Shown: piece after piece, positions 1 to 64,000 of the stretch | How positions within the stretch are numbered: the stretch's first letter is position 1 | Layout of the letters: every line of letters starts with the position of its first letter | NCBI GenBank assembly: GCA_016180855.1 | Contig: JACPAL010000005.1 | Span: 52,905-116,904 of the forward strand | Direction of reading: 5' to 3' | DNA: 64,000 bases | From: Deltaproteobacteria bacterium | Lineage (GTDB): Bacteria; UBA10199; JACPAL01 | The notes under the pieces: generated by a model | Database searches by the model: none | What the model was told of the DNA's origin: nothing | What the model saw: only the letters and a program-made list of their open reading frames with translations | Translations under genes and position numbers: made by a program

Positions 1-8225: not shown

Positions 8226-9368
8226 ATGGTAGAACGTCCGTTTTGGATAGGCCTTCTTCTGGAGGCCCTCAAGAAGCGCCCGATTGTTTGGCTGGCAGGG
8301 GTCCGGCGGTCGGGGAAAACCTCTCTCTGTCGCATGCTCTCCGGAGTTCGATACTTCGATTGTGAATTACCATCGGTGCGCCGAGAGGTTGAGAGCGAGA
8401 GTTTCTGGGAGGGGCAAAAGAAACAAACAGTCATTCTCGATGAAATCCATCGTCTCTCTCACCCCGCCGAAATTTTAAAAATTGCTGCCGATCATTATCC
8501 TTCGATCCATGTCATCGCGACTGGGTCCTCAACTCTGGCTGCTACAACCAAATTTCGCGACTCCCTGACCGGGCGAAAAACGCGTATCTGGCTGACTCCG
8601 GCAAACAGCCTCGATTCGCAAGTTTTTGGGATTGGGGACTTTAAAAAACGTCTCCTCCTCGGGGGGCTTCCTCCGTTTCTTCTCGCAGATCAGTGGGACG
8701 AATCGGCTTATCAGGAATGGCTGGATTCCTTTTGGTCCCGAGATATTCAGGAATTATTTCGATTGGGCAATCGGTCTTCTTTTCTCAAGTTTTTTGAACT
8801 CCTCATGGCGCAGAGTGGCGGTATTTTTGAGGCTCAGAAATTTGCCAGCCCTTGCGAAGTGAGTCGTCCTACGATTTCAAATTACCTTGCCGTCCTGGAA
8901 ACAACCCTGACGGCCCATGTGATTCGTCCTTATTCCAAACGTCTTGCGACCGAGATAGTAACGGCCCCAAAGGTCTTCGGTTTCGATACCGGTTTCGTCT
9001 CCTTTGCCAAGGGGTGGACAACCCTTCCTAACGACCATGCAGGTCTTCTCTTCGAACATTGGGTTCTGAATGAATTTCACTCTGTCTTGCAAGAAACTTC
9101 CCTCAATTACTGGCGGGATAAGGCGGGGCATGAAATTGATTTTGTCTGGAAGAGGCGTGGCAAACCACCGGTTGCGATTGAATGCAAGTGGCATCAAGAC
9201 CAGTTTGATGATTCTTCATTGAGAAGTTTTCGTCATCGCCACCCTGAAGGGGAGAATATTCTGATAACGGCGAATCAGCCGGGGAAGCGCTTGATCAAAA
9301 AAGGGCCACTCGAAATTATCCACTTAGGTCCCGAATCCGTACGCGATTGGATTCAGTCGAAGTACTAA
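8226..9368 (+). CDS. AAA+ ATPase of the DUF4143 family (ATP-binding protein), paralog 1
   Basis: Walker A (AGVRRSGKTSL) and Walker B (VILDEIH); C-terminal part typical of DUF4143/ArsR-like ATPases; paralogous to 28615-29829. Confidence 0.75.
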   Translation: MVERPFWIGLLLEALKKRPIVWLAGVRRSGKTSLCRMLSGVRYFDCELPSVRREVESESFWEGQKKQTVILDEIHRLSHPAEILKIAADHYPSIHVIATGSSTLAATTKFRDSLTGRKTRIWLTPANSLDSQVFGIGDFKKRLLLGGLPPFLLADQWDESAYQEWLDSFWSRDIQELFRLGNRSSFLKFFELLMAQSGGIFEAQKFASPCEVSRPTISNYLAVLETTLTAHVIRPYSKRLATEIVTAPKVFGFDTGFVSFAKGWTTLPNDHAGLLFEHWVLNEFHSVLQETSLNYWRDKAGHEIDFVWKRRGKPPVAIECKWHQDQFDDSSLRSFRHRHPEGENILITANQPGKRLIKKGPLEIIHLGPESVRDWIQSKY

Positions 9369-9404
9369 GCGTGCCTGATGGAACCGGCGTTGGTCCCCGG
9401 TTAT

Positions 9405-9423
9405 CCGATCGCGAGGAAGGTTT
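9405..9423. repeat. 19-bp direct repeat CCGATCGCGAGGAAGGTTT, copy 2
   Basis: Exact match to 8128-8146. Confidence 0.8.
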
Positions 9424-9459
9424 GACTTTGGAGGCCGGCTTTCCTAAAGGTATGCCTTC

Positions 9460-9873
9460 ATGAAATTAATTCTTACCCCGCTTGAAAAGGCGTTGAAGCA
9501 GCTTGAGAAAGGCCTTTGGTACCTTACCTCCAACGAAAGTCAAAAAGATAGTGAGTTGCGTGAGCAATTCCGGGCTGCGGTGATCCATGCGTTTGAATTT
9601 AGTTTTGAATTGTCCTGGAAACTGCTGAAGCGTTATCTCGAAAACTACAGTCTTGAAAAAGTGGATGGGTTCACGACAAAGCAGCTCTTCCGCGTTGGAT
9701 TTGAACAAGGTCTGATTCGCGATCCGAATGCCTGGTTTGATTATCTGGAGAAGCGGAACCCGACGACCCACACTTACGATGGTGCCGTGGCCGAACGTGT
9801 CTACGAGGGGGCGAAGGGATTCTTGCGGGATGCCCAGGATCTACTTCAAAAACTAAAATCAAAGACCGCGTGA
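9460..9873 (+). CDS. HepT-like toxin / nucleotidyltransferase substrate-binding protein (HI0074 family)
   Basis: About 137-aa all-helical protein with NTase_sub_bind-like blocks; overlaps the partner gene by 4 bp. Confidence 0.65.
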   Translation: MKLILTPLEKALKQLEKGLWYLTSNESQKDSELREQFRAAVIHAFEFSFELSWKLLKRYLENYSLEKVDGFTTKQLFRVGFEQGLIRDPNAWFDYLEKRNPTTHTYDGAVAERVYEGAKGFLRDAQDLLQKLKSKTA

Positions 9874-10190
9874 TCGACCTCCCCCCCCATCATCTTACAA
9901 CAGTCCGTCGGATCCTTGCCGATACGATCCCCGGGTATGAGGTTCGGGTCTTTGGTTCGCGAGTCACCGGCACCGCAAAACCCCACTCCGACCTTGATCT
10001 CGCCGTCGTTGCCGATCACCCGCTTGACCTCAAAACATTGAGTCGCCTCCGTGAGGCGTTTGAGGAGTCGGACCTGCCGATTCGGGTTGATCTGGTAGAA
10101 TGGAACTCGATCAGCGATGAATTTCGCAAGGTGATCGAGGAAAGTTACGAAATCATTTTGGAGGGGGAGAATTCATCCCCAGGACCGTAG
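9870..10190 (+). CDS. MntA-like minimal nucleotidyltransferase antitoxin (HI0073 family)
   Basis: Pol-beta-type NTase motif GSRVTGTAKPHSDLDLAV. Confidence 0.7.
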   Translation: MIDLPPHHLTTVRRILADTIPGYEVRVFGSRVTGTAKPHSDLDLAVVADHPLDLKTLSRLREAFEESDLPIRVDLVEWNSISDEFRKVIEESYEIILEGENSSPGP

Positions 10191-10192
10191 AT

Positions 10193-10217
10193 CTCTACAT
10201 CGTGGCCACCCCGATCG
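10193..10217 (+). other. 25-bp duplicated fragment of the rsmI 5' coding end (encodes LYIVATPI), immediately after the mntA stop
   Basis: CTCTACATCGTGGCCACCCCGATCG here versus CTCTACATCGTTGCCACTCCGATCG at 10495-10519 in rsmI (23/25 identical). Confidence 0.75.
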
Positions 10218-10264
10218 TAAGTTTTGCAGGACGCCACTTGCTTTTATCTGGAACTTTTCTGTTC

Positions 10265-10280
10265 TGGTGTGCTAGAATGG
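10265..10280 (+). promoter_or_regulatory. Possible sigma-70 extended -10 element (TGcTAGAAT) for the rsmI leader
   Basis: gtgtgcTAGAATgg about 200 nt upstream of the rsmI ATG; -35 is weak. Confidence 0.3.
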
Positions 10281-10312
10281 TTCTTGTGTCTATAAAACGT
10301 ATTTATCCGCCT

Positions 10313-10345
10313 CCGCCAGAAAACCCTGCCGTCTTGCGGCGGGGA
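10313..10345 (+). repeat. 33-bp hairpin repeat unit 1 (CCGCCAGAAAACCCTGCCGTCTTGCGGCGGGGA) in the rsmI leader
   Basis: Stem CCCUGCCG/CGGCGGGG with loop UCUUG; repeated at 10400-10432 with compensatory stem changes. Confidence 0.7.
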
Positions 10346-10399
10346 TGAATGGTCCGGGGATTCGAAGCATTGGCAGAGGAGGGTCGGGGCTACGGGGAT

Positions 10400-10432
10400 T
10401 CCGCCAAGAAACCCCGCGGTCTTGCCGCGGGG
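10400..10432 (+). repeat. 33-bp hairpin repeat unit 2 (CCGCCAAGAAACCCCGCGGTCTTGCCGCGGGGA)
   Basis: Perfect 8-bp stem CCCCGCGG/CCGCGGGG, same UCUUG loop. Confidence 0.7.
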
Positions 10433-10483
10433 AGCTTCATTTCAATAAGTTAAAAGTAGAATACTTGCGGAAATTTTTTTAAC

Positions 10484-11161
10484 ATGTCCGGCACCCTCTA
10501 CATCGTTGCCACTCCGATCGGGAATCTCGAGGACATCACACTTCGGGCACTACGGATTTTAAAAGAGGTCGATCTCATTGCCTGCGAAGATACGCGTCAC
10601 ACACGAAAATTGTTGACCCACTATGAGATCACAAAACCGCTCGTGAGTTACTTTGAACACAATAAGATCACTCGGGGAGAACATTTGATACGTCAGCTTA
10701 AGGAAGGGAAGTCGATCGCCCTCGTCTCGGACGCCGGGACACCGGGAATCTCCGATCCCGGGTACAATCTTATTCACTCCGTTCTGGAGGAGGGGATCGA
10801 GGTTGTTCCGATTCCTGGCCCCTCCGCGGCGATTGCGGCGTTGTCGGCCTCCGGACTTCCAACCGATCAATTTCATTTTGTCGGCTTTTTGCCTCTTAAA
10901 GAGGGGAAGAAGAGACGTCTGCTGGAGTCGCTTAAAGGGGAGGGGGCAACTCTTGTGGTGTATGAGTCCCCTTTTCGTGTCCGGAAAACCCTGCAGATCG
11001 CCCTTGAACTGTTTGGCAACATCCCGTCTGTTGCGGCACATGAATTAACGAAAATTCACGAGGGGTTCTTTCGTGGCCCACTAGCCGATCTTCTCCCAAA
11101 GATCGGAAGGGATGTCCCTGAAAAGGGGGAATGGATCCTTCTTTTTGGTCTTCAGCGGTAG
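10484..11161 (+). CDS. rsmI: 16S rRNA (cytidine1402-2'-O)-methyltransferase
   Basis: Tetrapyrrole-methylase-fold RsmI blocks (LYIVATPIGNLEDIT; ACEDTRHTRKLL; SDAGTPGISDPG). Confidence 0.85.
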   Translation: MSGTLYIVATPIGNLEDITLRALRILKEVDLIACEDTRHTRKLLTHYEITKPLVSYFEHNKITRGEHLIRQLKEGKSIALVSDAGTPGISDPGYNLIHSVLEEGIEVVPIPGPSAAIAALSASGLPTDQFHFVGFLPLKEGKKRRLLESLKGEGATLVVYESPFRVRKTLQIALELFGNIPSVAAHELTKIHEGFFRGPLADLLPKIGRDVPEKGEWILLFGLQR

Positions 11162-12609
11162 TCTCTCCAGAAATTCCAAAAATCGTTCCGGGCCGCCTCT
11201 TCATCATTCTCTTCTGAAGAGGCCGATTGACAGTCAGGGCAGAAACTGGCCTCCCCCTCCTCGCTATGGTTTCCACTACAGACCTCGGGTGGGTGGGGCA
11301 TGGGAGAGGGAGGCAAGGTGTATGGTGGGGGATACGAATCATCATCGGACTCAGGCAGTTCGGGCAAATCCGGGCAAAGAGCGGGATGGGATTCTGAATC
11401 GCTCTGGTAATAGGCCGCCTCGGCGGCCTCTTGGTCCAGACTGTTTCCATTTCGGCTGACGCTTACCTCTGAAATCGTTTCGGTCTCCAAGTGGCACAGG
11501 TAACTGATCTCCAATACCCATTGATCGTATGAATTGGAAAGACGGAAGGAACAGTGAACCTCATCGTAGCCCGACATAAACCTGCCGGCGCAGCAGGCAC
11601 AGGGGTCTTCTGAACCGTAGGGGCCATACGGATCTCTAAAGCAGACGACACAGGAACCGGTTCTGCTCGGATTGGGTGAAGGAGGAGGGGGTACCGGTGG
11701 CCGAGAGGAACACTCTTCACATAAGAGGAACTTCCCTGTCACCGGGTCATCATGGAATATATCGTATCCTCCCTCTTCCGTAAGGCAGCTGTAAAACTCG
11801 TGGCCGTGCTCTTCCTCAAAGGAACAGGTCATCATCGTTGCCTCACAGGAAACGACTTCCGTTGCGATATCCCGATGACAGACCTCGCCGGTTGCGGGGT
11901 CATACCAGACATCCGGATTCATGCGTGGATAGTCGACAAGAGGGTGATCAAAACAGTCCTCCTCGCAGGCACGTGTACAGGGACCGGTGGGGCATGGGAG
12001 AGAGGGATCTGTACAGACAGGGCAAATATACTCGTCTTCTCCCCCTTCGCAGATAGTATTACCGCAGGTTGGTACTGTCTCAAAACAGTCCTCCTCGCAG
12101 GCGAGTATACAGGGACCCATGGGGCATGGGAGAGAGGGATCTGCACAGACAGGGCAAATATACTCGTCCTCTCCCTCTTCGCAGAGCCCATTGCCGCAGA
12201 TTGTTAACGACGGTGTCGGTAGACAATTTGGATCGCTCCGATAAAGACCTGTATCGGGATCGAGTCTAAACATGACGATTATTTGATCTCCCCCCTCCAC
12301 TTTTTGGCAGGTATAGGTGTTTGTTAACACATCGAGGAGACAGGTCATGTCGGTTGTTTCGCAGTCGGTTGCCCCCGTCACTGAATCGTGGTGGCAGATC
12401 TGATTGGTTGTGGGATCGTACCACATTTCTGCATCAGGACAGGATGATAGTGAATCATTACCGGTCGGTTCTCCCTCGTCAAATCCAATAGAGACTGTCC
12501 CGCTGTTGTCGGGAATTTCATCTGTCTCTGTAGAGGTCGACTCCGGGGGGACTACGAGACAGGAGAGGTTCAAGATCAGGATCAGGGGAAGGAATAATTT
12601 CAATATCAC
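11152..12609 (-). CDS. Secreted cysteine-rich repeat protein (Myxococcus-type Cys-rich repeats), proline- and acid-rich C-terminus; GTG start
   Basis: N-terminal hydrophobic signal; repeated units ICGNGLCEEGEDEYICPVC(A/T)DPSLPCP(M/T)GPC and (M/V)WYDP(T/A)T(N/G)(Q/E)(I/V)CH(H/R)D; 132-bp tandem DNA repeat inside. Confidence 0.65.
   Translation of the reverse strand: MILKLFLPLILILNLSCLVVPPESTSTETDEIPDNSGTVSIGFDEGEPTGNDSLSSCPDAEMWYDPTTNQICHHDSVTGATDCETTDMTCLLDVLTNTYTCQKVEGGDQIIVMFRLDPDTGLYRSDPNCLPTPSLTICGNGLCEEGEDEYICPVCADPSLPCPMGPCILACEEDCFETVPTCGNTICEGGEDEYICPVCTDPSLPCPTGPCTRACEEDCFDHPLVDYPRMNPDVWYDPATGEVCHRDIATEVVSCEATMMTCSFEEEHGHEFYSCLTEEGGYDIFHDDPVTGKFLLCEECSSRPPVPPPPSPNPSRTGSCVVCFRDPYGPYGSEDPCACCAGRFMSGYDEVHCSFRLSNSYDQWVLEISYLCHLETETISEVSVSRNGNSLDQEAAEAAYYQSDSESHPALCPDLPELPESDDDSYPPPYTLPPSPMPHPPEVCSGNHSEEGEASFCPDCQSASSEENDEEAARNDFWNFWRDYR
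11953..12216. repeat. Two tandem copies of a 132-bp (44-codon) repeat inside the Cys-rich protein gene
   Basis: Units starting about 11953 and about 12085 are roughly 85-90% identical at the DNA level (acagtcctcctcgcaggc...gggcaaatatactcgtc...). Confidence 0.8.
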
Positions 12610-12621
12610 GGCGGTTATCCC

Positions 12622-12637
12622 TGCAAGCGGTATGCCG
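12622..12637 (-). promoter_or_regulatory. Candidate sigma-54 -24/-12 promoter (cGGCATaccgcTTGCA on the minus strand) ahead of the Cys-rich repeat gene
   Basis: GG/GC spacing is correct, but the leader would be only a few nt long (near-leaderless). Confidence 0.3.
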
Positions 12638-12742
12638 CACAGAAATTTAGGGAAATCGGTTTATTTTCGATAAAAACTGACCTCATAATAAGAAAACCCG
12701 GAAAAGAGATTCCATTCAATTTGGAATGAGGAACGTTTATTC

Positions 12743-13783
12743 TTACAGCCCCAGATCTCGCATCTTGTTGTAGAGGGTCCGCGAGGTAATCCCCAGCAAT
12801 TCAGCCGCCTTTCCATGATGCCCACCGGTCTTCTTCAAGGCATCGATAATCATCTGCCTTTCGGTCTCTTGTGCCTTTTTGCGGACGGCATCCGGCAGAC
12901 TGACCTCGCCCAGTATCGGTACATGAATCTCAGGATCGATTTTTTTGGGTCCGACTTGAGCCTTCTGAACCTCCACCGGGAGGTCATTCACCTCGATCTG
13001 GTTTTTGGCAACCACCATTGCCCGTTTAATGACATTGCGGAGTTCCCTCACATTTCCAGGGTAATGGTAGGCCTGAAGTTTCTGCATTGCCGTTGGAGAA
13101 ATTTCGACCACCTTATGCTGGATCGCATCCTGAAACTTCACGAGAAAGCGGTTTGAGAGCATCGGAATATCTTCTCTCCTCTCCCGAAGGGGGGGGATGG
13201 AGATCGGGAATTCATTCAAGCGGTAAAAAAGATCCATTCGGAATTTCTTCTCCTTGGCCAGCTCCTCCAGATCGGTATTCGTGGCGGCGATAATTCGGAT
13301 GTCAGTCCGGATCGACTTGCGCCCTCCGATCCGTTCAAACTCCCGCGATTCCAGAAAACGGAGGAGTTTGGCCTGAACCGACGTCGGGATGTTGGAGACC
13401 TCATCGAGAAAGAGTGTCCCTCCGTTGGCCGTCTCCAGTTTTCCCTGAAGTGTGGCATCTGCGCCTGTAAAGGAGCCCTTTTCATGTCCGAACAGTTCAC
13501 CTTCAATGAGCGTTTCCGGAATCGCGGCGCAGTCAATCGCAACGAAAGGCCCCTTGGAGCGCGTCGAGAGCTGGTGGATAACCCGGGCGGTTAACTCTTT
13601 TCCGGTCCCGGATTCCCCTGTCAGGAGGACGTTGACATCCGCCTTCGCAACCGAACGAACCAGGCCATGAAGGACCGCCTTTTGAACATTTTCAGATGAG
13701 AGCATGAACGCCTCGAGGTCCGACATCTCGGCCACCTCAAGCTTTAGCTCCTCAACCTCTTTTTGATAATCGGCATCGAGCAT
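12743..13783 (-). CDS. Sigma-54-dependent transcriptional activator (enhancer-binding protein) with no N-terminal sensory/receiver domain; AAA+ sigma-54 interaction domain plus Fis-type HTH
   Basis: Walker A GESGTGKE, GAFTGA-type loop (GHEKGSFTGA), C-terminal HTH (AAELLGITSRTLYNKMRDLGL); only about 50 aa precede the AAA+ domain. Confidence 0.85.
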   Translation of the reverse strand: MLDADYQKEVEELKLEVAEMSDLEAFMLSSENVQKAVLHGLVRSVAKADVNVLLTGESGTGKELTARVIHQLSTRSKGPFVAIDCAAIPETLIEGELFGHEKGSFTGADATLQGKLETANGGTLFLDEVSNIPTSVQAKLLRFLESREFERIGGRKSIRTDIRIIAATNTDLEELAKEKKFRMDLFYRLNEFPISIPPLRERREDIPMLSNRFLVKFQDAIQHKVVEISPTAMQKLQAYHYPGNVRELRNVIKRAMVVAKNQIEVNDLPVEVQKAQVGPKKIDPEIHVPILGEVSLPDAVRKKAQETERQMIIDALKKTGGHHGKAAELLGITSRTLYNKMRDLGL

Positions 13784-13877
13784 TTGGACGATCCCCCAAT
13801 TTCCGGAAAACTTTTACCACCTATTGTTTAAATATGGAAGGAGTTTTCCGAATTGGTTTTTTTAAGGTGGTGTTTAA

Positions 13878-13975
13878 GTACTTCGACTCGTAATTACCAT
13901 GACGTATCTGAAAAGCCAAAAAAATCAATCAAATTACTCGCTCAGCACTAGTCCTGAGTGAATAAATTCGTCACC
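13878..13975. repeat. 98-bp repeat element, copy A (inverted copy at 29940-30037)
   Basis: 97/98 identity to the reverse complement of 29940-30037; contains CTCAG-cactagtc-CTGAG hairpin. Confidence 0.9.
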
Positions 13976-14089
13976 TAAGATAATAGAGGGGGTCAAAAAA
14001 GCGACAGCTAAGGGGTTGATTTGCACCTGATTTTTGAACTTTCTGTTTTAAAACAAGTTTGTTATTAGCGGGTTAAGAAATTGGGTCTT

Positions 14090-14105
14090 TGGCACGTCGA
14101 TTGCT
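14090..14105 (+). promoter_or_regulatory. Sigma-54 promoter (TGGCAC-gtcga-TTGCT) upstream of the 14156 secreted-protein gene
   Basis: Consensus -24 GG / -12 GC elements with canonical spacing about 50 bp upstream of the ATG. Confidence 0.6.
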
Positions 14106-14155
14106 TCATTTGGGAAGTGGGGGTGGGGTTTTATGCTTAACGGGGAAGGGATGGT

Positions 14156-15424
14156 ATGAGAGGGTCATTTAAAAAACTTCTTAAACTGACCACGGTATTT
14201 GCTGTTGCCCTTCTTTTTGTCGGGGAGGGCGCCTGCCCGACCCCGGATGGTGGTGACACGACGGGGACGAGCACCGGTACGACAACCAGCAGTAGTGGGA
14301 CCGCTGCACCTTCTCGGGGTAGCTCCAGCAGCAGTTCAACCGATTCGATTGATGATATTGATGAATCTTCCGATGATGCGTCGGAGGAAGAGCAGCCTGG
14401 TGTTGTTCCTCCAACCGCCGGGCCGGTGGAGATACCTGGTCCGTCTGCCTTCCGCTTTCCAACGAGGGTAACAATCGATATCTCCTCGTTGACGGGGGAG
14501 GCCAACCGTTCACAATCTTTGGTGGTTCAAAACCGGTCTAAGAGTGTCTGTACCGGCGGTGTCTGTAGTCTCATCACGATGGGGACTGATCTCGTCGATC
14601 TTTTACAGGAGATTGGGGACAAGGTCTTTTCGTCCGACGGGATGTTTAGCTGTATTGCGGTTGAGAGCTCCGCCACACAAACCTCTTATGACGGCAAGGT
14701 TTGTTCAGCTGACGATACCTACGGAGGTTGGGATCTTCATATTGATTTTGGAACCTTCTCTTCTTCGCGCACCGAGACCTCCCAATGCTCCGGTAGCACC
14801 GTTTCTCTGCCGATCTGTTTCCGTGTCTGGATCCGATCGGATAGTTCCTCTTCATGGCAACGATTTATGGCAGGATTTTTGAACACGGCCCCCGGTGATA
14901 CAACGGGTGAAGGGGCGGGTGCCTTCTGGCTCCACCCGAGTGATTTCTTTCCCAGTGATTCATTGCCGGGCATCGACATGCAGTTTAAATGGAATCATGA
15001 GGACTTAACTGACAGGGGGACGGAGATTGCTTATGGCTACCATGTTGGACAATCGGATGGTGAGAAGGGGAGGGTCCTTGTGGCGGATGAAGAGCTCTCT
15101 TCACTCTGCTTCTCGAAACTCGTGAAGGTTCGGAAATACCGGGAGAGTTTCCTGTTTGGAGGGGCCTCTGACCTGAAGACAGTTGGATTGTGGGATGAGT
15201 GCCAGCCGTACTGGAGCGGTCAGCTCGTACACGACAACATCGGCGGACCGATCGATTGGCAGGACCGGAGTATCTGTGCCTACCGGCTGACCGGGGAGAG
15301 GATCAATTATGGTATTTGTACTAATGCGGGGATTAACTCAGCCTCCGAGAATTTTATTGATCTGCCGGAGACGGCGGAATTTACTTATCCCTCAACAACT
15401 GTTTTCCCTTTAAGTCCTCCGTAA
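14156..15424 (+). CDS. Secreted/lipoprotein-like hypothetical protein with a Ser/Thr/Gly-rich linker
   Basis: Signal peptide then Cys (VGEGAC), low-complexity TTGTSTGTTTSSSG...SSSSSS linker, about 300-aa C-terminal domain; no recognisable family. Confidence 0.6.
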   Translation: MRGSFKKLLKLTTVFAVALLFVGEGACPTPDGGDTTGTSTGTTTSSSGTAAPSRGSSSSSSTDSIDDIDESSDDASEEEQPGVVPPTAGPVEIPGPSAFRFPTRVTIDISSLTGEANRSQSLVVQNRSKSVCTGGVCSLITMGTDLVDLLQEIGDKVFSSDGMFSCIAVESSATQTSYDGKVCSADDTYGGWDLHIDFGTFSSSRTETSQCSGSTVSLPICFRVWIRSDSSSSWQRFMAGFLNTAPGDTTGEGAGAFWLHPSDFFPSDSLPGIDMQFKWNHEDLTDRGTEIAYGYHVGQSDGEKGRVLVADEELSSLCFSKLVKVRKYRESFLFGGASDLKTVGLWDECQPYWSGQLVHDNIGGPIDWQDRSICAYRLTGERINYGICTNAGINSASENFIDLPETAEFTYPSTTVFPLSPP

Positions 15425-18400
15425 GGAGTGCTCCTGTTCAAGCGAACGGAGATTCTGAGATCGCAGTGGATCCTCCAGATAGGCAACTCGATACTCCTCC
15501 GGCAGCAGGGAGGCGATCTCCTGATAAATCGTGCCCCCCCTTTTATCCGGAATTTGGGCGTACGCCTCCGCAGCGATCTCCATGAGGCCGTTTTGTTCAC
15601 AGGTTTTTGCGAGTTCACGCAATCTGTCGTTAAGCTTTTCCTCCGGTGGGAGTCCCCCCTTTTTTTGAAGGGTCAGATTTAGAAGCTGCATTCGAAGAGA
15701 GAGCTCCTGATCGAAACGATCGGAAAGCTTTGCAGCGCTTTGGTACTCCGCCGCCGATCTCTCCGACTGCCGCACCTCAAGGTAGATCTCCGCCAGTGCA
15801 TAGTGTCCCCAACCGTTCAAGAGGGGATCGGCTGTCTTTGTTGCCTGATCGACAACCTCTTCGAACTTCTCACGCGCCTTTTCATGGGATTGGATTGCCC
15901 GGTAGTAGTAGCCCCAGGCCAGTGTGATCCATGCGGTGAGTCCGGGGAAAGGGCCGGTTGAAGTCAGTGAATTAATCCTGCAGAGCATGTCATGTGCTGT
16001 TTGCGAGAGACCGAGGTTCAGATAGAGGAAGGCCCCCTTGAGATAATTTTGTATGATCTGATAAGGGGGGCTCACAAGATTCCGGTATCGGGTTGCCTCT
16101 TCAAGATATTGAATCGCCTCGTGGTACCGTCCTCGGCGTTGCGCGATCGTGATGAGGTTGTCGAGCATGATGAGGATATTATGGAGGTCACCAAGCTCCT
16201 TGGAGAGTGAAAGGGACTCCATAAAATAACGGTCGGCGTCTGTCACCTGTTGTCCCTGAAGCTCAATAAAGCCGAGCTGACTTAAGCTGACGGCGATCTG
16301 GTGCTTCTCTCCCAACTTTCGAAACAGCTCCAGTTTCTCTTTTTCAAACCGCCGTGCCTCATCAATCTGACCGGTGAGGGAGAGGGCGAGTCCCAGATTG
16401 TTGTTGATGAGGAGGCGGAATTTTTCCTTGTCGGGAGTGTTGGGGGAGGGGAGGGTTGTTTTAAAGAGGGTGATCGCCTTCTGGAACTCCCGGGTTTGAA
16501 CATAAACGTTGGCGAGCGCGTTCATCAGCTCACTATGGAGGGGGTCCTTGTCATCGCTCTCCTGAAGTGCCTCAACATAAAATTCTGCTGCCTCATGAAA
16601 TTTTCCGGACCGTGTCAGGACCCAGCCCATCAGCTTTCGTTCCTCCAGAGACAGTTTTTCACGGGGAGGAAAAAGGCGGAGTGCGTCGTTGGGCCGGCCT
16701 GCCAAGACAAGCAGGGGGATCAACTTTTTTTTAACCTCGAGAGTCCCCTTTTTGTCCTTGGTGAAAGACTGGAGATAATCCTTGTAGTTTTCAATCGCCC
16801 GCCGGGTCTGAAAAGTCGACTGATAGTAGGAACCGAGTTCCAGAAGATATCGCTTGGCCCACCGCTTTTCGCCCGATTCAAAGGCGTAGGCGACGAGATC
16901 TTCCAGCGACGGATCTTTCTCCTTCTGTGTGCTGTGCAGGATTCTCTTGCCCTTTTTTTGGCGGAGCAGTTTTTTTTGCCGTTGTTGCAAGAGACGCACG
17001 AGTGCCTCGTTTGGAATCTGGTAACGGGCCTCCATCTGACCGAAGGTTGACTGTCGGTTCAGCAAGCCCCGTTCCACAAGGGACGGAACAAAGATGGCTA
17101 GTTGTGTCATCGGGAGAGCCGAAGAGTCGGCCAGTTCTTCCAGCGTGATGCTTTTTCTCCAGAGGGCCGTTGTTTCAAGGATCGTCTGGGCTTCGGGAGC
17201 AAGCGTTTCGAGATTGTTTTGATAGAGATTTTCAATGGTATCAGGCAGCCTTCCTTCCCCTTTTCCCTCAAGGTAGTATCGGGCCCCTTCTGCAACGAGT
17301 AGCGGAATGCCGGAAGAGAAGGAGGAGAGCCATTCCTCAAATTCGGGCGGTACCTTTTTTCCTCCGAGGAGTTCAGTGAAGTAGAGGCCGATCTCCTCCG
17401 TTGAGAGTGGAGGGAGGGGGTGGATTTTTGCCTTTTGGAAAAGATTGGCGAATGCCCCGTGCGAGGGGAGTGTCCCTTGCCAACTGAGCATGAGACAGAC
17501 GGTCCCGATCTCTCTTTGAACCTGTGCCAGCCACTCGGCGAACAACGGGTCCGAGTCCTGCAGATCATCGGCAAACAGGATCAGCGGGGCCTTCTTGTGA
17601 ACGGTCTTGAGGGAGTGTTCAAAAAAATCGGCCGCTGTTTTGGAAGGAGGGAGCTCAAGCCCCTTGCGTAGTTGTGAGAAGGCATCCTTCTGGTTGAAGC
17701 GGTCAAGCCATAGACAGGGGATCTCCTTGAATTCTGCCTGATACTTGATCTCATGGAGCAGCCGGCTTTTGCCGATTCCCAATTCGCCCGTAAAAAGAAA
17801 CGCCTGACCCGCCGGGTTGTTCAACGCCTCCCTCGCCTCCTCCATCTCCTTTTGACGTCCCACGAGCCGCCCCTCTTCCGGCAGGGGGGAGGCACTGCTG
17901 GCCTCTCTCTCTCCGTAACGATTTTGCGTGTGGAGGTTGATCCAGTTGATTGCGCTGAAACCTTGCGAGACCCGTTCGCTTGGCTCTTTTTTGAGCAACA
18001 TCTCAAGGAGCTTCCGGAGATAAGCAGGAATTTTTGATTCCTCCTCCTCGTTCCAGGTGACTGTTTTTCTCAAGTGCCAGTTGAGTGCCTCGCCAGGGTC
18101 CTTTTCACTGAATGGAAAATGACGGGTGAGTGCCCGATAAAAAACGATTCCTAGCGAGTAAAGATCGACACGACGATCGGTATGGGGCGATTTCAAAAGA
18201 ATTTCAGGGGGTGAATAAAAAAGAGTACCGGCCAGCTGTTTTAACGGCTGGGTCTCAAGATGGGCAACGCCGAAATCGAGCAGTTTTACCTTTTTCTCTT
18301 CGTTGATGAGGATGTTAGGGCATTTGATATCAAAATGAATAATCCTGTGTTTGTGGAGATAGTCGAGGATCTCCAGTGTTTGGATGGCGAGTTCCTCTAT

Positions 18401-18730
18401 CTCCAAAACCGATTTGTTGGCAGTCCCCTTGAAAAAATCTTCTCCCCGAACAAAGTCGGAGAGGATGAGGTAACGTTTCAGTTTGTCGGAATAGACAAGG
18501 TCATGTGGCTTGCAGAGACCAGGGTGTTTGAGCTGGGTTAGCAGGAGGAATTCATTTTTAAAGGACGCAATCCGGCTCGGATTCGATGCGGCATAGAGAA
18601 TCTTGAATGCATATTCCCGGCCAGCCTCATCGAGGGCCAGGTAGACCTCCCCGAACCCCCCCTGTCCGATCTTTCGGATCAGTCGATAATCCTTCCCTGC
18701 GATATGAAGTTCTGTTGTTTCTTCTCCCAC
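15410..18730 (-). CDS. Ser/Thr protein kinase fused to an AAA/STAND-like ATPase and TPR repeats (1106 aa)
   Basis: Complete Hanks kinase motifs (GQGGFGEVY, AFKIL, HFDIKCPN, DFG, SPPE); P-loop FTGELGIGKSRLL; C-terminal half TPR-like; 15-bp convergent overlap with the 14156 gene. Confidence 0.8.
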   Translation of the reverse strand: MGEETTELHIAGKDYRLIRKIGQGGFGEVYLALDEAGREYAFKILYAASNPSRIASFKNEFLLLTQLKHPGLCKPHDLVYSDKLKRYLILSDFVRGEDFFKGTANKSVLEIEELAIQTLEILDYLHKHRIIHFDIKCPNILINEEKKVKLLDFGVAHLETQPLKQLAGTLFYSPPEILLKSPHTDRRVDLYSLGIVFYRALTRHFPFSEKDPGEALNWHLRKTVTWNEEEESKIPAYLRKLLEMLLKKEPSERVSQGFSAINWINLHTQNRYGEREASSASPLPEEGRLVGRQKEMEEAREALNNPAGQAFLFTGELGIGKSRLLHEIKYQAEFKEIPCLWLDRFNQKDAFSQLRKGLELPPSKTAADFFEHSLKTVHKKAPLILFADDLQDSDPLFAEWLAQVQREIGTVCLMLSWQGTLPSHGAFANLFQKAKIHPLPPLSTEEIGLYFTELLGGKKVPPEFEEWLSSFSSGIPLLVAEGARYYLEGKGEGRLPDTIENLYQNNLETLAPEAQTILETTALWRKSITLEELADSSALPMTQLAIFVPSLVERGLLNRQSTFGQMEARYQIPNEALVRLLQQRQKKLLRQKKGKRILHSTQKEKDPSLEDLVAYAFESGEKRWAKRYLLELGSYYQSTFQTRRAIENYKDYLQSFTKDKKGTLEVKKKLIPLLVLAGRPNDALRLFPPREKLSLEERKLMGWVLTRSGKFHEAAEFYVEALQESDDKDPLHSELMNALANVYVQTREFQKAITLFKTTLPSPNTPDKEKFRLLINNNLGLALSLTGQIDEARRFEKEKLELFRKLGEKHQIAVSLSQLGFIELQGQQVTDADRYFMESLSLSKELGDLHNILIMLDNLITIAQRRGRYHEAIQYLEEATRYRNLVSPPYQIIQNYLKGAFLYLNLGLSQTAHDMLCRINSLTSTGPFPGLTAWITLAWGYYYRAIQSHEKAREKFEEVVDQATKTADPLLNGWGHYALAEIYLEVRQSERSAAEYQSAAKLSDRFDQELSLRMQLLNLTLQKKGGLPPEEKLNDRLRELAKTCEQNGLMEIAAEAYAQIPDKRGGTIYQEIASLLPEEYRVAYLEDPLRSQNLRSLEQEHSLRRT

Positions 18731-18777
18731 CGATAGAGGAGCTTACTGTATTTTGAAGCACCAAGAGAAGGGTAATT

Positions 18778-19683
18778 TTAACTGTAAAATTCTTTAACCT
18801 TCTGTTCCATCTCATGAAGGTGCCGGCTGTCGACCACCTTCCCGCGTCGGAGGGCCAGACGGTTGTCACAGAATAGTTTGACGGCCTTTGCCAGGACATC
18901 CGCCTCGAGCTTTTTCCCTTTTACCGCAATCGACTCGAGCGATTCTTTGGATTTGTTGATCCGGAACGCCCCCTGCGTAATGATCGGCCCCTGATCCAGA
19001 TCGGTGGTGACAAAATGGGCGGTGACACCGACAACCTCTACCCCTTTATGGAATGCTTGGGAATAGGCACGGGCTCCCGGGAACGACGGGAGGAGTGACG
19101 GATGGATGTTGATAATTTTTCCCTCATAGCGAAAACAGAATTCCGGTGAGAGGATTTGCATGTACCGGGCCAGTACAATGAGGTCGATTTCATGGCGGGA
19201 GAGTTCCTTTAGAATTTTCTGCTCCTGTTCCTGCTTTTTCGCCGAAGGAAAATAATGGAAGGGGATTTTGTATTGATCCGCGGTTGGTTTGAGTTCTCGT
19301 CGGTTGGAAAGAATCAGACGGGCCTGTCCGTGAATCTTTCCCTCTCTCATCTTCTGTAAAATGGTTGTGAGGCAGTGGGGTTCCTTTGTAACCAGAAGGG
19401 CCACATTTTTGATCCGGCGCTCCTCCAGGACCTCCAGGGTGATCTCCATCCCGATCGAGCGCCCCACTTTTTTTAACCCTTCGCGGAAGAGCGGGAGGGG
19501 TCCTCTGAGACCTGATAGATCGACCTGCATGTTCATGACCAGAAAACCTTCAAGGATCCTCTGGTCGATATCTTCGATATTCAGATTGTTCTGGAAAAGA
19601 TGGGTCGTCACCGTGGCGATGATCCCCTTGCGATCCGGTCCTGCGACCCGTATCCGGGCCATTTTTTTACCCCCTGCCAGCAT
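18778..19683 (-). CDS. purU: Formyltetrahydrofolate deformylase
   Basis: N-terminal ACT domain plus formyltransferase domain blocks (HPSLLPSFPGARAY). Confidence 0.8.
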   Translation of the reverse strand: MLAGGKKMARIRVAGPDRKGIIATVTTHLFQNNLNIEDIDQRILEGFLVMNMQVDLSGLRGPLPLFREGLKKVGRSIGMEITLEVLEERRIKNVALLVTKEPHCLTTILQKMREGKIHGQARLILSNRRELKPTADQYKIPFHYFPSAKKQEQEQKILKELSRHEIDLIVLARYMQILSPEFCFRYEGKIINIHPSLLPSFPGARAYSQAFHKGVEVVGVTAHFVTTDLDQGPIITQGAFRINKSKESLESIAVKGKKLEADVLAKAVKLFCDNRLALRRGKVVDSRHLHEMEQKVKEFYS

Positions 19684-19779
19684 GGAATTCCATGGAGATT
19701 ACCACATTTTGGGCTGATTCTAACCTAAAATTTCACACCCTTGACATTCCGTCAGTCGTTCTCTAAAGATCACCCCCCT

Positions 19780-20031
19780 ATGGCAGTGAAACTAAGACTC
19801 ATGCGTGTTGGTGCTCGTTCAAAGCCGTCTTATCGGATTGTGGTGATCGATTCCCACGCTGCTTGCAAGGGGGCGGCCCAGGAGGTTGTCGGCTTCTACG
19901 ACCCTCGGCAGGGGATTGAAAAGGCAAAGGTTGATGGTGACAGGGTTCGTTATTGGCTTGGGTGTGGCGCCCAACCGTCTGTGGTCGTTGGACATATCCT
20001 CAAGAAGGCAGGTGTTGGGAAGGCTGCTTAA
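19780..20031 (+). CDS. rpsP: 30S ribosomal protein S16
   Basis: [22 protein letters not shown]...GFYDP pattern; the ORF opens upstream but the conserved start is this Met. Confidence 0.85.
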
Positions 20032-20044
20032 TCGGAGTCGTCTC

Positions 20045-20284
20045 ATGTCGGACATGAAAAACCTCGTTGAGGTGATGGCAAAGTCGCTGGTTGATAATCC
20101 TGACAAGGTCGAAGTGATTGAGGTGGGGGGAGAGCAGACGACCGTCTATGAACTGAAGGTGGCCAAGGAGGACTTGGGTAAGATCATCGGCAAGGAGGGG
20201 AGAAACGCCCGGTCGATGAGGACAATTCTTGGGGCCGCCTCCACAAAGATTGGCAAAAAGTCGATTCTTGAAATCATCGAATAA
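20045..20284 (+). CDS. KH-domain RNA-binding protein (UPF0109/YlqC-like)
   Basis: [19 protein letters not shown] GxxG motif; conserved position after rpsP. Confidence 0.75.
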
Positions 20285-20290
20285 ATTCTG

Positions 20291-20983
20291 ATGCAGTTTG
20301 ATATCCTGACCCTCTTCCCGGAGTTTTTTGAGACTCCGCTCAAGACCTCTTTGGTGGGAAAGGGGCTGGAGCGGTCGCTCTTTTCGGTACGGCTCTGCAA
20401 TATCCGTGATTTTGCTTATAACAAACACCACCAGGTTGATGACCGGGCCTATGGCGGTGGGGCGGGCATGGTGATGAGTCCGGAGCCGATTGTCACGGCC
20501 CTGGAGGCGATCCCTTCCCACGGGAAGAGGCGCCGGATCTATTTTTCACCTCAGGGGGAGCCGCTTCGGCAGGAGAGACTCTCCTCCTATCTCCAGTATG
20601 ACCAGCTCGTTCTTTTATGCGGGCGGTATGAAGGGGTGGATCAACGTGTGATCGATCATTTCATCGATGAAGAGATCTCGATTGGCGATTACGTCCTTTC
20701 AGGCGGAGAGGTGGCCGCCCTGGTCTTTCTGGAGGCACTCGTTCGATTGATCCCCGGCCTGCTTGGCAAAGAGGAGTCTCTCTCACAGGAGTCATTTACC
20801 TCATTCAATCCCAAGGAACCTTCCTTGCTGCTGGAGTATCCCCAGTATACACGCCCTGAGGAATTCAGGGGGCATCGCGTCCCCGAGGTCCTTTTGAGTG
20901 GGGATCATTCCAAAATAGAGCGCTGGCGTCAGGAGCGGGCGATGGAGAAGACCAAAAAAAGGCGTCCCGATCTTCTCCGATGA
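20291..20983 (+). CDS. trmD: tRNA (guanine37-N1)-methyltransferase
   Basis: TrmD blocks ([13 protein letters not shown]; YGGGAGMVM; [10 protein letters not shown]). Confidence 0.85.
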
Positions 20984-21046
20984 CCACAAGGTATCGTGGT
21001 GCAGGATGTTGACAGCAGGGGTCGAACTGTTTAGGTCATCCAACCG

Positions 21047-21829
21047 ATGGGGAAATTTTTTAGTCTCTCTCTTTTGATCTGTGTTGTTTTTTTTGCCTGT
21101 TCCAAGGGCAACTATGTTTACAAGAGCCCCAATCGTCTCGATTGGGTTCGCATTGCGAAGGCGAAAAAGCAGGAGAGAGGAGGGGGGCTTCGTCATCCGT
21201 ACGACTTTGACTCAAGGCAAATGAGGGAGATTTTGAGCTCTCTCCGCTTCAACAAGAAGTTTCTGATCCAGAGGGATATTGAGGAGCAACAGCTCTTTCA
21301 GGAGAGGCATGTGGAGTACCTGCTTCCGTATCTTCTTCAAGCGTTTCGAAGGGTGGGGCCGGAAGAGGTTGTCTCTGTCTCCTTTTTTACCCAGAGCCGC
21401 AAGTATGGCCTGGCCAACGACCGCTTAACGATTTTCCGGGCCTATCTCCAGGAGGACGGGCTCCATCTCCAGTTTCAAAAGATTTACGCAAAACTCATTG
21501 GAGATCGAACGACACAAGGTTCACTTCAGGCGACGCAGGAGGCGAGGGGGATTGGCGTCACCCTGGAATTACAGCCAGGACAAAACCGGATTTCCTGGGA
21601 TCCTGAGGAGATTGTTTTTGATCTTAATGTTTTTACGAAGAATGGAATCCGTAACAACGTCAAAAATACAGCCGGCCCAAAATTCTCGAATCCCAAACCG
21701 GAAAAGGTCCCTCCCAAAACACTTGATGCAAGGGATCGACTCAAAGAGCTCGAGCGTCTCAGGCAAGAAGAATTGATCACCGAAAAGGAATACGAGAAAA
21801 AGAGGAAAGAGATCCTAAAGGATTTGTAG
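21047..21829 (+). CDS. Lipoprotein with a C-terminal SHOCT-like motif
   Basis: Signal/lipobox (VVFFACS); C-terminal LKELERLRQEELITEKEYEKKRKEIL resembles a SHOCT domain. Confidence 0.55.
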   Translation: MGKFFSLSLLICVVFFACSKGNYVYKSPNRLDWVRIAKAKKQERGGGLRHPYDFDSRQMREILSSLRFNKKFLIQRDIEEQQLFQERHVEYLLPYLLQAFRRVGPEEVVSVSFFTQSRKYGLANDRLTIFRAYLQEDGLHLQFQKIYAKLIGDRTTQGSLQATQEARGIGVTLELQPGQNRISWDPEEIVFDLNVFTKNGIRNNVKNTAGPKFSNPKPEKVPPKTLDARDRLKELERLRQEELITEKEYEKKRKEILKDL

Positions 21830-22942
21830 GTCGCGGGGGAGGATGGAGAGGATCTCACAACCTTTATGGGTGACATAAACGTCATCCTCAATGCGAACCC
21901 CACCCAGTTTTTCGTAATAGAGACCCGGTTCGACGGTTACAACCTGTCCTTTTTTGAGGAGGGTACTTCTGGGACCGATCCGGGGTGGTTCGTGGATATC
22001 AAGGCCGAGCCCATGCCCTGTCGTATGGATAAAGCCCTCCGGCCTCCCGTTTTTGAAGTCCGTCTTGAAACCCTGCTCTTCCATCGTTTTGGCGACGGCG
22101 GCATGGACATCACGCGCATCAACGCCGGAACGGACAAGCGAGAATCCTTTCGCCTGCGCCTTCCGCACCGCTTCATACATTGAAATCACCTTTGAAGAAG
22201 GGGTTCCCTTGAAAACCGTTCGTGTCACGTCGCCGTGATAGCCGGACTCCAGTGACTTGGGGAAGACATCCAGCACGATTGTTTGGTACGGTTGAAGCGG
22301 TCCAAAACCGATACAGTGCGGGTCAGCCGCCTGTTTGCCACAGGCAACGATCGTCTTTTGTCCCAGGTAACCCCGTTCCATCATTTTGAGCTCCATCAAG
22401 TGGCGCAGTTTCTCGCTTGTGAGTGGTGCGCCGTTCCAGAGGAGCTTGTTCCCGCGGATCCGGGTGCCCCGGATTGTCTGAATCGCAAAACGGATCGCCT
22501 CTTCGGTCGCGCGGATGCTGTTCACAATCTTTTTTTTCTCTCCTTCGGATTTGATCTGGCGTTCGGGATAAAACGGATCAGGAATCGCATCCACCGTAAA
22601 TCCTTTTTCTTCCAGAAGCCGCGCCAGCCGGATCGGAAAATAGGAGGGGACCTCGAGGGAGGTGATTTTTCTTTCGTGCAGAACGGTGGTAAGGATCTCT
22701 ATTTCACTAACCTCCTTCTTCCCCTGTGACTTGAGCTTTCTTGAATAGGAGGAGGTCGAGATGACCTCATCCACCTCCGCCTCTTTTTTGGCGCGACCGT
22801 ATTCAAGATCGGACATGAGCAGGCTTTTTTTGCCCCTCTGCTCAATAAAGATGACCGGGTCCGGTGCGGAGAAGCAGGTGGCCCAATAGACATCGGCACA
22901 GGTCTCGGGACAGGCGATAATGAGGCGTGCTTTTTGCGACAT
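21815..22942 (-). CDS. M24-family Xaa-Pro aminopeptidase/dipeptidase (creatinase-like N-terminal domain plus pita-bread fold)
   Basis: M24 metal-ligand blocks (HGLGLDIHE; VEPGLY; GGVRIED). Confidence 0.75.
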   Translation of the reverse strand: MSQKARLIIACPETCADVYWATCFSAPDPVIFIEQRGKKSLLMSDLEYGRAKKEAEVDEVISTSSYSRKLKSQGKKEVSEIEILTTVLHERKITSLEVPSYFPIRLARLLEEKGFTVDAIPDPFYPERQIKSEGEKKKIVNSIRATEEAIRFAIQTIRGTRIRGNKLLWNGAPLTSEKLRHLMELKMMERGYLGQKTIVACGKQAADPHCIGFGPLQPYQTIVLDVFPKSLESGYHGDVTRTVFKGTPSSKVISMYEAVRKAQAKGFSLVRSGVDARDVHAAVAKTMEEQGFKTDFKNGRPEGFIHTTGHGLGLDIHEPPRIGPRSTLLKKGQVVTVEPGLYYEKLGGVRIEDDVYVTHKGCEILSILPRDLQIL

Positions 22943-23100
22943 GAATTAAATTCCATAGCATGTCGGACCCCGCTCGGCAACTGGGGTTGTAAGACATCAA
23001 TTTAGGGCATTTATCCTTCCTGTAGAAGGTCCTCTAAAAAAACAGGTGTTGATTTATCTTTTAATTTCGGATGGTTGGCAGACGATTTTTTTCAATCACC

Positions 23101-23115
23101 TGGTACGTATCTTGC
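23101..23115 (+). promoter_or_regulatory. Candidate sigma-54-like promoter (TGGTAC-gtatc-TTGCT) ahead of delta-60 gene 1
   Basis: GG/GC spacing is correct; -24 deviates (TGGTAC); would give a near-leaderless transcript. Confidence 0.3.
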
Positions 23116-23130
23116 TCAAGTATACGAGTG

Positions 23131-25455
23131 ATGCGGATTAGAGAGGCCCTTTTTATATCCTTTTTGTCGATCGTTCTTTCGGTCCCTCTTCATTCGGCCC
23201 CGGGGGATCTCGATTTTACCTTTGGCCTAGAAGGGGTTGGATTGACAGACTTTGAGCAGGAGATCGACGGGGTTGCTGATATCGCCATTCAACCGGACGG
23301 GAAAATAATTGTGGTCGGAACGATGAAGGAGGCGAGCCACCAGTCGTTTGCGGTCGCCCGGTTTCTCTCCGATGGCTCTCTTGATACCACCTTTGGCAAT
23401 GACGGTCTCGTTACGGACGACTTTGGCGGAGTAGGGGTCAATCAGGCCTCGGCAGTTGCTGTCAGCAATAATGGAAAGATTATTGTTGTCGGTCGTTCGG
23501 GACTTTATATCGGTGTCCTTCGTCTGACGCCTCAGGGAGCCGTTAATTGGAGGGTAAGACCCAATCCGTACCCCTGGGTTGATATCGCGACGGATGTTTA
23601 TACGCATCCCAATTTAGGCAATATTCATATTGCGGGAATCACCGGCTATTCGTCGACCTGGGTTCCGATTATCGGTTGTCTCCATGACACTGGAACTCCT
23701 TGCACCTTTTTTGGTCAGTGGGAGGAGGGGCGGCCAGGATGGAATGACGCAAACTTCCCCGATACGACACAAGACGTCGCCTCATCCATTGCCTATGATT
23801 CCCATAATGAGCGATTCATCCTGGGGGGATTTGCGGGTGATGGAACGAGTGACCGTTTTGGTCTTGTCCAGTTTGACCTCAAGGGAGATTTGAGGACGAG
23901 TTTCGGGACGAGTGGTTACGTGAGACGCGATATCAGCGGTTCGACAATGGAAAGGATGACCGAGATTGCGGTTCAGGAGTGGGATCAGAAGATTGTGGCG
24001 GTCGGTTTCGGGCAGGTCTCCGGTAATAATCAGATCGTCGTTGCTCGCTACAACATCGATGGGACTTGGGATAACAGCTTCAGCAGCGATGGGTCGACAA
24101 TAACGAATGTCCCCGGTTGTACGAATGCAAAGGCGGCGAGTGTTGCGATCCAGGAAGACCGAAAGATTGTCGTTGCGGGTACCTGCCGTGAGAGTAGCGG
24201 GACACCGCATTTCACCCTTATTCGCTATAACACCAACGGGTCGATTGATACGACATTTGGAACAAACGGTTTCATGACACTTTCCCTCCCCGGAACCTCA
24301 ACGGGCGGTGAAGGGTATGCTGTGCAACTCCAGGGGGATGGTCGGATTCTTGTCGGTGGTATTGCGGATGAAGAGCTTGCCGTTGCCCGGTACTATCACG
24401 ATAATGCGATGGGGGTTACATTAAGTCTGACGGGAGAGATTCCCACAACGATCATTCCCGAACAGACGATCAACGTCGGTCTCCTTGTTCAGAGTGACGG
24501 TCCTGACGACGGTTCTGCTGAGTTAACGGCCTATTTCCCTCTGCAGACGGAATTTGTCTCCTCCTCTCTCTCCGGCTGTACGTCGACGGTGGTAAATTAT
24601 TGCGGTCTGCTCCACACCACGACCGTTTGCGGAGATCACCGGCGGGTTCGATGTCCTGTTGGGACGCTTGCTTCGGGGGCTTCTCTGCCGGTCACCCTCT
24701 CCGTCCGTCCCAAGGCGGTTGGCCCGTTTGAGAGTCGCGTTGAAGTTGTCGGGGAGTTTTTGGATTTTGATCTGTCTAATAATGTAACATCCTGGGGACG
24801 AACCGTCGTGGCTGCGGCGAATCTTGGTGTCACGATTGAGAATGGATCATCCCTGGTTGTTGGAGATGAATCGAGTTTTCGCGTCTCTGTTGAGAACCAT
24901 GGCCCCAATAATACGACGGGAGTTGTCTTGACGCTTGAGCTTTCTGACAGTGCTATTTTTGAATCGACCAGTTCCAGCCTCTGTCATGGTGAGTCACCGG
25001 TCATCTGTGATATTGGCTCGCTGGCGTCCGGTGCCTCCTTTGAGGTTGAGTTAACATTCTCCTCCAATCAGGAGGGGAAGATCCTGCTCGATGCCTCTAC
25101 CTCCTCCGCAATTATGGATCCAGACAGCTCGGATAACACAAAAAGAGGAGAGATAACCTCCTCATTGTCGGAAGAGGAGATTGAAGAGGAGGAGAGCCGT
25201 CTCTGTTTCTTCAATGGTTCCCGTTGTCGGGATGAGGAGACCGAGGAGGAGGAGCCTCCCTCCGGTTGCCAACCCGGTGATCCCGGTTGTAATACGACGG
25301 GGCAAGGCAACCTGAATCAGACAGTTGCAGAGGCCGGTGGTTGCGGTTGCCGGATCGCCTCCAATACGAGTGGCCCCGATTCAACAGCCCTTCTCTTCCT
25401 GTTTTTCCTGATTCCACTTGCCTGGGTACGTTTTGGTAGAGACTGGGGTCTGTAA
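23131..25455 (+). CDS. Secreted delta-60-repeat (beta-propeller) protein with DUF11/CARDB-like surface-repeat domains and a C-terminal GCGC-type sorting signal (MYXO-CTERM-like)
   Basis: Repeated LDTTFGNDG...NGKIIVVG units; DUF11/CARDB-like segments; tail AGGCGCRIASNTSGPDSTALLFLFFLIPLAWVRFGRD; start taken at MRIREALF (signal peptide). Confidence 0.7.
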   Translation: MRIREALFISFLSIVLSVPLHSAPGDLDFTFGLEGVGLTDFEQEIDGVADIAIQPDGKIIVVGTMKEASHQSFAVARFLSDGSLDTTFGNDGLVTDDFGGVGVNQASAVAVSNNGKIIVVGRSGLYIGVLRLTPQGAVNWRVRPNPYPWVDIATDVYTHPNLGNIHIAGITGYSSTWVPIIGCLHDTGTPCTFFGQWEEGRPGWNDANFPDTTQDVASSIAYDSHNERFILGGFAGDGTSDRFGLVQFDLKGDLRTSFGTSGYVRRDISGSTMERMTEIAVQEWDQKIVAVGFGQVSGNNQIVVARYNIDGTWDNSFSSDGSTITNVPGCTNAKAASVAIQEDRKIVVAGTCRESSGTPHFTLIRYNTNGSIDTTFGTNGFMTLSLPGTSTGGEGYAVQLQGDGRILVGGIADEELAVARYYHDNAMGVTLSLTGEIPTTIIPEQTINVGLLVQSDGPDDGSAELTAYFPLQTEFVSSSLSGCTSTVVNYCGLLHTTTVCGDHRRVRCPVGTLASGASLPVTLSVRPKAVGPFESRVEVVGEFLDFDLSNNVTSWGRTVVAAANLGVTIENGSSLVVGDESSFRVSVENHGPNNTTGVVLTLELSDSAIFESTSSSLCHGESPVICDIGSLASGASFEVELTFSSNQEGKILLDASTSSAIMDPDSSDNTKRGEITSSLSEEEIEEEESRLCFFNGSRCRDEETEEEEPPSGCQPGDPGCNTTGQGNLNQTVAEAGGCGCRIASNTSGPDSTALLFLFFLIPLAWVRFGRDWGL

Positions 25456-25485
25456 ACCTTCCTTTGAATTCGGTCATCATCTCAA

Positions 25486-25510
25486 CACCATGAAAGCAAT
25501 GGTATTTTTT
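25486..25510 (+). terminator. Weak Rho-independent terminator after delta-60 gene 1
   Basis: ACCAT-gaaagca-ATGGT hairpin followed by ATTTTTT. Confidence 0.4.
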
Positions 25511-25521
25511 AACGATCGTAT

Positions 25522-25537
25522 TGGCATTTCACTTGCA
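25522..25537 (+). promoter_or_regulatory. Sigma-54 promoter (TGGCAT-ttcac-TTGCA) for delta-60 gene 2
   Basis: Canonical -24/-12 spacing; ATG at 25552 with an aagg RBS in between. Confidence 0.6.
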
Positions 25538-25551
25538 GTTCTACCTAAGGC

Positions 25552-27396
25552 ATGAGGAAAATATACCTTACTCTGTTCGCGCTCCTTTTAATGACCGGTC
25601 AGCTTTTTGCGGGCCTTGATGATTTAGATACGAGCTTTGGCCCGGCTGGGACCGGGATTGTCACGCTCGATCTGGACGTAGCGGACGCGAGTGACAAGAC
25701 GGTTATCAACGATGTTGAGATTCAAGCGGATGGCAAGATCGTCGTCGCGGGATATCATCTGCAGGGAACCGATAATGACATTGTTCTGGCCCGGTTTAAT
25801 GCCGATGGGACGATTGATAGTTCATTCGGAGCGGATGGTAATGGTGTTGTTATTACCGATTTGGGAACCGATCAGGATATCGGTTATGCGCTCTCGCTTG
25901 GCTCTAGTGGTGGCAAAATTGTCGTTGCGGGTGAGAAGGACGGAAATTTTGCGGTCCTTCGCTATAACACCAATGGGACTCTCGATACGAGTTTTGACAC
26001 CGACGGCATTGTGACAACCGACTTTGGGGGTGCCGATACCGCACGGGATGTTGTTGCTATCTTTGGCGGGGGAATCGTTGCTGTGGGATACTCTGTGGGG
26101 TCAGGGGCTGCGACCGACTTCGCCCTGGCCAAATATACAAGCTCTGGTGCCCTGGATCCCGCCTTTGATGGGGCCTCGTCCGGCAATGGAAAATTCAAGA
26201 CCGATTTTGGGAGTTCTGACAAGGCGTATGCCTTTGCCTTTGTTGGTTCCCGGCTTATTGTTGCCGGTCAGTCCGCAAACAATTTCGCCCTAGCCAAGTA
26301 TAATGCCACTACGGGGGCACTCGATACGACCTTTGATGGGGATGGAAAGCTCACGACCGATTTTGGCGGCTCTGATGCGGCCTACGCGATAAAGACAGTC
26401 GGGACGACCTCTCTCATTGTTGCCGGCAAGGGTGGAAATGACTTTGCCATGGCGAAATACTTGAACTCCAACGGGGCGCTCGATACGACCTTCAGCGGTG
26501 ACGGGAAGCTCACGACCGATATCGGGGCCTCATCCGTTGACTATGCCAATGACCTTGTGATCGACAATTCCACCAGTACAATTCTTGTTGCCGGAAAGGC
26601 GGGGGGCGATTTTGGGATTGCCCGTTACGATTTCAGCGGCACTCTTGATCCTGCTTTTGATTCGGATGGGAAGCTCACCCTCAATTTGGGGGGTGATCAG
26701 GACATTCCGACCTCCATTGAGCTGCTGTCTAACGGCAGGTTTCTTGTTGGCGGAAAGAAGGGGGTTGGGGGCAGTGTGGGAGAGATGGCGCTCGTCCAAT
26801 ACGGCTCTTACTCGGCCGATGCCAGTGTCTCCCTTACAGCGAGTGCTGATTCGATCCTCGTCGGATCGGAGGTCACTTATACGATTGGGCTTTCCAATAA
26901 CGGGTTGGATACAATGACGGTCTATGGTCTCGATGCTGACTTCGATTCATCGTTTGAATTTGTCTCTGTCGCAATCACCCAAGGGACCTGTGAGTTTTAT
27001 GAGGGGGATAACGAGCTTAATTGTGGAGGTATTGGCCCCTTGGCAGGTGGAGGGTTTGTTGAGGTGACATTGGTCTTGAAGGCAACGGTCGCTGGTTCGT
27101 TAAACGGCTGGGCCGGAGTCTCTGCCTCCCCCGACAATAACAGTTCAAACGACAGCATAACCCTTATTGTAACAGCGTTTGCTACGGAAGAGGAGTTGCC
27201 TCCTCGTTGCGGTGACGATCAGTGTGGTGGCGATGAGAGCTGCTCCAGTTGTGAGGCCCCTCTATCAATATTCCTGGTGGAACGACCCCCGGCACTCCTG
27301 GCACTCAACAGAATGTCACGGTTGGTGAGGCGGGCGGTGCGGGCGGTTGCTCGATGTTGGGAAACGAGTCGTCCCGATCAACCGACCTTCTGCTGA
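25552..27396 (+). CDS. Secreted delta-60-repeat protein with DUF11/CARDB-like domains; the C-terminal sorting tail is displaced into another frame (frameshift near 27250-27270)
   Basis: Signal peptide MRKIYLTLFALLLMTGQLFA; delta-60 repeats; the alternate frame from about 27251 to about 27466 encodes GEAGGAGGCSMLGNESSRSTDLLLTILLTGISLLMIWRD, matching paralog 1's tail. Confidence 0.7.
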   Translation: MRKIYLTLFALLLMTGQLFAGLDDLDTSFGPAGTGIVTLDLDVADASDKTVINDVEIQADGKIVVAGYHLQGTDNDIVLARFNADGTIDSSFGADGNGVVITDLGTDQDIGYALSLGSSGGKIVVAGEKDGNFAVLRYNTNGTLDTSFDTDGIVTTDFGGADTARDVVAIFGGGIVAVGYSVGSGAATDFALAKYTSSGALDPAFDGASSGNGKFKTDFGSSDKAYAFAFVGSRLIVAGQSANNFALAKYNATTGALDTTFDGDGKLTTDFGGSDAAYAIKTVGTTSLIVAGKGGNDFAMAKYLNSNGALDTTFSGDGKLTTDIGASSVDYANDLVIDNSTSTILVAGKAGGDFGIARYDFSGTLDPAFDSDGKLTLNLGGDQDIPTSIELLSNGRFLVGGKKGVGGSVGEMALVQYGSYSADASVSLTASADSILVGSEVTYTIGLSNNGLDTMTVYGLDADFDSSFEFVSVAITQGTCEFYEGDNELNCGGIGPLAGGGFVEVTLVLKATVAGSLNGWAGVSASPDNNSSNDSITLIVTAFATEEELPPRCGDDQCGGDESCSSCEAPLSIFLVERPPALLALNRMSRLVRRAVRAVARCWETSRPDQPTFC

Positions 27397-27456
27397 CGAT
27401 CCTTCTGACGGGGATCTCTCTCCTCATGATCTGGCGGGACTCGCTCAAACGGACGA

Positions 27457-28551
27457 TTAAACATTAAATCTGAAGAAGAGGATATCGCCGTCCTTGACGA
27501 CGTAGTCTTTCCCTTCCAGGCGCATTTTCCCTGCCTCCCGGACCTTGAGTTCAGAGCCGTAGGTGAGCAGGTCATCATAATGGTAGCATTCAGCCCGGAT
27601 AAACCCTTTTTCAAAGTCGGAATGAATAATACCGGCCGCTTGCGGCGCCTTTGTCCCCCGATTGATCGTCCAGGCCCGTACCTCCTTCGGGCCGGCGGTG
27701 AAATAGGTTGTGAGGCCGAGCAAACGGTATCCGGCATGGGCGAGTTGGTCGAGTCCTGATTCTTTGAGTCCGATCTCCTTGAGAAAGGCAGGGCGTTCCT
27801 CCGGCGGGAGGGCGGCGATCTCCGATTCGATCTTTCCACTGATCGTCACGACCTCGGATCCCTGTTTTTGGGCCAGTTCACACAACGCCTCTACTTTTGC
27901 ATTGGATGAAGCAAGGTCCGACTCTGAGACATTGGCGACATACAAGATCGGTTTGGAGGTGAGCAGGAAGAGGTCTCTTATGAACGGCCTCTCCTCCTCT
28001 GAAAGTGGGACCGTTCTTGCGGGTCGTCCCTCCCCGAGCGCCTGTTGAACCTTTTGATAAACAGGGAGGCAGAGCGCGGCCTCCTTGTCTCCGACCTTCG
28101 CCTGCTTCTCCGTTTTTTCAAGTCGCTTGGTGATTGCCTCAAGATCGGCGAGCATCAGTTCCGTCTCAATCACACCGACATCCCGAAGCGGATCGACACC
28201 TCCATGGACATGAACGACATTTGCGTCGTCAAAACAGCGGACAACATGTGCGATCGCATCGACCTCGCGGATATGGGCGAGGAACTGGTTCCCCAGCCCC
28301 TCGCCTTTAGAGGCCCCCTCGACGAGGCCGGCGATATCGACGAACTCGATTGTTGTTGGGGTTGTCTTCTGCGGTTTGAAGATCTCGGTCAACTTCTGAA
28401 GCCGTTCATCCGGCACGGAGACGACGCCGACGTTCGGTTCAATTGTGCAAAACGGATAGTTCTCCGCCGCCACACCGGCGGCCGTCATCGCGTTAAAGAG
28501 GGTCGACTTGCCGACGTTGGGCAGTCCAACAATACCGCATCGAAATCCCAT
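27457..28551 (-). CDS. ychF: Ribosome-binding ATPase YchF/Ola1
   Basis: [16 protein letters not shown]1 motif, TGS C-terminal domain; the conserved start is the Met at MGFRCGIVG. Confidence 0.85.
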
Positions 28552-28614
28552 AGGTTTGGCGACTATAAGGGGATCTTGATGGGGATACAACAACTTCTCT
28601 GACTTAAGCCGATT

Positions 28615-29829
28615 TCAGGAATCCCAGGATTCCAAAGTTTCATACAACAAGTGGGGCGGAATGATTCGGTGGGTTCCCTCTTTTGCGGGATGAGGAGTGC
28701 GGCAAATAAGAACCGTCTGGACTTTAAATTTTTTGTCCTCCATCAATGTTCGGAAGGTTTGAAGGTGAGCAAGATCTGTCCGCCTAAACCCTTGGGACCA
28801 TTTGACTTCGATAGCTAGAAGATTATTGCCTCTCTTCATAATCCAATCGATTTCCCGTTTCTGTGTTGTCCTCCAATAATATAAGTGTATGGGAGGCTCC
28901 TGATTATTCATCCAGCCGATGAGCTCCAGTCCAACCCACTGTTCAAAGAGGCTTCCATATTCTGGCTGAAGAGCCTTTTCATCCAACATCCTTTCTGCAG
29001 CGGCATTGCGCACACCGAGATCAAATAAAAGAAGCCTTGGTGTTGAGAGCCATGTCTTTGTGTCACTCAAAGAAAAACCGGGAATGAGATAAGCAGTCAA
29101 CGTATCAACCAAAACCTCGACATGGTGTTTAATTGTATTGATGCTGGCCCCGGCCTCCTGGCTTAAGGAGGAATAGTTGAGGAGGGTACCTGATCGGGAA
29201 GCCATGACGACAAGAAATCGCCCAAATTGTCCCACATCTTTTGTCAGGGCATCCCCCAAAATTTCTTGTTCCAAATAGGTCTGAACATAGCTTCGCAAAT
29301 GTCTGGCCATTCTGGATGCGGGCATTTTTTGAATGCCCGGCAAATTTCCGCGGGTCATCATGGATAATAGAAGTTTGTCCCGTTCGTCGGCTGTTTTTGC
29401 ATCGTAGTAACCGAGTTCTTTTGCAGTGAGTGGACCCAGGTGCCATTGGAGGACACGTCCTGGGAGTGTATTCACTGCGCCGCGTTTGATTTTTCTGGCA
29501 CTCGACCCGGTCAAAAGAGTTTGATAGGGATGTTCTTTGTCATCCAGTAAAACCTGGACAGCGTCAAAGATAAGCGGGACTTTTTGAACCTCGTCTATGG
29601 TGAAAAGTCCTCCCTGAGGAAGTCTGGCTCGGACCTCACTTGCCAAAAGTCCCGGGTTCTTGGCAATCTGAAGTCTTTCATTCGGTTCGGCAAAATTGTA
29701 GTGAATCGCTTCAGGACAAAGAAGGTTTAAAAGAGTTGTTTTCCCCGTTTGTCTGGGACCTAAAACAAGAACGGAATCTCCTTCTTTAAGCAGGTTTTGA
29801 AGGCCTAAAAGGGCCTTTCGCTTGTACAC
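28615..29829 (-). CDS. AAA+ ATPase of the DUF4143 family, paralog 2 (GTG start)
   Basis: Walker A GPRQTGKTTLL; DUF4143-like C-terminal region; paralog of 8226-9368. Confidence 0.75.
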   Translation of the reverse strand: MYKRKALLGLQNLLKEGDSVLVLGPRQTGKTTLLNLLCPEAIHYNFAEPNERLQIAKNPGLLASEVRARLPQGGLFTIDEVQKVPLIFDAVQVLLDDKEHPYQTLLTGSSARKIKRGAVNTLPGRVLQWHLGPLTAKELGYYDAKTADERDKLLLSMMTRGNLPGIQKMPASRMARHLRSYVQTYLEQEILGDALTKDVGQFGRFLVVMASRSGTLLNYSSLSQEAGASINTIKHHVEVLVDTLTAYLIPGFSLSDTKTWLSTPRLLLFDLGVRNAAAERMLDEKALQPEYGSLFEQWVGLELIGWMNNQEPPIHLYYWRTTQKREIDWIMKRGNNLLAIEVKWSQGFRRTDLAHLQTFRTLMEDKKFKVQTVLICRTPHPAKEGTHRIIPPHLLYETLESWDS

Positions 29830-29836
29830 ATATGCA

Positions 29837-29865
29837 AATATATCTTATTAATTTGCATATATCAA
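29837..29865 (-). promoter_or_regulatory. Sigma-70-like promoter (TTGATA-N17-TATATT) giving a leaderless transcript of ATPase paralog 2
   Basis: -35/-10 with 17-bp spacer; -10 ends about 8 nt before the GTG start; a 10-bp inverted repeat ATATGCAAAT/ATTTGCATAT overlaps it. Confidence 0.4.
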
Positions 29866-29939
29866 CTTGAATTGTTGGCACAACTTCTAGCCCTTGACCT
29901 GCTCTGCTGGTGTGACTAAATCCTTCGATTCATAAATTC

Positions 29940-30037
29940 GGTGACGAATTTATTCACTCAGGACTAGTGCTGAGTGAGTAATTTGATTGATTTTTTTGGC
30001 TTTTCAGATACGTCATGGTAATTACGAGTCGAAGTAC
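29940..30037. repeat. 98-bp repeat element, copy B (inverted relative to 13878-13975)
   Basis: Single mismatch against copy A; ends 3 bp before the apbC/mrp ATG. Confidence 0.9.
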
Positions 30038-30040
30038 TAA

Positions 30041-30880
30041 ATGCCGCCTATGCCCGAATCAACGCAGACGACCAACCTCTCCCGAAGGCTCCCGCATGTC
30101 AAAAATGTTGTTGCGGTCGGGAGCGGCAAGGGGGGGGTTGGTAAATCGACGGTTGCGGTTAATCTTGCCCTAGCCCTCAAGAAGGAGGGGCAGGCGGCCG
30201 GCCTTCTCGATGCGGATATCTACGGTCCTTCTATACCGATCATGTGTGGTGTGAAGGAGGGGGAGAAACCGAGGATTGCCGAAGGAAATCGAATCTTGCC
30301 CCTTGAGCGGTTTGGGCTCCCTCTGATGTCGATGGGATTTTTGATGGGGGAGGGGGATGCGGTCGTCTGGCGTGGTCCGATGCTCGCCAAGATGCTCCAG
30401 CAGTTTTTGGAACAGGTGGAGTGGGGCCGACTTGACTATCTTATTGTTGATCTTCCACCGGGCACAGGGGATGTCCAATTGACGCTCGCCCAGCTCATTC
30501 CATTAACAGGGGCCGTTGTTGTGACAACACCACAGGATGTCGCCTTCGCCGATGTTCGGAGGGCGATCAAGATGTTTCAGATGACCCAGGTGCCGATCTT
30601 GGGGATCGTCGAGAATATGGGCAGTTTTTCCTGTCCCCACTGTCATAAGGAGTCGTCGATCTTCGGCCAGGATGAGAACCATTCCCGCTACCGCACGTTG
30701 GATCTGAGACTTTTGGGGGAGCTCCCCCTGGAGATCGAAACCCGTCTGGCGGGTGACCAAGGGACGCCGATCGTCGAGCGTGATCCAAAATCAAAACAGG
30801 CGGAACGTTTTCGCCAGATTGCTCATAAATTAATTGAGAGCCAAAAAGAGCGTCAGGATTTTGAGCTCCCGTCGTTTTAG
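30041..30880 (+). CDS. apbC: Mrp/ApbC/NBP35-family Fe-S cluster carrier ATPase
   Basis: VAVGSGKGGVGKST deviant Walker A; CPHC motif. Confidence 0.85.
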   Translation: MPPMPESTQTTNLSRRLPHVKNVVAVGSGKGGVGKSTVAVNLALALKKEGQAAGLLDADIYGPSIPIMCGVKEGEKPRIAEGNRILPLERFGLPLMSMGFLMGEGDAVVWRGPMLAKMLQQFLEQVEWGRLDYLIVDLPPGTGDVQLTLAQLIPLTGAVVVTTPQDVAFADVRRAIKMFQMTQVPILGIVENMGSFSCPHCHKESSIFGQDENHSRYRTLDLRLLGELPLEIETRLAGDQGTPIVERDPKSKQAERFRQIAHKLIESQKERQDFELPSF

Positions 30881-31527
30881 TGGGGCCTTACGACCTCTGA
30901 CTGTTTTTCCTCCGCTGCCGGAGGGGGAAAGATCTCTGAGCAGCTTTTGTCAACCCTTGTTTTATAGGTAGCATCCTCAACAACGTAAGCCGATATCATA
31001 ACAGGGGGATAATATTCCTTCTTGTTTTTGAGGTAGAGAATCCTCCCAGCCACACCAATGGCAAGACCCAATAGGGCCCCTCCCCATCTAGAGGCTGTGT
31101 CACTCCACCGTGGGAACAACAGCATGAACGGGATGGATAGAAAGATGGCACCAACGACAAGTCCAATAATGCCGGTCATGACGATCGACGGAAAGGGACT
31201 GCCAAAATGGGTATCAGCTACAGCCGAGGTGTTGGACAAGGCTCTCCAGAAATTTTCGTGTTCATTGAAATCGTCAGTATTGAAAAAAGATGAGAGGGGA
31301 CGCGAATCATTTCCTTTTACTTTTGCCCCTCCCTTATTGTCGAGCTCGACAAATGGAAAACGTCCTTGATACCCCTCCTTCAGCTTTTCGTAGAGATCTC
31401 TGTAGGCAAGGTGTTTGTCCCAACGTGATTGCTCCCTGGATGCTGCAATCTTGTTGAAATCTGTCTCTAGTTGACAGCTTGCTTCGAGAAGCTTTCGTTG
31501 TCGGACAAGGTCAATAGAGGAGGGCAT
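30877..31527 (-). CDS. Hypothetical membrane protein
   Basis: Two central hydrophobic helices (VMTGIIGLVVGAIFLSIPFMLLF; GGALLGLAIGVAG); no family recognised; 4-bp convergent overlap with apbC. Confidence 0.45.
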   Translation of the reverse strand: MPSSIDLVRQRKLLEASCQLETDFNKIAASREQSRWDKHLAYRDLYEKLKEGYQGRFPFVELDNKGGAKVKGNDSRPLSSFFNTDDFNEHENFWRALSNTSAVADTHFGSPFPSIVMTGIIGLVVGAIFLSIPFMLLFPRWSDTASRWGGALLGLAIGVAGRILYLKNKKEYYPPVMISAYVVEDATYKTRVDKSCSEIFPPPAAEEKQSEVVRPH

Positions 31528-31528
31528 A

Positions 31529-32473
31529 TTATTTTCCCCCTCCTTGAGTTACGTTCTGATCGACGTTCAGATGCAACATTGGAATAGACCCATCCGGCCC
31601 AAGCGGGATGTAGACCATTTTAAGACCCGGATTGGCCGCCAACAGTTTCTGTGCCTGGACAGCCTCGAGGGCAATATAGCCTGGGGTGATAGCACCAGCC
31701 AACCTTTTGGCGACTGTGGCGCGGGCGGAGCCCAGAATAATCTCTGCATTCGCCTCGGCGCTTGCATTAATCGCCCTAAGACTTGCCGCAATCCCTGCCT
31801 CAAGCTCTTTGAGACCTCTTTCCCTTGCCTTGACATCTTTCTCCAACGCGATCTCAAGAAACCGTTTCTCCACCTCCTGTTTTAAGGCCAATTGTCTGTC
31901 GATATTCTCTTGAACCTCTTTCGGAAAATATATGTCACCTACCATCACCTCGTGTAACACAAACGGCTTCTCTTTAAGAAAGGCATTCATTTTTGTTGCG
32001 ATGCGAGAGGCTATTTCCCCCGACTGATCTTTGAGGCTTAAGGTGGGGATATCCATTGCGACATCGCGTATGGTGGAAGCCAAAGAGGGCTTGACATACG
32101 ACTCATACCAGTTGTCTCCAATCCCTTCGATCACCTCTCTTGAAGTACCGGGCTTTACTGAGATCTTTACCTGAACAGGTAAAGGGACAAGAACCTTATC
32201 AAGGGTTCTTACCATGACCTCTGTCGCGTAGGTGGTCGGTCGCAACTCAATGTTGATAACCTCTAACTTTAGTAAAGAATTTCCAAAATTTCCCGGCCCC
32301 TTGATCGTTCCCTTATAGCCCCCCTTTCCAAACCATCTCGGCTTCTCATAAACATACCCCTCCTGGCCCGCGGGGGTATAAGGATTGGAACAGCCTGACA
32401 GAAAACCTAAGAGTCCTACGCCTCCGATGACACCGGCACCAACGGTAATTCCTCGGGCGAGATTGATACTCAT
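31529..32473 (-). CDS. SPFH/band-7 (prohibitin-like) domain lipoprotein
   Basis: Lipobox GFLSGCS; SPFH-like core and C-terminal coiled coil (ALKQEVEKRFLEIALEKDVKARERGLKELEAG). Confidence 0.65.
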   Translation of the reverse strand: MSINLARGITVGAGVIGGVGLLGFLSGCSNPYTPAGQEGYVYEKPRWFGKGGYKGTIKGPGNFGNSLLKLEVINIELRPTTYATEVMVRTLDKVLVPLPVQVKISVKPGTSREVIEGIGDNWYESYVKPSLASTIRDVAMDIPTLSLKDQSGEIASRIATKMNAFLKEKPFVLHEVMVGDIYFPKEVQENIDRQLALKQEVEKRFLEIALEKDVKARERGLKELEAGIAASLRAINASAEANAEIILGSARATVAKRLAGAITPGYIALEAVQAQKLLAANPGLKMVYIPLGPDGSIPMLHLNVDQNVTQGGGK

Positions 32474-32551
32474 GAGACCCTCCTTTCGTTTTTTTATACT
32501 GTTGGCTACCAATTCGTATTGATCGGAATTTGGTTGCGGGGAAAATTTAAG

Positions 32552-33670
32552 TCAATCCCACCGTCCAGGGATTTTAAGATTGCATTTCGGGCAGTGGCCA
32601 CCTTGTTTAAGATGGTAAGACAAGACCTGAAATCCGTAACGCTCGATCAGGAGGGTATTGCAGGAAGGACAATAAGTATTCTCCCGATTCCCCACCTCTC
32701 CCGGCCGGTTACCGGGATAGACAAAGTGTAAGCCTTCTTCCTTTCCAATCTCGTAAGCCTTAAGAAGCTGCTGGATCGACGTGTCGTGATGGTCTTTCAT
32801 CTTATAATCTTTATGAAACGCGGTGATGTGCCACGGGATCTCTCTTGAAATGCCGGCCAGAAATTGGGCGATGCCACGTAGTTCTTCCTCGGAATCGTTG
32901 AAGTCGGGTACAATGAGGGTAACGACCTCAAGCCAGAACCCCATTTCATAAAGTCGTCCGATCGTCTCCAGGACGACGGGCAGGACACCCCCCAACTGCC
33001 GATAATGCTTGTCGTCAAAACCCTTTAGATCGACCTTGTAGAGATCGACCCATGGCCGGATAAATTCCAGGACCTCGGCAGTTCCGTTGCCGTTGGAGAC
33101 ATAAGAGGTGATCAGCTTTTCTTTTTTTGCAACTTTGAAAATCTCCACGGCCCACTCACTCGTGATGAGAGGTTCATTATAGGTGCTCGTGACAATCCGG
33201 GCCCCTTCCTGCTTGGCATGGTTGACGAACTCTTTTGGCGACAACGGGATCGGTTTCGCGGTTGCCTTGGAATCCCGGAGCGACTGGGAGGTGTACCAGT
33301 TCTGACAATATCCGCAGTGATAATCACATCCCAGCATCCCAAAACTCATCGCCAGGGAGCCTGGATAGGCATGGAAGAACGGCTTTTTTTCAACCGGATC
33401 GAGTTGAAGAGCGCCGACGTAACCGTAGGGGACAAACAACGTTTCCTCCTTATTGTAACGAACCAGACAGATCCCTGCCTTCCCCTCCGGGATGAGACAA
33501 CGATGACCACACGAGAAGCAACGGACCTTCCCATTGTCAGATTTTTCGTAGAGCAGCCCTTCCCGAGCCTGCCTTTGCAAAACGTCACTGAGACCGCGAA
33601 CCTCTGGGGAAGGAAGGGCCATACCCGTATGATACCGTTTGATTAAGTCTTTGACAACACGTTGCGTCAT
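32552..33670 (-). CDS. AmmeMemoRadiSam-system radical SAM enzyme (PFL-activase-like)
   Basis: N-terminal Cys pair CFSCGHRC, radical-SAM CxxxCxxC (GCDYHCGYCQNW), C-terminal CPSC...CPKC; start taken at MTQRVVKDL. Confidence 0.7.
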   Translation of the reverse strand: MTQRVVKDLIKRYHTGMALPSPEVRGLSDVLQRQAREGLLYEKSDNGKVRCFSCGHRCLIPEGKAGICLVRYNKEETLFVPYGYVGALQLDPVEKKPFFHAYPGSLAMSFGMLGCDYHCGYCQNWYTSQSLRDSKATAKPIPLSPKEFVNHAKQEGARIVTSTYNEPLITSEWAVEIFKVAKKEKLITSYVSNGNGTAEVLEFIRPWVDLYKVDLKGFDDKHYRQLGGVLPVVLETIGRLYEMGFWLEVVTLIVPDFNDSEEELRGIAQFLAGISREIPWHITAFHKDYKMKDHHDTSIQQLLKAYEIGKEEGLHFVYPGNRPGEVGNRENTYCPSCNTLLIERYGFQVLSYHLKQGGHCPKCNLKIPGRWD

Positions 33671-33700
33671 CGTTAGACTCTCAAACAAGACTCTAAAGCT

Positions 33701-35086
33701 ATGGGGATTACCATAGTTCAAAAAAGCGACCTGTCGAAAAAGAAGTCACATGCAAAGATTGCGTTGGTGCTTGCCGGCGGGGCGATAACCGGTGGGACCT
33801 ACAAGGTCGGTGGACTCAAGGCGCTGGACGATTTTCTGGTCAATCGGAAGGTGACCGATTTTGACATGTATGTTGGTGTCTCCGCCGGCGGGCTCCTCGC
33901 AGTTCCGCTCGCAGGCGGTATCGGCCCGGATGAGATTTTAAAAAGTCTGGATGGCTCCTCGAAATTGTTTTCCCAGCTTTCACCCTGGGAGGTTTATTAT
34001 CCGAACTTCAGGGAATTTTTTGAGAGGCCTCTTGGCTATCTCTACCACAAAATGACCTACTTTCCCGGAATTCTCTATGACTCCCTTCTGGCCTTTCCCA
34101 AGTTGTGGAAGCCTCTCCGGTCCGGCTTTGAGAAGTTTCTGGCAGATCCCGATTACAGTCATTTTGAATCGATGCTGCGTCCGTTGGCCAAGATTGCCTA
34201 TTCAGGAAGGAGCATGCCCTCGCTTTCCGAGGCGTTTCCGTCGGGTCTCTTCGATACCCGTTCTTTGGAGAGGTTCATGCGAAAAAATTTGGTTCGGAAT
34301 GATCTGCCGAACGACTTTAGGGCATTTCAGAAGATCAACGGAAAATCTCTTTACATTTGTGCCATGAACATCGATTCCTCGGAGCGTGTTGTGTTTGGGG
34401 CGGACGAGAAGAATGATGTCTCGATCTCTGAGGCGGTTCAGGCCTCTCTCTCACTGCCGCCGTTTTACAAACCGGCCCGGATCAAGGGAATTGATTACAT
34501 TGATGGAGCGGTTCGTAAGACATTGAATGCGGATGTTGCGATTGCCAAAGGGGCCCAGCTCGTTATCTGCTATAATCCTTTTCGTCCTTATTCGAACAAA
34601 CTGGTTATGGAATATCTGCGTGAGGAGGATGAATATGTCACCCGGAGCCGGAGACTCTCCTCCAGCGGTATTTTTATGATACTGAATCAGGTTTTTCGGA
34701 CCGTCCTTCATACCCGTGTTCGCTATTTTACTGACCAGATACGTTCCGATCCGAAGTTTAAAGGGGATCTCATCCTGATTGAACCGAAGGAGGATGATCC
34801 GGTCTTTTTTGAGATGAACCCGTTCTCTTTCTGGAGTCGCGCCCAGGCCGCGCAACACGGTTTTAATTCTGTCCGGCAAACAATCCGGGCGCGGTATGAC
34901 GAGGTTGAAAAAATCCTTTCAAGCTATGGGATTACAATGACTCAGGAGCTCGTGGATCTGGATTATGAGACGATGAAAAAAGCGACCTCCGACGATGTTA
35001 CGATCATGTCCGTTCTCGAACAAAAAGGTTTTCGAGGTCAGTCCAGGAATGCCATTTCGCGCCTCCGCCTTGTGGCCCATTCGTGA
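33701..35086 (+). CDS. Patatin-like phospholipase
   Basis: Oxyanion LAGGAITGG, nucleophile elbow GVSAGG, catalytic Asp in YIDGAV. Confidence 0.8.
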   Translation: MGITIVQKSDLSKKKSHAKIALVLAGGAITGGTYKVGGLKALDDFLVNRKVTDFDMYVGVSAGGLLAVPLAGGIGPDEILKSLDGSSKLFSQLSPWEVYYPNFREFFERPLGYLYHKMTYFPGILYDSLLAFPKLWKPLRSGFEKFLADPDYSHFESMLRPLAKIAYSGRSMPSLSEAFPSGLFDTRSLERFMRKNLVRNDLPNDFRAFQKINGKSLYICAMNIDSSERVVFGADEKNDVSISEAVQASLSLPPFYKPARIKGIDYIDGAVRKTLNADVAIAKGAQLVICYNPFRPYSNKLVMEYLREEDEYVTRSRRLSSSGIFMILNQVFRTVLHTRVRYFTDQIRSDPKFKGDLILIEPKEDDPVFFEMNPFSFWSRAQAAQHGFNSVRQTIRARYDEVEKILSSYGITMTQELVDLDYETMKKATSDDVTIMSVLEQKGFRGQSRNAISRLRLVAHS

Positions 35087-36264
35087 GAGTCTATTCCGTT
35101 ACCGAGATCAATCGGGAGGTCAAGCAGCAGCTTGAGTCAGGCTGGTCGGATATTTGTGTTCAGGGAGAGATTTCCAATTTCAGACGTTCCCAGAAAGGGC
35201 ATTGTTATTTTTCCCTCAAGGATGAACGTTCCCAGCTCGAGGTGGTCCTGTTTCAGGGGGCTGCTTCCCGTCTCCGCTTTCTGCTGGAGAACGGGTTGTC
35301 GGTCAGGGCGTTCGGCTCCCTGACACTCTATGAGGCCGCAGGCAGGTATCAACTTACCGTCGTTCATCTGGAGCCGGAAGGGCCGGGTGAACTTCAGCTC
35401 GCCTTCGAACAGCTTAAAAAGAGACTTGAGGTGGAAGGTCTTTTTGATACGGCAAGGAAGCGTCCCTTGCCAAAGTTGCCGAGGACCATTGGCCTCGTGA
35501 CCTCTCTCCAGGGGGCGGTGATTCGGGATATGATTCATGTTGCTCGGCGCCGGTATCCAAATATCGAAATCTTGATTGCACCGGCACCCGTTCAGGGACG
35601 GGAGGCAGCGCCGGAGATCGCCGATGCGATCCGGAACCTGGACGCAGAAGAGATCGATCTCTTGATTGTTGGACGGGGAGGCGGTTCGATCGAGGATTTA
35701 TGGGGTTTTAATGAGGAGGTTGTTGCACGGGCGATCTTTCAATGTCGTCACCCCGTGATTTCGGCGGTAGGGCATGAAACCGATTTTACGATCGCCGATT
35801 TTGTGGCGGACCTTCGGGCGCCGACACCGTCTGCGGCGGCAGAGCTGGCGGTGCCGGTTAGGGAGGAGATTGAAGCTACTCTGCAGGATTTGAGGGAACA
35901 GCTGGCCCATCTGATTAAATCCAAAATTGGTCATGAGAGGCTTCGCTTGAAACAATGGCGGGGGTATCTTCGTGATCCGCGGCGTTGGCTCGAAGAACGA
36001 CTTCTCCGTCTCGATGCCTTGAGGGAGAAAATGAAGCTGGTTGTTTCTCACCAGATTTCGGCCTTGTCCGAAAAACTCCTTCGTTTCAAGACTCATTTAC
36101 GGGTGATCGGTCCGTTGGCGACCCTGGAAAGGGGATATGCGATTGCCGTCGGTCCATCCGGCATTCCCCTTCGTGATGCTGATCAGGTGAGGGTTGACGA
36201 TCTCGTCACGATTCGTCTGGCGCGCGGTTCACTCACGAGTCGAGTCACACAGAAGAACCGTTAA
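35083..36264 (+). CDS. xseA: Exodeoxyribonuclease VII large subunit
   Basis: OB-fold N-terminus (ISNFRRSQKGHCYFSLKDE) and catalytic core blocks (GRGGGSIEDLW). Confidence 0.85.
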   Translation: MRVYSVTEINREVKQQLESGWSDICVQGEISNFRRSQKGHCYFSLKDERSQLEVVLFQGAASRLRFLLENGLSVRAFGSLTLYEAAGRYQLTVVHLEPEGPGELQLAFEQLKKRLEVEGLFDTARKRPLPKLPRTIGLVTSLQGAVIRDMIHVARRRYPNIEILIAPAPVQGREAAPEIADAIRNLDAEEIDLLIVGRGGGSIEDLWGFNEEVVARAIFQCRHPVISAVGHETDFTIADFVADLRAPTPSAAAELAVPVREEIEATLQDLREQLAHLIKSKIGHERLRLKQWRGYLRDPRRWLEERLLRLDALREKMKLVVSHQISALSEKLLRFKTHLRVIGPLATLERGYAIAVGPSGIPLRDADQVRVDDLVTIRLARGSLTSRVTQKNR

Positions 36265-36300
36265 GCGATCGGTTGCATTGCGGCCTGTCGTGCGCTAGGG

Positions 36301-36531
36301 ATGCCCGCTGTTATGCCCAAGAGCGAAAAATTTGAAAACTCCCTGGAGAGACTGGAAAAAATTGCGGAGCGTCTTGAGTCGGGAGAGCTTTCCCTTGAGG
36401 ATTCCCTGAAGGTGTTTGAAGAGGGGATGAAGCTTTCGGAGCAATGTGAGAATCAGCTGAATGCGGCACAGAAAAAGATCGAAATTCTCATGAAGGACAA
36501 GTCGAAGAAGAAGTGGGAGCCCGAAGAATAG
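36301..36531 (+). CDS. xseB: Exodeoxyribonuclease VII small subunit
   Basis: [31 protein letters not shown] signature. Confidence 0.85.
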
Positions 36532-36534
36532 TTT

Positions 36535-37422
36535 ATGGATATTAAGGCTTATCTTGAAGATCAAAAAAAGAGAGTCGACCGCTTTTTAGAATCTCTTTTT
36601 ACTGACAGAAAAAGGCTCTCATCACTCACGGAATCGGTTCGCTACAGCCTTCTGGCAGGCGGGAAGAGAATTAGGCCTGTTTTGACGCTGGCCGCCTGTG
36701 AAGCTTGCGGGATGGGAGAAGAGGGGGAGACTCTTTCCCTTCCGGTGGGGGCCGCCCTGGAACTGATTCATACCTACTCCCTCATTCATGACGACCTTCC
36801 GGCGATGGACAATGACGACCTCCGTCGTGGACGGCCGACCAACCACAAGGTGTATGGAGAGGCGATGGCGATTTTGGCCGGGGATACACTTCTGACTGAG
36901 GCGTTTCATCTGATCTCAAATTTAAAGACAAAAAATCCGGAGCGATTGCTGAAGGTTATAGGTGAGATTTCACAGGCGGCCGGTGCTAACGGAATGGCCG
37001 GAGGTCAGGCGATCGATCTGGAGGCTCAGGGAAAACTTCTTTTGCCACAACAGTTGGAACAATTGCATCGGATGAAAACGGGTTGTCTTATGGAGGCCTC
37101 TGTTGTTGTTGGCGCGATGCTGGCGGATGCCGATACATCAAAATTACGGGCAATTCGGGACTATGGTGCGGCGATCGGTCTCTCTTTCCAGATTGCGGAT
37201 GACATCCTGGATGTCGAAGGGGGAACGGAGGAGCTGGGGAAACCGGCCGGGAGCGACGAGGCCAAATCAAAACCGACCTACCCCTCGATTTTGGGACTTG
37301 AGGCCTCAAGAAGGCTGGCCCAGGAATCGACCGATCGTGCCCTCAATGCACTCCATTCTTTTGATGAACGGGCAGAACCTTTGAGAGAGATTGCCCGCTA
37401 CATCATTTCGAGGCGGAGTTGA
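36535..37422 (+). CDS. ispA: (2E,6E)-farnesyl/geranyl diphosphate synthase (polyprenyl synthetase)
   Basis: FARM LIHDDLPAMDNDDLRRG and SARM FQIADDILD; classic xseB-ispA linkage. Confidence 0.85.
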   Translation: MDIKAYLEDQKKRVDRFLESLFTDRKRLSSLTESVRYSLLAGGKRIRPVLTLAACEACGMGEEGETLSLPVGAALELIHTYSLIHDDLPAMDNDDLRRGRPTNHKVYGEAMAILAGDTLLTEAFHLISNLKTKNPERLLKVIGEISQAAGANGMAGGQAIDLEAQGKLLLPQQLEQLHRMKTGCLMEASVVVGAMLADADTSKLRAIRDYGAAIGLSFQIADDILDVEGGTEELGKPAGSDEAKSKPTYPSILGLEASRRLAQESTDRALNALHSFDERAEPLREIARYIISRRS

Positions 37423-37425
37423 AAG

Positions 37426-38457
37426 TTAAGGGATTACTGCGATCTTGAGCGGATTCTCGACAGCCCCTTTACGAAAGATCTGATTTAGGTCTTTCAATTT
37501 TGTTTCGCCCACAATCAACGGTCTCACGTTGATCTTCCCTTCAACAATGAGTGAGAGAGACTTTTCAAAGTACTTCGGCGTGTGATGGAAGACGCCGTGC
37601 ATCGAGACCTCTTGGTAGTGAAGTTTGTGTGTATCCAGAGAAACCTGTGTTCCCCGCGGGCACCCGCCGTAAAACCAGACGCGCCCCCCCTTGCGGACAA
37701 GGCGAGTCGCAAGCTCCCAGGTGGCCGGTTGACCGGCCCCCTCGATTACAAGATCAGGGCCATAGTTTCCCTGTGTCAGATCCTTAACCCTTTCCAGATA
37801 TCCTTCATGGAGACTACTCACGATATGGTCGGCCCCCAGACCTTTCGCGACGTTCAGTTTTTCCTCCCCACGTCCCAGCACAATGACCTTGAGGCCGTAG
37901 AGTTTTCCCAATTGTACAAAGAAAAGCCCGCAAGGACCGGCGCCAATGATGCAGACCGTTTGATCGGTGCGTTGGATCGCCTTGTCGATACAATGAACGG
38001 CACAGGCGAGCGGTTCTGTAACAGCCGCCTCTCTGAATGAAAGGCCCGCTGGAATTTTATAAAGATTTTTTTGGACAATTTTTGCCGGGACACGGATGTA
38101 CTCGGCATAAGCCCCCGTCAGAAACTCGAGATTTTCGCAGAGATTTTCCTGCTCTCTATGGCAGAAGAAACAGTCTCCACAAGGGGCGGAGTTGGCGGCG
38201 ACAACCCGGTCACCGACATGAAACCGGCGGACCTGGGAACCAACCTCCGCGATCGTTCCCGCCATCTCATGACCAAACGGTGCCGGAATGCTCTTGACGA
38301 GCATCGGGTGTCCTTTTCGGAACAGTTTAAAATCGGTCCCGCAGGTCATGGCGGCCCCAATCCGGATCAAGACCTCATCCGGGTTAATCTGGGGGATCTC
38401 AACCTCTTCGACCCGCATCTCTTCGGGGCCATACCAAAGTGCCGCTTGCATCTTCAT
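37426..38457 (-). CDS. Zinc-dependent alcohol dehydrogenase (MDR superfamily, threonine/sorbitol dehydrogenase-like)
   Basis: Zn ligands (CGTD...GHE; structural CGDCFFC), Rossmann GAGPCG. Confidence 0.8.
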   Translation of the reverse strand: MKMQAALWYGPEEMRVEEVEIPQINPDEVLIRIGAAMTCGTDFKLFRKGHPMLVKSIPAPFGHEMAGTIAEVGSQVRRFHVGDRVVAANSAPCGDCFFCHREQENLCENLEFLTGAYAEYIRVPAKIVQKNLYKIPAGLSFREAAVTEPLACAVHCIDKAIQRTDQTVCIIGAGPCGLFFVQLGKLYGLKVIVLGRGEEKLNVAKGLGADHIVSSLHEGYLERVKDLTQGNYGPDLVIEGAGQPATWELATRLVRKGGRVWFYGGCPRGTQVSLDTHKLHYQEVSMHGVFHHTPKYFEKSLSLIVEGKINVRPLIVGETKLKDLNQIFRKGAVENPLKIAVIP

Positions 38458-38665
38458 AGCGACCTGGATGCCTAATTCGTTTATTTTTACTTGTCAATTT
38501 TCTCGATGGGGTCTGTAAAATCTCAAATTTCACCGCGGCGGAATTGTGAAACCTTTTTTTTGCAAGAGCCGAATACCCCCGCATGACATTACCCATCGGC
38601 CCAGCCGCCGCCAGAGCAACCCAAACACCGGGCGTTGAAAAAACAGGGGGGGTTCTCCGGCATTC

Positions 38666-39637
38666 TTGGCGGCAACTTCAACCTTTGTGGTCGGCGGAGT
38701 CTTGACAGCCCTTGCGCGGCGGCTTGGCGTCTACGGTTCCGGGCCACTTCTCCCACGGCTTTTTGGAAATCCGCTTCCTCCAAAAATTCCCCATATCCGT
38801 TTCTGGATCGGCTATGCCGATGACCGTTTGACAAAACCTGAATTTTTGGAGGGCCTGAAAAAAGTTTTGATTCCCGATACGACGGCCGTTGGAAGCGGAA
38901 AAGGTCTTATCGGTTACATGCCCGTAGTACCCGGCAAGGCGTTTTATCGTACCGGCTCACCACCGGGTGTCCTTACAACGCCTGACGAATTTGCGCTTGT
39001 TGTTTACCGAGATGAGGCCGTCTACCAGGCGATCCGAAAAACCCCTGAAGGGGCCGCATACGGGGCACATCATTTCAATCTGGACGATATTGCCGATAAA
39101 ATTGGGCTTCCCTTGTTAAAGGGAAAAGGGTTTTTTGTTAAAGAGGCTTCCGGAAAAGGCACCAGCGGAAGCGCCGTTGTCCAGGCTTATCAGGGAAAGG
39201 TAGAAATCGGTTCCGCCTATGTGACAAGGCTTAAAGAGCGGTTCGACTGGCAGGGCCGTACCGTTTACGTAAGGATTCGAATCCGCAATACCGGAGTCAG
39301 CGATTCGGATTATTTGTCGAGTATCCAACGGTCCCTCAACTGGACCTCCAAACAAAAACAACTCACGGGCCATATCGTTCGTGTTGAGAAAGATTTTACC
39401 TTGGAATATTTCATGGCCGACGACATGGGAGACTGGGTGCGTTTCTTATCCAATGAAACCGCGAAAATCTTGCGCAAGCGCCATCCCTTGTCCCACATCA
39501 CTCACAGCGACTGGATGATAGAGGTGAAACCGCTCCCAAACAGCGCCGCCCAGTCGGGCACATTCCCTCTAGATTGGAGAAGCGGCTATCAGTTGGTCTT
39601 TCCGACCGAACCTTGGGATCCCACGCATCGAGCGTGA
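38666..39637 (+). CDS. Hypothetical protein (no family recognised)
   Basis: Long ORF with gene-like composition; start uncertain. Confidence 0.4.
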   Translation: MAATSTFVVGGVLTALARRLGVYGSGPLLPRLFGNPLPPKIPHIRFWIGYADDRLTKPEFLEGLKKVLIPDTTAVGSGKGLIGYMPVVPGKAFYRTGSPPGVLTTPDEFALVVYRDEAVYQAIRKTPEGAAYGAHHFNLDDIADKIGLPLLKGKGFFVKEASGKGTSGSAVVQAYQGKVEIGSAYVTRLKERFDWQGRTVYVRIRIRNTGVSDSDYLSSIQRSLNWTSKQKQLTGHIVRVEKDFTLEYFMADDMGDWVRFLSNETAKILRKRHPLSHITHSDWMIEVKPLPNSAAQSGTFPLDWRSGYQLVFPTEPWDPTHRA

Positions 39638-40401
39638 TCTCGGAGAGTGAAGTCGATTTTGGACCACCCCCTCAAAAACGTCGTTGCATTCCAATGCCAA
39701 AACCACCACCCCATTGCCTCCGTTGTGGAGCGGGATTCCAGCCGTTGATGGCGGCGAGTTCGAAAATGATTCCCCACCCTGATCGGCCTGTAGCACCTAT
39801 TGTGAGACCCGTTCGCATGCTTGTTAGGTTCCAGGTGCTTGGCTCTCTGGAAGAATGATCGCCAACTGGCCTGTCATGGGCCGGTATTATTTCCGGTCCC
39901 AAGAGGAAAAAGAGTGACATTTCCGATTCAAAGAGCAACCTTCTCGAATCAAAGAGTGAGGTCCGACCGATTTTAACACCGGTCGACAGGCCACCTTGGA
40001 GCCTCATTTTATGGGAGTGGATATCAATCTCTGGTCTTCTGTGGGAGGGGGCATCGGACGAATAATGCCGAAAGGCATGAAATTGTGAGTAGGAAAAATC
40101 AGTTCGTGGTGCAATGAAATAGGTTTCAGGTTCACGGCTAGATCCACCCTCCTTAAGAGTAAAATCTCGTTGGCACGAAAGGGTTAACGTCCTGTAGTCT
40201 GCTTCGATTTGGGGTGATTCCTCCCTTTTGTCATTGAGATCAGTGCCCCCTGGCCCTTCCCAATGGAGATAATCGGTTGTAAAATCCGTCCCCCCTTGTA
40301 CCGCCAGCCGCCAATTTTTTTGTGACATAGAAACCTCCCTTCAACCGCTTGGAGGGTCGTCGTTTTTGGAGTTGAAAAAGGTGCTCGAGTTTCCGAGAAA
40401 T

Positions 40402-40434
40402 TGTACCCTTGCGGGGTACAGGGCCTATTTTTTC
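40402..40434. terminator. Hairpin TGTACCC-ttgc-GGGTACA immediately downstream of the minus-strand lipoprotein gene; a T6 run follows on the plus strand (bidirectional terminator-like)
   Basis: 7-bp GC-rich stem with tetraloop; ATTTCT on the minus side, TATTTTTT on the plus side. Confidence 0.5.
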
Positions 40435-41105
40435 GGAGGCAATTTTATCTGTTTGAAAATGGGGCCAAGCTTGTAGAGTTTTTGGCTCGATTGGGTCTTC
40501 TCTGATTTCTCTTTGTCCACTTGATCTGGAAGTGCCAAGTCTTTTTCCTTTGGATCAGGGGGAGAATCAAAAAAATCAGGCTCTTCATCGACGTTATCGG
40601 CCTCCTCTTCATATGGCTCGTTCTTTTCATGGGGGATGAGATGGATATCAATCCCTTCTCCCCTCCTTTTGAGCAGGAGCAAAAAGTCGCCGGGACTACT
40701 TTTGAGAGTTCCATCAAGGTCAGTTTGGTAGGGAGCGGATGTTTTGTCGCACGGTTCTTCGGCCTCAGGCGATTCATACGTTGTCAGGTGGAATTGTTTA
40801 TCTTCCGTATCAACCTCTACCTCGAGATAGGGACATTTTCCCCACCCTTTGTTCATCCAAATTTTTTCTTTCTCCTGGGGGGTCTCTTCGGTGTAAGAGG
40901 GCTTCTCTTGCGGATTGTCTTGGGGGTCAAAGGTTGGTATCTCCTCTGCTTCGGTCTCCTCATTTGTATCACTCTCTTCCCCTTCCGGGTTGGGGTTCCC
41001 CGCCCTCGTAATCGACTGTTCTGAATCGATGAGTTGATCCAGCCCACAGCCGTTGATCAACAGCAGAGAAGTGATGCTTATTATAGTGAGAATGAATTTA
41101 TTCAT
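40425..41105 (-). CDS. Acidic, proline/glutamate-rich lipoprotein (hypothetical)
   Basis: Signal plus LLINGCG; Glu/Asp/Pro-rich body. Confidence 0.55.
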   Translation of the reverse strand: MNKFILTIISITSLLLINGCGLDQLIDSEQSITRAGNPNPEGEESDTNEETEAEEIPTFDPQDNPQEKPSYTEETPQEKEKIWMNKGWGKCPYLEVEVDTEDKQFHLTTYESPEAEEPCDKTSAPYQTDLDGTLKSSPGDFLLLLKRRGEGIDIHLIPHEKNEPYEEEADNVDEEPDFFDSPPDPKEKDLALPDQVDKEKSEKTQSSQKLYKLGPIFKQIKLPPKK

Positions 41106-41958
41106 GGGGGACTCCATTTAAATCGGTTAACGTAAATAATTGGCAGTTGAATTGACAAACTGTTGTTGCCTCGGTATCTGGTTTTTCGAATCTCTGCATG
41201 ATTTTTGTCTGAAACTCCTGAATCTCCTGCTTGATCTGCTTGAATTGGGTCAGTGTCAGCGCCGCGGTGAGTCCGGAGACCTCGCGGTGCCACCCGCTAT
41301 CTCTTAAGAGAGATTCCTTCGCTTGATTCAGCATCTCTTGATGAAACTGGGTCATGCAGACATCGGCTACTTCCGCAGGAGTGGTGAGTGTTGAATCGGT
41401 TAGTTTGAATTTGTTTCCCTTTTCTCGCGTGAGGAGTCCCAATTCGAGCAATAGCTGAATTGCCCTTTTTGCTTCAGCAGGAGATATCTTGTATCGCAAT
41501 TTTTTGCTAATCCATGAGGGGTCATCGCGAAAATCCTGTAAGGCCGCCATTTCTCGTATAACGGGGATGTACCAGCGTGAAAAATACTCATATTGGCCCT
41601 TTGTAAGCCGCGTTCCATGTTCCTTCTTTAAGATGGGCAAGAGCTGTTCGTAATAATGACGCTTGATCTCCACACTTTTGGCCTGATTAAAATGCACCAG
41701 ATTCTCAAAAAAATGCCGCTCCCGGGCGGTAAGGCAGAGGGCACGAGAAAAACCGTCGAGAGATTTACCGATAATGTTTCTTTTACCTTTAATAGTATCA
41801 AGGAGATAGCTTGGTGAGGAAAGACCTGCCTTGCGGGAAAAAAGGCGGTAGGAGAATTTCGGATTCTCCTCCTTCTTGGCATTGTAAAAATCGGCCAGAT
41901 AATGCCGGTAATTGGTGTACCCCAGGAGATTGAGCTTCTTTCTTTTCGGTAGTTCCAT
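41098..41958 (-). CDS. TIGR02147-family protein (DUF4423; Fibrobacter/Bdellovibrio/Myxococcus paralogous family)
   Basis: Signature N-terminus YRHYLADFYNAKKEENPKFSYRLFSRKAGLSSPSYLLDTIKGKRNI. Confidence 0.6.
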   Translation of the reverse strand: MELPKRKKLNLLGYTNYRHYLADFYNAKKEENPKFSYRLFSRKAGLSSPSYLLDTIKGKRNIIGKSLDGFSRALCLTARERHFFENLVHFNQAKSVEIKRHYYEQLLPILKKEHGTRLTKGQYEYFSRWYIPVIREMAALQDFRDDPSWISKKLRYKISPAEAKRAIQLLLELGLLTREKGNKFKLTDSTLTTPAEVADVCMTQFHQEMLNQAKESLLRDSGWHREVSGLTAALTLTQFKQIKQEIQEFQTKIMQRFEKPDTEATTVCQFNCQLFTLTDLNGVPHE

Positions 41959-42113
41959 GTCGATATGATTATCGGGACTAACCGGCCATTAGTTGCCAAA
42001 AAAGTACCCTGTCAGGGTACAATTTTAAGTTTTTCGACGAATCGGGAAAGGGCCATCTTGATTGACAGATAATAAAATTGCCTCACGACCTCCCGGAGTC
42101 TACAAGAGAGGTT

Positions 42114-42833
42114 ATGAAGAGGATTCGTGCGGACCAGCTTCTCGTCCAAAAAGGTCTCGTTTCCTCTCGTGAGAAGGCCCAGCGGCTCATTCTGGCGGGT
42201 GGGGTTTTGTCTCCTGGCGGAGTAGTCAAAAAGCCGGGTGCGTTGTTCCCCGAAGAGGTTGTTTTTACGATCAAGGAGAAAGAGCCGTTTGTGAGCCGGG
42301 GGGGATCAAAACTGGCGCCGGCTCTGGATGAATTCGATATTCAGGTTCAAGGGAAAGTCTGTCTCGATGTTGGTGCCTCGACCGGCGGATTTACCGATTG
42401 TCTCCTCCAGCGGGGTGCCTGTCGGGTTTACGCGGTTGATGTAGGTCATGGTCAGCTCGACATCCGCTTGCGTGAGGACCCTCGTGTTGTCGTGATGGAA
42501 AAGACGAATGCCCGCTATCTGAAGAATTTACCGGAACTGATTGATCTGGCGGTCATCGATGTCTCGTTTATCTCGCTTACAAAGATTTTGCCGGTGGTTG
42601 TCCCGTTGCTTGTCCAGAAGGGGGAGCTGATCGTCTTGGTTAAGCCGCAGTTTGAGCTTTCCGCACCAGAAGTGAAAAAAGGGGTGGTGAGGGAGGACGT
42701 GCTTCGTAAAAAGGCGGTATTGAAGATTCGGCAGACGGCCGAGAGGATGAATCTTGGGGTCAGTGGTGAGTCAGAGTCGAAACTTGCCGGACCCAAGGGG
42801 AACCGGGAGGTGTTTCTTCTTCTCCATATTTGA
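42114..42833 (+). CDS. tlyA: TlyA-family rRNA 2'-O-methyltransferase (S4 domain plus FtsJ-like methyltransferase)
   Basis: S4 N-terminus (RADQLLVQKGLVSSREKAQRLILAGGV) and SAM motif LDVGASTGGFTD. Confidence 0.8.
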   Translation: MKRIRADQLLVQKGLVSSREKAQRLILAGGVLSPGGVVKKPGALFPEEVVFTIKEKEPFVSRGGSKLAPALDEFDIQVQGKVCLDVGASTGGFTDCLLQRGACRVYAVDVGHGQLDIRLREDPRVVVMEKTNARYLKNLPELIDLAVIDVSFISLTKILPVVVPLLVQKGELIVLVKPQFELSAPEVKKGVVREDVLRKKAVLKIRQTAERMNLGVSGESESKLAGPKGNREVFLLLHI

Positions 42834-42894
42834 AGAGCGTGCATTTTTTGGGTATGATAAGAAAAAACGGGATGGGGGGCTCTTGAAGGGTCAA

Positions 42895-44508
42895 ATGAAG
42901 ATTATTTTTCTGATAGTTCTATTGATCGGAGGAGGGTGTGCCCCTCGTCGGCTCAAGGTTTCAACCTCTCCGGTGCCGGAAAACGAGGATCTTTTTCATG
43001 ATTTTCTCCTGGCCAATATGGAGATCTACTCGTCACAACCGGACAAGGCACTGGCGCGTCTTGATCGAATACTCAATCAGGAGAAGGGTCATTATTACCT
43101 CTGGCTTAAACGGGCCAGTTTGAGGGCCTCGTTGGGTGATTTCAAAGGAGGACTCCAGGATCTTCAGAACTCCTTGACCCTTGAACCATCGAATCCCGAA
43201 TCGCTTCTCTTGCAAGGAAAGATCCATCAGAGTGAAGGGAGATTTGAAGAGGCGGCGGAGTTCTACCGACAGCTCCTCCTGCATGACCCTGATCACCAGG
43301 AGGTTCGTTATCTGCTCGTTGATGTCTATCTCGCCTCAAAAAAAAATGATCTCGCGATTCAGGTTCTGGAGGACTGGTACACCAGAGATCCCGATGATCT
43401 ACAACCGCTCTTTCATATGGCGGCCCTTTACGAGAGCCTGCTCAAGGAGAATGAAAAGGCGACTCATGTCTATGAGAGAATTTTAAAAATGGACCCGTCC
43501 AATCTTCAAGCCTTAGCCAGCTTGGCCAAGATCTACTTTGAAAAAGGAGCTGAGGATAGGGCGATGAAGGTGTTGAAGAAAGTTCGCAAGGGCGAGGGGC
43601 TCGATAGTGCGGCGCAGATGAAGATAGCCCTTATTTACTACGAGGCCAAAAAATATGATGAGGCGGTTCAGGTCTTCCGCGAAATTCTGCTTCAAAACCC
43701 AACGGACGATCGTGTGATCTACTACCTGGGGGTTATTTTAGAGAACATGAAACGATTCCGGGAGGCGCTCCAGGAGTTTGCAAAGATCCCCGAACAATCC
43801 CGTTTTTACAAGGACTCACAACTCCACCGGGCCTACCTCTTTTTTCAAGAGGGACAGAAAGGGGAGGCGGTCAGTCTCCTTCAGGCGGCTATCGGAAAGC
43901 TTCCCCACGAGTCGGCGCTCTATGAATATCTGGCAGAGATCTACAGCAAGCAGGAGCAGTTTGGCGAGGCCGTCCGGATCCTGAAAGAAGGTTTGAAAAA
44001 GGTCCCCCGTCGGGAATCCCTTCACTACAGTCTTGGGCTTGTCTATGATCGCGCTGGAAATTATCTTGAGGGGATCCGTGCGATGAAGGAGGCGTTAAAG
44101 GTCAATCCCAATAACGCGAATGCCTTAAATTACATCGGGTATACCTATGCCGACCGGGAGGTGAAGGGAAAGCTCGATGAGGCGTTGTCGTTTATCTCAA
44201 GGGCGATGCTGATCAAGCCGAATGATGGTTTTATCACCGACAGTCTCGGTTGGGTCTATTTCCGGATGGGGGATTTCGATCAGGCCTATCTCTACATCCA
44301 GAAGGCGTATGATTTGGTTCCGCAAGAACCGACGATCGCAGAGCATCTGGGGGATCTTTTTGAGAAAAAAGAAGAGAAGGCCAAGGCGCTCAGATATTTT
44401 GAAGAATCGCTTGCGATTTTGAAGAAGAACGGCGAGGATTCGAAGGTTCAAAAGGAAATTGAGCGTCTCAAGGGGAAAATTGAAAAAATTCAAAGCAGCC
44501 TGCGGTAG
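42895..44508 (+). CDS. TPR-repeat lipoprotein
   Basis: Signal/lipobox LIGGGCA followed by multiple TPR-like helical repeats. Confidence 0.65.
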   Translation: MKIIFLIVLLIGGGCAPRRLKVSTSPVPENEDLFHDFLLANMEIYSSQPDKALARLDRILNQEKGHYYLWLKRASLRASLGDFKGGLQDLQNSLTLEPSNPESLLLQGKIHQSEGRFEEAAEFYRQLLLHDPDHQEVRYLLVDVYLASKKNDLAIQVLEDWYTRDPDDLQPLFHMAALYESLLKENEKATHVYERILKMDPSNLQALASLAKIYFEKGAEDRAMKVLKKVRKGEGLDSAAQMKIALIYYEAKKYDEAVQVFREILLQNPTDDRVIYYLGVILENMKRFREALQEFAKIPEQSRFYKDSQLHRAYLFFQEGQKGEAVSLLQAAIGKLPHESALYEYLAEIYSKQEQFGEAVRILKEGLKKVPRRESLHYSLGLVYDRAGNYLEGIRAMKEALKVNPNNANALNYIGYTYADREVKGKLDEALSFISRAMLIKPNDGFITDSLGWVYFRMGDFDQAYLYIQKAYDLVPQEPTIAEHLGDLFEKKEEKAKALRYFEESLAILKKNGEDSKVQKEIERLKGKIEKIQSSLR

Positions 44509-45259
44509 TCTTGCCAGTCTTTTTCTCTTTGCTGCCTGTGCTTTAACTCCGGAAACGCGAGGTGGTGAGCCGTTATGGGCAACGCCGGAGGTCCAGGAAA
44601 GAATTGTTGAGGATCTTCAGGAACGCGAGGAGTTCATCCAGGTTTTGCGCGCCAGGGTTCTCTTTAAAAAGGGCGGACGTTCCGTCGGTCGTGGAGGAGA
44701 AGTCCTCCTTCTTGTCAAGGCCCCCTTGAGCTTTCGGGTCGACCACCTTTCCGATTTTGGCACCTTGCAACATCAGTTGTTCTCGGATGTCGGACGGCTG
44801 GGGGTCATTTGGTATCAGGAGAATCGTTATTTTGAAGGGGTCGGTGTGAGTGAGGAGTATGAGAGGTACCTTTCCCTCTCCCTGTCAACCCATGAGGTGG
44901 TTCGGTTCTTGTTGACGCATGTTCTTCTTGGAAAGTCGGAGGATTACCAGATACAGAAAACAAGAAAGGGGATGTTGCTCCTCAAGAGTTCGCGGCAAAA
45001 AATTTGGGTCGTGAAGCAGGGGGGGGATTACCTGCCGGTGCGGGTTCAGTATTTTGATCTGGAAGGGGAGAAAAGGTTTGAAGTTCAGTATGCCGATTAC
45101 GATGAGGCGGGTGAGACTCTCTTTCCGCGTCGTATCAAGGGGATTTCGGCTGGAGGGAGGGTGGAAATTCTTTTTGATGAGTTGGAGATCAACCCCTCGC
45201 TCGCCCCGCATCTGTTTGACGTTGAAATTCCAAAAGGGGCAACACGTGTCTTGCCGTAG
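44459..45259 (+). CDS. Hypothetical outer-membrane lipoprotein (LolB/DUF4292-like fold suspected)
   Basis: Signal/lipobox LFLFAACA; 50-bp overlap with the TPR gene in another frame. Confidence 0.5.
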   Translation: MSVSRGKLKKFKAACGSLASLFLFAACALTPETRGGEPLWATPEVQERIVEDLQEREEFIQVLRARVLFKKGGRSVGRGGEVLLLVKAPLSFRVDHLSDFGTLQHQLFSDVGRLGVIWYQENRYFEGVGVSEEYERYLSLSLSTHEVVRFLLTHVLLGKSEDYQIQKTRKGMLLLKSSRQKIWVVKQGGDYLPVRVQYFDLEGEKRFEVQYADYDEAGETLFPRRIKGISAGGRVEILFDELEINPSLAPHLFDVEIPKGATRVLP

Positions 45260-46838
45260 CATCGCGGGGCTTCTCTTTCTGATTTTCTGTTCGGGGGCCT
45301 GCTCCTATCAGGTTCCCAAGGAGCCGATGACGCTCGTCTGGAATCTGGGTGTTGAACCGGACACGCTGAATCCGATCACTTCGACCGACGCCTATTCCGG
45401 AAGGATCCAGAGCCTTGTGGGTGACACCCTGATCACGCGCGACAACCAGACACTTGCGTGGGTTCCGCAAATGGCGTCGCGGTGGGAAATGTCTCCTGAC
45501 CAGAGACAATTCACCTTTTTTCTCCGTGACGGAATTCGCTGGCATGACGGCGTTCCCTTGACCGTTGAGGATATTATTTTTTCCTATGAACGGATTCAGG
45601 ATCCCAAGGTGAACAGTCCTCATTTGCGTGTCTACTACAAGGATCTGATCCGCGTCGAAAAAATCAGGGAACGGGTCGTCCGCTTTACGTTTCGTGAGCC
45701 GTACTTCAAGGCGTTTGATTTTTGCGGTGAACTTCCGCTCGTTCCAAAACATCTTTTCAAGGAAGGGGAGGATTTCAACGCTCACCCGATCGGAAGGGCT
45801 CCTGTCGGTCTGGGGCCTTACAAATTTCTTGTCTGGGAGACAGGGAAGAAGGTCCTCCTCGTACGGAATGAGGATTATTGGGGAAGGGCAATCGGAAAAT
45901 TTCCGGAGATCGAGCGGATCCGCTTTGAATTTATAGGTGATGATGCCGTCGCTCTGCAGGTTCTCAAGAAGGGGGATCTCGATTATGCGGGTCTTCGTCC
46001 AATCCAGTGGGTTCGCCAAACCCAGACCCCTGCCTTTCAGGAGCGATTCCAGCGGTACGAGTTCTATACCCCCAACTACAGTTTTATCGGCTGGAATTTG
46101 AGGCGGCCCTTTTTCTCCGATCCAAAGGTCCGACGGGCGCTGACCTTGCTTGTCAACCGGGAGCAGATCCTCAAAAAGATCGACTTTGGGATCGGGCGTA
46201 TTGTAACAGGTCCTTTTTACTTCGGTGGGGCTGATTATGATGCCGAGGTGCCGGTCCTTCCGTACGCCCCGCTTGAGGCGTTACGTCTGATCGAAGAGGC
46301 GGGATGGAAGGACCATGATCAAGACGGACTTCTCGACAAGGAGGGGGTTCCGTTCCGGTTTGAATTTCTGATTCCGGCAGGCACGAAAACCTCTGAAAGA
46401 CTGGCCGGCATTCTGAAGGAGGACCTCCGGAAGGTTGGTATTCGTATGGAAATCCGTCAGGTGGAATGGGCGTTGTTCACTCAACGTCTTAACACGCGGG
46501 ATTTTGATGCCGTGGTGTTGGGATGGGGGCTTCCGTTTGAACAGGACCCGTACCAACTATGGCATTCCTCTCAGGTGGAAAAAGGCTCCAATTTTGTCGG
46601 TTACAGCGATCCGGAGTCCGATCGCTTGATTGAAAAGGCCCGGACGGAATTTGACCGCGAGAAGAGGGCAGCCCTCTACCGTGAGCTTCATCGTCGGATT
46701 CATGAGAGCCAGCCGTATACCTTTCTCTTTACGCGTCCCCATCTGATCGCGCTTCATCGTCGGTTTGAAAACACAAAGATATATCCCGTTGGTATGGATC
46801 CGCTGGAATGGAGGGTCAATCGGGAGGCCTCTTTGTAA
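45246..46838 (+). CDS. ABC transporter substrate-binding lipoprotein, family 5 (DppA/OppA-like)
   Basis: Lipobox FCSGAC; SBP_bac_5 blocks; GTG start inferred after the upstream gene's stop. Confidence 0.75.
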   Translation: MSCRSIAGLLFLIFCSGACSYQVPKEPMTLVWNLGVEPDTLNPITSTDAYSGRIQSLVGDTLITRDNQTLAWVPQMASRWEMSPDQRQFTFFLRDGIRWHDGVPLTVEDIIFSYERIQDPKVNSPHLRVYYKDLIRVEKIRERVVRFTFREPYFKAFDFCGELPLVPKHLFKEGEDFNAHPIGRAPVGLGPYKFLVWETGKKVLLVRNEDYWGRAIGKFPEIERIRFEFIGDDAVALQVLKKGDLDYAGLRPIQWVRQTQTPAFQERFQRYEFYTPNYSFIGWNLRRPFFSDPKVRRALTLLVNREQILKKIDFGIGRIVTGPFYFGGADYDAEVPVLPYAPLEALRLIEEAGWKDHDQDGLLDKEGVPFRFEFLIPAGTKTSERLAGILKEDLRKVGIRMEIRQVEWALFTQRLNTRDFDAVVLGWGLPFEQDPYQLWHSSQVEKGSNFVGYSDPESDRLIEKARTEFDREKRAALYRELHRRIHESQPYTFLFTRPHLIALHRRFENTKIYPVGMDPLEWRVNREASL

Positions 46839-47848
46839 TGAGGCAATATCTTTTAAAGAGACTCCTCCTTTTGATCCCCACCTTTCTTGGAATCACCCTT
46901 ATTACTTTTTCTATCGTTCAGTTGGCCCCTGGAAATCCTGTCTCTCTGAAGCTTCGTGAGTGGGGAGGGGAGGCTTATAAGTCAGAATTGATTTCCCAGG
47001 AGGTGATTGAGCAGACGAGAAAATTGTATGGCCTCGATCGCCCGCTGCCGGTTCAGTATCTTCTTTGGGTGAAGAGGTTTGTGACCTTCGACTTTGGAAA
47101 TTCGTACAAGGATTATCGACCGGTGATCGAGAAAATCGCTGAGGCGATCCCTTCGACCCTGCTGCTGAACCTCCTCTCTATTTTTCTCGTCTACCTGATT
47201 TCGGTTCCTTTGGGGATTGTGACGGCGCTGCGCCCGGACAGCTGGTTAGACCGGATGACGACTTTCGGTCTCTTTATGCTCTACTCGCTCCCTTCGTTCT
47301 GGGTGGCGATGATCCTCATTATTTATCTGGGAGGTGGAGAGCATTGGAATTTCTTTCCAATCGTCGGTCTTACCTCGGAGGGATTTGCAATGCTCTCCGT
47401 TTGGGGAAAAATAGGAAATCTACTCTGGCACCTGGTCCTTCCGGTCGCCGTTCTGACCTATGGGGGACTTGCCTTTTTGTCACGGCTGACTCGTGCCCAG
47501 CTACTTGAGGTGATGCGGCAGGATTATATCCGGACGGCCTATGCGAAGGGTCTTCCTCCGTCACGTGTCATCCTGAAACATGCCCTCCGAAATGCCCTGA
47601 TTCCTTTTGTCACGCTGGTTGGGACCCTTCTGCCGGCGATGATCGGAGGCTCGGTCATTGTGGAGCAGATTTTTTCTATTCCGGGCATGGGGCGTCTCGG
47701 GTTTGAAGCGGTTTTGTCGAGGGATTACCCGACGATCATGGCGATCGCCTCGGTCGAGGCCCTTTTAACAATGGTCGGAATTCTTGCCTCCGATTTTTTA
47801 TATGTAATTGTCGACCCAAGAATCAGTTTTGAGAAGATGAAGAATTAA
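46838..47848 (+). CDS. ABC transporter permease (DppB/OppB-like)
   Basis: BPD_transp_1 motif region; TAATG overlap with the SBP gene. Confidence 0.8.
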   Translation: MRQYLLKRLLLLIPTFLGITLITFSIVQLAPGNPVSLKLREWGGEAYKSELISQEVIEQTRKLYGLDRPLPVQYLLWVKRFVTFDFGNSYKDYRPVIEKIAEAIPSTLLLNLLSIFLVYLISVPLGIVTALRPDSWLDRMTTFGLFMLYSLPSFWVAMILIIYLGGGEHWNFFPIVGLTSEGFAMLSVWGKIGNLLWHLVLPVAVLTYGGLAFLSRLTRAQLLEVMRQDYIRTAYAKGLPPSRVILKHALRNALIPFVTLVGTLLPAMIGGSVIVEQIFSIPGMGRLGFEAVLSRDYPTIMAIASVEALLTMVGILASDFLYVIVDPRISFEKMKN

Positions 47849-47850
47849 AT

Positions 47851-48699
47851 ATGAGACACGATACTTATTCGTCACTCGTCTGGCACCAGTTTAAAAGAAA
47901 CCGGCTTGCCGTGGCCGGTCTCGTTGTTGTCCTGTTGTTAATGGCCGTGGCACTTCTCGCCCCCTGGCTCTCGCCTTATTCTCCAACCGCATACAATCTG
48001 GATGCGATCCTTCAACCCCCTTCGAGTGCCCACCTGTTTGGAACCGATGAGGAGGGGAGGGATATTTTTTCGCGTCTCTTGTACGGCACCCGGATCTCAC
48101 TCTCCGTCGGGATTGTTGCCGTTTCTCTCTATGTGGTCATCGGATTGATACTGGGGGCGCTGGCTGGTTATTATGGAGGGGCGGTTGATATGCTGATCTC
48201 ACGCATGATCGAGATCATGATCTGTTTCCCCACCTTCTTTCTGATCCTGGTGGTTCTCGCATTCGTCGGTCCTTCCATCTACAACATTATGATTGTTATC
48301 GGCCTGACCAGTTGGCCCGGAATCGCGCGTCTGGCGCGGGGGGAGGTGCTTAAACTGCGGAACCAGGATTTTGTTCTGGCCAGCCGTGTCGTCGGAGCCT
48401 CCTCATGGAGGATTATCTTCCGTCATCTCCTTCCAAACAGTTTGGCTCCGATTCTCGTCTCGGCGACCTTCGGCGTCGCGTCGGCGATCCTTGTTGAATC
48501 GGCCCTTTCTTTTCTCGGTTTTGGTGTTCAGCCGCCGACCCCATCCTGGGGAGAGGCGCTTTCCCAATCGAGGGATTTTATGGATTTTGCCTGGTGGCTT
48601 GCCTTCTTTCCGGGCGGCGCCATTTTTCTAACGATTACGGCCTATAATTTAGTGGGAGAGGGATTGAGGGATGCTATCGATCCAAGAATGAAGATATGA
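47851..48699 (+). CDS. ABC transporter permease (DppC/OppC-like)
   Basis: Six predicted TM helices; permease EAA-like loop. Confidence 0.8.
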   Translation: MRHDTYSSLVWHQFKRNRLAVAGLVVVLLLMAVALLAPWLSPYSPTAYNLDAILQPPSSAHLFGTDEEGRDIFSRLLYGTRISLSVGIVAVSLYVVIGLILGALAGYYGGAVDMLISRMIEIMICFPTFFLILVVLAFVGPSIYNIMIVIGLTSWPGIARLARGEVLKLRNQDFVLASRVVGASSWRIIFRHLLPNSLAPILVSATFGVASAILVESALSFLGFGVQPPTPSWGEALSQSRDFMDFAWWLAFFPGGAIFLTITAYNLVGEGLRDAIDPRMKI

Positions 48700-48737
48700 A
48701 GTTAGAATTTTGGATTTGAGATTTGTTTGGGGTTAAT

Positions 48738-49550
48738 ATGTCAAATGTCCTTCTGGAAGTTAAAAACCTCAAAACGACCTTCCACACCTCCCATGGACTT
48801 GTGAAGGCGGTTGATGGGATCAGTTTTTCAATTCCTGAGGGGGGGGCTGTTGGAATAGTCGGAGAGTCCGGTTCCGGCAAATCGATGACCGCTCTCTCCC
48901 TGCTCCGCCTTGTTCCACCCCCCGGCCATATTGCAGCGGACAGGATTTTTTTTGGCAAGGCCGGTCAATACAAAAATCTTCTTGATATCGATCCGACCTC
49001 TCTTCGTCAGCTTCGCGGAAAACAGATTTCGATCGTTTTTCAGGAACCGGCCAGCTCGCTGAATCCCGTTTTCACCCTTGGAAACCAGATTGAAGAGGTT
49101 TTTCAGCTTCATGAGCCTCGGTTGAGGCGTGACGAGAGACGTCGGAAGGTCCACGAATCTCTTGAATTGGTTCAAATCGCCGATCCAGAGAGAGTTTCCC
49201 GCTCCTATCCGCACGAGGTTTCGGGGGGGATGAAACAGAGGGTGATGATTGCGATGGCACTCGCCTGCAGGCCCGACCTCCTCATTGCCGATGAACCAAC
49301 GACCGCCCTCGATGTGACGGTTCAGGCGGAGATTCTGGAGCTTCTTCGAACTCTTCGAAAAAAACTTGGAATGGCCCTTTTGCTCATCACGCATGATATG
49401 GGGGTTGCGGCGGAGATGGTCGATCAACTCCTCGTCATGTGTCAGGGCCAGATTGTAGAGAGCGGAGAGACGGAAAAAATTTTGAGAAGTCCGGTGCACT
49501 CCTACACCCAAAGGCTCCTGGAGGTTTATGGAAGACTTGCTCGTCGTTAA
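48738..49550 (+). CDS. ABC transporter ATP-binding protein (DppD/OppD-like)
   Basis: Walker A GESGSGKS, signature VSGGMKQR, Walker B LLIADEPT. Confidence 0.85.
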
Positions 49551-50502
49551 CAATCTCGCCAAAAGTTTTCCGATCCGCAGTGGTTTTTGGGATCGGGAGG
49601 GGACGTCTGTCAAGGCGGTACGAGGGATCAGCTTCAAACTTGGTTCCGCTGAAACGCTCGGTCTCATCGGCGAATCGGGATGCGGTAAAACGACGCTGGC
49701 GCGGCTCCTGGTTCGGCTCCTTCAGCCGGAGACAGGACAGATTTTGTACCGTCACAGAGATCTCTCCCTTCTTCGGGGGAGGGAATTGAAGGAGACACGC
49801 CAAAAGATCCAGATGATCTTTCAGGATCCCTATTCCTCTCTTAATCCCCGTATGTCGGTCGGAGAGATCATTGCGGAGCCGCTCATCATTCATCGGAAAA
49901 CTACGGGGCGGGAGAGACGGGAAAGGGTCGATGCCCTTTTGAAACAGGTTGGTTTGTCATCCGACTTCTATGGCAGGTATCCGCACGAATTTTCAGGAGG
50001 ACAAAGGCAGCGAATCGGAATCGCCCGTGCGATTGCCCTCCTGCCGGAGATTATTATTGCGGATGAACCGGTCTCCTCCCTTGATATTTCCATCGCCTCA
50101 CAGGTGCTCGAACTGATGAAAGAGCTGCAGCAGAAGCATCACTTGAGTTATCTTTTTGTTGCCCACGATTTGCGTATGGTTTGCTACATGAGTCACCGGA
50201 TCGCCGTCATGTATTTGGGGAAGCTTGTAGAGACTGCCAGCCGTGATGACTTCGAGCACCCTTTGCATCCTTATTCCCAGGCGCTTGTTGAGGCAGTTCC
50301 CTCGCTCGGATTCTCTTCAAGAAGAAAAAAAATCTTCCTTTCGGGAGAGGTGCCATCGCCGGTTTCACCGCCAAAAGGTTGTTCTTTTCATCCACGCTGT
50401 CCTTATGCTAAGGAGCTTTGCCGGACTGAGGAACCTTCGTTGAAGGAGTGGAGGGGGGGACATGGGGTTGCCTGCCACTATGTTGATGAGATTAACCGTT
50501 AA
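49528..50502 (+). CDS. ABC transporter ATP-binding protein (DppF/OppF-like)
   Basis: GESGCGKTT, FSGGQRQR, IIADEPVSSLD, C-terminal oligopeptide-transporter extension. Confidence 0.85.
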   Translation: MEDLLVVNNLAKSFPIRSGFWDREGTSVKAVRGISFKLGSAETLGLIGESGCGKTTLARLLVRLLQPETGQILYRHRDLSLLRGRELKETRQKIQMIFQDPYSSLNPRMSVGEIIAEPLIIHRKTTGRERRERVDALLKQVGLSSDFYGRYPHEFSGGQRQRIGIARAIALLPEIIIADEPVSSLDISIASQVLELMKELQQKHHLSYLFVAHDLRMVCYMSHRIAVMYLGKLVETASRDDFEHPLHPYSQALVEAVPSLGFSSRRKKIFLSGEVPSPVSPPKGCSFHPRCPYAKELCRTEEPSLKEWRGGHGVACHYVDEINR

Positions 50503-50983
50503 GCTCGGTTTCCTTTTGATCGCGGTGAGCGTTCTCTCCGGTTGTGCCGGAAAGCGTCCCAAGATCAGGACGTTTGAGGCGAGGGCGGGTGATTTCATTG
50601 CCGGACACGGATTTTCTATCGGCGCCTCCTACGATCCCCGCCTGGACAAACTGGCTCCGAAACAGAAGGTCCTCACGGTTGCGATACGCAATACATCGCT
50701 CAATGTCATTCCGATGGATGCGAGAAAAGACCGTTGGTACATCGTTGATGCTCGTGGCAAGAAGCACCGGGCGGTCAACCGACTTAAAAGTATCCAGGGA
50801 AAGCGGTGGGAGAAATTGCCTGAGAGGATCAAGAGCCTCGTTGATTACCCTGAAACCGTGCCGATCGGTTACATGGTAACATTCAACCTCTTTTTCTCCG
50901 GTCCTGTCTCCCTGAAGGACTTTGAGGAGCTACACTATGAAAATGCGGCGGGACAACTTCACTTCAAGATTTACAATGAATAA
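50462..50983 (+). CDS. Hypothetical lipoprotein
   Basis: Signal/lipobox VLSGCAG. Confidence 0.5.
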   Translation: MGLPATMLMRLTVKLGFLLIAVSVLSGCAGKRPKIRTFEARAGDFIAGHGFSIGASYDPRLDKLAPKQKVLTVAIRNTSLNVIPMDARKDRWYIVDARGKKHRAVNRLKSIQGKRWEKLPERIKSLVDYPETVPIGYMVTFNLFFSGPVSLKDFEELHYENAAGQLHFKIYNE

Positions 50984-51010
50984 TTTTTTTCTCAAAAAAA
51001 GGAGACAAAA

Positions 51011-51637
51011 ATGAAAACTATTAAACCCGGACGGATCGCCTCTTTGGGTGCTATCAGCCTCATCCTCCTGTTTTTGGGGTGCGCCTCCGGCCAACGCCAT
51101 TGGGGGCAAAACCTGGATCCTGATAAGGAGTGGTGGAAGGTGGAGGGGCAGTCCTGGGATCGGAAGGATAAAATTTTTATGGTGATCGGCTATTCCAATC
51201 CCGAATGGACGGATCAGTTCGACTTAAGAAAGAGTGCCGACTTGAATGCCCGTGGTGAGGCGGCGAGCTTTATGCAAAGCCTCGTTCAGAATTACATGGA
51301 GGAGATTCGGGGCAAGAACTTTGCTGTCGGTGAATCGATGGTTAAGGCCTCCTCAAAGGAGGCCCTTCTTGGTTCCGTGATCGTCTCCCGTCACTATGAA
51401 AAGAAGCCCAAAAAATATTACTCCCTTCTCAAGGTTGACCTCAGTTACTTTTTTGGCCAAATTTACGACCGCTACAAGGAGACCGAGTCGGCTAAGTTGC
51501 GCCGTTCCTCAGAGGGCTTAAGTGGTGCGGAACTGGACCAAAAGATTGCAGAGGTAACAGCAAAAACAGTTGCTGATTTGAAGGAGATCGAGACCTCTGT
51601 TGTGGAGAAGACCCTTTCCTCGAAGGAGGGTCGATGA
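51011..51637 (+). CDS. LPP20-like lipoprotein
   Basis: Lipobox LFLGCAS; LPP20-like core (KIFMVIGYS...ADLNARGEAA). Confidence 0.5.
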   Translation: MKTIKPGRIASLGAISLILLFLGCASGQRHWGQNLDPDKEWWKVEGQSWDRKDKIFMVIGYSNPEWTDQFDLRKSADLNARGEAASFMQSLVQNYMEEIRGKNFAVGESMVKASSKEALLGSVIVSRHYEKKPKKYYSLLKVDLSYFFGQIYDRYKETESAKLRRSSEGLSGAELDQKIAEVTAKTVADLKEIETSVVEKTLSSKEGR

Positions 51638-52707
51638 AGTCGTCAACTTTCTTTTTGAGATTTCTGGCGATCGCCCTCCTTCTGATCCCTCCCGTTGCAT
51701 TGGCCAAGAAACAGCCTGACTGGATCTCCGGGGGTTCTACCAAGTATCCCGAGGAACGTTATTTCATCGGTGTAGGCGCGGTCTCCTCGGCCAAGGGAGG
51801 CAAGAAACAACAACACGAATGGGCGGGGGATCAGGCCCGTGCTGAGATCGCCAAGATTTTTAAGACCCAGGTGAGTGTGACGACGCGGGCGGAGCGGCAG
51901 GTTGAAAGTGGTGGGGAAGGGGATCAGAAAAAGTTGAATGTACAGGCGAGCCAGACCGATCTTGTGACGGCTAGTGCGAGTGAGATGCTGCAGGGGGTTG
52001 AGATCAAGGAGTATTACGAGGATAAAAAAGGGCAGAGGTTGTTTGCCCTGGCGGTACTCGATCGAGCCAAGGCGTCACGTCGCCTGGAATCTTCCATTGA
52101 ACAGCTTAAACGGGAGATGTTAACGGAGATCGAGGCGGGGCGCGCGGCCCAGGAAGAGAAGCAGTTATTTCTCTCGCTCCGACATTATCGGAAGGCGCTG
52201 GAGGTGGCCCAGGCGATTCCACCCCTCGGTGAGCATCTCTCCATTCTTCGTCCCGGTGCCCTTTCTTCTGCTGAGTCAGAGACAGATCATGCGTCAGAGA
52301 TAAAATCGGTCCTCTATGCACTTCGAAAAAGGATCCGCTTCAACCTGGAGATCAGCGGTCCGGCCGAAGGGGTCAAGATCTATCTCATTCAGGGGCTCTC
52401 CAAAGAGGGATTTCTGACCGAAAAACAGTCGTCTTCGGATTCAACCTTTGAGACCTATAGACTGGTGGGGACGACCGATCTGACCTCTCGTGGGTCGATG
52501 CCGATGGGAAGTTTTGAAGTGCAGATCTATCAGGCCGATCTCGATCTCGAAGTAAAAAACCCCCAAAATGGGGAGACACTCGGTGCCTTGACCTGGTCGG
52601 TGAGTGCCAATGAAAAGTCATCCGATCTGGCGGCCAAGTCGGCGGTTCGGGCTCTCGGACAGGCGGTGAAAGAACAGGTCGGAAAACGTTTGATGGAAAT
52701 ATTTTAA
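51634..52707 (+). CDS. LPP20-domain envelope protein (FlgP/Lpp20 family)
   Basis: PDWISGG...YPEERYFIGVGAV...GDQARAEIAKIF matches the LPP20 domain pattern; signal peptide. Confidence 0.6.
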   Translation: MKSSTFFLRFLAIALLLIPPVALAKKQPDWISGGSTKYPEERYFIGVGAVSSAKGGKKQQHEWAGDQARAEIAKIFKTQVSVTTRAERQVESGGEGDQKKLNVQASQTDLVTASASEMLQGVEIKEYYEDKKGQRLFALAVLDRAKASRRLESSIEQLKREMLTEIEAGRAAQEEKQLFLSLRHYRKALEVAQAIPPLGEHLSILRPGALSSAESETDHASEIKSVLYALRKRIRFNLEISGPAEGVKIYLIQGLSKEGFLTEKQSSSDSTFETYRLVGTTDLTSRGSMPMGSFEVQIYQADLDLEVKNPQNGETLGALTWSVSANEKSSDLAAKSAVRALGQAVKEQVGKRLMEIF

Positions 52708-52717
52708 GGAGGAACTC

Positions 52718-53329
52718 ATGATGAATCGCAACGATCTGACAAAAATCGGTCTTCTTTTCGTGATCGTTTTCTTCACTTCCTGTGCAAGTACGGGGGGGGT
52801 CTATACCAAGGGGCAGTACGTTGACGCCGACCGTGTCGACCTTCTGAGTGACAAGTTTGTGGAGGCGGACCTCCAGACAATCTCGGAACAGTTGACCCGC
52901 TCTTTCCTGACGAGTCCTCTTCTGGCCCGACAGACTGCAAAGCCGGCTGTTATTGTCAGTCTCGTTACCAATGCAACCGACGAGCATATCGATATCCTGT
53001 CGCTTACGAACAAGATTCGGACCAGTCTCATCAAGGCGGACCGCTTTACCTTCTTGAATGAGCGGTTGAGAGAGGCGATGGCAACGGAATACGAATACCA
53101 GCAGTCTGGTTATGTTAATCCCGAAACCGCGAAACAGAAGGGGCGGCAGATTGGTGCCGACTGGCTCATTTCAGGCCATATCACCTCGATCAAGCAACCG
53201 GTCGGCAAGCAGGAGATCGTCTATTACAAGACGACCCTGGAGGTGACCGATCTCGAAACCTCGGCGATTCTCTGGGCGGATGAGGTTGAGATTAAAAAGG
53301 CCTTTCAGAAAAAAAGGGTTCGTCCCTGA
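52718..53329 (+). CDS. LpoB-like lipoprotein (COG3417 family)
   Basis: Lipobox FFTSCAS; KPAVIVSLVTNATDEHIDILSLTNKIRTSL...GADWLISGHITSI...YYKTTLEVTDLETSAILWADEVEI matches the LpoB C-domain pattern. Confidence 0.6.
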   Translation: MMNRNDLTKIGLLFVIVFFTSCASTGGVYTKGQYVDADRVDLLSDKFVEADLQTISEQLTRSFLTSPLLARQTAKPAVIVSLVTNATDEHIDILSLTNKIRTSLIKADRFTFLNERLREAMATEYEYQQSGYVNPETAKQKGRQIGADWLISGHITSIKQPVGKQEIVYYKTTLEVTDLETSAILWADEVEIKKAFQKKRVRP

Positions 53330-53351
53330 TTTTTAGACCCTGTTGCCTCTC

Positions 53352-55241
53352 ATGAAAAGAATTCTCCTGTTGGGTCTCTTTTGGGCAGCTGGTTTGAGTC
53401 TCACTTCTTGCGCCTCCGGCTATCAGGCCAAGGTTCGACCGATCCACCAGGCGTATCAGCGTGGAAACTATGACAAGGCACTGCTTCAGATTGACCAGTT
53501 GAAGCCGAGTCCGCGCGATCGATTGCTTTATCTCCTCGACAAGGGGATGGTTCTGCAGGCGGCCGGTCGCTACGAGGAGAGCAATAAGGTGCTCACGGAG
53601 GCGGAGGATTTAAGCGAACTTTTGTCTATTAAAAGTGTCTCGCGTGAAACCGCAGCAACCTTCTGGAGCGAAGAGGCCCGGGAATATCCCGGAGATCCGC
53701 ACGAACGGGTGATGATCCCTGTCGTACGGATGCTCAACTACCTCCTTTTAGGGAATTGGGACGGGGCGCTTGTGGAGCTGCGTCGTACCCTTCATCTCTT
53801 CGAAAAGGTGTATGGGGGGATCCAAAACAGTGATAACGGCTTTGTTCTTTATCTTTCATCGATCATTTGGGAGGCGGCAGGCCACCTGAATGATGCCTTG
53901 ATCGACTTAAATCGTATGAATGCCGGGAAGAGTTCCGCACCCTATTATGCGAAAGACATCAAGTTTTTAAGTCAACGGCTCGGCCTTGCAGCACCACTTC
54001 CGCCTGCTGACCACCCCTCCTGGACAACGACTGCTCGCTATCGCGAGGAACGAGGGCAGTTGGTGGTCGTTGCGCCGCTCGGTCAGGCACCCATTTTTCG
54101 CTCGGAATCGGTTTCAACCGGTTACTTCACGGTCGCCATGCCGGTTTTAAAGGTCAGTACCCCGCGAATTTCCTATGCGACTGTCTCGGTCGATGGTGAG
54201 CCACGTGGCCGGACCTACCCTTTTTATCGCACCGTTGAGGAGAGCCTCAAGGCGCTTCGTGATCGTCGCAAGCAGAGCTTCAAGCGAAAAATGGCGAAGG
54301 TGACCGTTCAGACCGGTCTCTATGCCGTGAGTCAGAAGCTTCTTGATGACGACTCTACGGGAGGTCAAGTGGCCGGCCTTGGTTTGGGACTTTTGAGCCT
54401 GAGTATGTCGGCTGCTGAGAAGGCAGATGAAAGGAGCTGGATAACACTGCCCGCGGAATGGCATCTCGCCCGATTCTACCTCTCAGAGGGGGAGCATGAG
54501 GTGGTGATTTCCCCGGCTGGTGGTTCACTTCCCGACCTGATCCACACCGTTAAAATTTCGCGTGAAAAACCGACTGTTATTGTTGCCCGCTTTACGGAAG
54601 ATTCTTCCGGAGGAGAGGTCATCTCCTCTGCCGGTTCCACGCGGATTCAGAAATTAAAGGAGAGGGAGGAGGAACTCGAGAGAAACGCAGGTCGGGAGAC
54701 CGGTAATGGATCTCTTCTCATTGAATTGGCACGAACCCGTCTGGCGCTTGGTCAGTACGATCTGGAACCGCTGATTCTGAAAGGGATGAAGAGGGGCGGA
54801 GACCCGGGAGAGGGGATTTGGATGCTTGTCCTGTTAAATGTCGTTAAAAACGAATATAATGAGGCTCTTCGGTGGGCGGAAAAGGGAGCCGATCTGCAAG
54901 GTGGAGATAAAGATCTCTTCCGTTTCTATCGTGAGGAACTCACCTTTCTGAAAGGCTCCCAAAAGAAGACCAATTTGGGCCGTAGAATTCCAACAAACAA
55001 AAATTTTGATCTGGCGAACGGGTTCCACCACTATCTCGCTGGTCTCAATGATGAGAAGGGAAAAGATTTTGAGGCGGCCACCAAGAAATTTGTCGAGGCC
55101 TATGGCAAGGGGTTGATCGGGAAGCCGATTGAGGACAAAATAATGGCGACCTTGGAGAAGACAGAACCCAAATTCAAGAAATCAGCCGAGGGAATGGCCC
55201 TTTATGACAAATTTGCCAGGGTCTATCTCGAGACCCATTAA
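53352..55241 (+). CDS. Large hypothetical lipoprotein (about 630 aa) with helical/TPR-like N- and C-terminal regions
   Basis: Lipobox LSLTSCAS; no family recognised. Confidence 0.5.
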   Translation: MKRILLLGLFWAAGLSLTSCASGYQAKVRPIHQAYQRGNYDKALLQIDQLKPSPRDRLLYLLDKGMVLQAAGRYEESNKVLTEAEDLSELLSIKSVSRETAATFWSEEAREYPGDPHERVMIPVVRMLNYLLLGNWDGALVELRRTLHLFEKVYGGIQNSDNGFVLYLSSIIWEAAGHLNDALIDLNRMNAGKSSAPYYAKDIKFLSQRLGLAAPLPPADHPSWTTTARYREERGQLVVVAPLGQAPIFRSESVSTGYFTVAMPVLKVSTPRISYATVSVDGEPRGRTYPFYRTVEESLKALRDRRKQSFKRKMAKVTVQTGLYAVSQKLLDDDSTGGQVAGLGLGLLSLSMSAAEKADERSWITLPAEWHLARFYLSEGEHEVVISPAGGSLPDLIHTVKISREKPTVIVARFTEDSSGGEVISSAGSTRIQKLKEREEELERNAGRETGNGSLLIELARTRLALGQYDLEPLILKGMKRGGDPGEGIWMLVLLNVVKNEYNEALRWAEKGADLQGGDKDLFRFYREELTFLKGSQKKTNLGRRIPTNKNFDLANGFHHYLAGLNDEKGKDFEAATKKFVEAYGKGLIGKPIEDKIMATLEKTEPKFKKSAEGMALYDKFARVYLETH

Positions 55242-55330
55242 GGGTTAAATTTCCAAGAACAAGAGGGATTGGCGTGCTGCATATTTTTTGCTATTTTGGA
55301 TTAAAATTTGTGATACAATCGGTCCCTTAA

Positions 55331-55930
55331 ATGAAGAGACTTTTTCTGGTAGTTCTCATTTTTATTCTTCCCTCCCTCGTGGGGGGGTTCCTTGTCCTTC
55401 GTCTCAATTTGGAGCAACTGACCGTTCTGGCCGACCGGGTTTTCGTGGGGCGATGTCTTTCTGTTGAAAAGGGAAAGGATAAAAACGGTCATCCCGTTCA
55501 GTATGTCAGTTTCAAGGTGAGTGAAAATCTCAAGGGAGAGAATGGGGAGACGGTGACCTTTAAACAGGTCAGGATGGAGACTCTTCCGCTGAACGCCTAC
55601 GAGTCAGCCACAACCGCTTTCAGTGGGCTCCCTCAATATCAGGTGGGGGAAGAAGCGGTGATTTTTTTGAGTGGAGAGAGTGAATTGGGTTTAACGGCGC
55701 CTGTCGGTCTCGCACAGGGTAAATTTGATATTAAAGAAGATCAGCAAGGAAAGAGGGTTGTGGTCAATGGTCTCCAAAATCAGGGGCTGCTTTTGGGGCT
55801 CCGGAAAAGCCCTCGTTTCAAAGTGATGTCGCTTTCGACCGGGGAGAAGGCGCTTCTGGATGGGAATCCCAACAAGGCAGAGATTTCTTACGACGATTTT
55901 CTCTCCTTAGTCAAAAAGCTTTCTCAGTGA
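55331..55930 (+). CDS. Secreted hypothetical protein
   Basis: Signal peptide; TG-extended -10 (TGTGATACAAT) upstream. Confidence 0.5.
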   Translation: MKRLFLVVLIFILPSLVGGFLVLRLNLEQLTVLADRVFVGRCLSVEKGKDKNGHPVQYVSFKVSENLKGENGETVTFKQVRMETLPLNAYESATTAFSGLPQYQVGEEAVIFLSGESELGLTAPVGLAQGKFDIKEDQQGKRVVVNGLQNQGLLLGLRKSPRFKVMSLSTGEKALLDGNPNKAEISYDDFLSLVKKLSQ

Positions 55931-55934
55931 CATT

Positions 55935-57293
55935 ATGAGGAATAAGATCCCGTTATTTTTGGTATCTCTTTTTATTGTCTTATCGGGTGGTCTTGAGGCG
56001 TATGGCCCTCGTTCTGTCACGAACTCCGGCAATGTTGTTAAATGGAGCCTCCCGGTTCGGATCGATCTGGAGTCGGATCTGGATGTCCGCGGGAAGGATG
56101 TGACGGCCCTGATCAATGAAGGCTTGAATCAATGGGCTGACTTGTCCGAGTCGAACGTCACCTATACGCGAGAATCACTCGGTGTGGCGGTTGATGCCGA
56201 TAATGTCTGTTGTTATTTATATGATTCCGCCGCTTGTCCGAGCGGTCCCACCGATGACGGCAAAAATCCGATTGTCATTGATGATGATGGAGCTGTTGTT
56301 GCGAAATTTTTTGGCTCCTCCAACAAGCTCACAACGCTCGGTTTTGCGGCAGTGATTGCCTACGATGCGACGACGGGTGCAGCGGTGAAAGGGGAGGCGG
56401 TTTTTAATGCCGCCTGTCTTAAAGGGGTGGAGCTCGCGGATTGCACGGCGGTCAACCTCAGTTTTGCTGAGGATGATTTTATCTCGTTTATTGTGCATGA
56501 GATTGGACATTTTCTCGGGTTGAACCATGCCCAGGTTAATCTGACGGAGGCGGATAACAGTACGACATCCGATGACGACAAGATCACCACGATGTACGCC
56601 TTCTTCATTCAGGGGAATGGGTCCAACTTCAAGACACCCGAAAGGGATGATCAGGTGGGGCTTGCCTTTCTCTATCCGGAGAGCAGTTTCACCTCTTCCA
56701 CGTTCATGGCGGAGGGGACTGTTTTTGATACCAACGGCACGACTGAATTTGCCTGCGCCAATGTTATTGCCAGAAGCACAACTACTGATAAGACACGTAC
56801 GGATGCGGTCTCCTTTGTCTCCGGTCAGCTTTGCCCGGGTGGTACCTTCAACGATACGTGTGATGGAAACTACCAGATTCAGGGATTGAGCCCCTCCTCG
56901 AGCTACACGCTGGAGGTCGAGGCGATTAATACCAGTTTTCGAGGCTCTTCGGGTATCCCTCCCTGTGAGGCGGCCGGGGAACAGCCAACTTTTACGTCCC
57001 AAACTCGTTCTGGTTCGATCTCCGGCTCTGCTGGCGGGACCTCCAGCGCAAATAATTTTACCTTGTCCGGTACCAGTGGGAACGTGAACACCCTCCTCCT
57101 CCCCCTTGACGATGAGGATCTTCCGGAACTAGAGAGGGAGACGATATCGGACGCGATTTTGGCGATCGAGGCAAAGAGCGCTACAACAGACTGTTCCACG
57201 TCAACCACAGGGACAGACAGTGCGGATAGTGGTGATACCGCGGGGAGTAACAATAGCTCCGGTTGTTCCCTGATCCGTTCGAATCAAAAATGA
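55935..57293 (+). CDS. Secreted metzincin-type zinc metalloprotease
   Basis: Signal peptide; [11 protein letters not shown] (HExxHxxGxxH) with a downstream Met-turn (TTMYAF); Ser/Thr/Gly-rich C-terminal region. Confidence 0.7.
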
Positions 57294-58417
57294 GGGCATC
57301 ACGAGAAATTCAGATCGGTCGCCTCCGGCTTGGGGGACAAAACCGGATTGCCATTCAGAGCATGTGTGCCACCCGCACACAGGATCTGGAAGGGACCCGT
57401 CGGCAGATCAGGATTCTGACTGAAGCGGGAGCCGATCTAATCCGGGTTGCGATTGACAGCGCCAAGGATGCCGAGGCATTGCAACAGCTTTCCCGGGAGA
57501 CGGATGTTCCTCTCTCGGTCGATCTGCAGGAAAATTATCGCTTGGCTGAGGTGATCGCCCCGTTTGTCCGGAAGATTCGTTACAATCCGGGACACCTCCA
57601 TCATCATGAAAGAGAGAAGTCGAACAGGGAGAAGGTTGCCTGGATCGTGGAACAGGCGTCCAAAAATAGCTGTGCCATCCGGATTGGTGTGAATTGTGGT
57701 TCGATCGATCCCGTTTGGAAGGGGCGGTATCCCGATAATAATGAGGAGGCGATTGTTGGATCTGCCGTTGAACATTGTGAGATCCTGGACCGGCTTGGGT
57801 TTAAAAATTATCTCGTCTCGCTTAAGGATTCAGACCCGGCGGAGGTGATCAAGATTAATCGCCGGTTTCATCAGGTCCGTTCCGATGTGCCGATTCATCT
57901 GGGTGTGACCGAGGCGGGTATGCCGCCCGAGGGTATTATCAAGACAAGAATCGCTTTTGAACAACTCCTCTCTCAGGGGATCGGTGATACGGTCCGGATC
58001 TCTCTGACCGTTCCATTTGATCAGAAGGGGATGGAGATCGCCGTTGCCCGTGAGATTTTGACAGATATTGCCGAGGGGCGTTTCCGTTCCGTGCCCGATT
58101 TTGGAGACCAAAAACTCAATATCATATCGTGCCCCTCCTGCTCCCGTGTGGAGAATGAAAAGTTTGTGGAACTCGCCCAGGCCGTGAAAGAGATGTCTCA
58201 GTATGCCAAGGGACATGCGGTTACGATTGCGGTCATGGGTTGCCGTGTAAACGGTCCGGGTGAAACCGATGATGCTGATTTGGGGCTCTGGTGCGGCCCC
58301 AACCTTGTGAATCTCAAGAAAAAAGAGGACTCCCTTGGTAGTTATTCTTACGAAGAGATTCTCCCCCGCCTTCGTTCTGAATTGAATCGGTTGATCTCAG
58401 AAAAACGGGCATCTTAG
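57290..58417 (+). CDS. ispG: 4-hydroxy-3-methylbut-2-en-1-yl diphosphate synthase (flavodoxin)
   Basis: IspG/GcpE blocks (IAIQSMC; CPSCSR; [10 protein letters not shown]). Confidence 0.85.
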
Positions 58418-59799
58418 GCTGTTGCCCCTCCAACGACCAGCTTCGGGATTCTGATGGTGGGTTGTGCATCACCAACCGGGACCCCCTGATTATCCTTGCC
58501 GCAGGTGCCGATTCCAAAACCGGAGTCGTTGCCGACCTTGTCAATAATCTGCAAGACTTTAGGCCCATTGCCAGTCAGCGTTGCCCCGCGAACCGGATCT
58601 CCGATCTTTCCTTTATCGATCAGATACGCCTCGTTGACTTCAAAGATGAAGTCCCCGTTCACCGTATTGACCTGTCCTCCCCCCATCTTCTTGACAAAAA
58701 GTCCCCTCTCCGTGGAGCGTAAGATCTCCCCCGGGTCATCATGGCCAGGAAGGATCATCGTATTGGTCATCCGGCAGATCGGTTTATGGCGGTACGACTC
58801 ACGACGACCGTTGCCGGTGGAGCGAGCCCCATTTTTCATCGCCATCCGACGGTCGAACATATAATTTTTGAGGACCCCTTTTTCAATTAAAACGGTCCGT
58901 TCGGCAGGGGTCCCCTCATCATCAAAGACAAAAGAGCCCCGCTTATTCGGAACGGTCGCGTCATCCACGACTGAGATCTTCTCATTTCCAACCGTCTGGC
59001 CGATCTTCTTGTGATAGACGGAGAGCCCCTCACAGGCCAGGTCGGCCTCTAAACCGTGTCCAACCGCCTCGTGAACCATTGTTCCTCCAGCCTCCGAAGA
59101 GAGGACAATGGGCATCGTTCCGGCGGGGGCCCTGCGGGCGCAAAGCATCCGGATCGCCTGTTCACACGCCTTTTTGGCGACCTCTTCGGGCGGATTCTCC
59201 TCCAGTAGTTCCAGACCAACAAGTCCACCGACCGGATGGTATCCGGTCTGAAGCTCTCCATTTTTACCGGCCACCACCTGAAGATAATAGAGGGTGTAGA
59301 TTCGGTGGTCGCATGCCAGTTCCCCGTTGGAGTGGGCGATCTCCACCTTTTTCTGGATGTCGGCATAGAGCACCTTCACCTGTTTGATCCTTGGATCAAA
59401 ACTCCAGGCAACCTCTTCACCCCTCCGGATAAACTCGCTTTTTTTCTGGAGGGAGAACCGGGACGGATCCCTCTGAATGGTGACTGTCCAAGGGGAGGGG
59501 ATCGCATGAACGGTTATTGGCTCTTTGAACTTTCCCGCATGGACCGCCGAGGCGATTCGATCGGCCAATTCGAGGAGTGATCTCTCCGAGATTTCATTGG
59601 TGAAACCATAGGCTGTCTTTCCATTCCATAAGACCCGGATTCCGATGCCGGAATCAAGGGAAGGTGTGATTTTATCGAGGCGGCGCTCCTCCGAGATTAA
59701 TTGGAGGGACTCTGTCTCCTCGGCATAAATCTCGGCATAGTCCCCGCCGTGAAAAAGGGCTTTCTGCAGGATTTTTTTGAGATCAAAATTTTCGATCAT
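58414..59799 (-). CDS. tldD: TldD/PmbA-family metalloprotease
   Basis: PmbA_TldD family blocks incl. HEAVGHGLE; start taken at MIENFDL. Confidence 0.8.
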
Positions 59800-59914
59800 T
59801 GTTCCCCCCGGATGCGTACGTAACACGGGGCCTCACAAGTCGGCAACCTGAATTTCCCCGCAACCCCTTTTGAGGAGAGGTCGAATAGGTCCTTGATTAA
59901 CGGAAGGGGAGTCA

Positions 59915-61372
59915 ATGATCAAAAATTACATCAACGGCCAGTGGGGTGAGAGTCAGGGACGTGAATCGGTTGAGGTGGTGAACCCTGCCACAAAGGAGCT
60001 TTTAGATCGGTGTCCGTTAGGAACTCCTGGGGATGTTGATCGAGCGGTTCAAGCCGCATCAAGCGCCTTTGTTTCCTGGCGCAGGACGCCAGTCATTGAC
60101 CGTGTTCAGCCATTTTTTCGTCTTAAGACCTTGATGGAAGAGAATCTTCCGGCGCTTGCCCGCCAAGTCACGATTGAGAATGGCAAGATCCTTGCTGAGG
60201 CGATCGGGTCAGTTCGTCGTGCGATCCAAATGGTGGAGACCGCCTGCGGGATGCCGTCCCTCATGATGGGGCAGTTCTCCGAGGACATTGCCGGAGAGAT
60301 CGATTGTCTCTCTGTCCGTCAACCCATTGGCGTTTTTGCCTCAATCAACCCATTCAACTTTCCTGCCATGGTCCCGTTCTGGTTTTGGCCGTTCGCCGTT
60401 GCAGCCGGCAACACGTTCATTGTGAAACCGAGCGAGAGAGTTCCTCTCACACAAATCAAAATTTTTGAGCTTATTGAAAAGGCCGGTTTCCCCAAAGGGG
60501 TTATCAACATGGTGCAAGGAGGGAAGGAGGTTGTAAACGCCCTTCTGGCCCACCCCACTATCAAAGGCATCAGTTTTGTCGGCTCCACGCCGGTTGCCAA
60601 GTATGTTTATCAGACAGGGACGGCGAATCTGAAACGGGTTCAGGCGTTGGGCGGGGCCAAAAATTCTATGGTCGTGCTGCCGGATGCCTCACTGGAGAAG
60701 TCGGCCCGCGTTGCGTTTGAATCGATTACCGGTTGTGCGGGGGAGCGTTGTCTGGCCGGCTCAGTGGTCATTTGTGTTGGAGATGAGGTTGACCGGAAAT
60801 TTCGTGATCTGGTTATCCCGATTGCGAGCGACACCATTGTGGGAAACGGGCTTGAGGCTCGGGTTCAGATGGGTCCTGTCATTTCGGAGGCGGCCAGGGA
60901 GAGGATCAAGGGGCTGATCCAATCAGCCGTCGATGAAGGAGCCGATCTCCTTCTGGATGGCCGGAAAAATTTGGGTGACCTGCCTGGTTTCTTTCTCCGC
61001 CCGACGGTCATTGGAGGTGTTCGTCCAGGGATGAGGATTGCAGAAGAGGAGATTTTTGGTCCGGTTGTCTGTCTTGCCAAGGTCGATTCATTTGACGACG
61101 CGATCCGGTGGATCAACAGCTCTCCGTATGGAAATACGACGACCCTTTTTACGACGAGTGGTGCGGCGGCGCGGAAATTCAGTTACGAAGTTGATCCGGG
61201 GATGGTCGGTATCAACATCGGTGTTCCGGCCCCGATGGCGTTCTTCTCATTTGGAGGAAGAAAGGATTCATTTTTTGGCGATGTGAAGGCGCATGGAAAT
61301 CAGTGCATTAACTTTTTTACCGATACCAAGGTGATTACCGAGCGTTGGTTGAAGGATTCGAGTATTTGGTGA
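59915..61372 (+). CDS. mmsA: CoA-acylating methylmalonate/malonate-semialdehyde dehydrogenase
   Basis: ALDH superfamily with MMSDH-like N-terminus (MIKNYINGQW...VVNPAT) and catalytic Cys (ITGCAGERC). Confidence 0.75.
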   Translation: MIKNYINGQWGESQGRESVEVVNPATKELLDRCPLGTPGDVDRAVQAASSAFVSWRRTPVIDRVQPFFRLKTLMEENLPALARQVTIENGKILAEAIGSVRRAIQMVETACGMPSLMMGQFSEDIAGEIDCLSVRQPIGVFASINPFNFPAMVPFWFWPFAVAAGNTFIVKPSERVPLTQIKIFELIEKAGFPKGVINMVQGGKEVVNALLAHPTIKGISFVGSTPVAKYVYQTGTANLKRVQALGGAKNSMVVLPDASLEKSARVAFESITGCAGERCLAGSVVICVGDEVDRKFRDLVIPIASDTIVGNGLEARVQMGPVISEAARERIKGLIQSAVDEGADLLLDGRKNLGDLPGFFLRPTVIGGVRPGMRIAEEEIFGPVVCLAKVDSFDDAIRWINSSPYGNTTTLFTTSGAAARKFSYEVDPGMVGINIGVPAPMAFFSFGGRKDSFFGDVKAHGNQCINFFTDTKVITERWLKDSSIW

Positions 61373-61392
61373 GGGTTTAAAAAAGAGGTTTT

Positions 61393-62793
61393 ATGGCGAC
61401 TCTCTTAATCAAGGGCGCTGAAGTGGTTACGGCGACAGATCATTACAAGGCTGATGTCTACATTGTTGGCGAACAGATCCAGACGATTGGTAAAGATCTG
61501 AGACTTTCAGCTGACCGGGTCATTGATGCAACCGGCTGTTACCTTTTTCCTGGCGGGATTGATCCCCATACCCATATGGAGCTTCCGTTCATGGGGACAT
61601 TCGCAAGCGACGATTTTGAAACGGGCACCTTGGCTGGCCTGCATGGGGGGACAACAACCATTATTGATTTTGCCATCCAGACCCAGGGAGATACCCTCCA
61701 TCATGCCCTGAATCAGTGGCATGAGAGGGCGGATGGAAAAGCGGTTGGCGATTATGCCTTTCACATAGGTGTCACTGATTTTAATGAAAAGAGCCGTGTC
61801 GAGATTCGGGAATTAATCGAGAAGCGAGGCGTCACTTCCTTCAAGACCTTCATGGCGTACAAAGGGGCGCTCATGATCGATGACCGCCAGATGGTGGGGC
61901 TTTTTGCTGAACTGAAGAAATATGGTGGAATTCTCACGACGCATGCCGAAAATGGTGATCTCGTTGATCACCTGATTCAAAAAAACAGGGAGGCTGGCAA
62001 CAAAGCACCGAGGTTTCATCCGTTGTCACGCCCTGCAATTTGCGAGGCGGAGGCGACAGGGCGCGTTATTGATCTGGCCTACGAGGGAGGGCACCCCCTT
62101 TATATTGTGCACATGACTTGTGAAGAGGCGCTTGATCGTGTGAAGAATGCCTCCTTCCGTCGGCAGACGGTTTTGGCCGAGACCTGCATTCAATATCTGT
62201 TGCTCGATGAGTCACTTTATTTTCAGGAAGGTTTTGAGGGGGCGAAGTACGTCATGAGTCCGCCGCTCCGTAAGCAAAAAGACAGGGAGGCGTTGTGGGA
62301 GGGGGTCAATCAGGGCTTGATTTTGACCGTTGCCACGGATCATTGCCCATTCTGCATGAACCAGAAGGAGATGGGGAGGGATGATTTCTCCAAGATTCCA
62401 AACGGGGCCCCTGGCGTTGAGAACCGGATGGAACTCCTCTTCTCCGAGGGGGTTTTGAAGAACAGGATCTCTTTAAACAAGTTTGTTCAGGTCTCTTCGA
62501 CCAATGCCGCAAAGATTTTCGGATTGTTCCCCAGGAAGGGAACGATTGCCGTTGGATCAGATGCTGACGTGGTTATCTTTGATCCAGAGGCCGAGCATAC
62601 GCTATCTGTCAAAACCCATCACATGCGGTGTGATTACAGTGCCTATGAAGGATGGAAGGTTCGCGGAAAGTGCCGGACAACGATCTTGCGTGGTCGCGTG
62701 GTGATCGATGAAGGAAAGGTTTTTGTCGAGAGAGGGTCTGGGCAGTATTTGATGAGGAATCCTCATAACCCCCTCTTAAGGCTTCGGCCGTGA
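61393..62793 (+). CDS. Dihydropyrimidinase / D-hydantoinase
   Basis: Cyclic amidohydrolase metal-ligand blocks (GGIDPHTHMELPFMG; carbamylated-Lys region FKTFMAYKG). Confidence 0.8.
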   Translation: MATLLIKGAEVVTATDHYKADVYIVGEQIQTIGKDLRLSADRVIDATGCYLFPGGIDPHTHMELPFMGTFASDDFETGTLAGLHGGTTTIIDFAIQTQGDTLHHALNQWHERADGKAVGDYAFHIGVTDFNEKSRVEIRELIEKRGVTSFKTFMAYKGALMIDDRQMVGLFAELKKYGGILTTHAENGDLVDHLIQKNREAGNKAPRFHPLSRPAICEAEATGRVIDLAYEGGHPLYIVHMTCEEALDRVKNASFRRQTVLAETCIQYLLLDESLYFQEGFEGAKYVMSPPLRKQKDREALWEGVNQGLILTVATDHCPFCMNQKEMGRDDFSKIPNGAPGVENRMELLFSEGVLKNRISLNKFVQVSSTNAAKIFGLFPRKGTIAVGSDADVVIFDPEAEHTLSVKTHHMRCDYSAYEGWKVRGKCRTTILRGRVVIDEGKVFVERGSGQYLMRNPHNPLLRLRP

Positions 62794-62852
62794 GCTCAGC
62801 CGAACGGTAAGAGGGGGTAGGGGGCGTTATGGATAATGAAGGAGATAACAAC

Positions 62853-63719
62853 ATGTCACGCATAGTCAAAGCGGCCGTTCTTCAGGTTGCAAATAAACTG
62901 GCTACGGATCTCCCCTGTGAAAAACATCGGGAGGCGATGATTGAGGCGCATCTTCCCTATATCCGGGAGGCCGGTTCCAAGGGGGTTCAGGTTCTGTGCC
63001 TTCAGGAGGTCTTTACCGGCCCTTATTTTTGTCCATCACAAGACTCCAAGTGGTACGGTCTCTCCGAAAAGATCCCCGACGGACCGACCACACAGCTCAT
63101 GAAGGAGTATGCCAAAAAGTACAACATGGTCTTAATCCTCCCTCTTTATGAGGAGGAGATGACAGGAGTTTATTACAACACCGCAGCCGTGATTGACGCC
63201 GATGGAAAATATCTCGGCAAGTACCGCAAGAATCACATCCCGCAGGTCGCCGGCTTCTGGGAGAAATTTTTTTTCAAACCCGGAAATCTTGGTTATCCGG
63301 TTTTTCAGACCGCCTATGGCAAGGTTGGTGTCTACATCTGCTATGATCGTCATTTTCCCGAGGGGGCTCGGTGTCTCGGCTTGAACGGTGCCGAGGTGGT
63401 TTTCAATCCGTCCGCAACGGTTAAGGGGTTGTCCCGTTATCTTTGGGAGATAGAGCAACCGGCCCACGCCGTTGCGAATGGCTATTTCGTTGGGGCGATC
63501 AACCGGGTCGGCAAGGAAGGTCCATGGAATGTCGGTGAGTTTTACGGCTCCTCCTACTTTGTGAGTCCACGAGGGAAAATTATTGCCCAGGCCTCAGAGG
63601 ACAGGGATGAATTGCTTATGGCCGATCTTAATCTGGATGAGATTCGCGAAGTGCGAGATTTGTGGCAGTTTTATCGGGATCGGCGGCCGGAGACCTACAA
63701 AACAATGGTGGAGTTATAG
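62853..63719 (+). CDS. Beta-ureidopropionase / N-carbamoyl-amino-acid amidohydrolase (nitrilase superfamily)
   Basis: CN-hydrolase catalytic triad context (LCLQE...; YRKNHIP; VYICYDRHFPE). Confidence 0.75.
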   Translation: MSRIVKAAVLQVANKLATDLPCEKHREAMIEAHLPYIREAGSKGVQVLCLQEVFTGPYFCPSQDSKWYGLSEKIPDGPTTQLMKEYAKKYNMVLILPLYEEEMTGVYYNTAAVIDADGKYLGKYRKNHIPQVAGFWEKFFFKPGNLGYPVFQTAYGKVGVYICYDRHFPEGARCLGLNGAEVVFNPSATVKGLSRYLWEIEQPAHAVANGYFVGAINRVGKEGPWNVGEFYGSSYFVSPRGKIIAQASEDRDELLMADLNLDEIREVRDLWQFYRDRRPETYKTMVEL

Positions 63720-63791
63720 GATCTAAGAGGGGGTCTCCCCTTAAGATAAGGGGAGGTGGGGAGGGGATATGAAATCAGAGGGTCTATTCTG

Positions 63792-64000: not shown

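What the first reader, a model, noticed from the sequence alone, without database searches (positions are those of the whole stretch)
10218..10494. rsmI leader contains two tandem 33-bp hairpins with compensatory base changes
Within the 277-bp segment between the rsmI fragment and the true rsmI ATG there is a TG-extended -10 element (TGcTAGAAT, about 10268-10278). Two 33-bp units follow, 87 bp apart at 10313-10345 and 10400-10432. Each folds into an 8-bp GC stem with the same UCUUG loop. The stems differ by paired substitutions, CUGCCG/CGGCGG in unit 1 versus CCGCGG/CCGCGG in unit 2, and unit 1 contains one G-U wobble. Covariation that preserves pairing points to selection on RNA structure, or on a dyad protein-binding site, not to simple duplication. 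This could be a structured regulatory leader for rsmI, a pair of REP-like elements, or the cargo of the small insertion that duplicated the rsmI 5' end.
Basis: seen in the sequence. Interest (0 to 1): 0.55.

Follow-up and report, generated by a model that had tools for sequence, protein, structure and literature searches.

The report
Two terminator-like hairpins upstream of rsmI
Two near-identical GC-rich hairpins do sit upstream of rsmI, but they look like ordinary terminator-type stem-loops in a strain-specific patch of DNA at an insertion hotspot, not a conserved regulatory RNA.

Summary
Two 34-nt units (10312-10345 and 10400-10433, 29/34 identical, 88 nt start to start) each form an 8-bp GC stem with loop TCTTG. 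A TGcTAGAAT element lies at 10270-10278, and a 25-nt copy of the rsmI 5' end lies at 10193-10217.

The "covariation" is one C-G to G-C swap and one G.U wobble between two sequences, which 240 of 500 shuffles match. No further copy turned up in the 64-kb window, in about 65 kb of related loci, or in three public collections. There is no Rfam match.

The four relatives whose nadE end was read (L012, L014/L015, L023; L023 is the closest, RsmI 76% identical) have no leader: the nadE stop overlaps or abuts the rsmI start. The 266-nt patch is therefore lineage-specific. It lies in a mosaic of inserted cassettes (an AAA ATPase gene and a mobile HepT-MNT toxin-antitoxin pair) bounded by remnants of the old nadE/rsmI junction.

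On the minus strand each hairpin is followed by a U-tract, and the same hairpin cores in unrelated genomes lie where terminators lie. My best reading is a duplicated terminator-type stem-loop acting as a transcriptional insulator. Interest is low.

The parts
10312..10345 (+). Hairpin unit 1: TCCGCCAGAAAA + stem CCCTGCCG (10324-10331) / loop TCTTG / stem CGGCGGGG (10337-10344) + A. It has one G.U pair on the + strand, which is a C.A mismatch on the - strand. The - strand tail is TTTTCTGG.
10400..10433 (+). Hairpin unit 2: TCCGCCAAGAAA + stem CCCCGCGG (10412-10419) / loop TCTTG / stem CCGCGGGG (10425-10432) + A. All 8 pairs are G-C. The - strand tail is TTTCTTGG and the + strand tail is AGCTTCATTTC.
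10346..10399 (.). 54-nt G-rich spacer between the units. It is unrelated to the sequence that follows unit 2 and holds a 9-nt repeat, CGGGGATTC, twice.
   Evidence: no viral or phage match
10270..10278 (+). TGcTAGAAT, an extended -10-like element with no good -35. It is a candidate promoter for rsmI. A second TAGAAT lies at 10457-10462.
   Evidence: sequence; one search found no full sigma-70 consensus
10218..10483 (.). Lineage-specific non-coding patch that separates the pseudo-5' end of rsmI from the real rsmI start. No homolog was found in any fetched locus or collection.
10175..10217 (+). Decayed rsmI 5' end (ATC CCC AGG ACC gtagat CTC TAC ATC GTG GCC ACC CCG ATC G), with a 25-nt core at 10193-10217. 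It overlaps the extended 3' end of the MNT gene.
   Evidence: alignment to the L014 junction, 0 of 500 shuffles as good
10484..11161 (+). rsmI (16S rRNA C1402 2'-O-methyltransferase, PF00590). It starts at ATG, has no evident Shine-Dalgarno sequence and an in-frame stop at 10457.
9459..10158 (+). HepT-MNT toxin-antitoxin cassette (ORFs 9460-9873 and 9870-10190). About 90% nucleotide identity to copies in three other assemblies, at least one of them in a different genomic context.
9402..9425 (+). Remnant of the 3' end of nadE (TATCCGATCGCGAGGAAGGTTTGA). It continues to 9445 collinear with the sequence downstream of nadE in L019.
8128..8146 (+). Second copy of the nadE 3' remnant. It forms a perfect 19-nt direct repeat with 9405-9423, and the two copies flank the AAA_14/DUF4143 ATPase gene (8226-9368).

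Best explanation
The two units are paralogous copies of a generic, terminator-type GC-clamp stem-loop. They lie in a lineage-specific non-coding patch (10218-10483).

**How the patch arose (inferred from comparison).** In four relatives the nadE stop overlaps or abuts the rsmI start, so the two genes are translationally coupled. I infer that this junction was broken in the window's lineage by accessory cassettes: an AAA ATPase gene and a mobile HepT-MNT pair. The patch now supplies rsmI with a new 5' end (ATG plus about 12 codons) and probably its promoter (TGcTAGAAT).

**How the hairpins most likely work (inferred, not shown).** They act as a transcriptional insulator at this new boundary. 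On the minus strand each is a GC hairpin followed by a U-tract (UUUUCU, UUUCUU). They are the first such signals met by antisense transcription that enters rsmI from the convergent, overlapping 485-aa gene. On the plus strand they are stable stem-loops, with no U-tract, between the toxin-antitoxin operon and rsmI, or inside the rsmI 5' leader if the distal promoter is used. They may also be an inactive relic of a lost cassette.

They are not a conserved riboregulator of rsmI.
For: **Terminator-like form**
- Hairpin plus U-tract is present on the minus strand for both units, and the T-rich side is the conserved flank of the unit.
- On a classical terminator discriminant, which I implemented from memory, unit 2 on the minus strand scores +12.6. 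It is the only positive score among the nine hairpin readings scored (both strands of the two units and five readings at four of the window's other hairpin sites). Unit 1 on the minus strand scores -11.7. The plus-strand readings score -33 and -25.
- The same hairpin cores in unrelated genomes lie where terminators lie. In L004 and L008 they are 24-26 nt past an opposite-strand stop codon and are followed by a T-run. In L007 the hairpin directly follows a same-strand TGA.

**No sign of a conserved or dispersed element**
- No other copy in the window or in related loci.
- No Rfam family.
- The whole leader is not more stable than shuffles on the + strand (z = -1.2) and only weakly so on the - strand (z = -1.85; 7 of 200 shuffles fold as well).

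**Lineage-specific context**
- In relatives nadE runs straight into rsmI with no leader.
- The window carries nadE 3' remnants and a pseudo-5' end of rsmI at cassette borders.
- The HepT-MNT cassette is about 90% identical at nucleotide level to L019, where RsmI is only about 68% identical at amino-acid level.
- The convergent 485-aa gene overlaps the rsmI 3' end, and no strong hairpin lies between its stop codon and unit 2.
Against: - No annotated minus-strand gene ends next to the hairpins. The nearest minus-strand stop (11152) is 720 nt away, across rsmI, and Rho could stop that transcript earlier.
- Unit 1 has a C.A mismatch on the minus strand but a legal G.U pair on the plus strand, and the one compensatory pair keeps the stem intact. 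This slightly favours a plus-strand RNA role, or at least some selection on the hairpin.
- The 6 nt beyond the U-tract (GGCGGA on the minus strand) are also conserved, which a terminator does not need.
- The sharp 34-nt limits of the similarity are more typical of a mobile or repeatedly selected unit than of a segmental duplication.
- There are no transcript data of any kind.
Confidence: 0.4

Rival explanations
1. Structured 5' leader of rsmI. Transcription starts about 10285 from TGcTAGAAT. The roughly 200-nt leader carries both hairpins, which control mRNA stability, attenuation or translation of rsmI.
For: - An extended -10-like element lies upstream of both hairpins.
- Both stems pair fully only on the + strand, because the G.U pair in unit 1 is legal there, and there is one compensatory pair.
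- rsmI here has lost its ancestral coupling to nadE and has no Shine-Dalgarno sequence, so some new expression signal is needed.
Against: - In L012, L014/L015 and L023 nadE runs straight into rsmI with no leader. In L019 rsmI overlaps the upstream PIN (VapC-like) gene.
- No Rfam match.
- The leader fold has z = -1.2 and leaves the start codon unpaired, so no occlusion logic is visible.
- Neither hairpin has a + strand U-tract that would allow attenuation.
- Covariation is not distinguishable from chance.
Confidence: 0.2
2. Functionless relic. The hairpins are leftover terminators of a cassette gene that was later deleted. In L019 a minus-strand gene directly follows MNT in the same position.
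For: - L019 has the layout MNT, then a convergent 581-aa gene, in the same slot.
- The patch has no homolog anywhere searched and no coding potential. The 45-aa and 48-aa ORFs have no family and no homologs.
- Unit 1 is already degraded on the minus strand.
Against: - Two copies with intact stems, one of them kept by a compensatory change, argue against free decay.
- The flanks have diverged completely while the units remain 85% identical.
Confidence: 0.15
3. REP-like or miniature mobile palindromic element, inserted twice.
For: - The 34-nt boundaries of similarity are sharp and the flanks are unrelated.
- Short-read contigs of the same organism break exactly inside unit 2 in two samples, as repeats or strain variants would cause.
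Against: - Only two copies in 64 kb, both in one intergenic patch.
- None in 65 kb of related loci.
- Genome, metagenome and viral scans returned only single, unrelated hairpins placed like terminators.
- The units are in direct rather than inverted orientation.
- No transposase-like family was found among the 20 ORFs scanned between positions 43 and 22942.
Confidence: 0.08
4. Dyad-symmetric DNA operators (CCCCGCGG-N5-CCGCGGGG) for a dimeric regulator. The two sites, 88 bp apart, could loop or flank the rsmI promoter.
For: Unit 2 has perfect dyad symmetry, and the two sites are about 8.4 helical turns apart.
Against: - The nearby sigma-54 activator has its own evident target, a perfect TGGCACGTCGATTGCT at 14090, and no sigma-54 promoter lies near the hairpins.
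- 8-bp all-GC arms are unlike typical operators.
- The T in unit 1 breaks the DNA dyad.
- No regulator gene is adjacent.
Confidence: 0.07
5. Small RNA gene on the + strand (promoter at 10270, terminator at unit 2, about 155 nt), or a degenerate CRISPR-like mini-array (two repeats and one spacer).
For: - Promoter-like element followed by hairpins. The best Rfam near-hit, BSnc120 at E = 0.92, aligns the unit 2 hairpin and its tail.
- On the minus strand the unit has the hairpin-plus-handle layout of type I CRISPR repeats. This comparison is from memory.
Against: - Unit 2 is a poor + strand terminator (score -25).
- No Rfam match above threshold.
- The spacer is 54 nt, the repeats are only 85% identical, there are only two of them, no Cas-like family was found among the 20 ORFs scanned (positions 43-22942), and the spacer matches nothing viral.
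Confidence: 0.05

Closest known systems
Intrinsic (Rho-independent) transcription terminators, including tandem and bidirectional ones
   Same: A short all-GC stem (8 bp) with a small loop and a U-tract immediately 3' on the minus strand. The same hairpin cores lie just past stop codons, followed by T-runs, in unrelated genomes. Unit 2 on the minus strand passes a classical discriminant.
   Different: No gene ends next to them on the strand that carries the U-tracts. Unit 1 has a mismatch on that strand. The plus strand has no U-tract. The two copies share 12 nt of flank, more than a terminator needs.
REP/BIME palindromic elements of Enterobacteria and Pseudomonas
   Same: Imperfect GC-rich palindromes of 30-40 nt in intergenic DNA with sharp boundaries. 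They stabilise or punctuate transcripts.
   Different: REPs occur in tens to hundreds of copies, often as inverted pairs. Here there are two direct copies at a single locus, and none elsewhere in 64 kb or in the public scans.
Accretion of integrative elements or cassettes at a conserved attachment site, as at tRNA or gene-end att sites (CIME-like remnants)
   Same: The surroundings show repeated copies of the ancestral nadE 3' / rsmI 5' junction at the borders of accessory gene blocks. The same slot is filled differently in related genomes.
   Different: No integrase or recombinase is in view. The repeat lengths are 19-38 nt and 25 nt. The 266-nt block that holds the hairpins is non-coding. 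The mechanism was not identified.
Cis-regulatory mRNA leaders (riboswitches, attenuators, ribosomal-protein leaders)
   Same: Position between a promoter-like element and a gene for a ribosome-modifying enzyme, with stable hairpins.
   Different: Not conserved among orthologs, no Rfam family, no alternative-pairing logic and no terminator U-tract on the mRNA strand.

Membership tests
Intrinsic terminator | GC-rich stem-loop of about 5-12 bp with a short loop | tested here: met
   8 bp with 7-8 G-C pairs and a 5-nt loop; -15.8 and -18.0 kcal/mol for the bare hairpins.
Intrinsic terminator | U-tract directly 3' of the stem on the transcribed strand | tested here: inconclusive
   Met on the minus strand (TTTTCTGG, TTTCTTGG). 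Not met on the plus strand (ATGAATGG, AGCTTCAT). Discriminant scores are +12.6 and -11.7 on the minus strand, and -25 and -33 on the plus strand.
Intrinsic terminator | Lies at the 3' end of a transcription unit | tested here: inconclusive
   On the minus strand the nearest stop is at 11152, 720 nt away across rsmI. On the plus strand the MNT stop at 10190 is 120-240 nt upstream, but there is no U-tract on that strand. There are no transcript data.
REP/BIME-like dispersed palindromes | Many dispersed copies in the genome | tested here: not met
   2 copies in 64 kb, both at one locus. None in related loci. No family found in the genome, metagenome or viral scans. The rest of this MAG could not be searched.
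REP/BIME-like dispersed palindromes | Associated RAYT (TnpA-REP) transposase, inverted pairing of copies | tested here: not met
   The copies are direct repeats. No transposase-like Pfam family was found among the 20 ORFs scanned between positions 43 and 22942. The whole genome was not tested.
Conserved cis-regulatory leader RNA | Present upstream of orthologous genes in related genomes | tested here: not met
   In L012, L014/L015 and L023 the nadE stop overlaps or abuts the rsmI start (sequence read). L013 and L011 show an overlapping upstream gene in the gene calls only. In L019 rsmI overlaps vapC.
Conserved cis-regulatory leader RNA | Statistically supported covariation | tested here: not met
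   Two sequences, 1 pair changed on both sides and 1 on one side; 240 of 500 shuffles are as good. R-scape cannot be applied to two sequences.
Conserved cis-regulatory leader RNA | Match to a described RNA family | tested here: not met
   No Rfam hit at the gathering threshold in the window. The best sub-threshold hit was E = 0.92.
CRISPR array | Repeats near-identical, spacers of about 30-40 nt, cas genes or a longer array nearby | tested here: not met
   Two repeats at 85% identity with a 54-nt spacer. No Cas family among the 20 ORFs scanned (positions 43-22942). The spacer has no viral match.
Integron attC site | R''/R' core sites (RYYYAAC ... GTTRRRY) and presence at every cassette border | tested here: not met
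   No such cores flank the stems (sequence). The other cassette borders in the window and in L019 have no strong hairpin.

The most novel reading that the evidence does not exclude
After insertions destroyed the ancestral nadE-rsmI translational coupling, this lineage may have recruited a new, duplicated stem-loop module as a de novo leader or small RNA that controls rsmI. It could, for example, be bound by a protein, or by RsmI itself through the CCGCC motif shared with 16S rRNA around C1402. Alternatively, the 34-nt unit could be the recombination site of an unrecognised cassette-capture system that operates at the nadE/rsmI junction.
Probability: 0.06. Interest if true: 0.6.

Novelty: new member of a known kind. 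Interest (0 to 1): 0.2.

Why it matters
The main value is as a caution. One compensatory pair between two paralogous hairpins is not covariation, and terminator-type GC hairpins recur by convergence in unrelated genomes.

The context is mildly useful. It shows how a housekeeping gene, rsmI, keeps working after its operon junction becomes an insertion hotspot: it gains a replacement 5' end and a stand-alone upstream region. It also shows that HepT-MNT modules, and probably AAA_14/DUF4143 ATPase genes, move as small cassettes in these uncultured groundwater bacteria.

Tried and rejected
- **Dispersed repeat family.** A pattern search with 3 mismatches, and a covariance model run with filters off, found nothing further in the window or the related loci. 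One scan each of genome, metagenome and viral contigs found nothing related.
- **Known RNA family.** Rfam at gathering and at permissive thresholds gave nothing. ARAGORN found no tRNA or tmRNA.
- **Binding sites for the sigma-54 activator.** Rejected. Its target promoter is at 14090, and no sigma-54 promoter lies near the hairpins.
- **CRISPR mini-array.** Rejected on spacer length, repeat identity, lack of Cas families among the scanned ORFs and lack of protospacers.
- **attC-like sites.** Rejected. There are no core sites, and the other cassette borders lack hairpins.
- **Leader peptide.** The 45-aa ORF (10345-10482) has no Pfam family and no real homolog among 1.8 billion representatives.
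- **Terminators of an ortholog of the L019 minus-strand gene.** The window's 485-aa gene is not its ortholog.
- **Descent of the patch or unit flank from the nadE/rsmI junction.** Not significant, p about 0.35.
- **Strain variants of the hairpins.** I looked up exact-match contigs for HepT, MNT, the 45-aa ORF and the 485-aa protein. All were either not on record or gave the same contig.
- **Plasmid and phage similarity of the patch.** None.
- **Literature on an rsmI leader.** None found.

Full report
**1. Observation**

Two units share 29 of 34 positions: TCCGCCAGAAAACCCTGCCGTCTTGCGGCGGGGA (10312-10345) and TCCGCCAAGAAACCCCGCGGTCTTGCCGCGGGGA (10400-10433). They start 88 nt apart. The flanks and the 54-nt spacer are unrelated.

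The motif occurs twice in the window and never in 100 shuffles. Each unit forms an 8-bp stem with loop UCUUG, at -16.9 and -19.8 kcal/mol and z-scores of about -2.5 and -2.7. A scan of all 64 kb for stems of at least 7 bp with at least 6 G-C pairs found only about ten sites, and these two have the most G-C pairs among stems of their length.

TGcTAGAAT is at 10270-10278. A 25-nt copy of the rsmI 5' end at 10193-10217 matches 10496-10520 at 23/25, and both differences are synonymous.

**2. The covariation claim**

The stems differ at two pairs: U.G versus C-G, and C-G versus G-C. That is one change on both sides between two sequences. In the pair count, 240 of 500 shuffles reach the observed values. 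My own rough estimate is that two of the five differences would hit one pair and keep it paired with probability about 0.05. Quasi-palindromes can also acquire such changes in a single templated event, which is established knowledge.

The G.U pair is legal only on the + strand; it is C.A on the - strand. This carries at most one bit of information about orientation.

**3. Searches for a family**

- A covariance model of the unit (R1), run with filters off, found nothing else in the window. The next best hit scored 11.9 bits at E = 0.35. It also found nothing in about 65 kb of loci from the same and related organisms, apart from the truncated unit 2 at the end of L001.
- The core AAACCCNGCNGTCTTGCNGCGGGG gave 2 hits in 185,579 species genomes, 5 in JGI metagenomes and 0 in viral contigs. 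All are single copies in unrelated contexts.
- Rfam gave nothing at gathering thresholds for the whole window. The best sub-threshold hit was E = 0.92, which aligns the unit 2 hairpin and its tail. There is no tRNA or tmRNA.

**4. What the unrelated hits show**

In L004 and in L008 (the same sequence as L005, L006 and L010), the hairpin lies 24-26 nt beyond the stop codon of a gene on the strand opposite to the pattern. It is followed on that strand by a T-run. In L007 the same hairpin follows a TGA directly on the pattern strand, with tail TTGTTCATTT.

So this GC-clamp hairpin sits, in either orientation, where a terminator would sit, and it arises by convergence.

In the window both units have U-tracts on the minus strand (UUUUCUGG, UUUCUUGG). 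That T-rich side is the conserved flank of the unit. The plus-strand tails are AUGAAUGG and AGCUUCAU.

I applied a classical discriminant that combines hairpin energy per nucleotide with a weighted T count. This is my implementation from memory of d'Aubenton-Carafa 1990, so the figures are approximate. Scores were:

| Reading | Score |
|---|---|
| Unit 2, minus strand | +12.6 |
| Unit 1, minus strand | -11.7 |
| Unit 2, plus strand | -25 |
| Unit 1, plus strand | -33 |

Unit 2 on the minus strand is the only positive score among the nine hairpin readings scored: both strands of the two units, and five readings at four of the window's other hairpin sites.

**5. Context: the decisive comparative result**

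The window comes from an uncultured groundwater "Deltaproteobacteria bacterium" MAG.

*Ancestral state.* In L012, L014/L015 and L023 (L023 is the closest relative, with RsmI 76% identical), rsmI has no upstream intergenic region. The nadE (NAD synthase) stop overlaps or abuts the rsmI start, as in ...TCCGATTGCGAGGAAGGTTTGA ATG CCC GGC ACC CTT TAT ATC.... L013 and L011 show the same overlap in the gene calls only.

*State in the window.* The window lacks nadE altogether. Upstream of rsmI it has, in order:
- AnmK (anhydro-N-acetylmuramic acid kinase gene)
- a nadE 3' remnant at 8128-8146
- the AAA_14/DUF4143 ATPase gene
- a nadE 3' remnant at 9402-9425, followed by 20 nt collinear with L019
- HepT-MNT
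- the decayed rsmI start at about 10175-10217
- the 266-nt patch
- rsmI

.

*State in L019.* This related MAG fills the same slot differently. It has nadE, HepT-MNT, a convergent 581-aa gene, VapBC and then rsmI, with two more nadE 3' remnants at the cassette borders.

*Mobility of HepT-MNT.* The HepT-MNT block (9459-10158) is about 90% identical at nucleotide level in L019, L020 and L021, although RsmI in L019 is only about 68% identical at amino-acid level. In L021 the block sits next to pyrG. It therefore moves as a cassette.

*Edge of homology.* Homology stops at 10158, inside the 3' end of MNT. The MNT protein is consequently 9 residues longer than in relatives.

Nothing homologous to 10159-10483 exists in any fetched locus, in plasmids or in phages. 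The patch is not detectably derived from the junction itself. The hairpins therefore lie in a lineage-specific patch at an insertion hotspot. That patch gave rsmI a replacement 5' end and a stand-alone upstream region.

*Assembly breaks.* Assemblies of the same organism break at these borders. L016 breaks just after the nadE remnant that follows AnmK and then diverges from the window. L017 breaks at 9431. L001 and L002 begin at 10414, inside unit 2. This suggests strain heterogeneity, which I could not resolve.

**6. Mechanism**

*Shown.* The two hairpins are real and paralogous. They have terminator-type sequence features on the minus strand. The leader is not conserved among relatives. No dispersed family was found.

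*Inferred.* They act as an insulator at the new boundary. The convergent 485-aa gene overlaps the rsmI 3' end by 10 nt, and no strong hairpin lies between its stop codon and unit 2. Antisense transcription through rsmI would therefore meet unit 2 and then unit 1 first. On the plus strand they are stable stem-loops between the toxin-antitoxin operon and rsmI, or within a roughly 200-nt rsmI leader if TGcTAGAAT is the promoter.

*No sign of a regulatory switch.* The whole-leader fold is not unusual on the + strand (z = -1.2) and only weakly so on the - strand (z = -1.85; 7 of 200 shuffles fold as well). It leaves the start codon unpaired.

I put 0.4 on the terminator/insulator reading, 0.2 on a plus-strand leader role, 0.15 on a functionless relic, and the rest on the minor rivals.

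**7. Rejected alternatives**

- *Sigma-54 activator sites.* The activator's own perfect promoter is at 14090-14105, and none lies near the hairpins.
- *CRISPR mini-array.* The spacer is 54 nt, the repeats are 85% identical, no Cas family was found among the scanned ORFs, and there is no protospacer.
- *attC.* There are no core sites, and the other cassette borders lack hairpins.
- *Leader peptide.* The 45-aa ORF ends 1 nt before the rsmI ATG but has no family and no real homolog.
- *16S rRNA mimicry around C1402.* Only the pentamer CCGCC is shared. This comparison is from memory and was not tested.

**8. Verdict**

This is a real but ordinary feature: a new instance of a known kind, the terminator-type stem-loop, duplicated. 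It lies in a strain-specific junction patch. Interest is 0.2.

The surrounding insertion hotspot at the nadE/rsmI junction is the more informative finding, although it too follows a familiar pattern.

Noticed in passing
window 8128-8146 and 9405-9423; L019 5472-5511, 6380-6398, 8735-8773: The last 19-38 nt of nadE (..GGCGCTATCCGATCGCGAGGAAGGTTTGA) recur at the borders of every accessory block inserted between nadE and rsmI. In the window a perfect 19-nt direct repeat flanks the AAA_14/DUF4143 ATPase gene. This looks like repeated site-specific or junction-duplicating insertion at one hotspot, but no recombinase is in view.
   Followed up: partly
window 9459-10158; L019 5590-6289; L021 5592-6288; L020 1-655: The HepT-MNT toxin-antitoxin pair is about 90% identical at nucleotide level in three other assemblies. 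RsmI in L019 is only about 68% identical at amino-acid level. In L021 the pair sits next to pyrG, so it is a horizontally mobile cassette.
   Followed up: partly
window 10159-10190: The MNT gene loses homology to its relatives 32 nt before its stop. It ends in a 9-residue extension (..LEGENSSPGP) that reads into the decayed rsmI start, so the junction altered the antitoxin's C-terminus.
   Followed up: partly
window 11152-18730: In L012, L013 and L014 rsmI is followed directly by a convergent, overlapping purU gene. In L011 an ATPase gene lies between them, and in L019 a + strand gene follows rsmI. The window has about 7.6 kb inserted before purU (18778-19683): a 485-aa Cys-rich protein, a sigma-54 activator, a 422-aa gene and a Ser/Thr kinase-TPR protein. 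Both sides of rsmI therefore vary.
   Followed up: partly
window 14090-14105: A perfect sigma-54 promoter consensus (TGGCACGTCGATTGCT) lies upstream of the 422-aa gene (14156-15424), which is divergent from the activator gene at 12743-13783. A weaker match (CGGCATACCGCTTGCA) lies at 12622-12637 on the minus strand, upstream of the 485-aa gene.
   Followed up: no
window about 8147, 9431 and 10414 (L016 end, L017 end, L001/L002 start): Independent assemblies of the same organism break at the cassette borders and inside hairpin unit 2. L016 continues with a different sequence (AGATTTCGAATGAAGGAT) after the nadE remnant. This suggests coexisting strains with different fillings of the hotspot.
   Followed up: partly
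window 10345-10482: A 45-codon ORF starts at the ATG at the 3' edge of hairpin 1, contains hairpin 2, and stops (TAA) 1 nt before the rsmI ATG. It has no homologs and no family, so it is probably spurious, but the stop-start spacing would allow re-initiation.
   Followed up: yes
L011 1373-2509: In another relative an AAA_14/DUF4143 ATPase gene, split into two ORFs, is inserted between rsmI and purU. Together with the window's copy, this suggests that these ATPase genes behave as small mobile cassettes.
   Followed up: no
window 10382-10392: GGTCGGGGCTA in the spacer matches GGTCGGCGCTA of the nadE 3' end (L019) at 10/11, just upstream of the TCCGCC that opens unit 2. It was not significant in a shuffle test (p about 0.35), so it is probably chance.
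   Followed up: yes

Follow-up and report, generated by a model that had tools for sequence, protein, structure and literature searches.

A receiver-less NtrC1-type activator beside a Ser/Thr kinase: a candidate sigma-54 circuit for exported and surface proteins

Genes at the locus

The window (the whole 64,000-nucleotide stretch of DNA that was analysed) encodes a sigma-54 enhancer-binding protein (EBP), a large Ser/Thr kinase and a number of exported or surface proteins. The EBP gene (12743..13783, minus strand) specifies a protein of 346 aa that comprises a coiled-coil linker remnant, an AAA+ domain and a Fis-type HTH. Domain searches bore out the original prediction that only AAA+ and HTH domains are present, with no sensory domain: the matches were Sigma54_activat (226 bits), AAA_lid_14 and HTH_8, with ~38 residues N-terminal to the AAA+ domain. 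The L1 loop reads GSFTGA, and all of the catalytic features of a sigma-54 activator are present whilst an input domain is absent. The kinase (15410..18730, minus strand) is a cytoplasmic protein of 1106 aa, and the kinase–AAA–TPR organisation first attributed to it was also recovered: a Hanks-type Ser/Thr kinase domain (Pkinase, residues 15-255), a STAND NTPase (AAA_16, residues 288-407) and TPR repeats (about residues 700-1005), an architecture that resembles PknK. Its predicted catalytic motifs (GQGGFG, AFK, HFDIKCPN, DFG and SPPE) are intact, as are the Walker A and B boxes, and the catalytic loop, HFDIK, is of the non-RD type. A gap of 47 nt separates the kinase gene from purU, a housekeeping gene that precedes it on the same strand and with which it may be co-transcribed.

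Upstream of the EBP lies the gene for a 422-aa exported or lipoprotein-like protein of an uncharacterised family (14156..15424, plus strand; no Pfam or PDB match), the 3' end of which overlaps the convergent kinase gene; homologues of this family adjoin the kinase at four other loci (L086, L093, L094 and L178). On the other side of the EBP is the gene for a 485-aa exported Cys-rich repeat protein (11152..12609, minus strand), which contains an internal 127-nt tandem duplication (repeat family D2). Two small exported proteins are encoded at lower coordinates on the plus strand, probably in one operon: a 133-aa protein with thrombospondin-type-3-like Ca-binding repeats (6108..6509), the ATG of which was set at 6108 by alignment to its orthologue in genome L092, and a 125-aa protein with a signal peptide and a Cys-rich C-terminus (6537..6914), for which a Pfam search gave no match. 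Lastly, there are two plus-strand genes for delta-60 repeat beta-propeller surface proteins with DUF11. The first, whose product has a MYXO-CTERM-like C-terminal tail (23131..25455), required a corrected start, the maximal open reading frame (23071-25455) being replaced by one that opens a signal peptide at ATG 23131; the second (25552..27396) was recognised by domain search. The region 12610-27470 had originally been taken as a compact module, a description that does not hold, as purU, trmD and an M24 peptidase gene separate the kinase from the delta-60 genes.

Sigma-54 promoters

Putative promoters were scored with a sigma-54 matrix that approximates published frequencies, and all promoter scores in bits derive from it. 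The highest score in the window, 18.6 bits, belongs to TGGCATgctccTTGCA (6025..6040, plus strand), ahead of the two small exported proteins. It is followed by the perfect consensus TGGCACgtcgaTTGCT (14090..14105, plus strand; 17.3 bits), 50 nt ahead of ATG 14156, and by TGGTACgtatcTTGCT (23101..23116, plus strand; 17.2 bits) and TGGCATttcacTTGCA (25522..25537, plus strand; 16.0 bits), which end 14 nt ahead of ATG 23131 and ATG 25552, respectively; site 23101 falls inside the maximal open reading frame of the first delta-60 gene. A weak site, CGGCATaccgcTTGCA (12622..12637, minus strand; 12.8 bits), lies 12 nt ahead of GTG 12609. The original prediction had named four -24/-12 motifs upstream of secreted or surface protein genes, two of them as weaker. 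All four are present and precede genes with signal peptides; the lower rank proved apt for 12622-12637 and mistaken for 23101, and the set of four was incomplete, the strong site at 6025-6040 lying outside the range considered.

Matches of at least 16 bits number 4-5 in the window, where 0.15 would be expected; none of 200 Markov shuffles gave more than 2. When a promoter position was defined as one outside genes and no more than 150 nt ahead of a start on the same strand, a condition that covers 2.6% of the (position, strand) pairs of the window, four of the five top matches and five of the nine top matches were found to fall in such positions (p about 2e-6), and signal peptides are encoded downstream of all five promoters, compared with ~30% of window genes. 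Good matches also occur outside promoter positions, within genes, at 60181 and 17076. Matches of 12.8 bits are expected about twice per window by chance, and what speaks for the 12622-12637 site is solely where it lies and the short gap to the start, its identity in all strain-level contigs being uninformative. The 14090 promoter is unchanged in strain L001 despite substitutions and indels around it, and in L092 the motif TGGCATtccggTTGCA occupies the same position upstream of a 32%-identical orthologue of 6108-6509, both this site and the 6025 promoter being directly downstream of a DAGK_cat gene. Judged from sequence statistics, then, the predicted sigma-54 promoters of the window are real beyond chance.

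The distance from promoter to start is a recurrent trait. Across three genomes, six sigma-54 promoters have their 3' end 13-14 nt ahead of an ATG: the gap before a delta-60 gene in L091 is 14 nt, as in the window, and at L178 three such promoters precede exported proteins with gaps of 13-14 nt. Gaps of this length would imply near-leaderless mRNAs. For promoters 23101, 25522 and probably 12637, the predicted leaders are only 2-5 nt long, and translation would proceed without a Shine-Dalgarno sequence. The leader of 14156 carries the Shine-Dalgarno sequence GGGGAAGGGA.

A T-rich 15-mer accompanies two of the promoters. The copy ATGGCATTTTTCAAC (5999..6013, plus strand), 11 nt upstream of the -24 element of the 6025 promoter, is the right half of a palindrome, TGTTGAAAAA-N6-TTTTTCAACA (5984-6019), and the second copy, ATGGTATTTTTTAAC (25499..25513, plus strand), lies 8 nt upstream of the -24 element of the 25522 promoter. 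The degenerate form ATGGYATTTTTYAAC occurs exactly twice in the window, each time just upstream of a sigma-54 promoter, and the extended sequence common to the two (ATGGYATTTTTYAAC ... TTGGCAT-N5-TTGCAGTT) suggests that one regulator may serve both. No activator-binding motif common to all five promoters was found in searches of their upstream regions. The palindrome CTCAGCACTAGTCCTGAG upstream of the EBP gene was considered as a specific activator-binding site and rejected, as it belongs to a repeated 105-nt element (13874..13978) that has an inverted partner at 29937-30041 and is 20 nt longer in the contig of strain L001.

Origin of the activator and its association with the kinase

The maximal open reading frame at the EBP is 346 aa, and the protein is identical on seven contigs, six of which were displayed and represent six different samples or assemblies; the truncation is therefore not an assembly error. 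The nearest relative (P0002; 67% identity) has the same kinase and exported-protein neighbours. The window EBP corresponds to its residues 119-463, retaining the linker helix, and alignment of the two revealed no detectable receiver remnant. The receiver of P0002 is itself degenerate: N replaces both the phospho-acceptor D54 and T82. The close relatives are without exception NtrC-type response regulators of ~460 aa. Those more remote than P0002 are conventional partners of histidine kinases; at 55-56% identity they are found in REC/PAS-HisKA/EBP operons, where sigma-54 promoters precede gvpA. The likeness to PspF that was first proposed is valid for the domain layout and not for descent: the best matches among solved structures are Aquifex NtrC1/NtrC4 (4l4u, E = 1e-82; 1ny5, E = 2e-78), compared with E = 2e-59 for PspF, and the PspF model TIGR02974 gave 293.7 bits (cut-off 443.55). 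The top NCBIfam match was PrsR (TIGR02915), at 341.8, under the cut-off of 502.6. By these relationships the window EBP is an NtrC1-type response regulator minus its receiver. No histidine kinase gene is found near it, no pspA- or hrpV-like gene lies within the window, and rpoN was not found within these 64 kb.

The order of kinase, convergent exported protein and divergent EBP recurs in the diverged genome L086 (47%, 35% and 67% identity, respectively), and the placement of the EBP beside the kinase is thus not accidental. At ~160 unrelated control EBP loci (1.9 Mb) the STAND/TPR kinase module was never found, any Hanks kinase was nearby in only three cases, and no delta-60 gene occurred. Two further proteins, P0128 (1665 aa) and P0130 (1638 aa), are Pkinase-AAA_16-TPR-GAF-Sigma54_activat-HTH_8 fusions that align collinearly with the window kinase over its full length (residues 15-1100 versus 12-1129; 28-30% identity), including the HFDIK loop, and their C-terminal GAF-Sigma54_activat-HTH_8 parts have an intact GAFTGA or GSFTGA loop. 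At L178, the P0128 locus, the neighbouring divergent gene encodes a homologue of the 422-aa protein. The EBP modules of the fusions (38-47% identity) are of GAF type rather than NtrC type, and the fusions therefore show the compatibility of the two kinds of protein rather than a shared ancestry with this pair. Taken as comparative evidence, these associations suggest that the adjacent kinase may now control the window EBP. On the target side, L091 has a delta-60 gene that, with its sigma-54 promoter, comes directly after an EBP 59% identical to that of the window.

The association is not constant. Three of the five kinase orthologues (L092-L094) have no adjacent EBP, and the most constant partner of the kinase is the 422-aa exported family, kept at four of the five and at the fusion locus. 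In L086, where the EBP is adjacent, no sigma-54 motif of at least 10.5 bits occurs anywhere in 10.9 kb, and the orthologue of the exported gene has the sigma-70-like promoter TTGTCT-18-TATAAT; in all, the orthologues of 14156 in three genomes besides that of the window have sigma-70-like promoters, the sigma-54 motif being absent.

Proposed circuit and alternatives

We regard the window as containing some members of a sigma-54 regulon that serves exported and surface proteins and whose local activator is the receiver-less NtrC1-type EBP, an assignment that we consider to be evenly poised. The EBP would hexamerise on DNA near the promoters and use ATP to open sigma-54 closed complexes. Input from a His-Asp relay would have been replaced by input from the adjacent cytoplasmic kinase-STAND-TPR protein, in which ligand-driven oligomerisation might activate the kinase or uncover the TPR domain, and which could act on the EBP through Ser/Thr phosphorylation or through TPR-mediated control of EBP assembly. 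Such kinase control of a receiver-less EBP that drives the exported-protein promoters is the best explanation that we can offer, with about as much reason to accept it as to doubt it.

It had been argued originally that an EBP without a regulatory domain must be controlled in trans, which does not follow. The receiver of NtrC1 is a repressor of assembly, and trans control is therefore not required; removal of that receiver reportedly releases AAA+ assembly. A constitutively active EBP is accordingly a serious alternative, albeit a somewhat unlikely one, in which output is set only by the amount of EBP or the availability of sigma-54, adjacency is inherited synteny, and the unrelated kinase works with the 422-aa exported family or other targets. 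That NtrC1 and NtrC4 come closest among solved structures, that the linker helix is kept, that the kinase more often retains its exported neighbour than an EBP, and that it may share transcription with purU all fit such a reading; against it, the existence of EBP fusions within this kinase subfamily argues for direct functional coupling, the destroyed phospho-acceptor of P0002 indicates a change of input rather than a simple loss of control, and the kinase module is absent from every control EBP locus.

It is a good deal less probable that the promoters are genuine and mostly served by EBPs elsewhere, the local EBP controlling at most the 14156 and 485-aa genes. Housekeeping genes and a distance of 9-12 kb separate the delta-60 genes from the EBP, the 6025 promoter is 6.7 kb away on the opposite side, no upstream binding motif unites the five promoters, and myxobacteria-like genomes usually have many EBPs; further EBPs, presumably encoded in this genome, could serve the distal promoters. 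The same-clade EBP directly upstream of a delta-60 gene with a sigma-54 promoter in L091, the lack of delta-60 genes at the control loci and the extended sequence common to 6025 and 25522 speak against this reading. Least credible, and in our estimation highly improbable, is that the matches arose by chance or are another type of element, with sigma-70 promoters driving the genes. The chance-level score at 12637, the intragenic matches and the sigma-70-like promoters of the 14156 orthologues could be read in this way, but enrichment, positional statistics and conservation across genomes oppose it, as do the intact EBP that adjoins the sites and the lack of sigma-70-like sites in 12400-14300, bar one within a gene.

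Comparison with known systems

The Aquifex aeolicus NtrC1/NtrC4 proteins (and those of DctD type) share with the window EBP the helical linker that joins receiver and AAA+ domain, a GAFTGA-type AAA+ domain and a Fis-type HTH, and at 55-59% identity its relatives show the complete REC-AAA+-HTH organisation and have cognate PAS-HisKA kinases. In contrast, the window EBP is entirely without a receiver and has no histidine kinase nearby, and P0002 carries an Asp-to-Asn pseudo-receiver. PspF and HrpR/HrpS are EBPs without a regulatory domain that are controlled in trans by PspA or HrpV (PMC7175178). Their AAA+ and HTH layout is that of the window EBP, which makes control by a second protein plausible here; however, the window EBP is not a phylogenetic member of the PspF group, and its candidate partner is a kinase, not an anti-activator.

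The P0128 and P0130 fusions match the window in their HFDIK kinase and complete EBP, and the P0128 locus also in its 422-aa homologue and sigma-54 promoters. They are single polypeptides with a GAF domain between TPR and AAA+, whereas in the window kinase and EBP are encoded separately, a GAF domain is absent and the EBP derives from the NtrC type. No paper describing this fusion architecture was found in full-text literature searches.

The pknK and virS genes of Mycobacterium tuberculosis are near neighbours, with mymA divergent from virS, and this logic of kinase, regulator and divergent target matches the window. PknK is a soluble kinase of ~1100 aa with a C-terminal STAND-type region, and phosphorylates VirS, the regulator of the mymA operon (PMC4601284). 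VirS, however, is an AraC-type activator that works with sigma-70 rather than an AAA+ protein that works with sigma-54, the two organisms are unrelated, and the window kinase has the non-RD loop HFDIK. The FHA-domain EBPs of Myxococcus xanthus, which are considered to be under Ser/Thr kinase control (Jelsbak, Givskov and Kaiser 2005), are a precedent for Ser/Thr-kinase input to sigma-54 activators in a delta-proteobacterial lineage. Their input domain is the phospho-threonine-binding FHA domain, whereas the window EBP has no input domain and a STAND/TPR kinase next door. PrsR, of the PEP-CTERM-box system, is an NtrC-type EBP tied to sorted surface protein genes and a TPR protein. It is the top NCBIfam match of the window EBP, below cut-off, and the window differs from PrsK/PrsR/PrsT in being without the receiver, PrsK and PEP-CTERM tails, whilst one of its targets has a MYXO-CTERM-like tail.

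Exported proteins and their sigma-54 promoters

The activator, kinase, delta-60 and secreted-protein genes named in the original prediction were all recovered from the window by an open reading frame (ORF) and domain scan. The enhancer-binding protein (EBP) is encoded by a minus-strand ORF at 12743-13783, and its 346 aa hold Sigma54_activat, AAA_lid_14 and HTH_8 domains and no other; the kinase ORF (15410-18730, minus strand) encodes 1106 aa with Pkinase at residues 15-255, AAA_16 at 288-407 and TPR repeats at about 700-1005. Two plus-strand ORFs (23071-25455 and 25552-27396) encode proteins with Pfam and NCBIfam matches to delta-60/DUF5122 and DUF11, and their delta-60 membership is reflected in TIGR02608 scores of 189.3 and 208.2 bits against a cut-off of 76.5. 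Exported proteins with signal peptides and without known domains are encoded at 11152-12609 (minus strand; 485 aa, Cys-rich) and 14156-15424 (plus strand; 422 aa), and downstream of the promoter at 6025 lie plus-strand genes for two small exported proteins, one with thrombospondin-type-3-like repeats (6108-6509) and the other Cys-rich (6537-6914). The remainder of the window consists of housekeeping genes. Because purU, trmD and an M24 peptidase gene separate the kinase from the delta-60 genes, the range 12610-27470 is not the one compact module that it had been taken to be. Neither rpoN nor a PspA-family gene was found among the ORFs scanned in the 64-kb window, none of which carries HisKA or HATPase_c, so that there is no histidine kinase near the EBP; Rfam gave no match across 5-31 kb.

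The sigma-54 consensus searched was TGGCAC-N5-TTGCW, with the GG and GC doublets exactly 10 nt apart; it returned a perfect match at 14090 and sites with one mismatch at 23101, 25522, 6025, 60181 and 17061 (minus strand). Scores come from a 16-position matrix that approximates the published sigma-54 frequencies, and are themselves approximate. The best-scoring site, 6025-6040 (plus strand, 18.6 bits, upstream of 6108-6509), was absent from the original prediction, and is followed by plus-strand sites 14090 (17.3 bits, upstream of 14156), 23101 (17.2 bits, upstream of ATG 23131), 60181-60196 (16.2 bits, within an aldehyde dehydrogenase gene) and 25522 (16.0 bits, upstream of ATG 25552), and by minus-strand sites 17076-17061 (14.6 bits, within the kinase gene) and 12637 (12.8 bits, correctly spaced, upstream of GTG 12609). 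Sites 6025, 14090, 23101 and 25522 are all intergenic and gene-facing, with correct doublet spacing and 16-18.6 bits, whilst in 200 first-order Markov shuffles of the window matches of at least 16 bits numbered 0.15 on average and two at most. Promoter positions, defined as intergenic positions no more than 150 nt before a same-strand start, make up 2.6% of the (position, strand) pairs of the window, and hold four of the top five matches and five of the top nine, with binomial p values of about 2e-6 and 1e-6, respectively. Each of the five sites in promoter position precedes a gene that opens with a signal peptide, a feature of about 16 of the 54 window genes. The association of sigma-54 matches with secreted or surface genes is thus borne out by the window-wide matrix scan, and both the predicted sigma-54 regulon of exported proteins and the sensor-less EBP stand on firm ground. 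Three of the four matches first proposed (14090, 23101 and 25522) stand on their scores; a site scoring as 12622-12637 does is expected about twice per window by chance, and it is therefore position, and not score, that argues for the fourth. The two good intragenic matches (60181 and 17076) may be due to chance or may be intragenic sites, which have been reported in E. coli (PMC4591121). A scan for sigma-70 promoters and terminators over 12.4-14.3 kb gave none above shuffle expectation.

Several other features of these and neighbouring genes were observed. The tail of delta-60 protein 1 (window 25330-25455; ...GGCGCRIASNTSGPDSTALLFLFFLIPLAWVRFGRDWGL, also given as ...AEAGGCGCRIASNTSGPDSTALLFLFFLIPLAWVRFGRDWGL) matched no MYXO-CTERM model at E up to 0.01 in an NCBIfam scan; its Cys motif, hydrophobic helix and basic end resemble a MYXO-CTERM-type sorting signal, which fits a Myxococcota-like organism. 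The 485-aa Cys-rich gene contains a 127-nt tandem duplication (11948-12206, 88% identity), and its product accordingly carries the roughly 44-aa module CGNxxCExGEDEYICPVCxDPSLPCPxGPCxxACEEDCF twice. The window also encodes two paralogous ATPases of the AAA_14/DUF4143 type (8226-9368, and 28615-29829 on the minus strand). Downstream of one of them come two small genes, 9460-9873 and 9870-10190; the nucleotidyltransferase-like GSRxxG...SDLDL motif in the product of 9870-10190 suggests a putative MNT/HEPN-type toxin-antitoxin pair.

Conservation of the promoters

Comparison with related loci provides evidence on individual promoters. In locus L092, from another genome, which carries a DAGK_cat gene (75% identity) and an orthologue of 6108-6509 (32% identity), TGGCATtccggTTGCA occupies the same intergenic position. 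In L091, the gene for an NtrC-type EBP with 59% identity to that of the window is followed by TGGCACgtcccTTGTA and then by the gene for a 785-aa delta-60 protein, which is 33-39% identical to the two window proteins. The 14090 motif is unchanged in strain contig L001 amid surrounding substitutions and indels. Conservation of this promoter among 14156 orthologues was considered and rejected: those in L086, L093 and L094 have sigma-70-like promoters without a sigma-54 motif, and the predicted sigma-54 control of the 14156 gene is therefore specific to this lineage. The 12622 site is identical in the strain-level contigs L001-L006, which adds no information on its conservation. EBP relatives at 55-56% identity lie in REC/211-aa/PAS-HisKA/EBP operons adjoining gas-vesicle genes, and in three such loci gvpA is preceded by strong sigma-54 motifs (L087 11704-11719, L175 7862-7877, L176 5450-5465), which suggests that gas vesicles are under sigma-54 and two-component control in these groundwater bacteria.

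Promoter-to-start spacing and upstream elements

At both 23101 and 25522, exactly 14 nt separate the last base of TTGCW from the ATG that opens the signal peptide. A gap of 13-14 nt, with spacers unrelated in sequence, recurs before the delta-60 gene of L091 and at each of the three sigma-54 promoters of L178, a locus from another genome, giving six promoters before exported-protein genes (window 23101-23133 and 25522-25554; L091 5684-5716; L178 20839-20808 and 5917-5886, both minus strand, and 22799-22831). This is the main peak of gap length over all sigma-54 matrix matches in the sequences compared, where six of its seven cases come from this genome group; a second cluster, at 16-18 nt, was seen in some Polyangia/Myxococcales loci. 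At sigma-54 promoters the transcription start lies 12 nt after the -12 C, so the 13-14-nt gap would leave leaders of about 3-4 nt with no room for a Shine-Dalgarno sequence, as the spacing implies for all six promoters. The predicted leaders of 14090 and 6025 are normal, at about 40 and 57 nt. If the fixed spacing holds at transcript level, it would show that sigma-54 promoters can drive leaderless genes, a point relevant to translation initiation on surface-protein mRNAs in these little-studied groundwater organisms.

Shared 9-mers across the five promoter regions were limited to T-tracts. One T-rich 15-mer, ATGGYATTTTTYAAC, has exactly two copies in the window, which precede the -24 elements of 6025 and 25522 by 8-11 nt; these two promoters also share the extended core TTGGCAT-N5-TTGCAGTT. 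At 6025 (5984-6019) it forms half of a perfect palindrome with 10-bp arms, and the 25522 copy is at 25499-25513; the element might serve in regulator binding or in DNA bending. Upstream of the L091 promoter there is a comparable A/T palindrome, TTTCATTT-TG-AAATGAAA. The 18-bp palindrome CTCAGCACTAGTCCTGAG upstream of the EBP gene was rejected as an activator-binding site, as it is part of a repeated 105-nt element. The two copies of this element (13874-13978 and 29937-30041) form an inverted pair, 97% complementary, which flanks 16 kb of DNA; between the copies lie the 14090 promoter, the genes for the 422-aa protein and the kinase, purU, trmD, both delta-60 genes and ychF. The EBP-side copy is 20 nt longer in strain contig L001, and the pair may derive from a small mobile or repeated element or may serve as an inversion substrate.

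Identity and descent of the activator

The EBP is assigned to the sigma-54 activators by its AAA+ domain (PF00158, 225.7 bits) and C-terminal HTH (HTH_8, residues 306-342, E 1.2e-13). The motifs GESGTGKE, FLDEV, GSFTGA, FRMDLFYRLN and VRELRN are present, and are invariant or near-invariant in the EBP alignment; GSFTGA is the sigma-54 contact loop, and the same variant occurs in two relatives (P0006 and P0022). As originally described, the domain scan finds AAA+ and HTH domains only, with no sensory or receiver domain and no PF00072 match. All the near relatives are receiver-bearing response regulators about 460 aa long, and the EBP aligns to residues 119-463 of the nearest, P0002, at 67% identity. 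That the EBP is a frameshifted or split receiver gene was rejected, since tblastn (E up to 10) found no remnant upstream in any frame and the truncated gene is identical in independent assemblies. In the alignment the P0002 receiver is itself degenerate, with the phospho-acceptor Asp replaced by Asn and the conserved Thr by Asn, and more distant relatives keep both residues.

The best solved relatives are Aquifex NtrC4 (E 1e-82) and NtrC1 (E 2e-78), ahead of PspF (E 2e-59). The EBP falls below every NCBIfam equivalog cut-off; its nominal top match, the PEP-CTERM-box regulator PrsR, was rejected on that ground, and the PspF models score 293.7 bits against a cut-off of 443.55 (TIGR02974) and 249.5 against 529 (PRK11608). 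The likeness to PspF that had been proposed therefore holds for the AAA+-plus-HTH layout but not for the sequence. By descent the EBP is an NtrC1-type regulator, in which loss of phospho-acceptor chemistry preceded that of the receiver.

The kinase and its fused relatives

By domains and motifs, the kinase fits the layout of the PknK-like STAND Ser/Thr kinases. The Pkinase match is strong (8e-47), as is TPR_12 (7e-21), TPR_MalT is weak, and AAA_16 (5e-7) scores 30.8 bits, just under the Pfam cut-off of 32.6; the N-terminus shows no hydrophobic stretch. Intact motifs (GQGGFG, AFK, HFDIKCPN, DFG and SPPE) are present in the kinase domain, and Walker A (GELGIGKS) and Walker B (LILFADD) are likewise intact; an active kinase of the non-RD type, fused to a functional P-loop NTPase, is therefore predicted.

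Its closest relatives are four orthologues at about 50% identity, and amongst the next-best are two kinase-EBP fusion proteins, P0128 (1665 aa) and P0130 (1638 aa). These are collinear with the whole kinase (residues 15-1100 against 12-1129), the unusual HFDIK catalytic loop being common to all, and continue into GAF, Sigma54_activat, AAA_lid_14 and HTH_8 domains with an intact GAFTGA or GSFTGA loop. EBP fusions account for 13 of the 120 kinase relatives listed; others among those listed carry GGDEF, HisKA/HATPase, cyclase or PP2C outputs, and this variety indicates that the kinase-STAND-TPR unit acts as a general input module. In L178, the divergent neighbour of the P0128 gene encodes a homologue of the 422-aa protein (28% identity, E 2e-15), and three sigma-54 motifs within 10 kb of the P0128 gene precede genes for exported proteins: a subtilase, a protein with faint beta-propeller-type Pfam matches and an unknown protein.

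Does the kinase control the activator?

The original prediction held that an EBP without a sensor must be controlled in trans. This does not follow: the AAA+ domains of NtrC1 and DctD are kept as an inactive dimer by the receiver together with the coiled-coil linker, so that loss of the receiver may instead give a constitutive activator. The main rival to control by the kinase is accordingly a constitutive EBP beside an unrelated kinase, in which case the window would hold nothing more unusual than a sigma-54 regulon whose activator is truncated. A cognate histidine kinase is encoded near the genes of EBP relatives at 55-56% identity. In favour of the kinase is synteny: L086 contains the kinase, the convergent exported protein with overlapping 3' ends and the divergent EBP, at 47%, 35% and 67% identity, respectively. 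A search for close EBP orthologues in genome and metagenome contigs yielded generic EBPs only (42-49% identity, with one partial match at 55%), and these approximately 160 unrelated loci (1.9 Mb) served as a negative control, in which three had any Hanks kinase in the flanks and none had a STAND/TPR module. The EBP is absent beside three of the five kinase orthologues (L092-L094), and this counts against the proposed kinase-to-EBP-to-sigma-54 circuit, which synteny, the negative control and the fusions favour; taken together, these three lines of comparative evidence give good support to a putative kinase-to-EBP step.

The neighbours of the EBP-less kinase orthologues are a REC-HisKA-HATPase hybrid kinase in L092 (10434-11576) and genes for a type II secretion/type IV pilus ATPase and platform protein in L093 (695-4752) and L094 (3570-4361), which hints that the kinase family may be tied more generally to envelope or secretion functions. 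Its most constant partner is the 422-aa exported family, found in the window, L086, L093, L094 and L178. A five-member profile of this family had no PDB or Pfam match, a word-based search with the window protein returned itself and one orthologue only, and its AlphaFold model (pLDDT 31.6) was unusable. A convergent 433-aa gene beside the L092 kinase was rejected as a member, with no detectable homology.

Under the most likely mechanism, we infer that the STAND NTPase and TPR region would sense a cytoplasmic ligand or protein and oligomerise, which would activate the N-terminal kinase or expose a TPR surface. Phosphorylation or binding by the kinase would then govern how the receiver-less EBP assembles into hexamers, and the EBP would open sigma-54 closed complexes at the five promoters. 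A wider proposal, tentative and on balance rather doubtful, is that the cytoplasmic, non-RD HFDIK STAND kinase subfamily is a dedicated EBP input device, fused or adjacent, which in this lineage replaced the His-Asp relay of an NtrC-type regulator by way of a pseudo-receiver and then receiver loss, and which serves a regulon of surface and exported proteins, some made from leaderless or near-leaderless mRNAs whose sigma-54 promoters lie a constant 13-14 nt before the start codon.

Comparison with known systems

In the textbook view, a sigma-54 activator is under the control of a sensor domain of its own or of a dedicated anti-activator. Input from a STAND Ser/Thr kinase, fused or in trans, would if true be a third, so far uncharacterised route, linking eukaryote-like kinase signalling to AAA+-driven promoter opening, and the series from full two-component regulator to pseudo-receiver to no receiver provides a specific example of signalling rewiring that can be put to the test. 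The kinase-STAND-TPR-GAF-EBP fusions are single polypeptides with a clearly homologous kinase part, whereas the window has two genes on the same strand, 1.6 kb apart with another gene between, and its proteins lack the GAF domain. A literature search found no paper on kinase-EBP fusions or on control of EBPs by STAND kinases, and EBPs are not mentioned in a review from 2018 that covers Hanks-type kinases. The M. xanthus EBPs with FHA domains provide the precedent for sigma-54 activators that take their input from Ser/Thr kinases (Jelsbak et al. 2005). The nearest described parallel to the proposed kinase-EBP-promoter route is in M. tuberculosis, where the soluble STAND kinase PknK controls the mymA operon by phosphorylating the transcription factor VirS (PMC4601284). 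The arrangement described here is a variant of the NtrC-type EBPs and PknK-like STAND kinases, and not a new category.

Follow-up and report, generated by a model that had tools for sequence, protein, structure and literature searches.

The stretch of DNA analysed in this study (64 kb, hereafter the window) contains two nearly identical repeats in inverted orientation, which flank 16 kb of housekeeping genes and raise the question of whether they are insertions of a mobile element, copies of a small-RNA gene, or the arms of an invertible segment. A repeat search over the 64-kb window returned the pair at 13874-13978 and 29937-30041 with a length of 105 nt and 97% complementarity. The runner-up inverted pair reached merely 33 nt and 76%, which excludes a chance origin of the 105-nt repeat. 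Over element positions 1-97, one base separates copy A from copy B (G at 13940 versus A at 29975, read on the element strand), and the near-identical pair described in the original prediction is therefore real. The analyses described below indicate that the two repeats very probably arose by separate, independent insertion of a non-autonomous DNA transposon (MITE) of 116 bp.

The repeat unit had been given as 98 bp, which turned out to be too short. Copy B (29921-30036, minus strand) is full length with 116 bp, as seen from end-to-end alignment with family members, and runs on for 19 nt (29921-29939), as does copy A of the sister strain L001. On the minus strand, copy B comprises the right TIR (29921-29946), the internal hairpins HP2 (29934-29951) and HP1 (29954-29977), and the left TIR (30011-30036). 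Copy A lies on the plus strand and covers element positions 1-97 of 116 (13879-13975), including the left TIR (13879-13904) and HP1 (13938-13961, with the G at 13940). In this assembly it is short of 20 bp including the right end, and these are retained in L001 and in the Logan contig L013 of the same haplotype. The TIRs, TACTTCGACTCGTAATTACCATGACG and CGTCACCGAATTTATGAATCGAAGGA, are imperfect and 26 nt long, with 19 of 26 terminal positions complementary in copy B. HP1 is a conserved internal palindrome with a CTWAG-like motif at its centre; its 8-bp stem in copy B (TCACTCAG/CTGAGTGA), of which one pair is G.T in copy A, confirms the predicted internal hairpin. HP2, a second conserved internal palindrome, overlaps the right TIR. 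The element is AT-rich (36% GC, compared with ~51% in the window) and non-coding, as no ORF of at least 60 aa overlaps copy A or B. Both copies are intergenic, also in agreement with the prediction.

Each copy carries its own target-site duplication. TTAAG precedes copy A (13874-13878, plus strand) and, in L001 and L013, also stands directly after the intact copy A; alignment to these two (...CGAAGGA/TTAAG/ATAAT) identified TAAG at 13976-13979 (plus strand) as the remnant of the right duplication. Copy B is bordered by TTTAG on the element strand, i.e. CTAAA on the plus strand, at 29916-29920 and 30037-30041 (both minus strand). About 8 bp of additional similarity had been noted on one flank of the repeats, and this is the resemblance of the two duplications, TTAAG and TTTAG.

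For copy B, an allele without the element was available. In L010 and L016, which originate from the same metagenomes, ychF and apbC are 53 nt apart with one CTAAA between them and no element. The apbC identity to this element-free allele is 100% for L010 and 97.8% for L016. From CTAAATGCC onwards the right flanks are identical, the identity starting exactly at the duplication at 30037-30041. Left of copy B, the sequence is homologous to the element-free intergenic region but diverged from it, and CTTGACC is equally distant from CTAAA in both. The element-free allele is not a clean excision-type match, since it is diverged on the left flank and has no DUF4143 gene either. Judged from these alignments, the ychF-apbC allele of L010 and L016 represents an empty site for copy B; for copy A, none turned up. 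Because both copy B alleles (L010, L012) are present in sample SRR12113425, copy B is polymorphic in the source population and thus recent, while copy A, being common to all strains sampled, is the older insertion.

Two copies are visible in the 64 kb of this genome that form the window. In Logan contigs (k=31) from six sequencing runs, the contig always ends 27-31 nt into the element, as is expected of a repeat in such assemblies. These breakpoints were considered as proof of a third copy and then dropped for this purpose, since L013 has an intact copy A and some breakpoints fit the two copies exactly. Other breakpoints, which share 28 or 27 nt rather than 30, are weak evidence of further copies with CTWAG flanks, or of polymorphism in the flanks.

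To what extent the element occurs elsewhere was determined by retrieving relatives with a degenerate two-TIR pattern and with the right-TIR consensus. A database scan gave homologues in MAGs of Syntrophaceae, Planctomycetia and Desulfobacteraceae, and the right-TIR consensus scan gave homologues in at least 120 metagenome contigs. A profile search of the retrieved loci yielded at least 133 distinct elements, with 95 full-length ones among the matches listed, sizes of 102-170 bp, and two full-length copies in each of four contigs. The more than 130 homologues are dispersed beside unrelated genes, such as those for glutamine synthetase, histidine kinases, isocitrate dehydrogenase, a ROK-family protein and UbiD. 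Almost all are intergenic, with one of 91 copies among the matches listed lying inside a long ORF. The exact 20-mer of the window's left TIR had zero matches in the genome and metagenome contig collections, so the window's genome and the sister MAGs GCA_016202325.1 and GCA_016187815.1 lie outside those collections. Two scans of viral contigs gave 0 matches; likewise, blastn found no match in PLSDB plasmids (window copy and family consensus) or in INPHARED phages (window copy). A literature search for bacterial IS or MITEs targeting CTTAG/CTAAG returned nothing relevant. The family is large, apparently undescribed, and seems to be unnamed.

Among the matches listed, 73 of 87 independent family sites have the identical pentamer on both sides (CTTAG at 55, CTAAG at 17 and TTTAG at 1), and the central base of the pentamer co-varies between the two sides even within one subfamily. 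Since dispersed, mostly intergenic homologues are flanked by CTTAG/CTTAG or CTAAG/CTAAG, the element is a MITE inserting at CTWAG. It is short and non-coding, has TIRs and copy-specific target-site duplications, occupies many unrelated loci, and shows a presence/absence polymorphism with a single-target empty site. The TIRs, the duplications (TTAAG for copy A, TTTAG for copy B), the empty-site allele and the family of more than 130 members thus bear out the recent transposition of a miniature mobile element that had been proposed.

For the insertion of the MITE, a transposase supplied in trans would bind the ends of the element and would make cuts staggered by 5 nt at the CTWAG target (TTWAG in this genome), and repair of the gaps would then duplicate the pentamer; the class of the transposase and the stagger are inferred. 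IS5-family IS as well as PIF/Harbinger and Tourist MITEs have short palindromic targets centred on T(W)A, of which TWA (or YTAR, 4 bp) is duplicated, and the preference reported for PIF is a palindrome centred on CTTAG. The CTWAG target is compatible with IS5 or PIF/Harbinger. Unlike in IS5 and PIF/Harbinger, the first base of the pentamer also co-varies on both flanks (TTTAG/TTTAG, TTAAG/TTAAG), and by this pattern a duplication of 5 bp appears favoured over one of 3 bp (TWA within CTWAG). In neither the window nor the 735 kb of retrieved loci did we find an IS5-type transposase or matching TIR, or indeed any autonomous element or any transposase bounded by the ends of the MITE. Half-element matches in long contigs had housekeeping genes as neighbours and no parent insertion sequence, and pairs of TIR cores 250-6000 bp apart were either two separate MITEs or spurious matches. 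ORF families recurring across loci were kinases, ABC ATPases, dehydrogenases and similar proteins, with no transposases among them.

No sequence similarity of the element to Correia, RUP, ERIC or Nezha was detected, nor is any known. In its general properties, the element resembles these and other prokaryotic MITEs (reviewed in PMC10969869 and PMC3184786), being short, non-coding and AT-rich with TIRs and flanking direct repeats, dispersed and mostly intergenic, present in truncated and size-variant forms, and able to fold into hairpins. Its strict CTWAG pentanucleotide target, its spread across phyla and its two covarying internal hairpins are not described for the MITEs covered there (PMC10969869, PMC3184786). 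[quoted passage not shown] It shares with our element the delta-proteobacterial lineage, AT-richness, mostly intergenic positions and size variants, whereas the element described here is shorter (113-116 bp, or up to 170 bp when modules are present), its TIRs measure 26 nt, and its duplication at CTWAG is 5 bp long.

The interior of the element is conserved as well. Across 53 aligned members, both ends are at least 90% conserved, the right end being set by the search pattern. Conservation of HP1 across subfamilies reaches at least 90%, in contrast to the adjacent spacer, which varies freely. Both hairpins show compensatory changes: the HP2 pair 91-104 is AU in 28 sequences, GC in 25 and unpaired in none, and the HP1 pair 63-83 is AU in 39 and CG in 8. 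Longer variants carry GC-rich hairpin modules of 24-28 nt beside or within HP1. As a separate observation, a free-standing copy of the GC-rich palindromic module is located in the window at 62783-62804. HP1 and HP2 are also more conserved than the interiors of MITEs usually are, and a model based on the ends alone leaves this conservation and the compensatory changes unexplained.

We consider it unlikely that the family represents the non-autonomous form of an uncharacterised transposition system, in which the covarying HP1 and HP2 would act as recognition structures and the GC-rich modules would be a smaller mobile derivative. If true, this would explain the conservation of the interior, except for the spacer, across Desulfobacterota, Planctomycetota and the lineage studied here. 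Quite unlikely, in our assessment, is a mobile element other than a classical DDE-type MITE, in which recognition would fall to HP1 and HP2 as part of a hairpin- or single-strand-dependent or RNA-assisted system and the TIRs would be secondary. Such a hairpin-dependent reading draws on the changes at paired bases (91-104, 63-83), on the conservation of HP1 next to a variable spacer, on the GC-rich modules accepted next to or inside HP1 in the manner of structured nucleic acids, and on the target motif CTWAG at the centre of HP1. The constrained internal hairpins and small intergenic copies also recall palindrome-associated elements derived from IS200/IS605 and REP/BIME elements. However, IS200/IS605-type and REP/RAYT-type elements have neither TIRs nor target duplications, the former being inserted 3' of a fixed short motif, and the element described here has both; its clean 5-bp duplications with a co-varying central base and its 26-nt TIRs are of the kind left by staggered-cut transposases. 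Moreover, the covariation in the hairpins may stem from a few inherited events, and the apparent conservation near HP2 is inflated because sampling required the exact 20-mer of the right TIR.

A multi-copy small-RNA gene, or a cis-regulatory RNA (5' leader or terminator) duplicated before two genes, is highly improbable. The former had been offered in the original prediction as another fit to the repeats, and both window copies are indeed oriented alike toward the nearest downstream gene (the activator gene and apbC), a terminator-like hairpin was scored on the plus strand of copy B, and the sole difference between copies A and B preserves a G.U pair on one strand. Nevertheless, Rfam gave no match at the gathering threshold and only one chance miRNA at E<=1, no sigma-70-like promoter was found within the element, and folding gave weak z-scores of -1.4 to -2.4. 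Compensatory changes are present, but they are not strand-specific, and G.T and A.C mismatches occur without strand preference. At ~54 family sites the orientation to the neighbouring genes is even (tandem 19 versus 18, convergent 9, divergent 8), and the target-site duplications and the empty site indicate arrival by insertion.

Equally hard to credit is that copies A and B border an invertible 16-kb segment or a composite transposon that flips or moves as a unit. The arms are near-identical inverted repeats of 97 nt, and repeats of this length suffice for RecA-dependent recombination; in addition, the left TIR of each copy points away from the segment, as it would in a composite transposon, and a ROK-family gene in L105 is flanked by the same arrangement. 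But the separate matching duplications (TTAAG/TTAAG, TTTAG/TTTAG) attest two separate insertions, also in L105, so copies A and B do not form a composite transposon. Between 13.9 and 30 kb, where purU, rpsP, trmD, ychF and the kinase gene are located, no recombinase is encoded. The junction of copy A is identical in two independent assemblies (window, L001), with one orientation only, and the sign of the GC skew is unchanged inside versus outside the segment. The adjacency of ychF and apbC in the present orientation exists without the element and predates copy B. The suggested inversion of the 16-kb segment thus found no support and is a theoretical possibility only. The MITE is ordinary selfish DNA, it is incidental that its two copies enclose 16 kb of housekeeping genes in inverted orientation, and neither a small-RNA gene nor an inversion switch is needed.

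With respect to the neighbouring genes, copy A has the sigma-54 activator gene on one side and, on the other, the sigma-54 promoter that belongs to the 14156 gene. Copy B is located between the conserved TTGACC motif and the start codon of apbC, 13 bp upstream of the gene and not 3 bp as first stated. The apbC start codon is the ATG at 30050, 9 nt past the copy B duplication, and the gene encodes 276 aa according to gene callers including that of NCBI. Truncation of apbC by the element was considered and rejected, as the element-free allele carries the same 276-aa gene; apbC homologues mostly have ~360 aa with an N-terminal PF01883 domain, and among the closest relatives short forms, with 265-290 aa, occur commonly. 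A single mobile unit of element and DUF4143 gene was also rejected, since the element has its own duplication and its left side is homologous to the apbC upstream region. The sigma-54 consensus TGGCAC-N5-TTGC is present at 14090-14104 beside copy A only and was not found at the copy B junction, so that a rewiring of sigma-54 promoter-gene junctions at both ends of the segment, as had been envisaged, fails.

The insertions sit inside regulatory DNA, both at apbC and in the divergent activator/sigma-54 promoter region. Copy B splits TTGACC from the apbC start and is a natural test of the effect of a MITE on expression, since a single groundwater population contains both alleles. The family as a whole is abundant in several phyla of anaerobic bacteria from sediment and groundwater and has well-defined ends and a very strict 5-bp target; it could be used as a strain marker and as bait for its transposase.

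An inverted-repeat search of the whole window paired positions 13874-13978 with 29937-30041 in inverted orientation (105 nt, 97% complementary). As the runner-up inverted pair merely reached 33 nt at 76%, this pair is far beyond chance. Within element positions 1-97, copy A and copy B differ at a single site (G at 13940, A at 29975), and according to profile searches they are the only copies in the 64-kb window. The originally predicted near-identical inverted pair, the intergenic position of both copies (by ORF and gene calls) and the internal hairpin in each were confirmed, while the proposed 98-bp unit had to be extended to 116 bp. The hairpin stem of copy B comprises 8 bp (TCACTCAG/CTGAGTGA), with G.T at one pair in copy A. 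In L001, a sister-strain contig spanning copy A (GCA_016202325.1, JACQOW010000067; 98.4% identical to the window), this copy carries 20 additional bases, GAATTTATGAATCGAAGGAT, also found in window copy B. The complete element (TACTTCGACTCG...GAATCGAAGGA, 116 bp) occupies 29921-30036 on the minus strand at copy B, and its two 26-nt ends form inverted repeats (19/26 positions matching). Its GC content is 36% vs. ~51% for the window. Direct pentamers bracket each copy: TTAAG on either side of copy A and TTTAG on either side of copy B, the latter at 29916-29920 and 30037-30041 (CTAAA on the plus strand, TTTAG on the element strand).

The 20-bp loss in window copy A is private to this assembly, since L013, a Logan metagenome contig otherwise 100% identical to the window, keeps the intact end; it reflects a rare variant or a misassembly. 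Copy A was present in every contig reaching its site, with an identical activator protein in all of them, and no empty site was detected among these contigs. The MAG of the window (proteins MBI2066980-MBI2066994, locus tags HYT77_, NCBI) has two sister MAGs. The Logan contigs (k=31) of six SRR121134xx runs all end 27-31 nt into the element, from every flank. Such breakpoints are typical of repeats, and the repeat is thus no artefact of a single assembly.

For copy B, an element-free allele was identified. The apbC gene is located on two Logan contigs, L010 (SRR12113425, 100% identical to the window) and L016 (SRR12113385, 97.8%), and in both, the element boundary is precisely where the sequence upstream of apbC begins to diverge. 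The sequence there is ...GCAACGA CTAAA TGCCGCC with a single CTAAA; both contigs lack the element and the DUF4143 gene, and reach the ychF start codon (window 28551) 46 nt further on. The window minus the element and minus one CTAAA is a diverged homologue of this intergenic region; the distance from CTTGACC to TAAATG is 17 nt in both alleles, which are identical from GACTAAATGCC on. Another contig of SRR12113425, L012, carries the DUF4143 gene as well as the element. This run therefore holds occupied and element-free alleles, and the copy B insertion is polymorphic in the population. The DUF4143/AAA_14 ATPase gene (28615-29829, region 28554-29915) has a paralog at 8226-9368; without it, ychF and apbC in L010 and L016 are separated by the 46 nt and CTAAA only. 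Its presence or absence between the window and these contigs left no clean insertion signature. Directly upstream of this gene, a 10-bp inverted repeat (ATATGCAAAT...ATTTGCATAT) is located at ~29832-29862.

The exact 20-mer of the window left terminal inverted repeat (TIR) had no match in genome or metagenome collections. A degenerate pattern with both TIR cores at a spacing of 70-100 nt retrieved three elements of ~114 bp in MAGs labelled Syntrophaceae, Planctomycetia and Desulfobacteraceae, which align with the window element end to end. The right-TIR consensus 20-mer matched at least 120 metagenome contigs, and a profile search of all fetched loci yielded at least 133 distinct elements, at least 95 of them full length. 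Sizes were mostly 113-116 bp, with further classes of ~124, 140, 150 and 167 bp among the matches listed. The window copies form a divergent sub-lineage with 66-79% identity to other members. Neighbouring genes are unrelated (glutamine synthetase, CoA ligase, histidine kinases, isocitrate dehydrogenase, a ROK-family gene, UbiD), and only 1 of 91 copies is located within a long ORF. Relative to adjacent genes, neither orientation prevails (tandem 19 vs. 18; convergent 9, divergent 8), so that the shared orientation of both window copies toward their downstream genes is most likely coincidence.

Identical pentamers on both flanks were found at 73 of 87 independent full-length family sites, namely CTTAG (55), CTAAG (17) and TTTAG (1). 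The central base co-varies between the flanks, also within one subfamily, which indicates that the pentamer is a duplicated target outside the element proper. IS5/PIF-type insertions are usually described with a 3-bp TWA duplication. Here, a 5-bp duplication appears favoured over 3-bp TWA within CTWAG, because the first base co-varies as well (T on both sides in the window copies and at the family locus L127). Directly outside the pentamer, T is avoided before and A after it. Among loci L020-L139, CTTAG in element orientation is three times commoner than CTAAG (55 vs. 17), so that insertion is asymmetric as to the central base of the palindromic target.

A non-autonomous DNA transposon is the best-supported identity of the element. 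The original reading as a miniature mobile element was correct, given the TIRs, the separate duplications, the empty-site allele and the dispersed family, all observed directly. A transposase supplied in trans would recognise the 26-nt ends and would cut CTWAG (TTWAG in this genome) with a 5-nt stagger. No transposase domain was found in the window ORFs tested, no transposase beside half-element matches or among recurrent ORF families of the fetched loci, and no TIR pair at insertion-sequence spacing in these loci. Structurally, the element corresponds to a prokaryotic MITE in everything except an identified parent element (PMC10969869, PMC3184786). Identity with Chunjie, a Geobacter MITE of 178-235 bp with 21-bp TIRs and 9-bp direct repeats, was rejected since size, TIR length and repeat length differ from this description (PMC3184786). 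IS200/IS605-type and REP-type elements were rejected as they have neither TIRs nor duplications, both of which are present here. The target resembles that of IS5/PIF-Harbinger elements, which is no more than a lead. The class of the transposase is inferred.

The matching duplication at each copy indicates two separate insertions, and a composite-transposon origin of the pair was rejected for this reason. Likewise, at family locus L105, two inverted copies flanking a ROK-family gene each have their own duplication and are separate insertions. The segment between the window copies (13.9-30 kb) encodes a Ser/Thr kinase, PurU, RpsP, a KH-domain protein, TrmD, an M24 peptidase, two DUF5122 repeat proteins, YchF and the DUF4143 ATPase. 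Homologous recombination between the 97-nt inverted repeats is possible in principle. The suggested inversion of the 16-kb segment found no support: it encodes no recombinase, the copy A junction is the same in the window and L001, the ychF-apbC adjacency exists without the element (L010, L016), and the sign of the GC skew does not change between inside and outside. Sigma-54 promoters had been proposed at both ends; the consensus is present beside copy A only, as a perfect match (TGGCACGTCGATTGC, 14090-14104) upstream of the 14156 gene. A one-mismatch site (25522-25536) precedes the second DUF5122 gene by 16 nt. The activator gene (12743-13783) encodes AAA+ and HTH_8 domains only, without receiver or sensor domain.

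Copy A precedes the start of the activator gene by 95 nt and the sigma-54 -24 element by ~115 nt; it lies in a region where activators usually have their binding sites. Copy B stands 13 bp upstream of the apbC start (ATG 30050, NCBI and Logan calls), between this start and a conserved TTGACC motif; promoter scoring of the element revealed no sigma-70-like site inside it. We infer only that both copies may have local effects on apbC and the activator region. ApbC (30050-30880), a Mrp/ApbC protein of the short type (276 aa), lacks the N-terminal PF01883 domain. Most of its closest homologues (~75% identity, ~360 aa) have this domain, but relatives with short forms of 265-290 aa exist as well.

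Further strain differences were observed in the window. Downstream of apbC, the sister-strain contigs L014 and L016 jump from 30944 to 32385 (gap 30945-32384), lacking a 216-aa ORF and most of a Band_7/SPFH gene, which is another presence/absence polymorphism. A Logan contig otherwise 100% identical to the window has 139 additional nt (L011:2689-2827) at 27257/27258, a near-duplicate of the adjoining Cys-rich coding repeat at the 3' end of the second DUF5122 gene, so that the gene product has 684 instead of 614 aa; either the repeat number varies, or one of the two assemblies has collapsed the repeat. At 11948-12206, a 485-aa hypothetical gene contains a tandem direct repeat (~132 nt, 88% identity); here the Logan contig L003 aligns as two overlapping pieces, which suggests copy-number or sequence variation between strains.

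An alignment of 53 members shows conserved TIRs, two conserved internal palindromes (HP1, HP2) and a variable spacer of ~25 nt; the search pattern prescribed the right TIR, which HP2 overlaps, but neither the left TIR nor HP1. The HP2 pair at alignment columns 91-104 is A-T in 28 members, G-C in 25 and unpaired in none, and the HP1 pair 63-83 is A-T in 39 and C-G in 8, counts that may go back to just a few inherited events. Mismatches of the G.T and A.C type favour neither strand and thus give no evidence for a strand-specific RNA. Together with the lack of Rfam matches for the window or family members and weak fold z-scores of the window copies, this leaves the alternative of a multi-copy small RNA unsupported. 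Just after the amidohydrolase gene (62770-62820), the window contains a 27-nt GC-rich palindromic module (GCTTCGGCCGTGAGCTCAGCCGAACGG, module 62783-62804) mid-way in the otherwise perfect palindrome CCCCTCTTAAGAGGGG, with TTAAG on one flank and TAAG on the opposite one. MITE variants of 124-170 nt harbour modules of this type (..CTTCGACTGAGCTCAGCCGAAG..), nested at three sites around HP1; 15 of 16 occurrences in 735 kb of loci lie within or near MITEs, and the module ends resemble MITE termini (GCTTCG...CGAAGG). What stands out as most unusual is that the two covarying hairpins are conserved across phyla and that some members of the family carry small palindromic modules.

Follow-up and report, generated by a model that had tools for sequence, protein, structure and literature searches.

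Cys-containing tripartite C-terminal tails form a class of signals processed by CPBP-family “Mrt” proteases (Haft, bioRxiv 10.1101/2023.06.07.544157; Guo, Haft and Wall, mBio 2025, PMC11980579), and this class has been validated by experiment (Guo, Haft and Wall, mBio 2025, PMC11980579). Within it, JDVT-CTERM tails are recognized by one Cys followed, nine residues on, by a nearly invariant DP, and detecting such signals calls for lineage-specific models and curator review (Haft, bioRxiv 10.1101/2023.06.07.544157). We analyzed a 64,000-nucleotide stretch of DNA (the window) in which two adjacent genes encode multidomain proteins. Judged by their sequences, the tails of both fit the Cys-containing tripartite class, which includes MYXO-CTERM and JDVT-CTERM. 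The two genes would thus be new candidate substrates of this recently defined Cys-type (myxosortase-like) class in a lineage from which the class has not been described, a modest extension of what is known. The explanation that we consider probable for the locus as a whole combines two elements: a 139-nt assembly artefact in the second gene, and a Cys-type tripartite sorting tail on both proteins. The features discussed below are as follows (window coordinates).

23131..25455, + strand: gene 1 (NCBI HYT77_03145), 774 aa from ATG at 23131 (ORF list)
25336..25452, + strand: protein 1 tail, residues 736-774, consisting of EAGGCGC, RIASNTSGPDS, helix TALLFLFFLIPLAWV and RFGRDWGL
25552-27396, + strand: gene 2 (HYT77_03150; protein MBI2066991.1) as annotated, 614-aa product
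25552..27257, + strand: in-frame 5' part of gene 2, identical to residues 1-569 of the 684-aa P0121
27257..27258, + strand: junction lacking 139 nt (four-way DNA alignment, blastn, repeat analysis of the intact locus)
27258..27467, + strand: most likely the genuine 3' part of gene 2, which the window has in the -1 frame relative to 25552
27259..27396, + strand: out-of-frame extension of the 614-aa product, most likely spurious, PLSIFLVERPPALLALNRMSRLVRRAVRAVARCWETSRPDQPTFC followed by the stop
27324..27464, + strand: protein 2 tail, consisting of GEAGGAGGC, SMLGNESSRSTD, helix LLLTILLTGISLLMIW and the last 10 residues
27457..28551, - strand: ychF (364 aa; PF01926, PF06071), convergent with gene 2

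Protein 1 combines a signal peptide and a delta-60 beta-propeller with two DUF11/CARDB domains; it also has an acidic linker containing Cys and a tripartite tail of the Cys type. Its ORF spans 23071/23131-25455 on the + strand. The NCBI start (763 aa, P0124) cuts off the signal-peptide n-region, and the same 774-aa product was called on a Logan contig. In profile searches, protein 1 matched TIGR02608 in six stretches (189.3 bits, E 6e-57, cut-off 76.5) and DUF11 PF01345 in two (71.3 bits, E 1e-19, gathering score 24.6), and also DUF5122, PF17164 and PF07705. The 5' part of gene 2 encodes a signal peptide, a delta-60 propeller, one DUF11 domain and the start of a Cys-rich acidic linker, up to ...DESCSSCEA. 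Protein 2 likewise scored above both thresholds, with six stretches for TIGR02608 (208.2 bits, E 7.5e-63; 206.8 bits for the intact P0121) and one for PF01345 (47.6 bits, E 2e-12), and DUF5122 was matched as well. These results bear out the combination of delta-60 and DUF11 domains that the initial annotation had read in both proteins. Its description of them as paralogous is true only loosely, with 25% identity over the propeller region.

As had been noticed earlier, the annotated frame of gene 2 ends at 27396 in unrelated sequence, and the tail lies in another frame. This frame (27102+3n; -1 relative to the gene start) is open from TGA at 27252-27254 to TAA at 27465-27467, and the overlap of the resulting gene end with the ychF stop (27457-27459), previously put at about 10 bp, measured 11 nt. 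Three Logan assemblies, from runs SRR12113431, SRR12113429 and SRR12113422, carry a 139-nt block that is absent from the window (L002 11707-11845), encoding DCGVCEEEELDPFCGDAECDDDESCSSCEADCGVCEEEEEEETEPD. L002 showed 100.000% identity to the window over 11,706 + 2,688 nt (up to 14.4 kb) and L003 showed 100% identity over 1,887 + 1,450 nt, the 139-nt segment being the sole difference in both cases; L004 has the segment too. With the 139 nt restored, gene 2 encodes an intact protein of 684 aa, in which two 30-aa Cys-rich acidic repeats are followed by the tail. The tail is in frame in P0121 and P0122, which are encoded by the three Logan assemblies. The 90% cluster of the 614-aa protein includes, from Logan, one protein of 684 aa and a C-terminal fragment of 230 aa, and in each of them the tail is in frame. 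Because the three assemblies are intact and otherwise 100% identical to the window, and because the NCBI genome record is the only source of the 614-aa form, gene 2 is most likely not broken in the organism, and the frameshift most likely arose as an artefact of assembly or scaffolding. Independent assemblies of the same population are the basis on which we infer an artefact and not a rare allele.

In the intact linker DNA, two 90-nt copies lie in tandem with 79% identity between them. An error of local assembly or scaffolding at this repeat would have dropped 139 nt, a length not divisible by 3, from the Cys-rich acidic linker, and the loss would put the genuine tail out of frame and therefore yield the false 614-aa product. 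Collapse of a single 90-nt unit was ruled out, as the block is 139 nt long, begins within repeat copy 1 and ends 30 nt beyond copy 2. No microhomology was found at the 27257/27258 junction; this and the mismatch with the repeat unit weigh against the artefact. The 41-nt right flank had no exact match in the JGI metagenome contigs scanned, and the Cys-rich linker of intact protein 2 matched neither TIGR02232 nor any Pfam model.

We also considered a real 139-nt deletion allele, representing either pseudogenisation or a released, unanchored variant, that coexists with the intact allele. The deposited contig does carry the deletion, and linkers containing repeats rearrange readily. In addition, the one close relative found for protein 2 (P0002, 62% identical) ends right after DUF11, without linker or tail; since this tail-less protein occurs naturally, unanchored forms of the family are viable. 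However, the 614-aa form was present in no Logan assembly, whereas three runs gave the intact form between flanks that are otherwise identical, and a 16-kb Logan contig crosses the site unbroken. Moreover, the deletion is blunt and out of frame and does not correspond to a change in repeat units. A deletion allele is therefore unlikely, and less likely than an artefact.

The initial annotation had mapped the shift near a C-run (gaggcccct) and offered pseudogenisation, phase variation and assembly error as its causes. The position was correct to within a few bases, and a short C4 run does sit where the frame changes. Phase variation or programmed frameshifting at this run, which would switch between anchored and released protein, is nevertheless highly improbable: the assemblies differ by 139 nt and not by one homopolymer base, the intact sequence at the site reads GAGGCGGATTGC... 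without any C-run, C4 is too short to slip efficiently, and a slippery heptamer is unnecessary once the 139 nt are back. A homopolymer slip or programmed -1 frameshift was rejected on the first two of these observations. With a block of 139 nt as the difference and three independent assemblies intact, the locus qualifies neither as phase-variable nor as a frameshifted pseudogene, and among the three causes originally offered it is assembly error that is favored. HYT77_03150 (MBI2066991.1) was thus most likely deposited with a false C-terminus, the real protein having 684 aa and a sorting tail, and it would be a mistake to build a pseudogene or phase-variation account on this contig. When a metagenome-assembled genome shows an apparent frameshift in a repeat-rich linker, independent assemblies of sibling samples can in this way resolve it without reads.

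With an assembly artefact as the preferred reading of gene 2, the tails of both proteins can be compared. Protein 1 ends with ...AEAGGCGCRIASNTSGPDSTALLFLFFLIPLAWVRFGRDWGL. Both proteins have a tripartite architecture with Cys within the last 40-47 residues (GGCGC in protein 1, GGC in protein 2), and the shared layout is GG(x)C, a polar stretch of about 10-12 residues with Asp at its end, a hydrophobic helix of 15-16 residues and a basic cluster. The helix contains Pro in protein 1 and lacks it in protein 2. Around the Cys motif, 11 of 20 positions are identical between the two tails (E 0.002, single comparison). Neither tail has a PEP motif, in agreement with the initial annotation; a polar spacer of 10-12 residues separates GGC from the helix, and no PEP-CTERM/exosortase or GlyGly-CTERM/rhombosortase model matched either tail at E<=1. 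The resemblance of the protein 1 tail to MYXO-CTERM, which had also been proposed, is real and of the Cys type, but it stays below the 20-bit cut-off of TIGR03901 (18.3 bits for the isolated tail and 14.4 when the whole protein is scored). The protein 2 tail gave no match to this model at E<=1; its best curated model was JDVT-CTERM NF033191 (10.4 bits, below the cut-off of 27), which in turn did not match protein 1. The JDVT DP motif was found in neither tail: protein 1 has two Cys and PD at +9/+10, and protein 2 has one Cys and TD at +11/+12.

A contig from a relative (L005), whose YchF is 73% identical to that of the window, encodes a protein in which TIGR02232 Cys-rich acidic repeats occur four times; its tail scores above the JDVT-CTERM cut-off (28.0 vs 27) and has DP at +9/+10 from Cys. 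When the window tails were aligned with this tail, the GG..C column was invariant. No close orthologue carrying the tail was found for either protein. Except for P0002, relatives among the matches listed in full-length searches with both proteins were at most 47% identical, and no Cys-type tripartite tail was seen among 58 delta-60 homologues whose sequences were read by eye. When the last 211 aa of protein 1 served as query in an exhaustive HMMER search, the listed matches outside its own cluster covered the DUF11 part only (residues ~1-125), leaving the linker and tail unmatched among them.

The search for further tails and a sorting enzyme suggested in the initial annotation was run over ~83 kb of genome, comprising the window and ~19 kb of extra flank obtained through Logan contigs. 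It returned only two complete tails, and no CPBP, rhomboid or exosortase gene in either the window or the flanks. The window encodes four multi-pass membrane proteins, each of them a CNNM/CBS transporter or an ABC permease, and the neighbors of the gene pair encode an M24 peptidase, YchF and an AAA_14/DUF4143 ATPase. These observations, i.e., the lack of a sorting enzyme nearby and the small number of complete tails, are consistent with the view that the tails merely anchor the C-terminus in the membrane, or are hydrophobic by chance, and are not substrates of a dedicated sorting enzyme, as are the scores under curated thresholds and the lack of a tail-bearing orthologue that would show conservation. 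On the other hand, the two proteins have just 25% identity, yet their extreme C-termini have in common GG..C, a polar spacer with D as its last residue, a helix and a basic cluster; the same design occurs in the unrelated protein of the relative, where it passes JDVT-CTERM, and it matches the experimentally validated class (PMC11980579). We consider plain anchors or chance ends somewhat unlikely, and a Cys-type sorting signal remains our preferred reading of both tails.

Each step of the sorting pathway can be inferred by analogy with MYXO-CTERM and JDVT-CTERM. Both proteins would be exported by Sec, and the tail helix would hold each of them in the inner membrane. The tail Cys would undergo modification, probably lipidation, a glutamic intramembrane protease of the CPBP family (Mrt-type) would remove the helix, and the protein would end anchored on the cell surface. 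A more speculative idea, which we regard as rather doubtful, is that this uncultured groundwater lineage has its own Cys-type signal variant, intermediate between MYXO-CTERM and JDVT-CTERM, in which GG-x(0-2)-C is followed by some 9-12 polar residues up to an Asp, a helix and a basic cluster. It would have several substrates, and a gene elsewhere in the genome would encode a putative Mrt-type CPBP protease for them. In this scheme, a conserved metalloprotease that ends without a helix could be a further substrate that lacks this element, or a vestige of the sorting system.

Among known systems, the locus resembles MYXO-CTERM and its myxosortases (MrtX, MrtC, MrtP) in having a tripartite C-terminal signal with an invariant Cys, which in protein 1 even takes the form GCGC. 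In both cases a Cys-rich acidic or disordered linker precedes the tail, the proteins are Sec-exported, adhesin-like and multidomain, there is more than one substrate, and the enzyme gene is not adjacent. The differences from MYXO-CTERM are the Pro in the protein 1 helix, which is atypical there, the longer polar spacer from Cys to helix (10-12 residues), and a basic cluster that is weak and broken up by Asp. Furthermore, MYXO-CTERM has been described only from Myxococcota and Bradymonadales, whereas the host here is an uncultured 'Deltaproteobacteria bacterium', and no myxosortase was found in the ~83 kb examined. With JDVT-CTERM and MrtJ, the tails share the Cys motif, a helix rich in Leu and an Asp close to where the helix begins, and protein 2 also has the single motif Cys. 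Unlike JDVT-CTERM, the window tails score at most 10.4 bits against a cut-off of 27 and have PD (protein 1) or TD (protein 2) in place of DP. JDVT-CTERM usually has one substrate per genome, and a CPBP protease gene lies next door in 16 of 17 cases, whereas the window has two adjacent substrates and no such gene beside them. Finally, both proteins have the same propeller repeat as other delta-60 repeat proteins (TIGR02608 / PF17164). The delta-60 homologues that we retrieved bear varied C-termini, for example, T9SS sorting domains (PF18962) and LPXTG-type ends (LPKTG / LPETG), and among them the combination of DUF11, delta-60 and a Cys-type tail was seen only in this population.

Two co-directional genes encode the delta-60/DUF11 proteins considered here:

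23071/23131-25455, co-directional with gene 2: gene 1 (HYT77_03145), ORF of 774 aa from the ATG at 23131
25552-27396, co-directional with gene 1: gene 2 (HYT77_03150) as annotated, ORF of 614 aa

The TIGR02608 delta-60 repeat domain was detected at 189 bits in protein 1 and 208 bits in protein 2 (cut-off 76.5). Both proteins also matched PF17164/DUF5122 and DUF11 (PF01345; 71 and 48 bits, respectively), and an additional CARDB match was found in protein 1. Inspection of the sequences suggested a plausible Sec signal peptide in each, MRIREALFISFLSIVLSVPLHSA/PGDLD and MRKIYLTLFALLLMTGQLFA/GLDDLD. The start of gene 1 in the NCBI record is a later codon (23164 vs 23131; 763 aa, MSIVLSVPL...), which strips the charged n-region from its signal peptide; the ATG at 23131 (774 aa, the same call on the Logan contig) yields a normal one. 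The propeller regions were only 25% identical, and, judging by sequence comparison, the two proteins have a common architecture without close paralogy.

The initial annotation placed the gene 2 tail in another frame, and three-frame translation of 27100-27500 agreed: the annotated frame enters unrelated sequence and terminates at 27396, and frame 27102+3n, open from 27255 to a TAA at 27465-27467, encodes the tail. Around the Cys motif, this tail and that of protein 1 (...NQTVAEAGGCGCRIASNTSGPDSTALLFLFFLIPLAWVRFGRDWGL) share 11 of 20 positions. The recovered end shares 11 nt with the 3' end of the convergent ychF (stop at 27457-27459), close to the earlier estimate of about 10 bp.

The window lies on a metagenome-assembled contig of 157 kb, deposited at NCBI as 'Deltaproteobacteria bacterium'. 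Clustering at 90% identity groups the 614-aa product with two other proteins, both from Logan: P0121 (684 aa) and P0122 (a 230-aa C-terminal fragment). Both matched window protein 2 exactly as far as ...DESCSSCEA, followed by 46 additional residues, DCGVCEEEELDPFCGDAECDDDESCSSCEADCGVCEEEEEEETEPD, and then in frame by PSINIPGG... and the tail. Intact gene 2 contigs came from three different runs.

Logan contigs carrying intact gene 2, compared with the window
L002, run SRR12113431 (16 kb): 100.000% identity; 11,706 + 2,688 nt compared
L003, run SRR12113429: 100.000% identity; 1,887 + 1,450 nt compared
L004, run SRR12113422: 370 nt at 100% and 2 mismatches in 1,002 nt; 370 + 1,002 nt compared

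The sole structural difference between the window and each of these contigs was a 139-nt segment (L002 11707-11845) missing between 27257 and 27258. The intact sequence at this point reads GAGGC/GGATTGC..., so the "C-run" near which the frameshift had been mapped is a product of the window junction only. In the intact linker, a 90-nt (30-aa) unit occurs twice in tandem, with 79% identity between copies (EEELPPRCGDDQCGGDESCSSCEADCGVCE and EEELDPFCGDAECDDDESCSSCEADCGVCE); the missing block, whose length is not a multiple of three, starts within copy 1 and ends 30 nt past copy 2, with no microhomology at the junction. This repeat (L002 11636-11815; CG(D)xxCxxDESCSSCEADCGVCEEE) matched no Pfam or NCBIfam family, TIGR02232 included. 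Homopolymer phase variation was excluded because the intact assemblies differ by the 139-nt block rather than by C-run length, and programmed frameshifting because the frame change is the absence of that block. The initial observation at the sequence level stood, but its favoured readings, pseudogenisation or phase variation at the C-run, did not, given three assemblies with gene 2 intact. These assemblies indicate that gene 2 is intact in the natural population, and the frameshift most probably reflects a mistake in local assembly or scaffolding of the repeat. A genuine rare deletion allele in the source sample of the contig is unlikely; the 614-aa product occurred in the NCBI record only and never in Logan. 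The frameshift, of little interest in itself, is best handled as a deposited-contig error, with HYT77_03150 read as a 684-aa protein. So restored, protein 2 has the same predicted layout as protein 1: signal peptide, delta-60 propeller, DUF11 domain(s), Cys-rich acidic linker and tripartite C-terminal tail. The tails are of modest interest.

In a six-frame scan of the window, protein 1 was the only long ORF to carry a complete tail. Four multi-pass membrane proteins are encoded in the 64-kb window, each of them a CNNM/CBS transporter or an ABC permease. A search of the window and of ~19 kb of extra flank from Logan contigs gave no gene for a CPBP, rhomboid or exosortase protein; a cognate sortase or rhombosortase-like enzyme, as envisaged initially, was not found in this region, nor were tail-bearing ORFs beyond the gene pair. 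Additional proteins of note were observed:

55935-57293 (+): secreted zincin-type metalloprotease, weak matches including Reprolysin_4
6537-6914 (+) and 5979-6509 (+): pair comprising a small secreted protein with an extremely Cys-rich end (...AACDDDCNWCCCDSNGQNCRCC; no family match) and a neighbour with thrombospondin-type-3-like repeats

The metalloprotease scored 20 bits against "myxosortase-dependent metalloprotease" NF041905 (cut-off 250), and its C-terminal GCS(L/M) motif resembles the protein 2 tail but is not followed by a hydrophobic helix. Because a second NCBI genome (HY539) and two Logan variants share this C-terminus, it does not stem from a defect in assembly; it may represent a remnant of the sorting signal or a helix-less variant. 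The thrombospondin-type-3-like neighbour weakly matched the model of MYXO-CTERM protein MtsC (28.9 bits, cut-off 350).

In a scan of GTDB species representatives, a set that lacks the source genome, the best YchF relative (73% identity) was on contig L005 (CAYYFU010000123.1). Downstream of its ychF and convergent with it, a partial ORF (4194-5285, -), roughly syntenic with gene 2, encodes four TIGR02232 Cys-rich acidic repeats and the tail GGGGCSCSLGGPPVVDPFMVLLFASSLVGIVTRRRK. This tail passes JDVT-CTERM (28.0 vs 27), a signal described from Beta- and Gammaproteobacteria, and has DP at +9/+10; in an alignment with the tails of proteins 1 and 2, the GG..C column was invariant. On this evidence, the wider lineage appears to use Cys-type sorting tails. 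Protein collections contained no close tail-bearing orthologue of either protein. Protein 2 has a single close relative, P0002 (62% identity; contig L001 93-1754, Logan SRR12113385), which stops directly past DUF11 (...ISSVVTSPSP) without Cys-rich linker or tail, 29 nt before the contig end, and may be a naturally unanchored version. Other delta-60 proteins had T9SS sorting domains, LPXTG-type ends or no obvious anchor.

The resemblance to MYXO-CTERM proposed initially held for design (Cys motif, helix, basic end) but not for score: against TIGR03901 (cut-off 20), the isolated protein 1 tail reached 18.3 bits, and 14.4 within the full protein. The protein 2 tail reached just 10.4 bits against JDVT-CTERM (NF033191, cut-off 27), and no PEP-CTERM, GlyGly-CTERM or other NCBIfam C-terminal sorting model matched either tail at E<=1. 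Short tail models are lineage-sensitive, and MYXO-, JDVT-, Synerg- and CGP-CTERM form a class of Cys-containing tripartite signals, each with a partner among the CPBP-family glutamic intramembrane proteases (MrtX/C/P, MrtJ, MrtS and MrtA) (Haft, bioRxiv 10.1101/2023.06.07.544157). TraA MYXO-CTERM is cut by MrtX in a Cys-dependent manner (Guo, Haft and Wall, mBio 2025, PMC11980579). For the adjacent pair of exported propeller/DUF11 proteins, the likeliest role is as substrates of a putative Mrt-like CPBP sorting protease. The window tails follow this class in having a Cys motif, which in protein 1 is GCGC, together with a helix and basic residues at the end; they depart from it in a longer polar stretch from Cys to helix, an Asp opening the helix (protein 1 has PD at +9/+10 and protein 2 has TD at +11/+12), a Pro within the protein 1 helix and a weak basic cluster. 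It is plausible that they extend the known Cys-type sorting class below the cut-offs of curated models.
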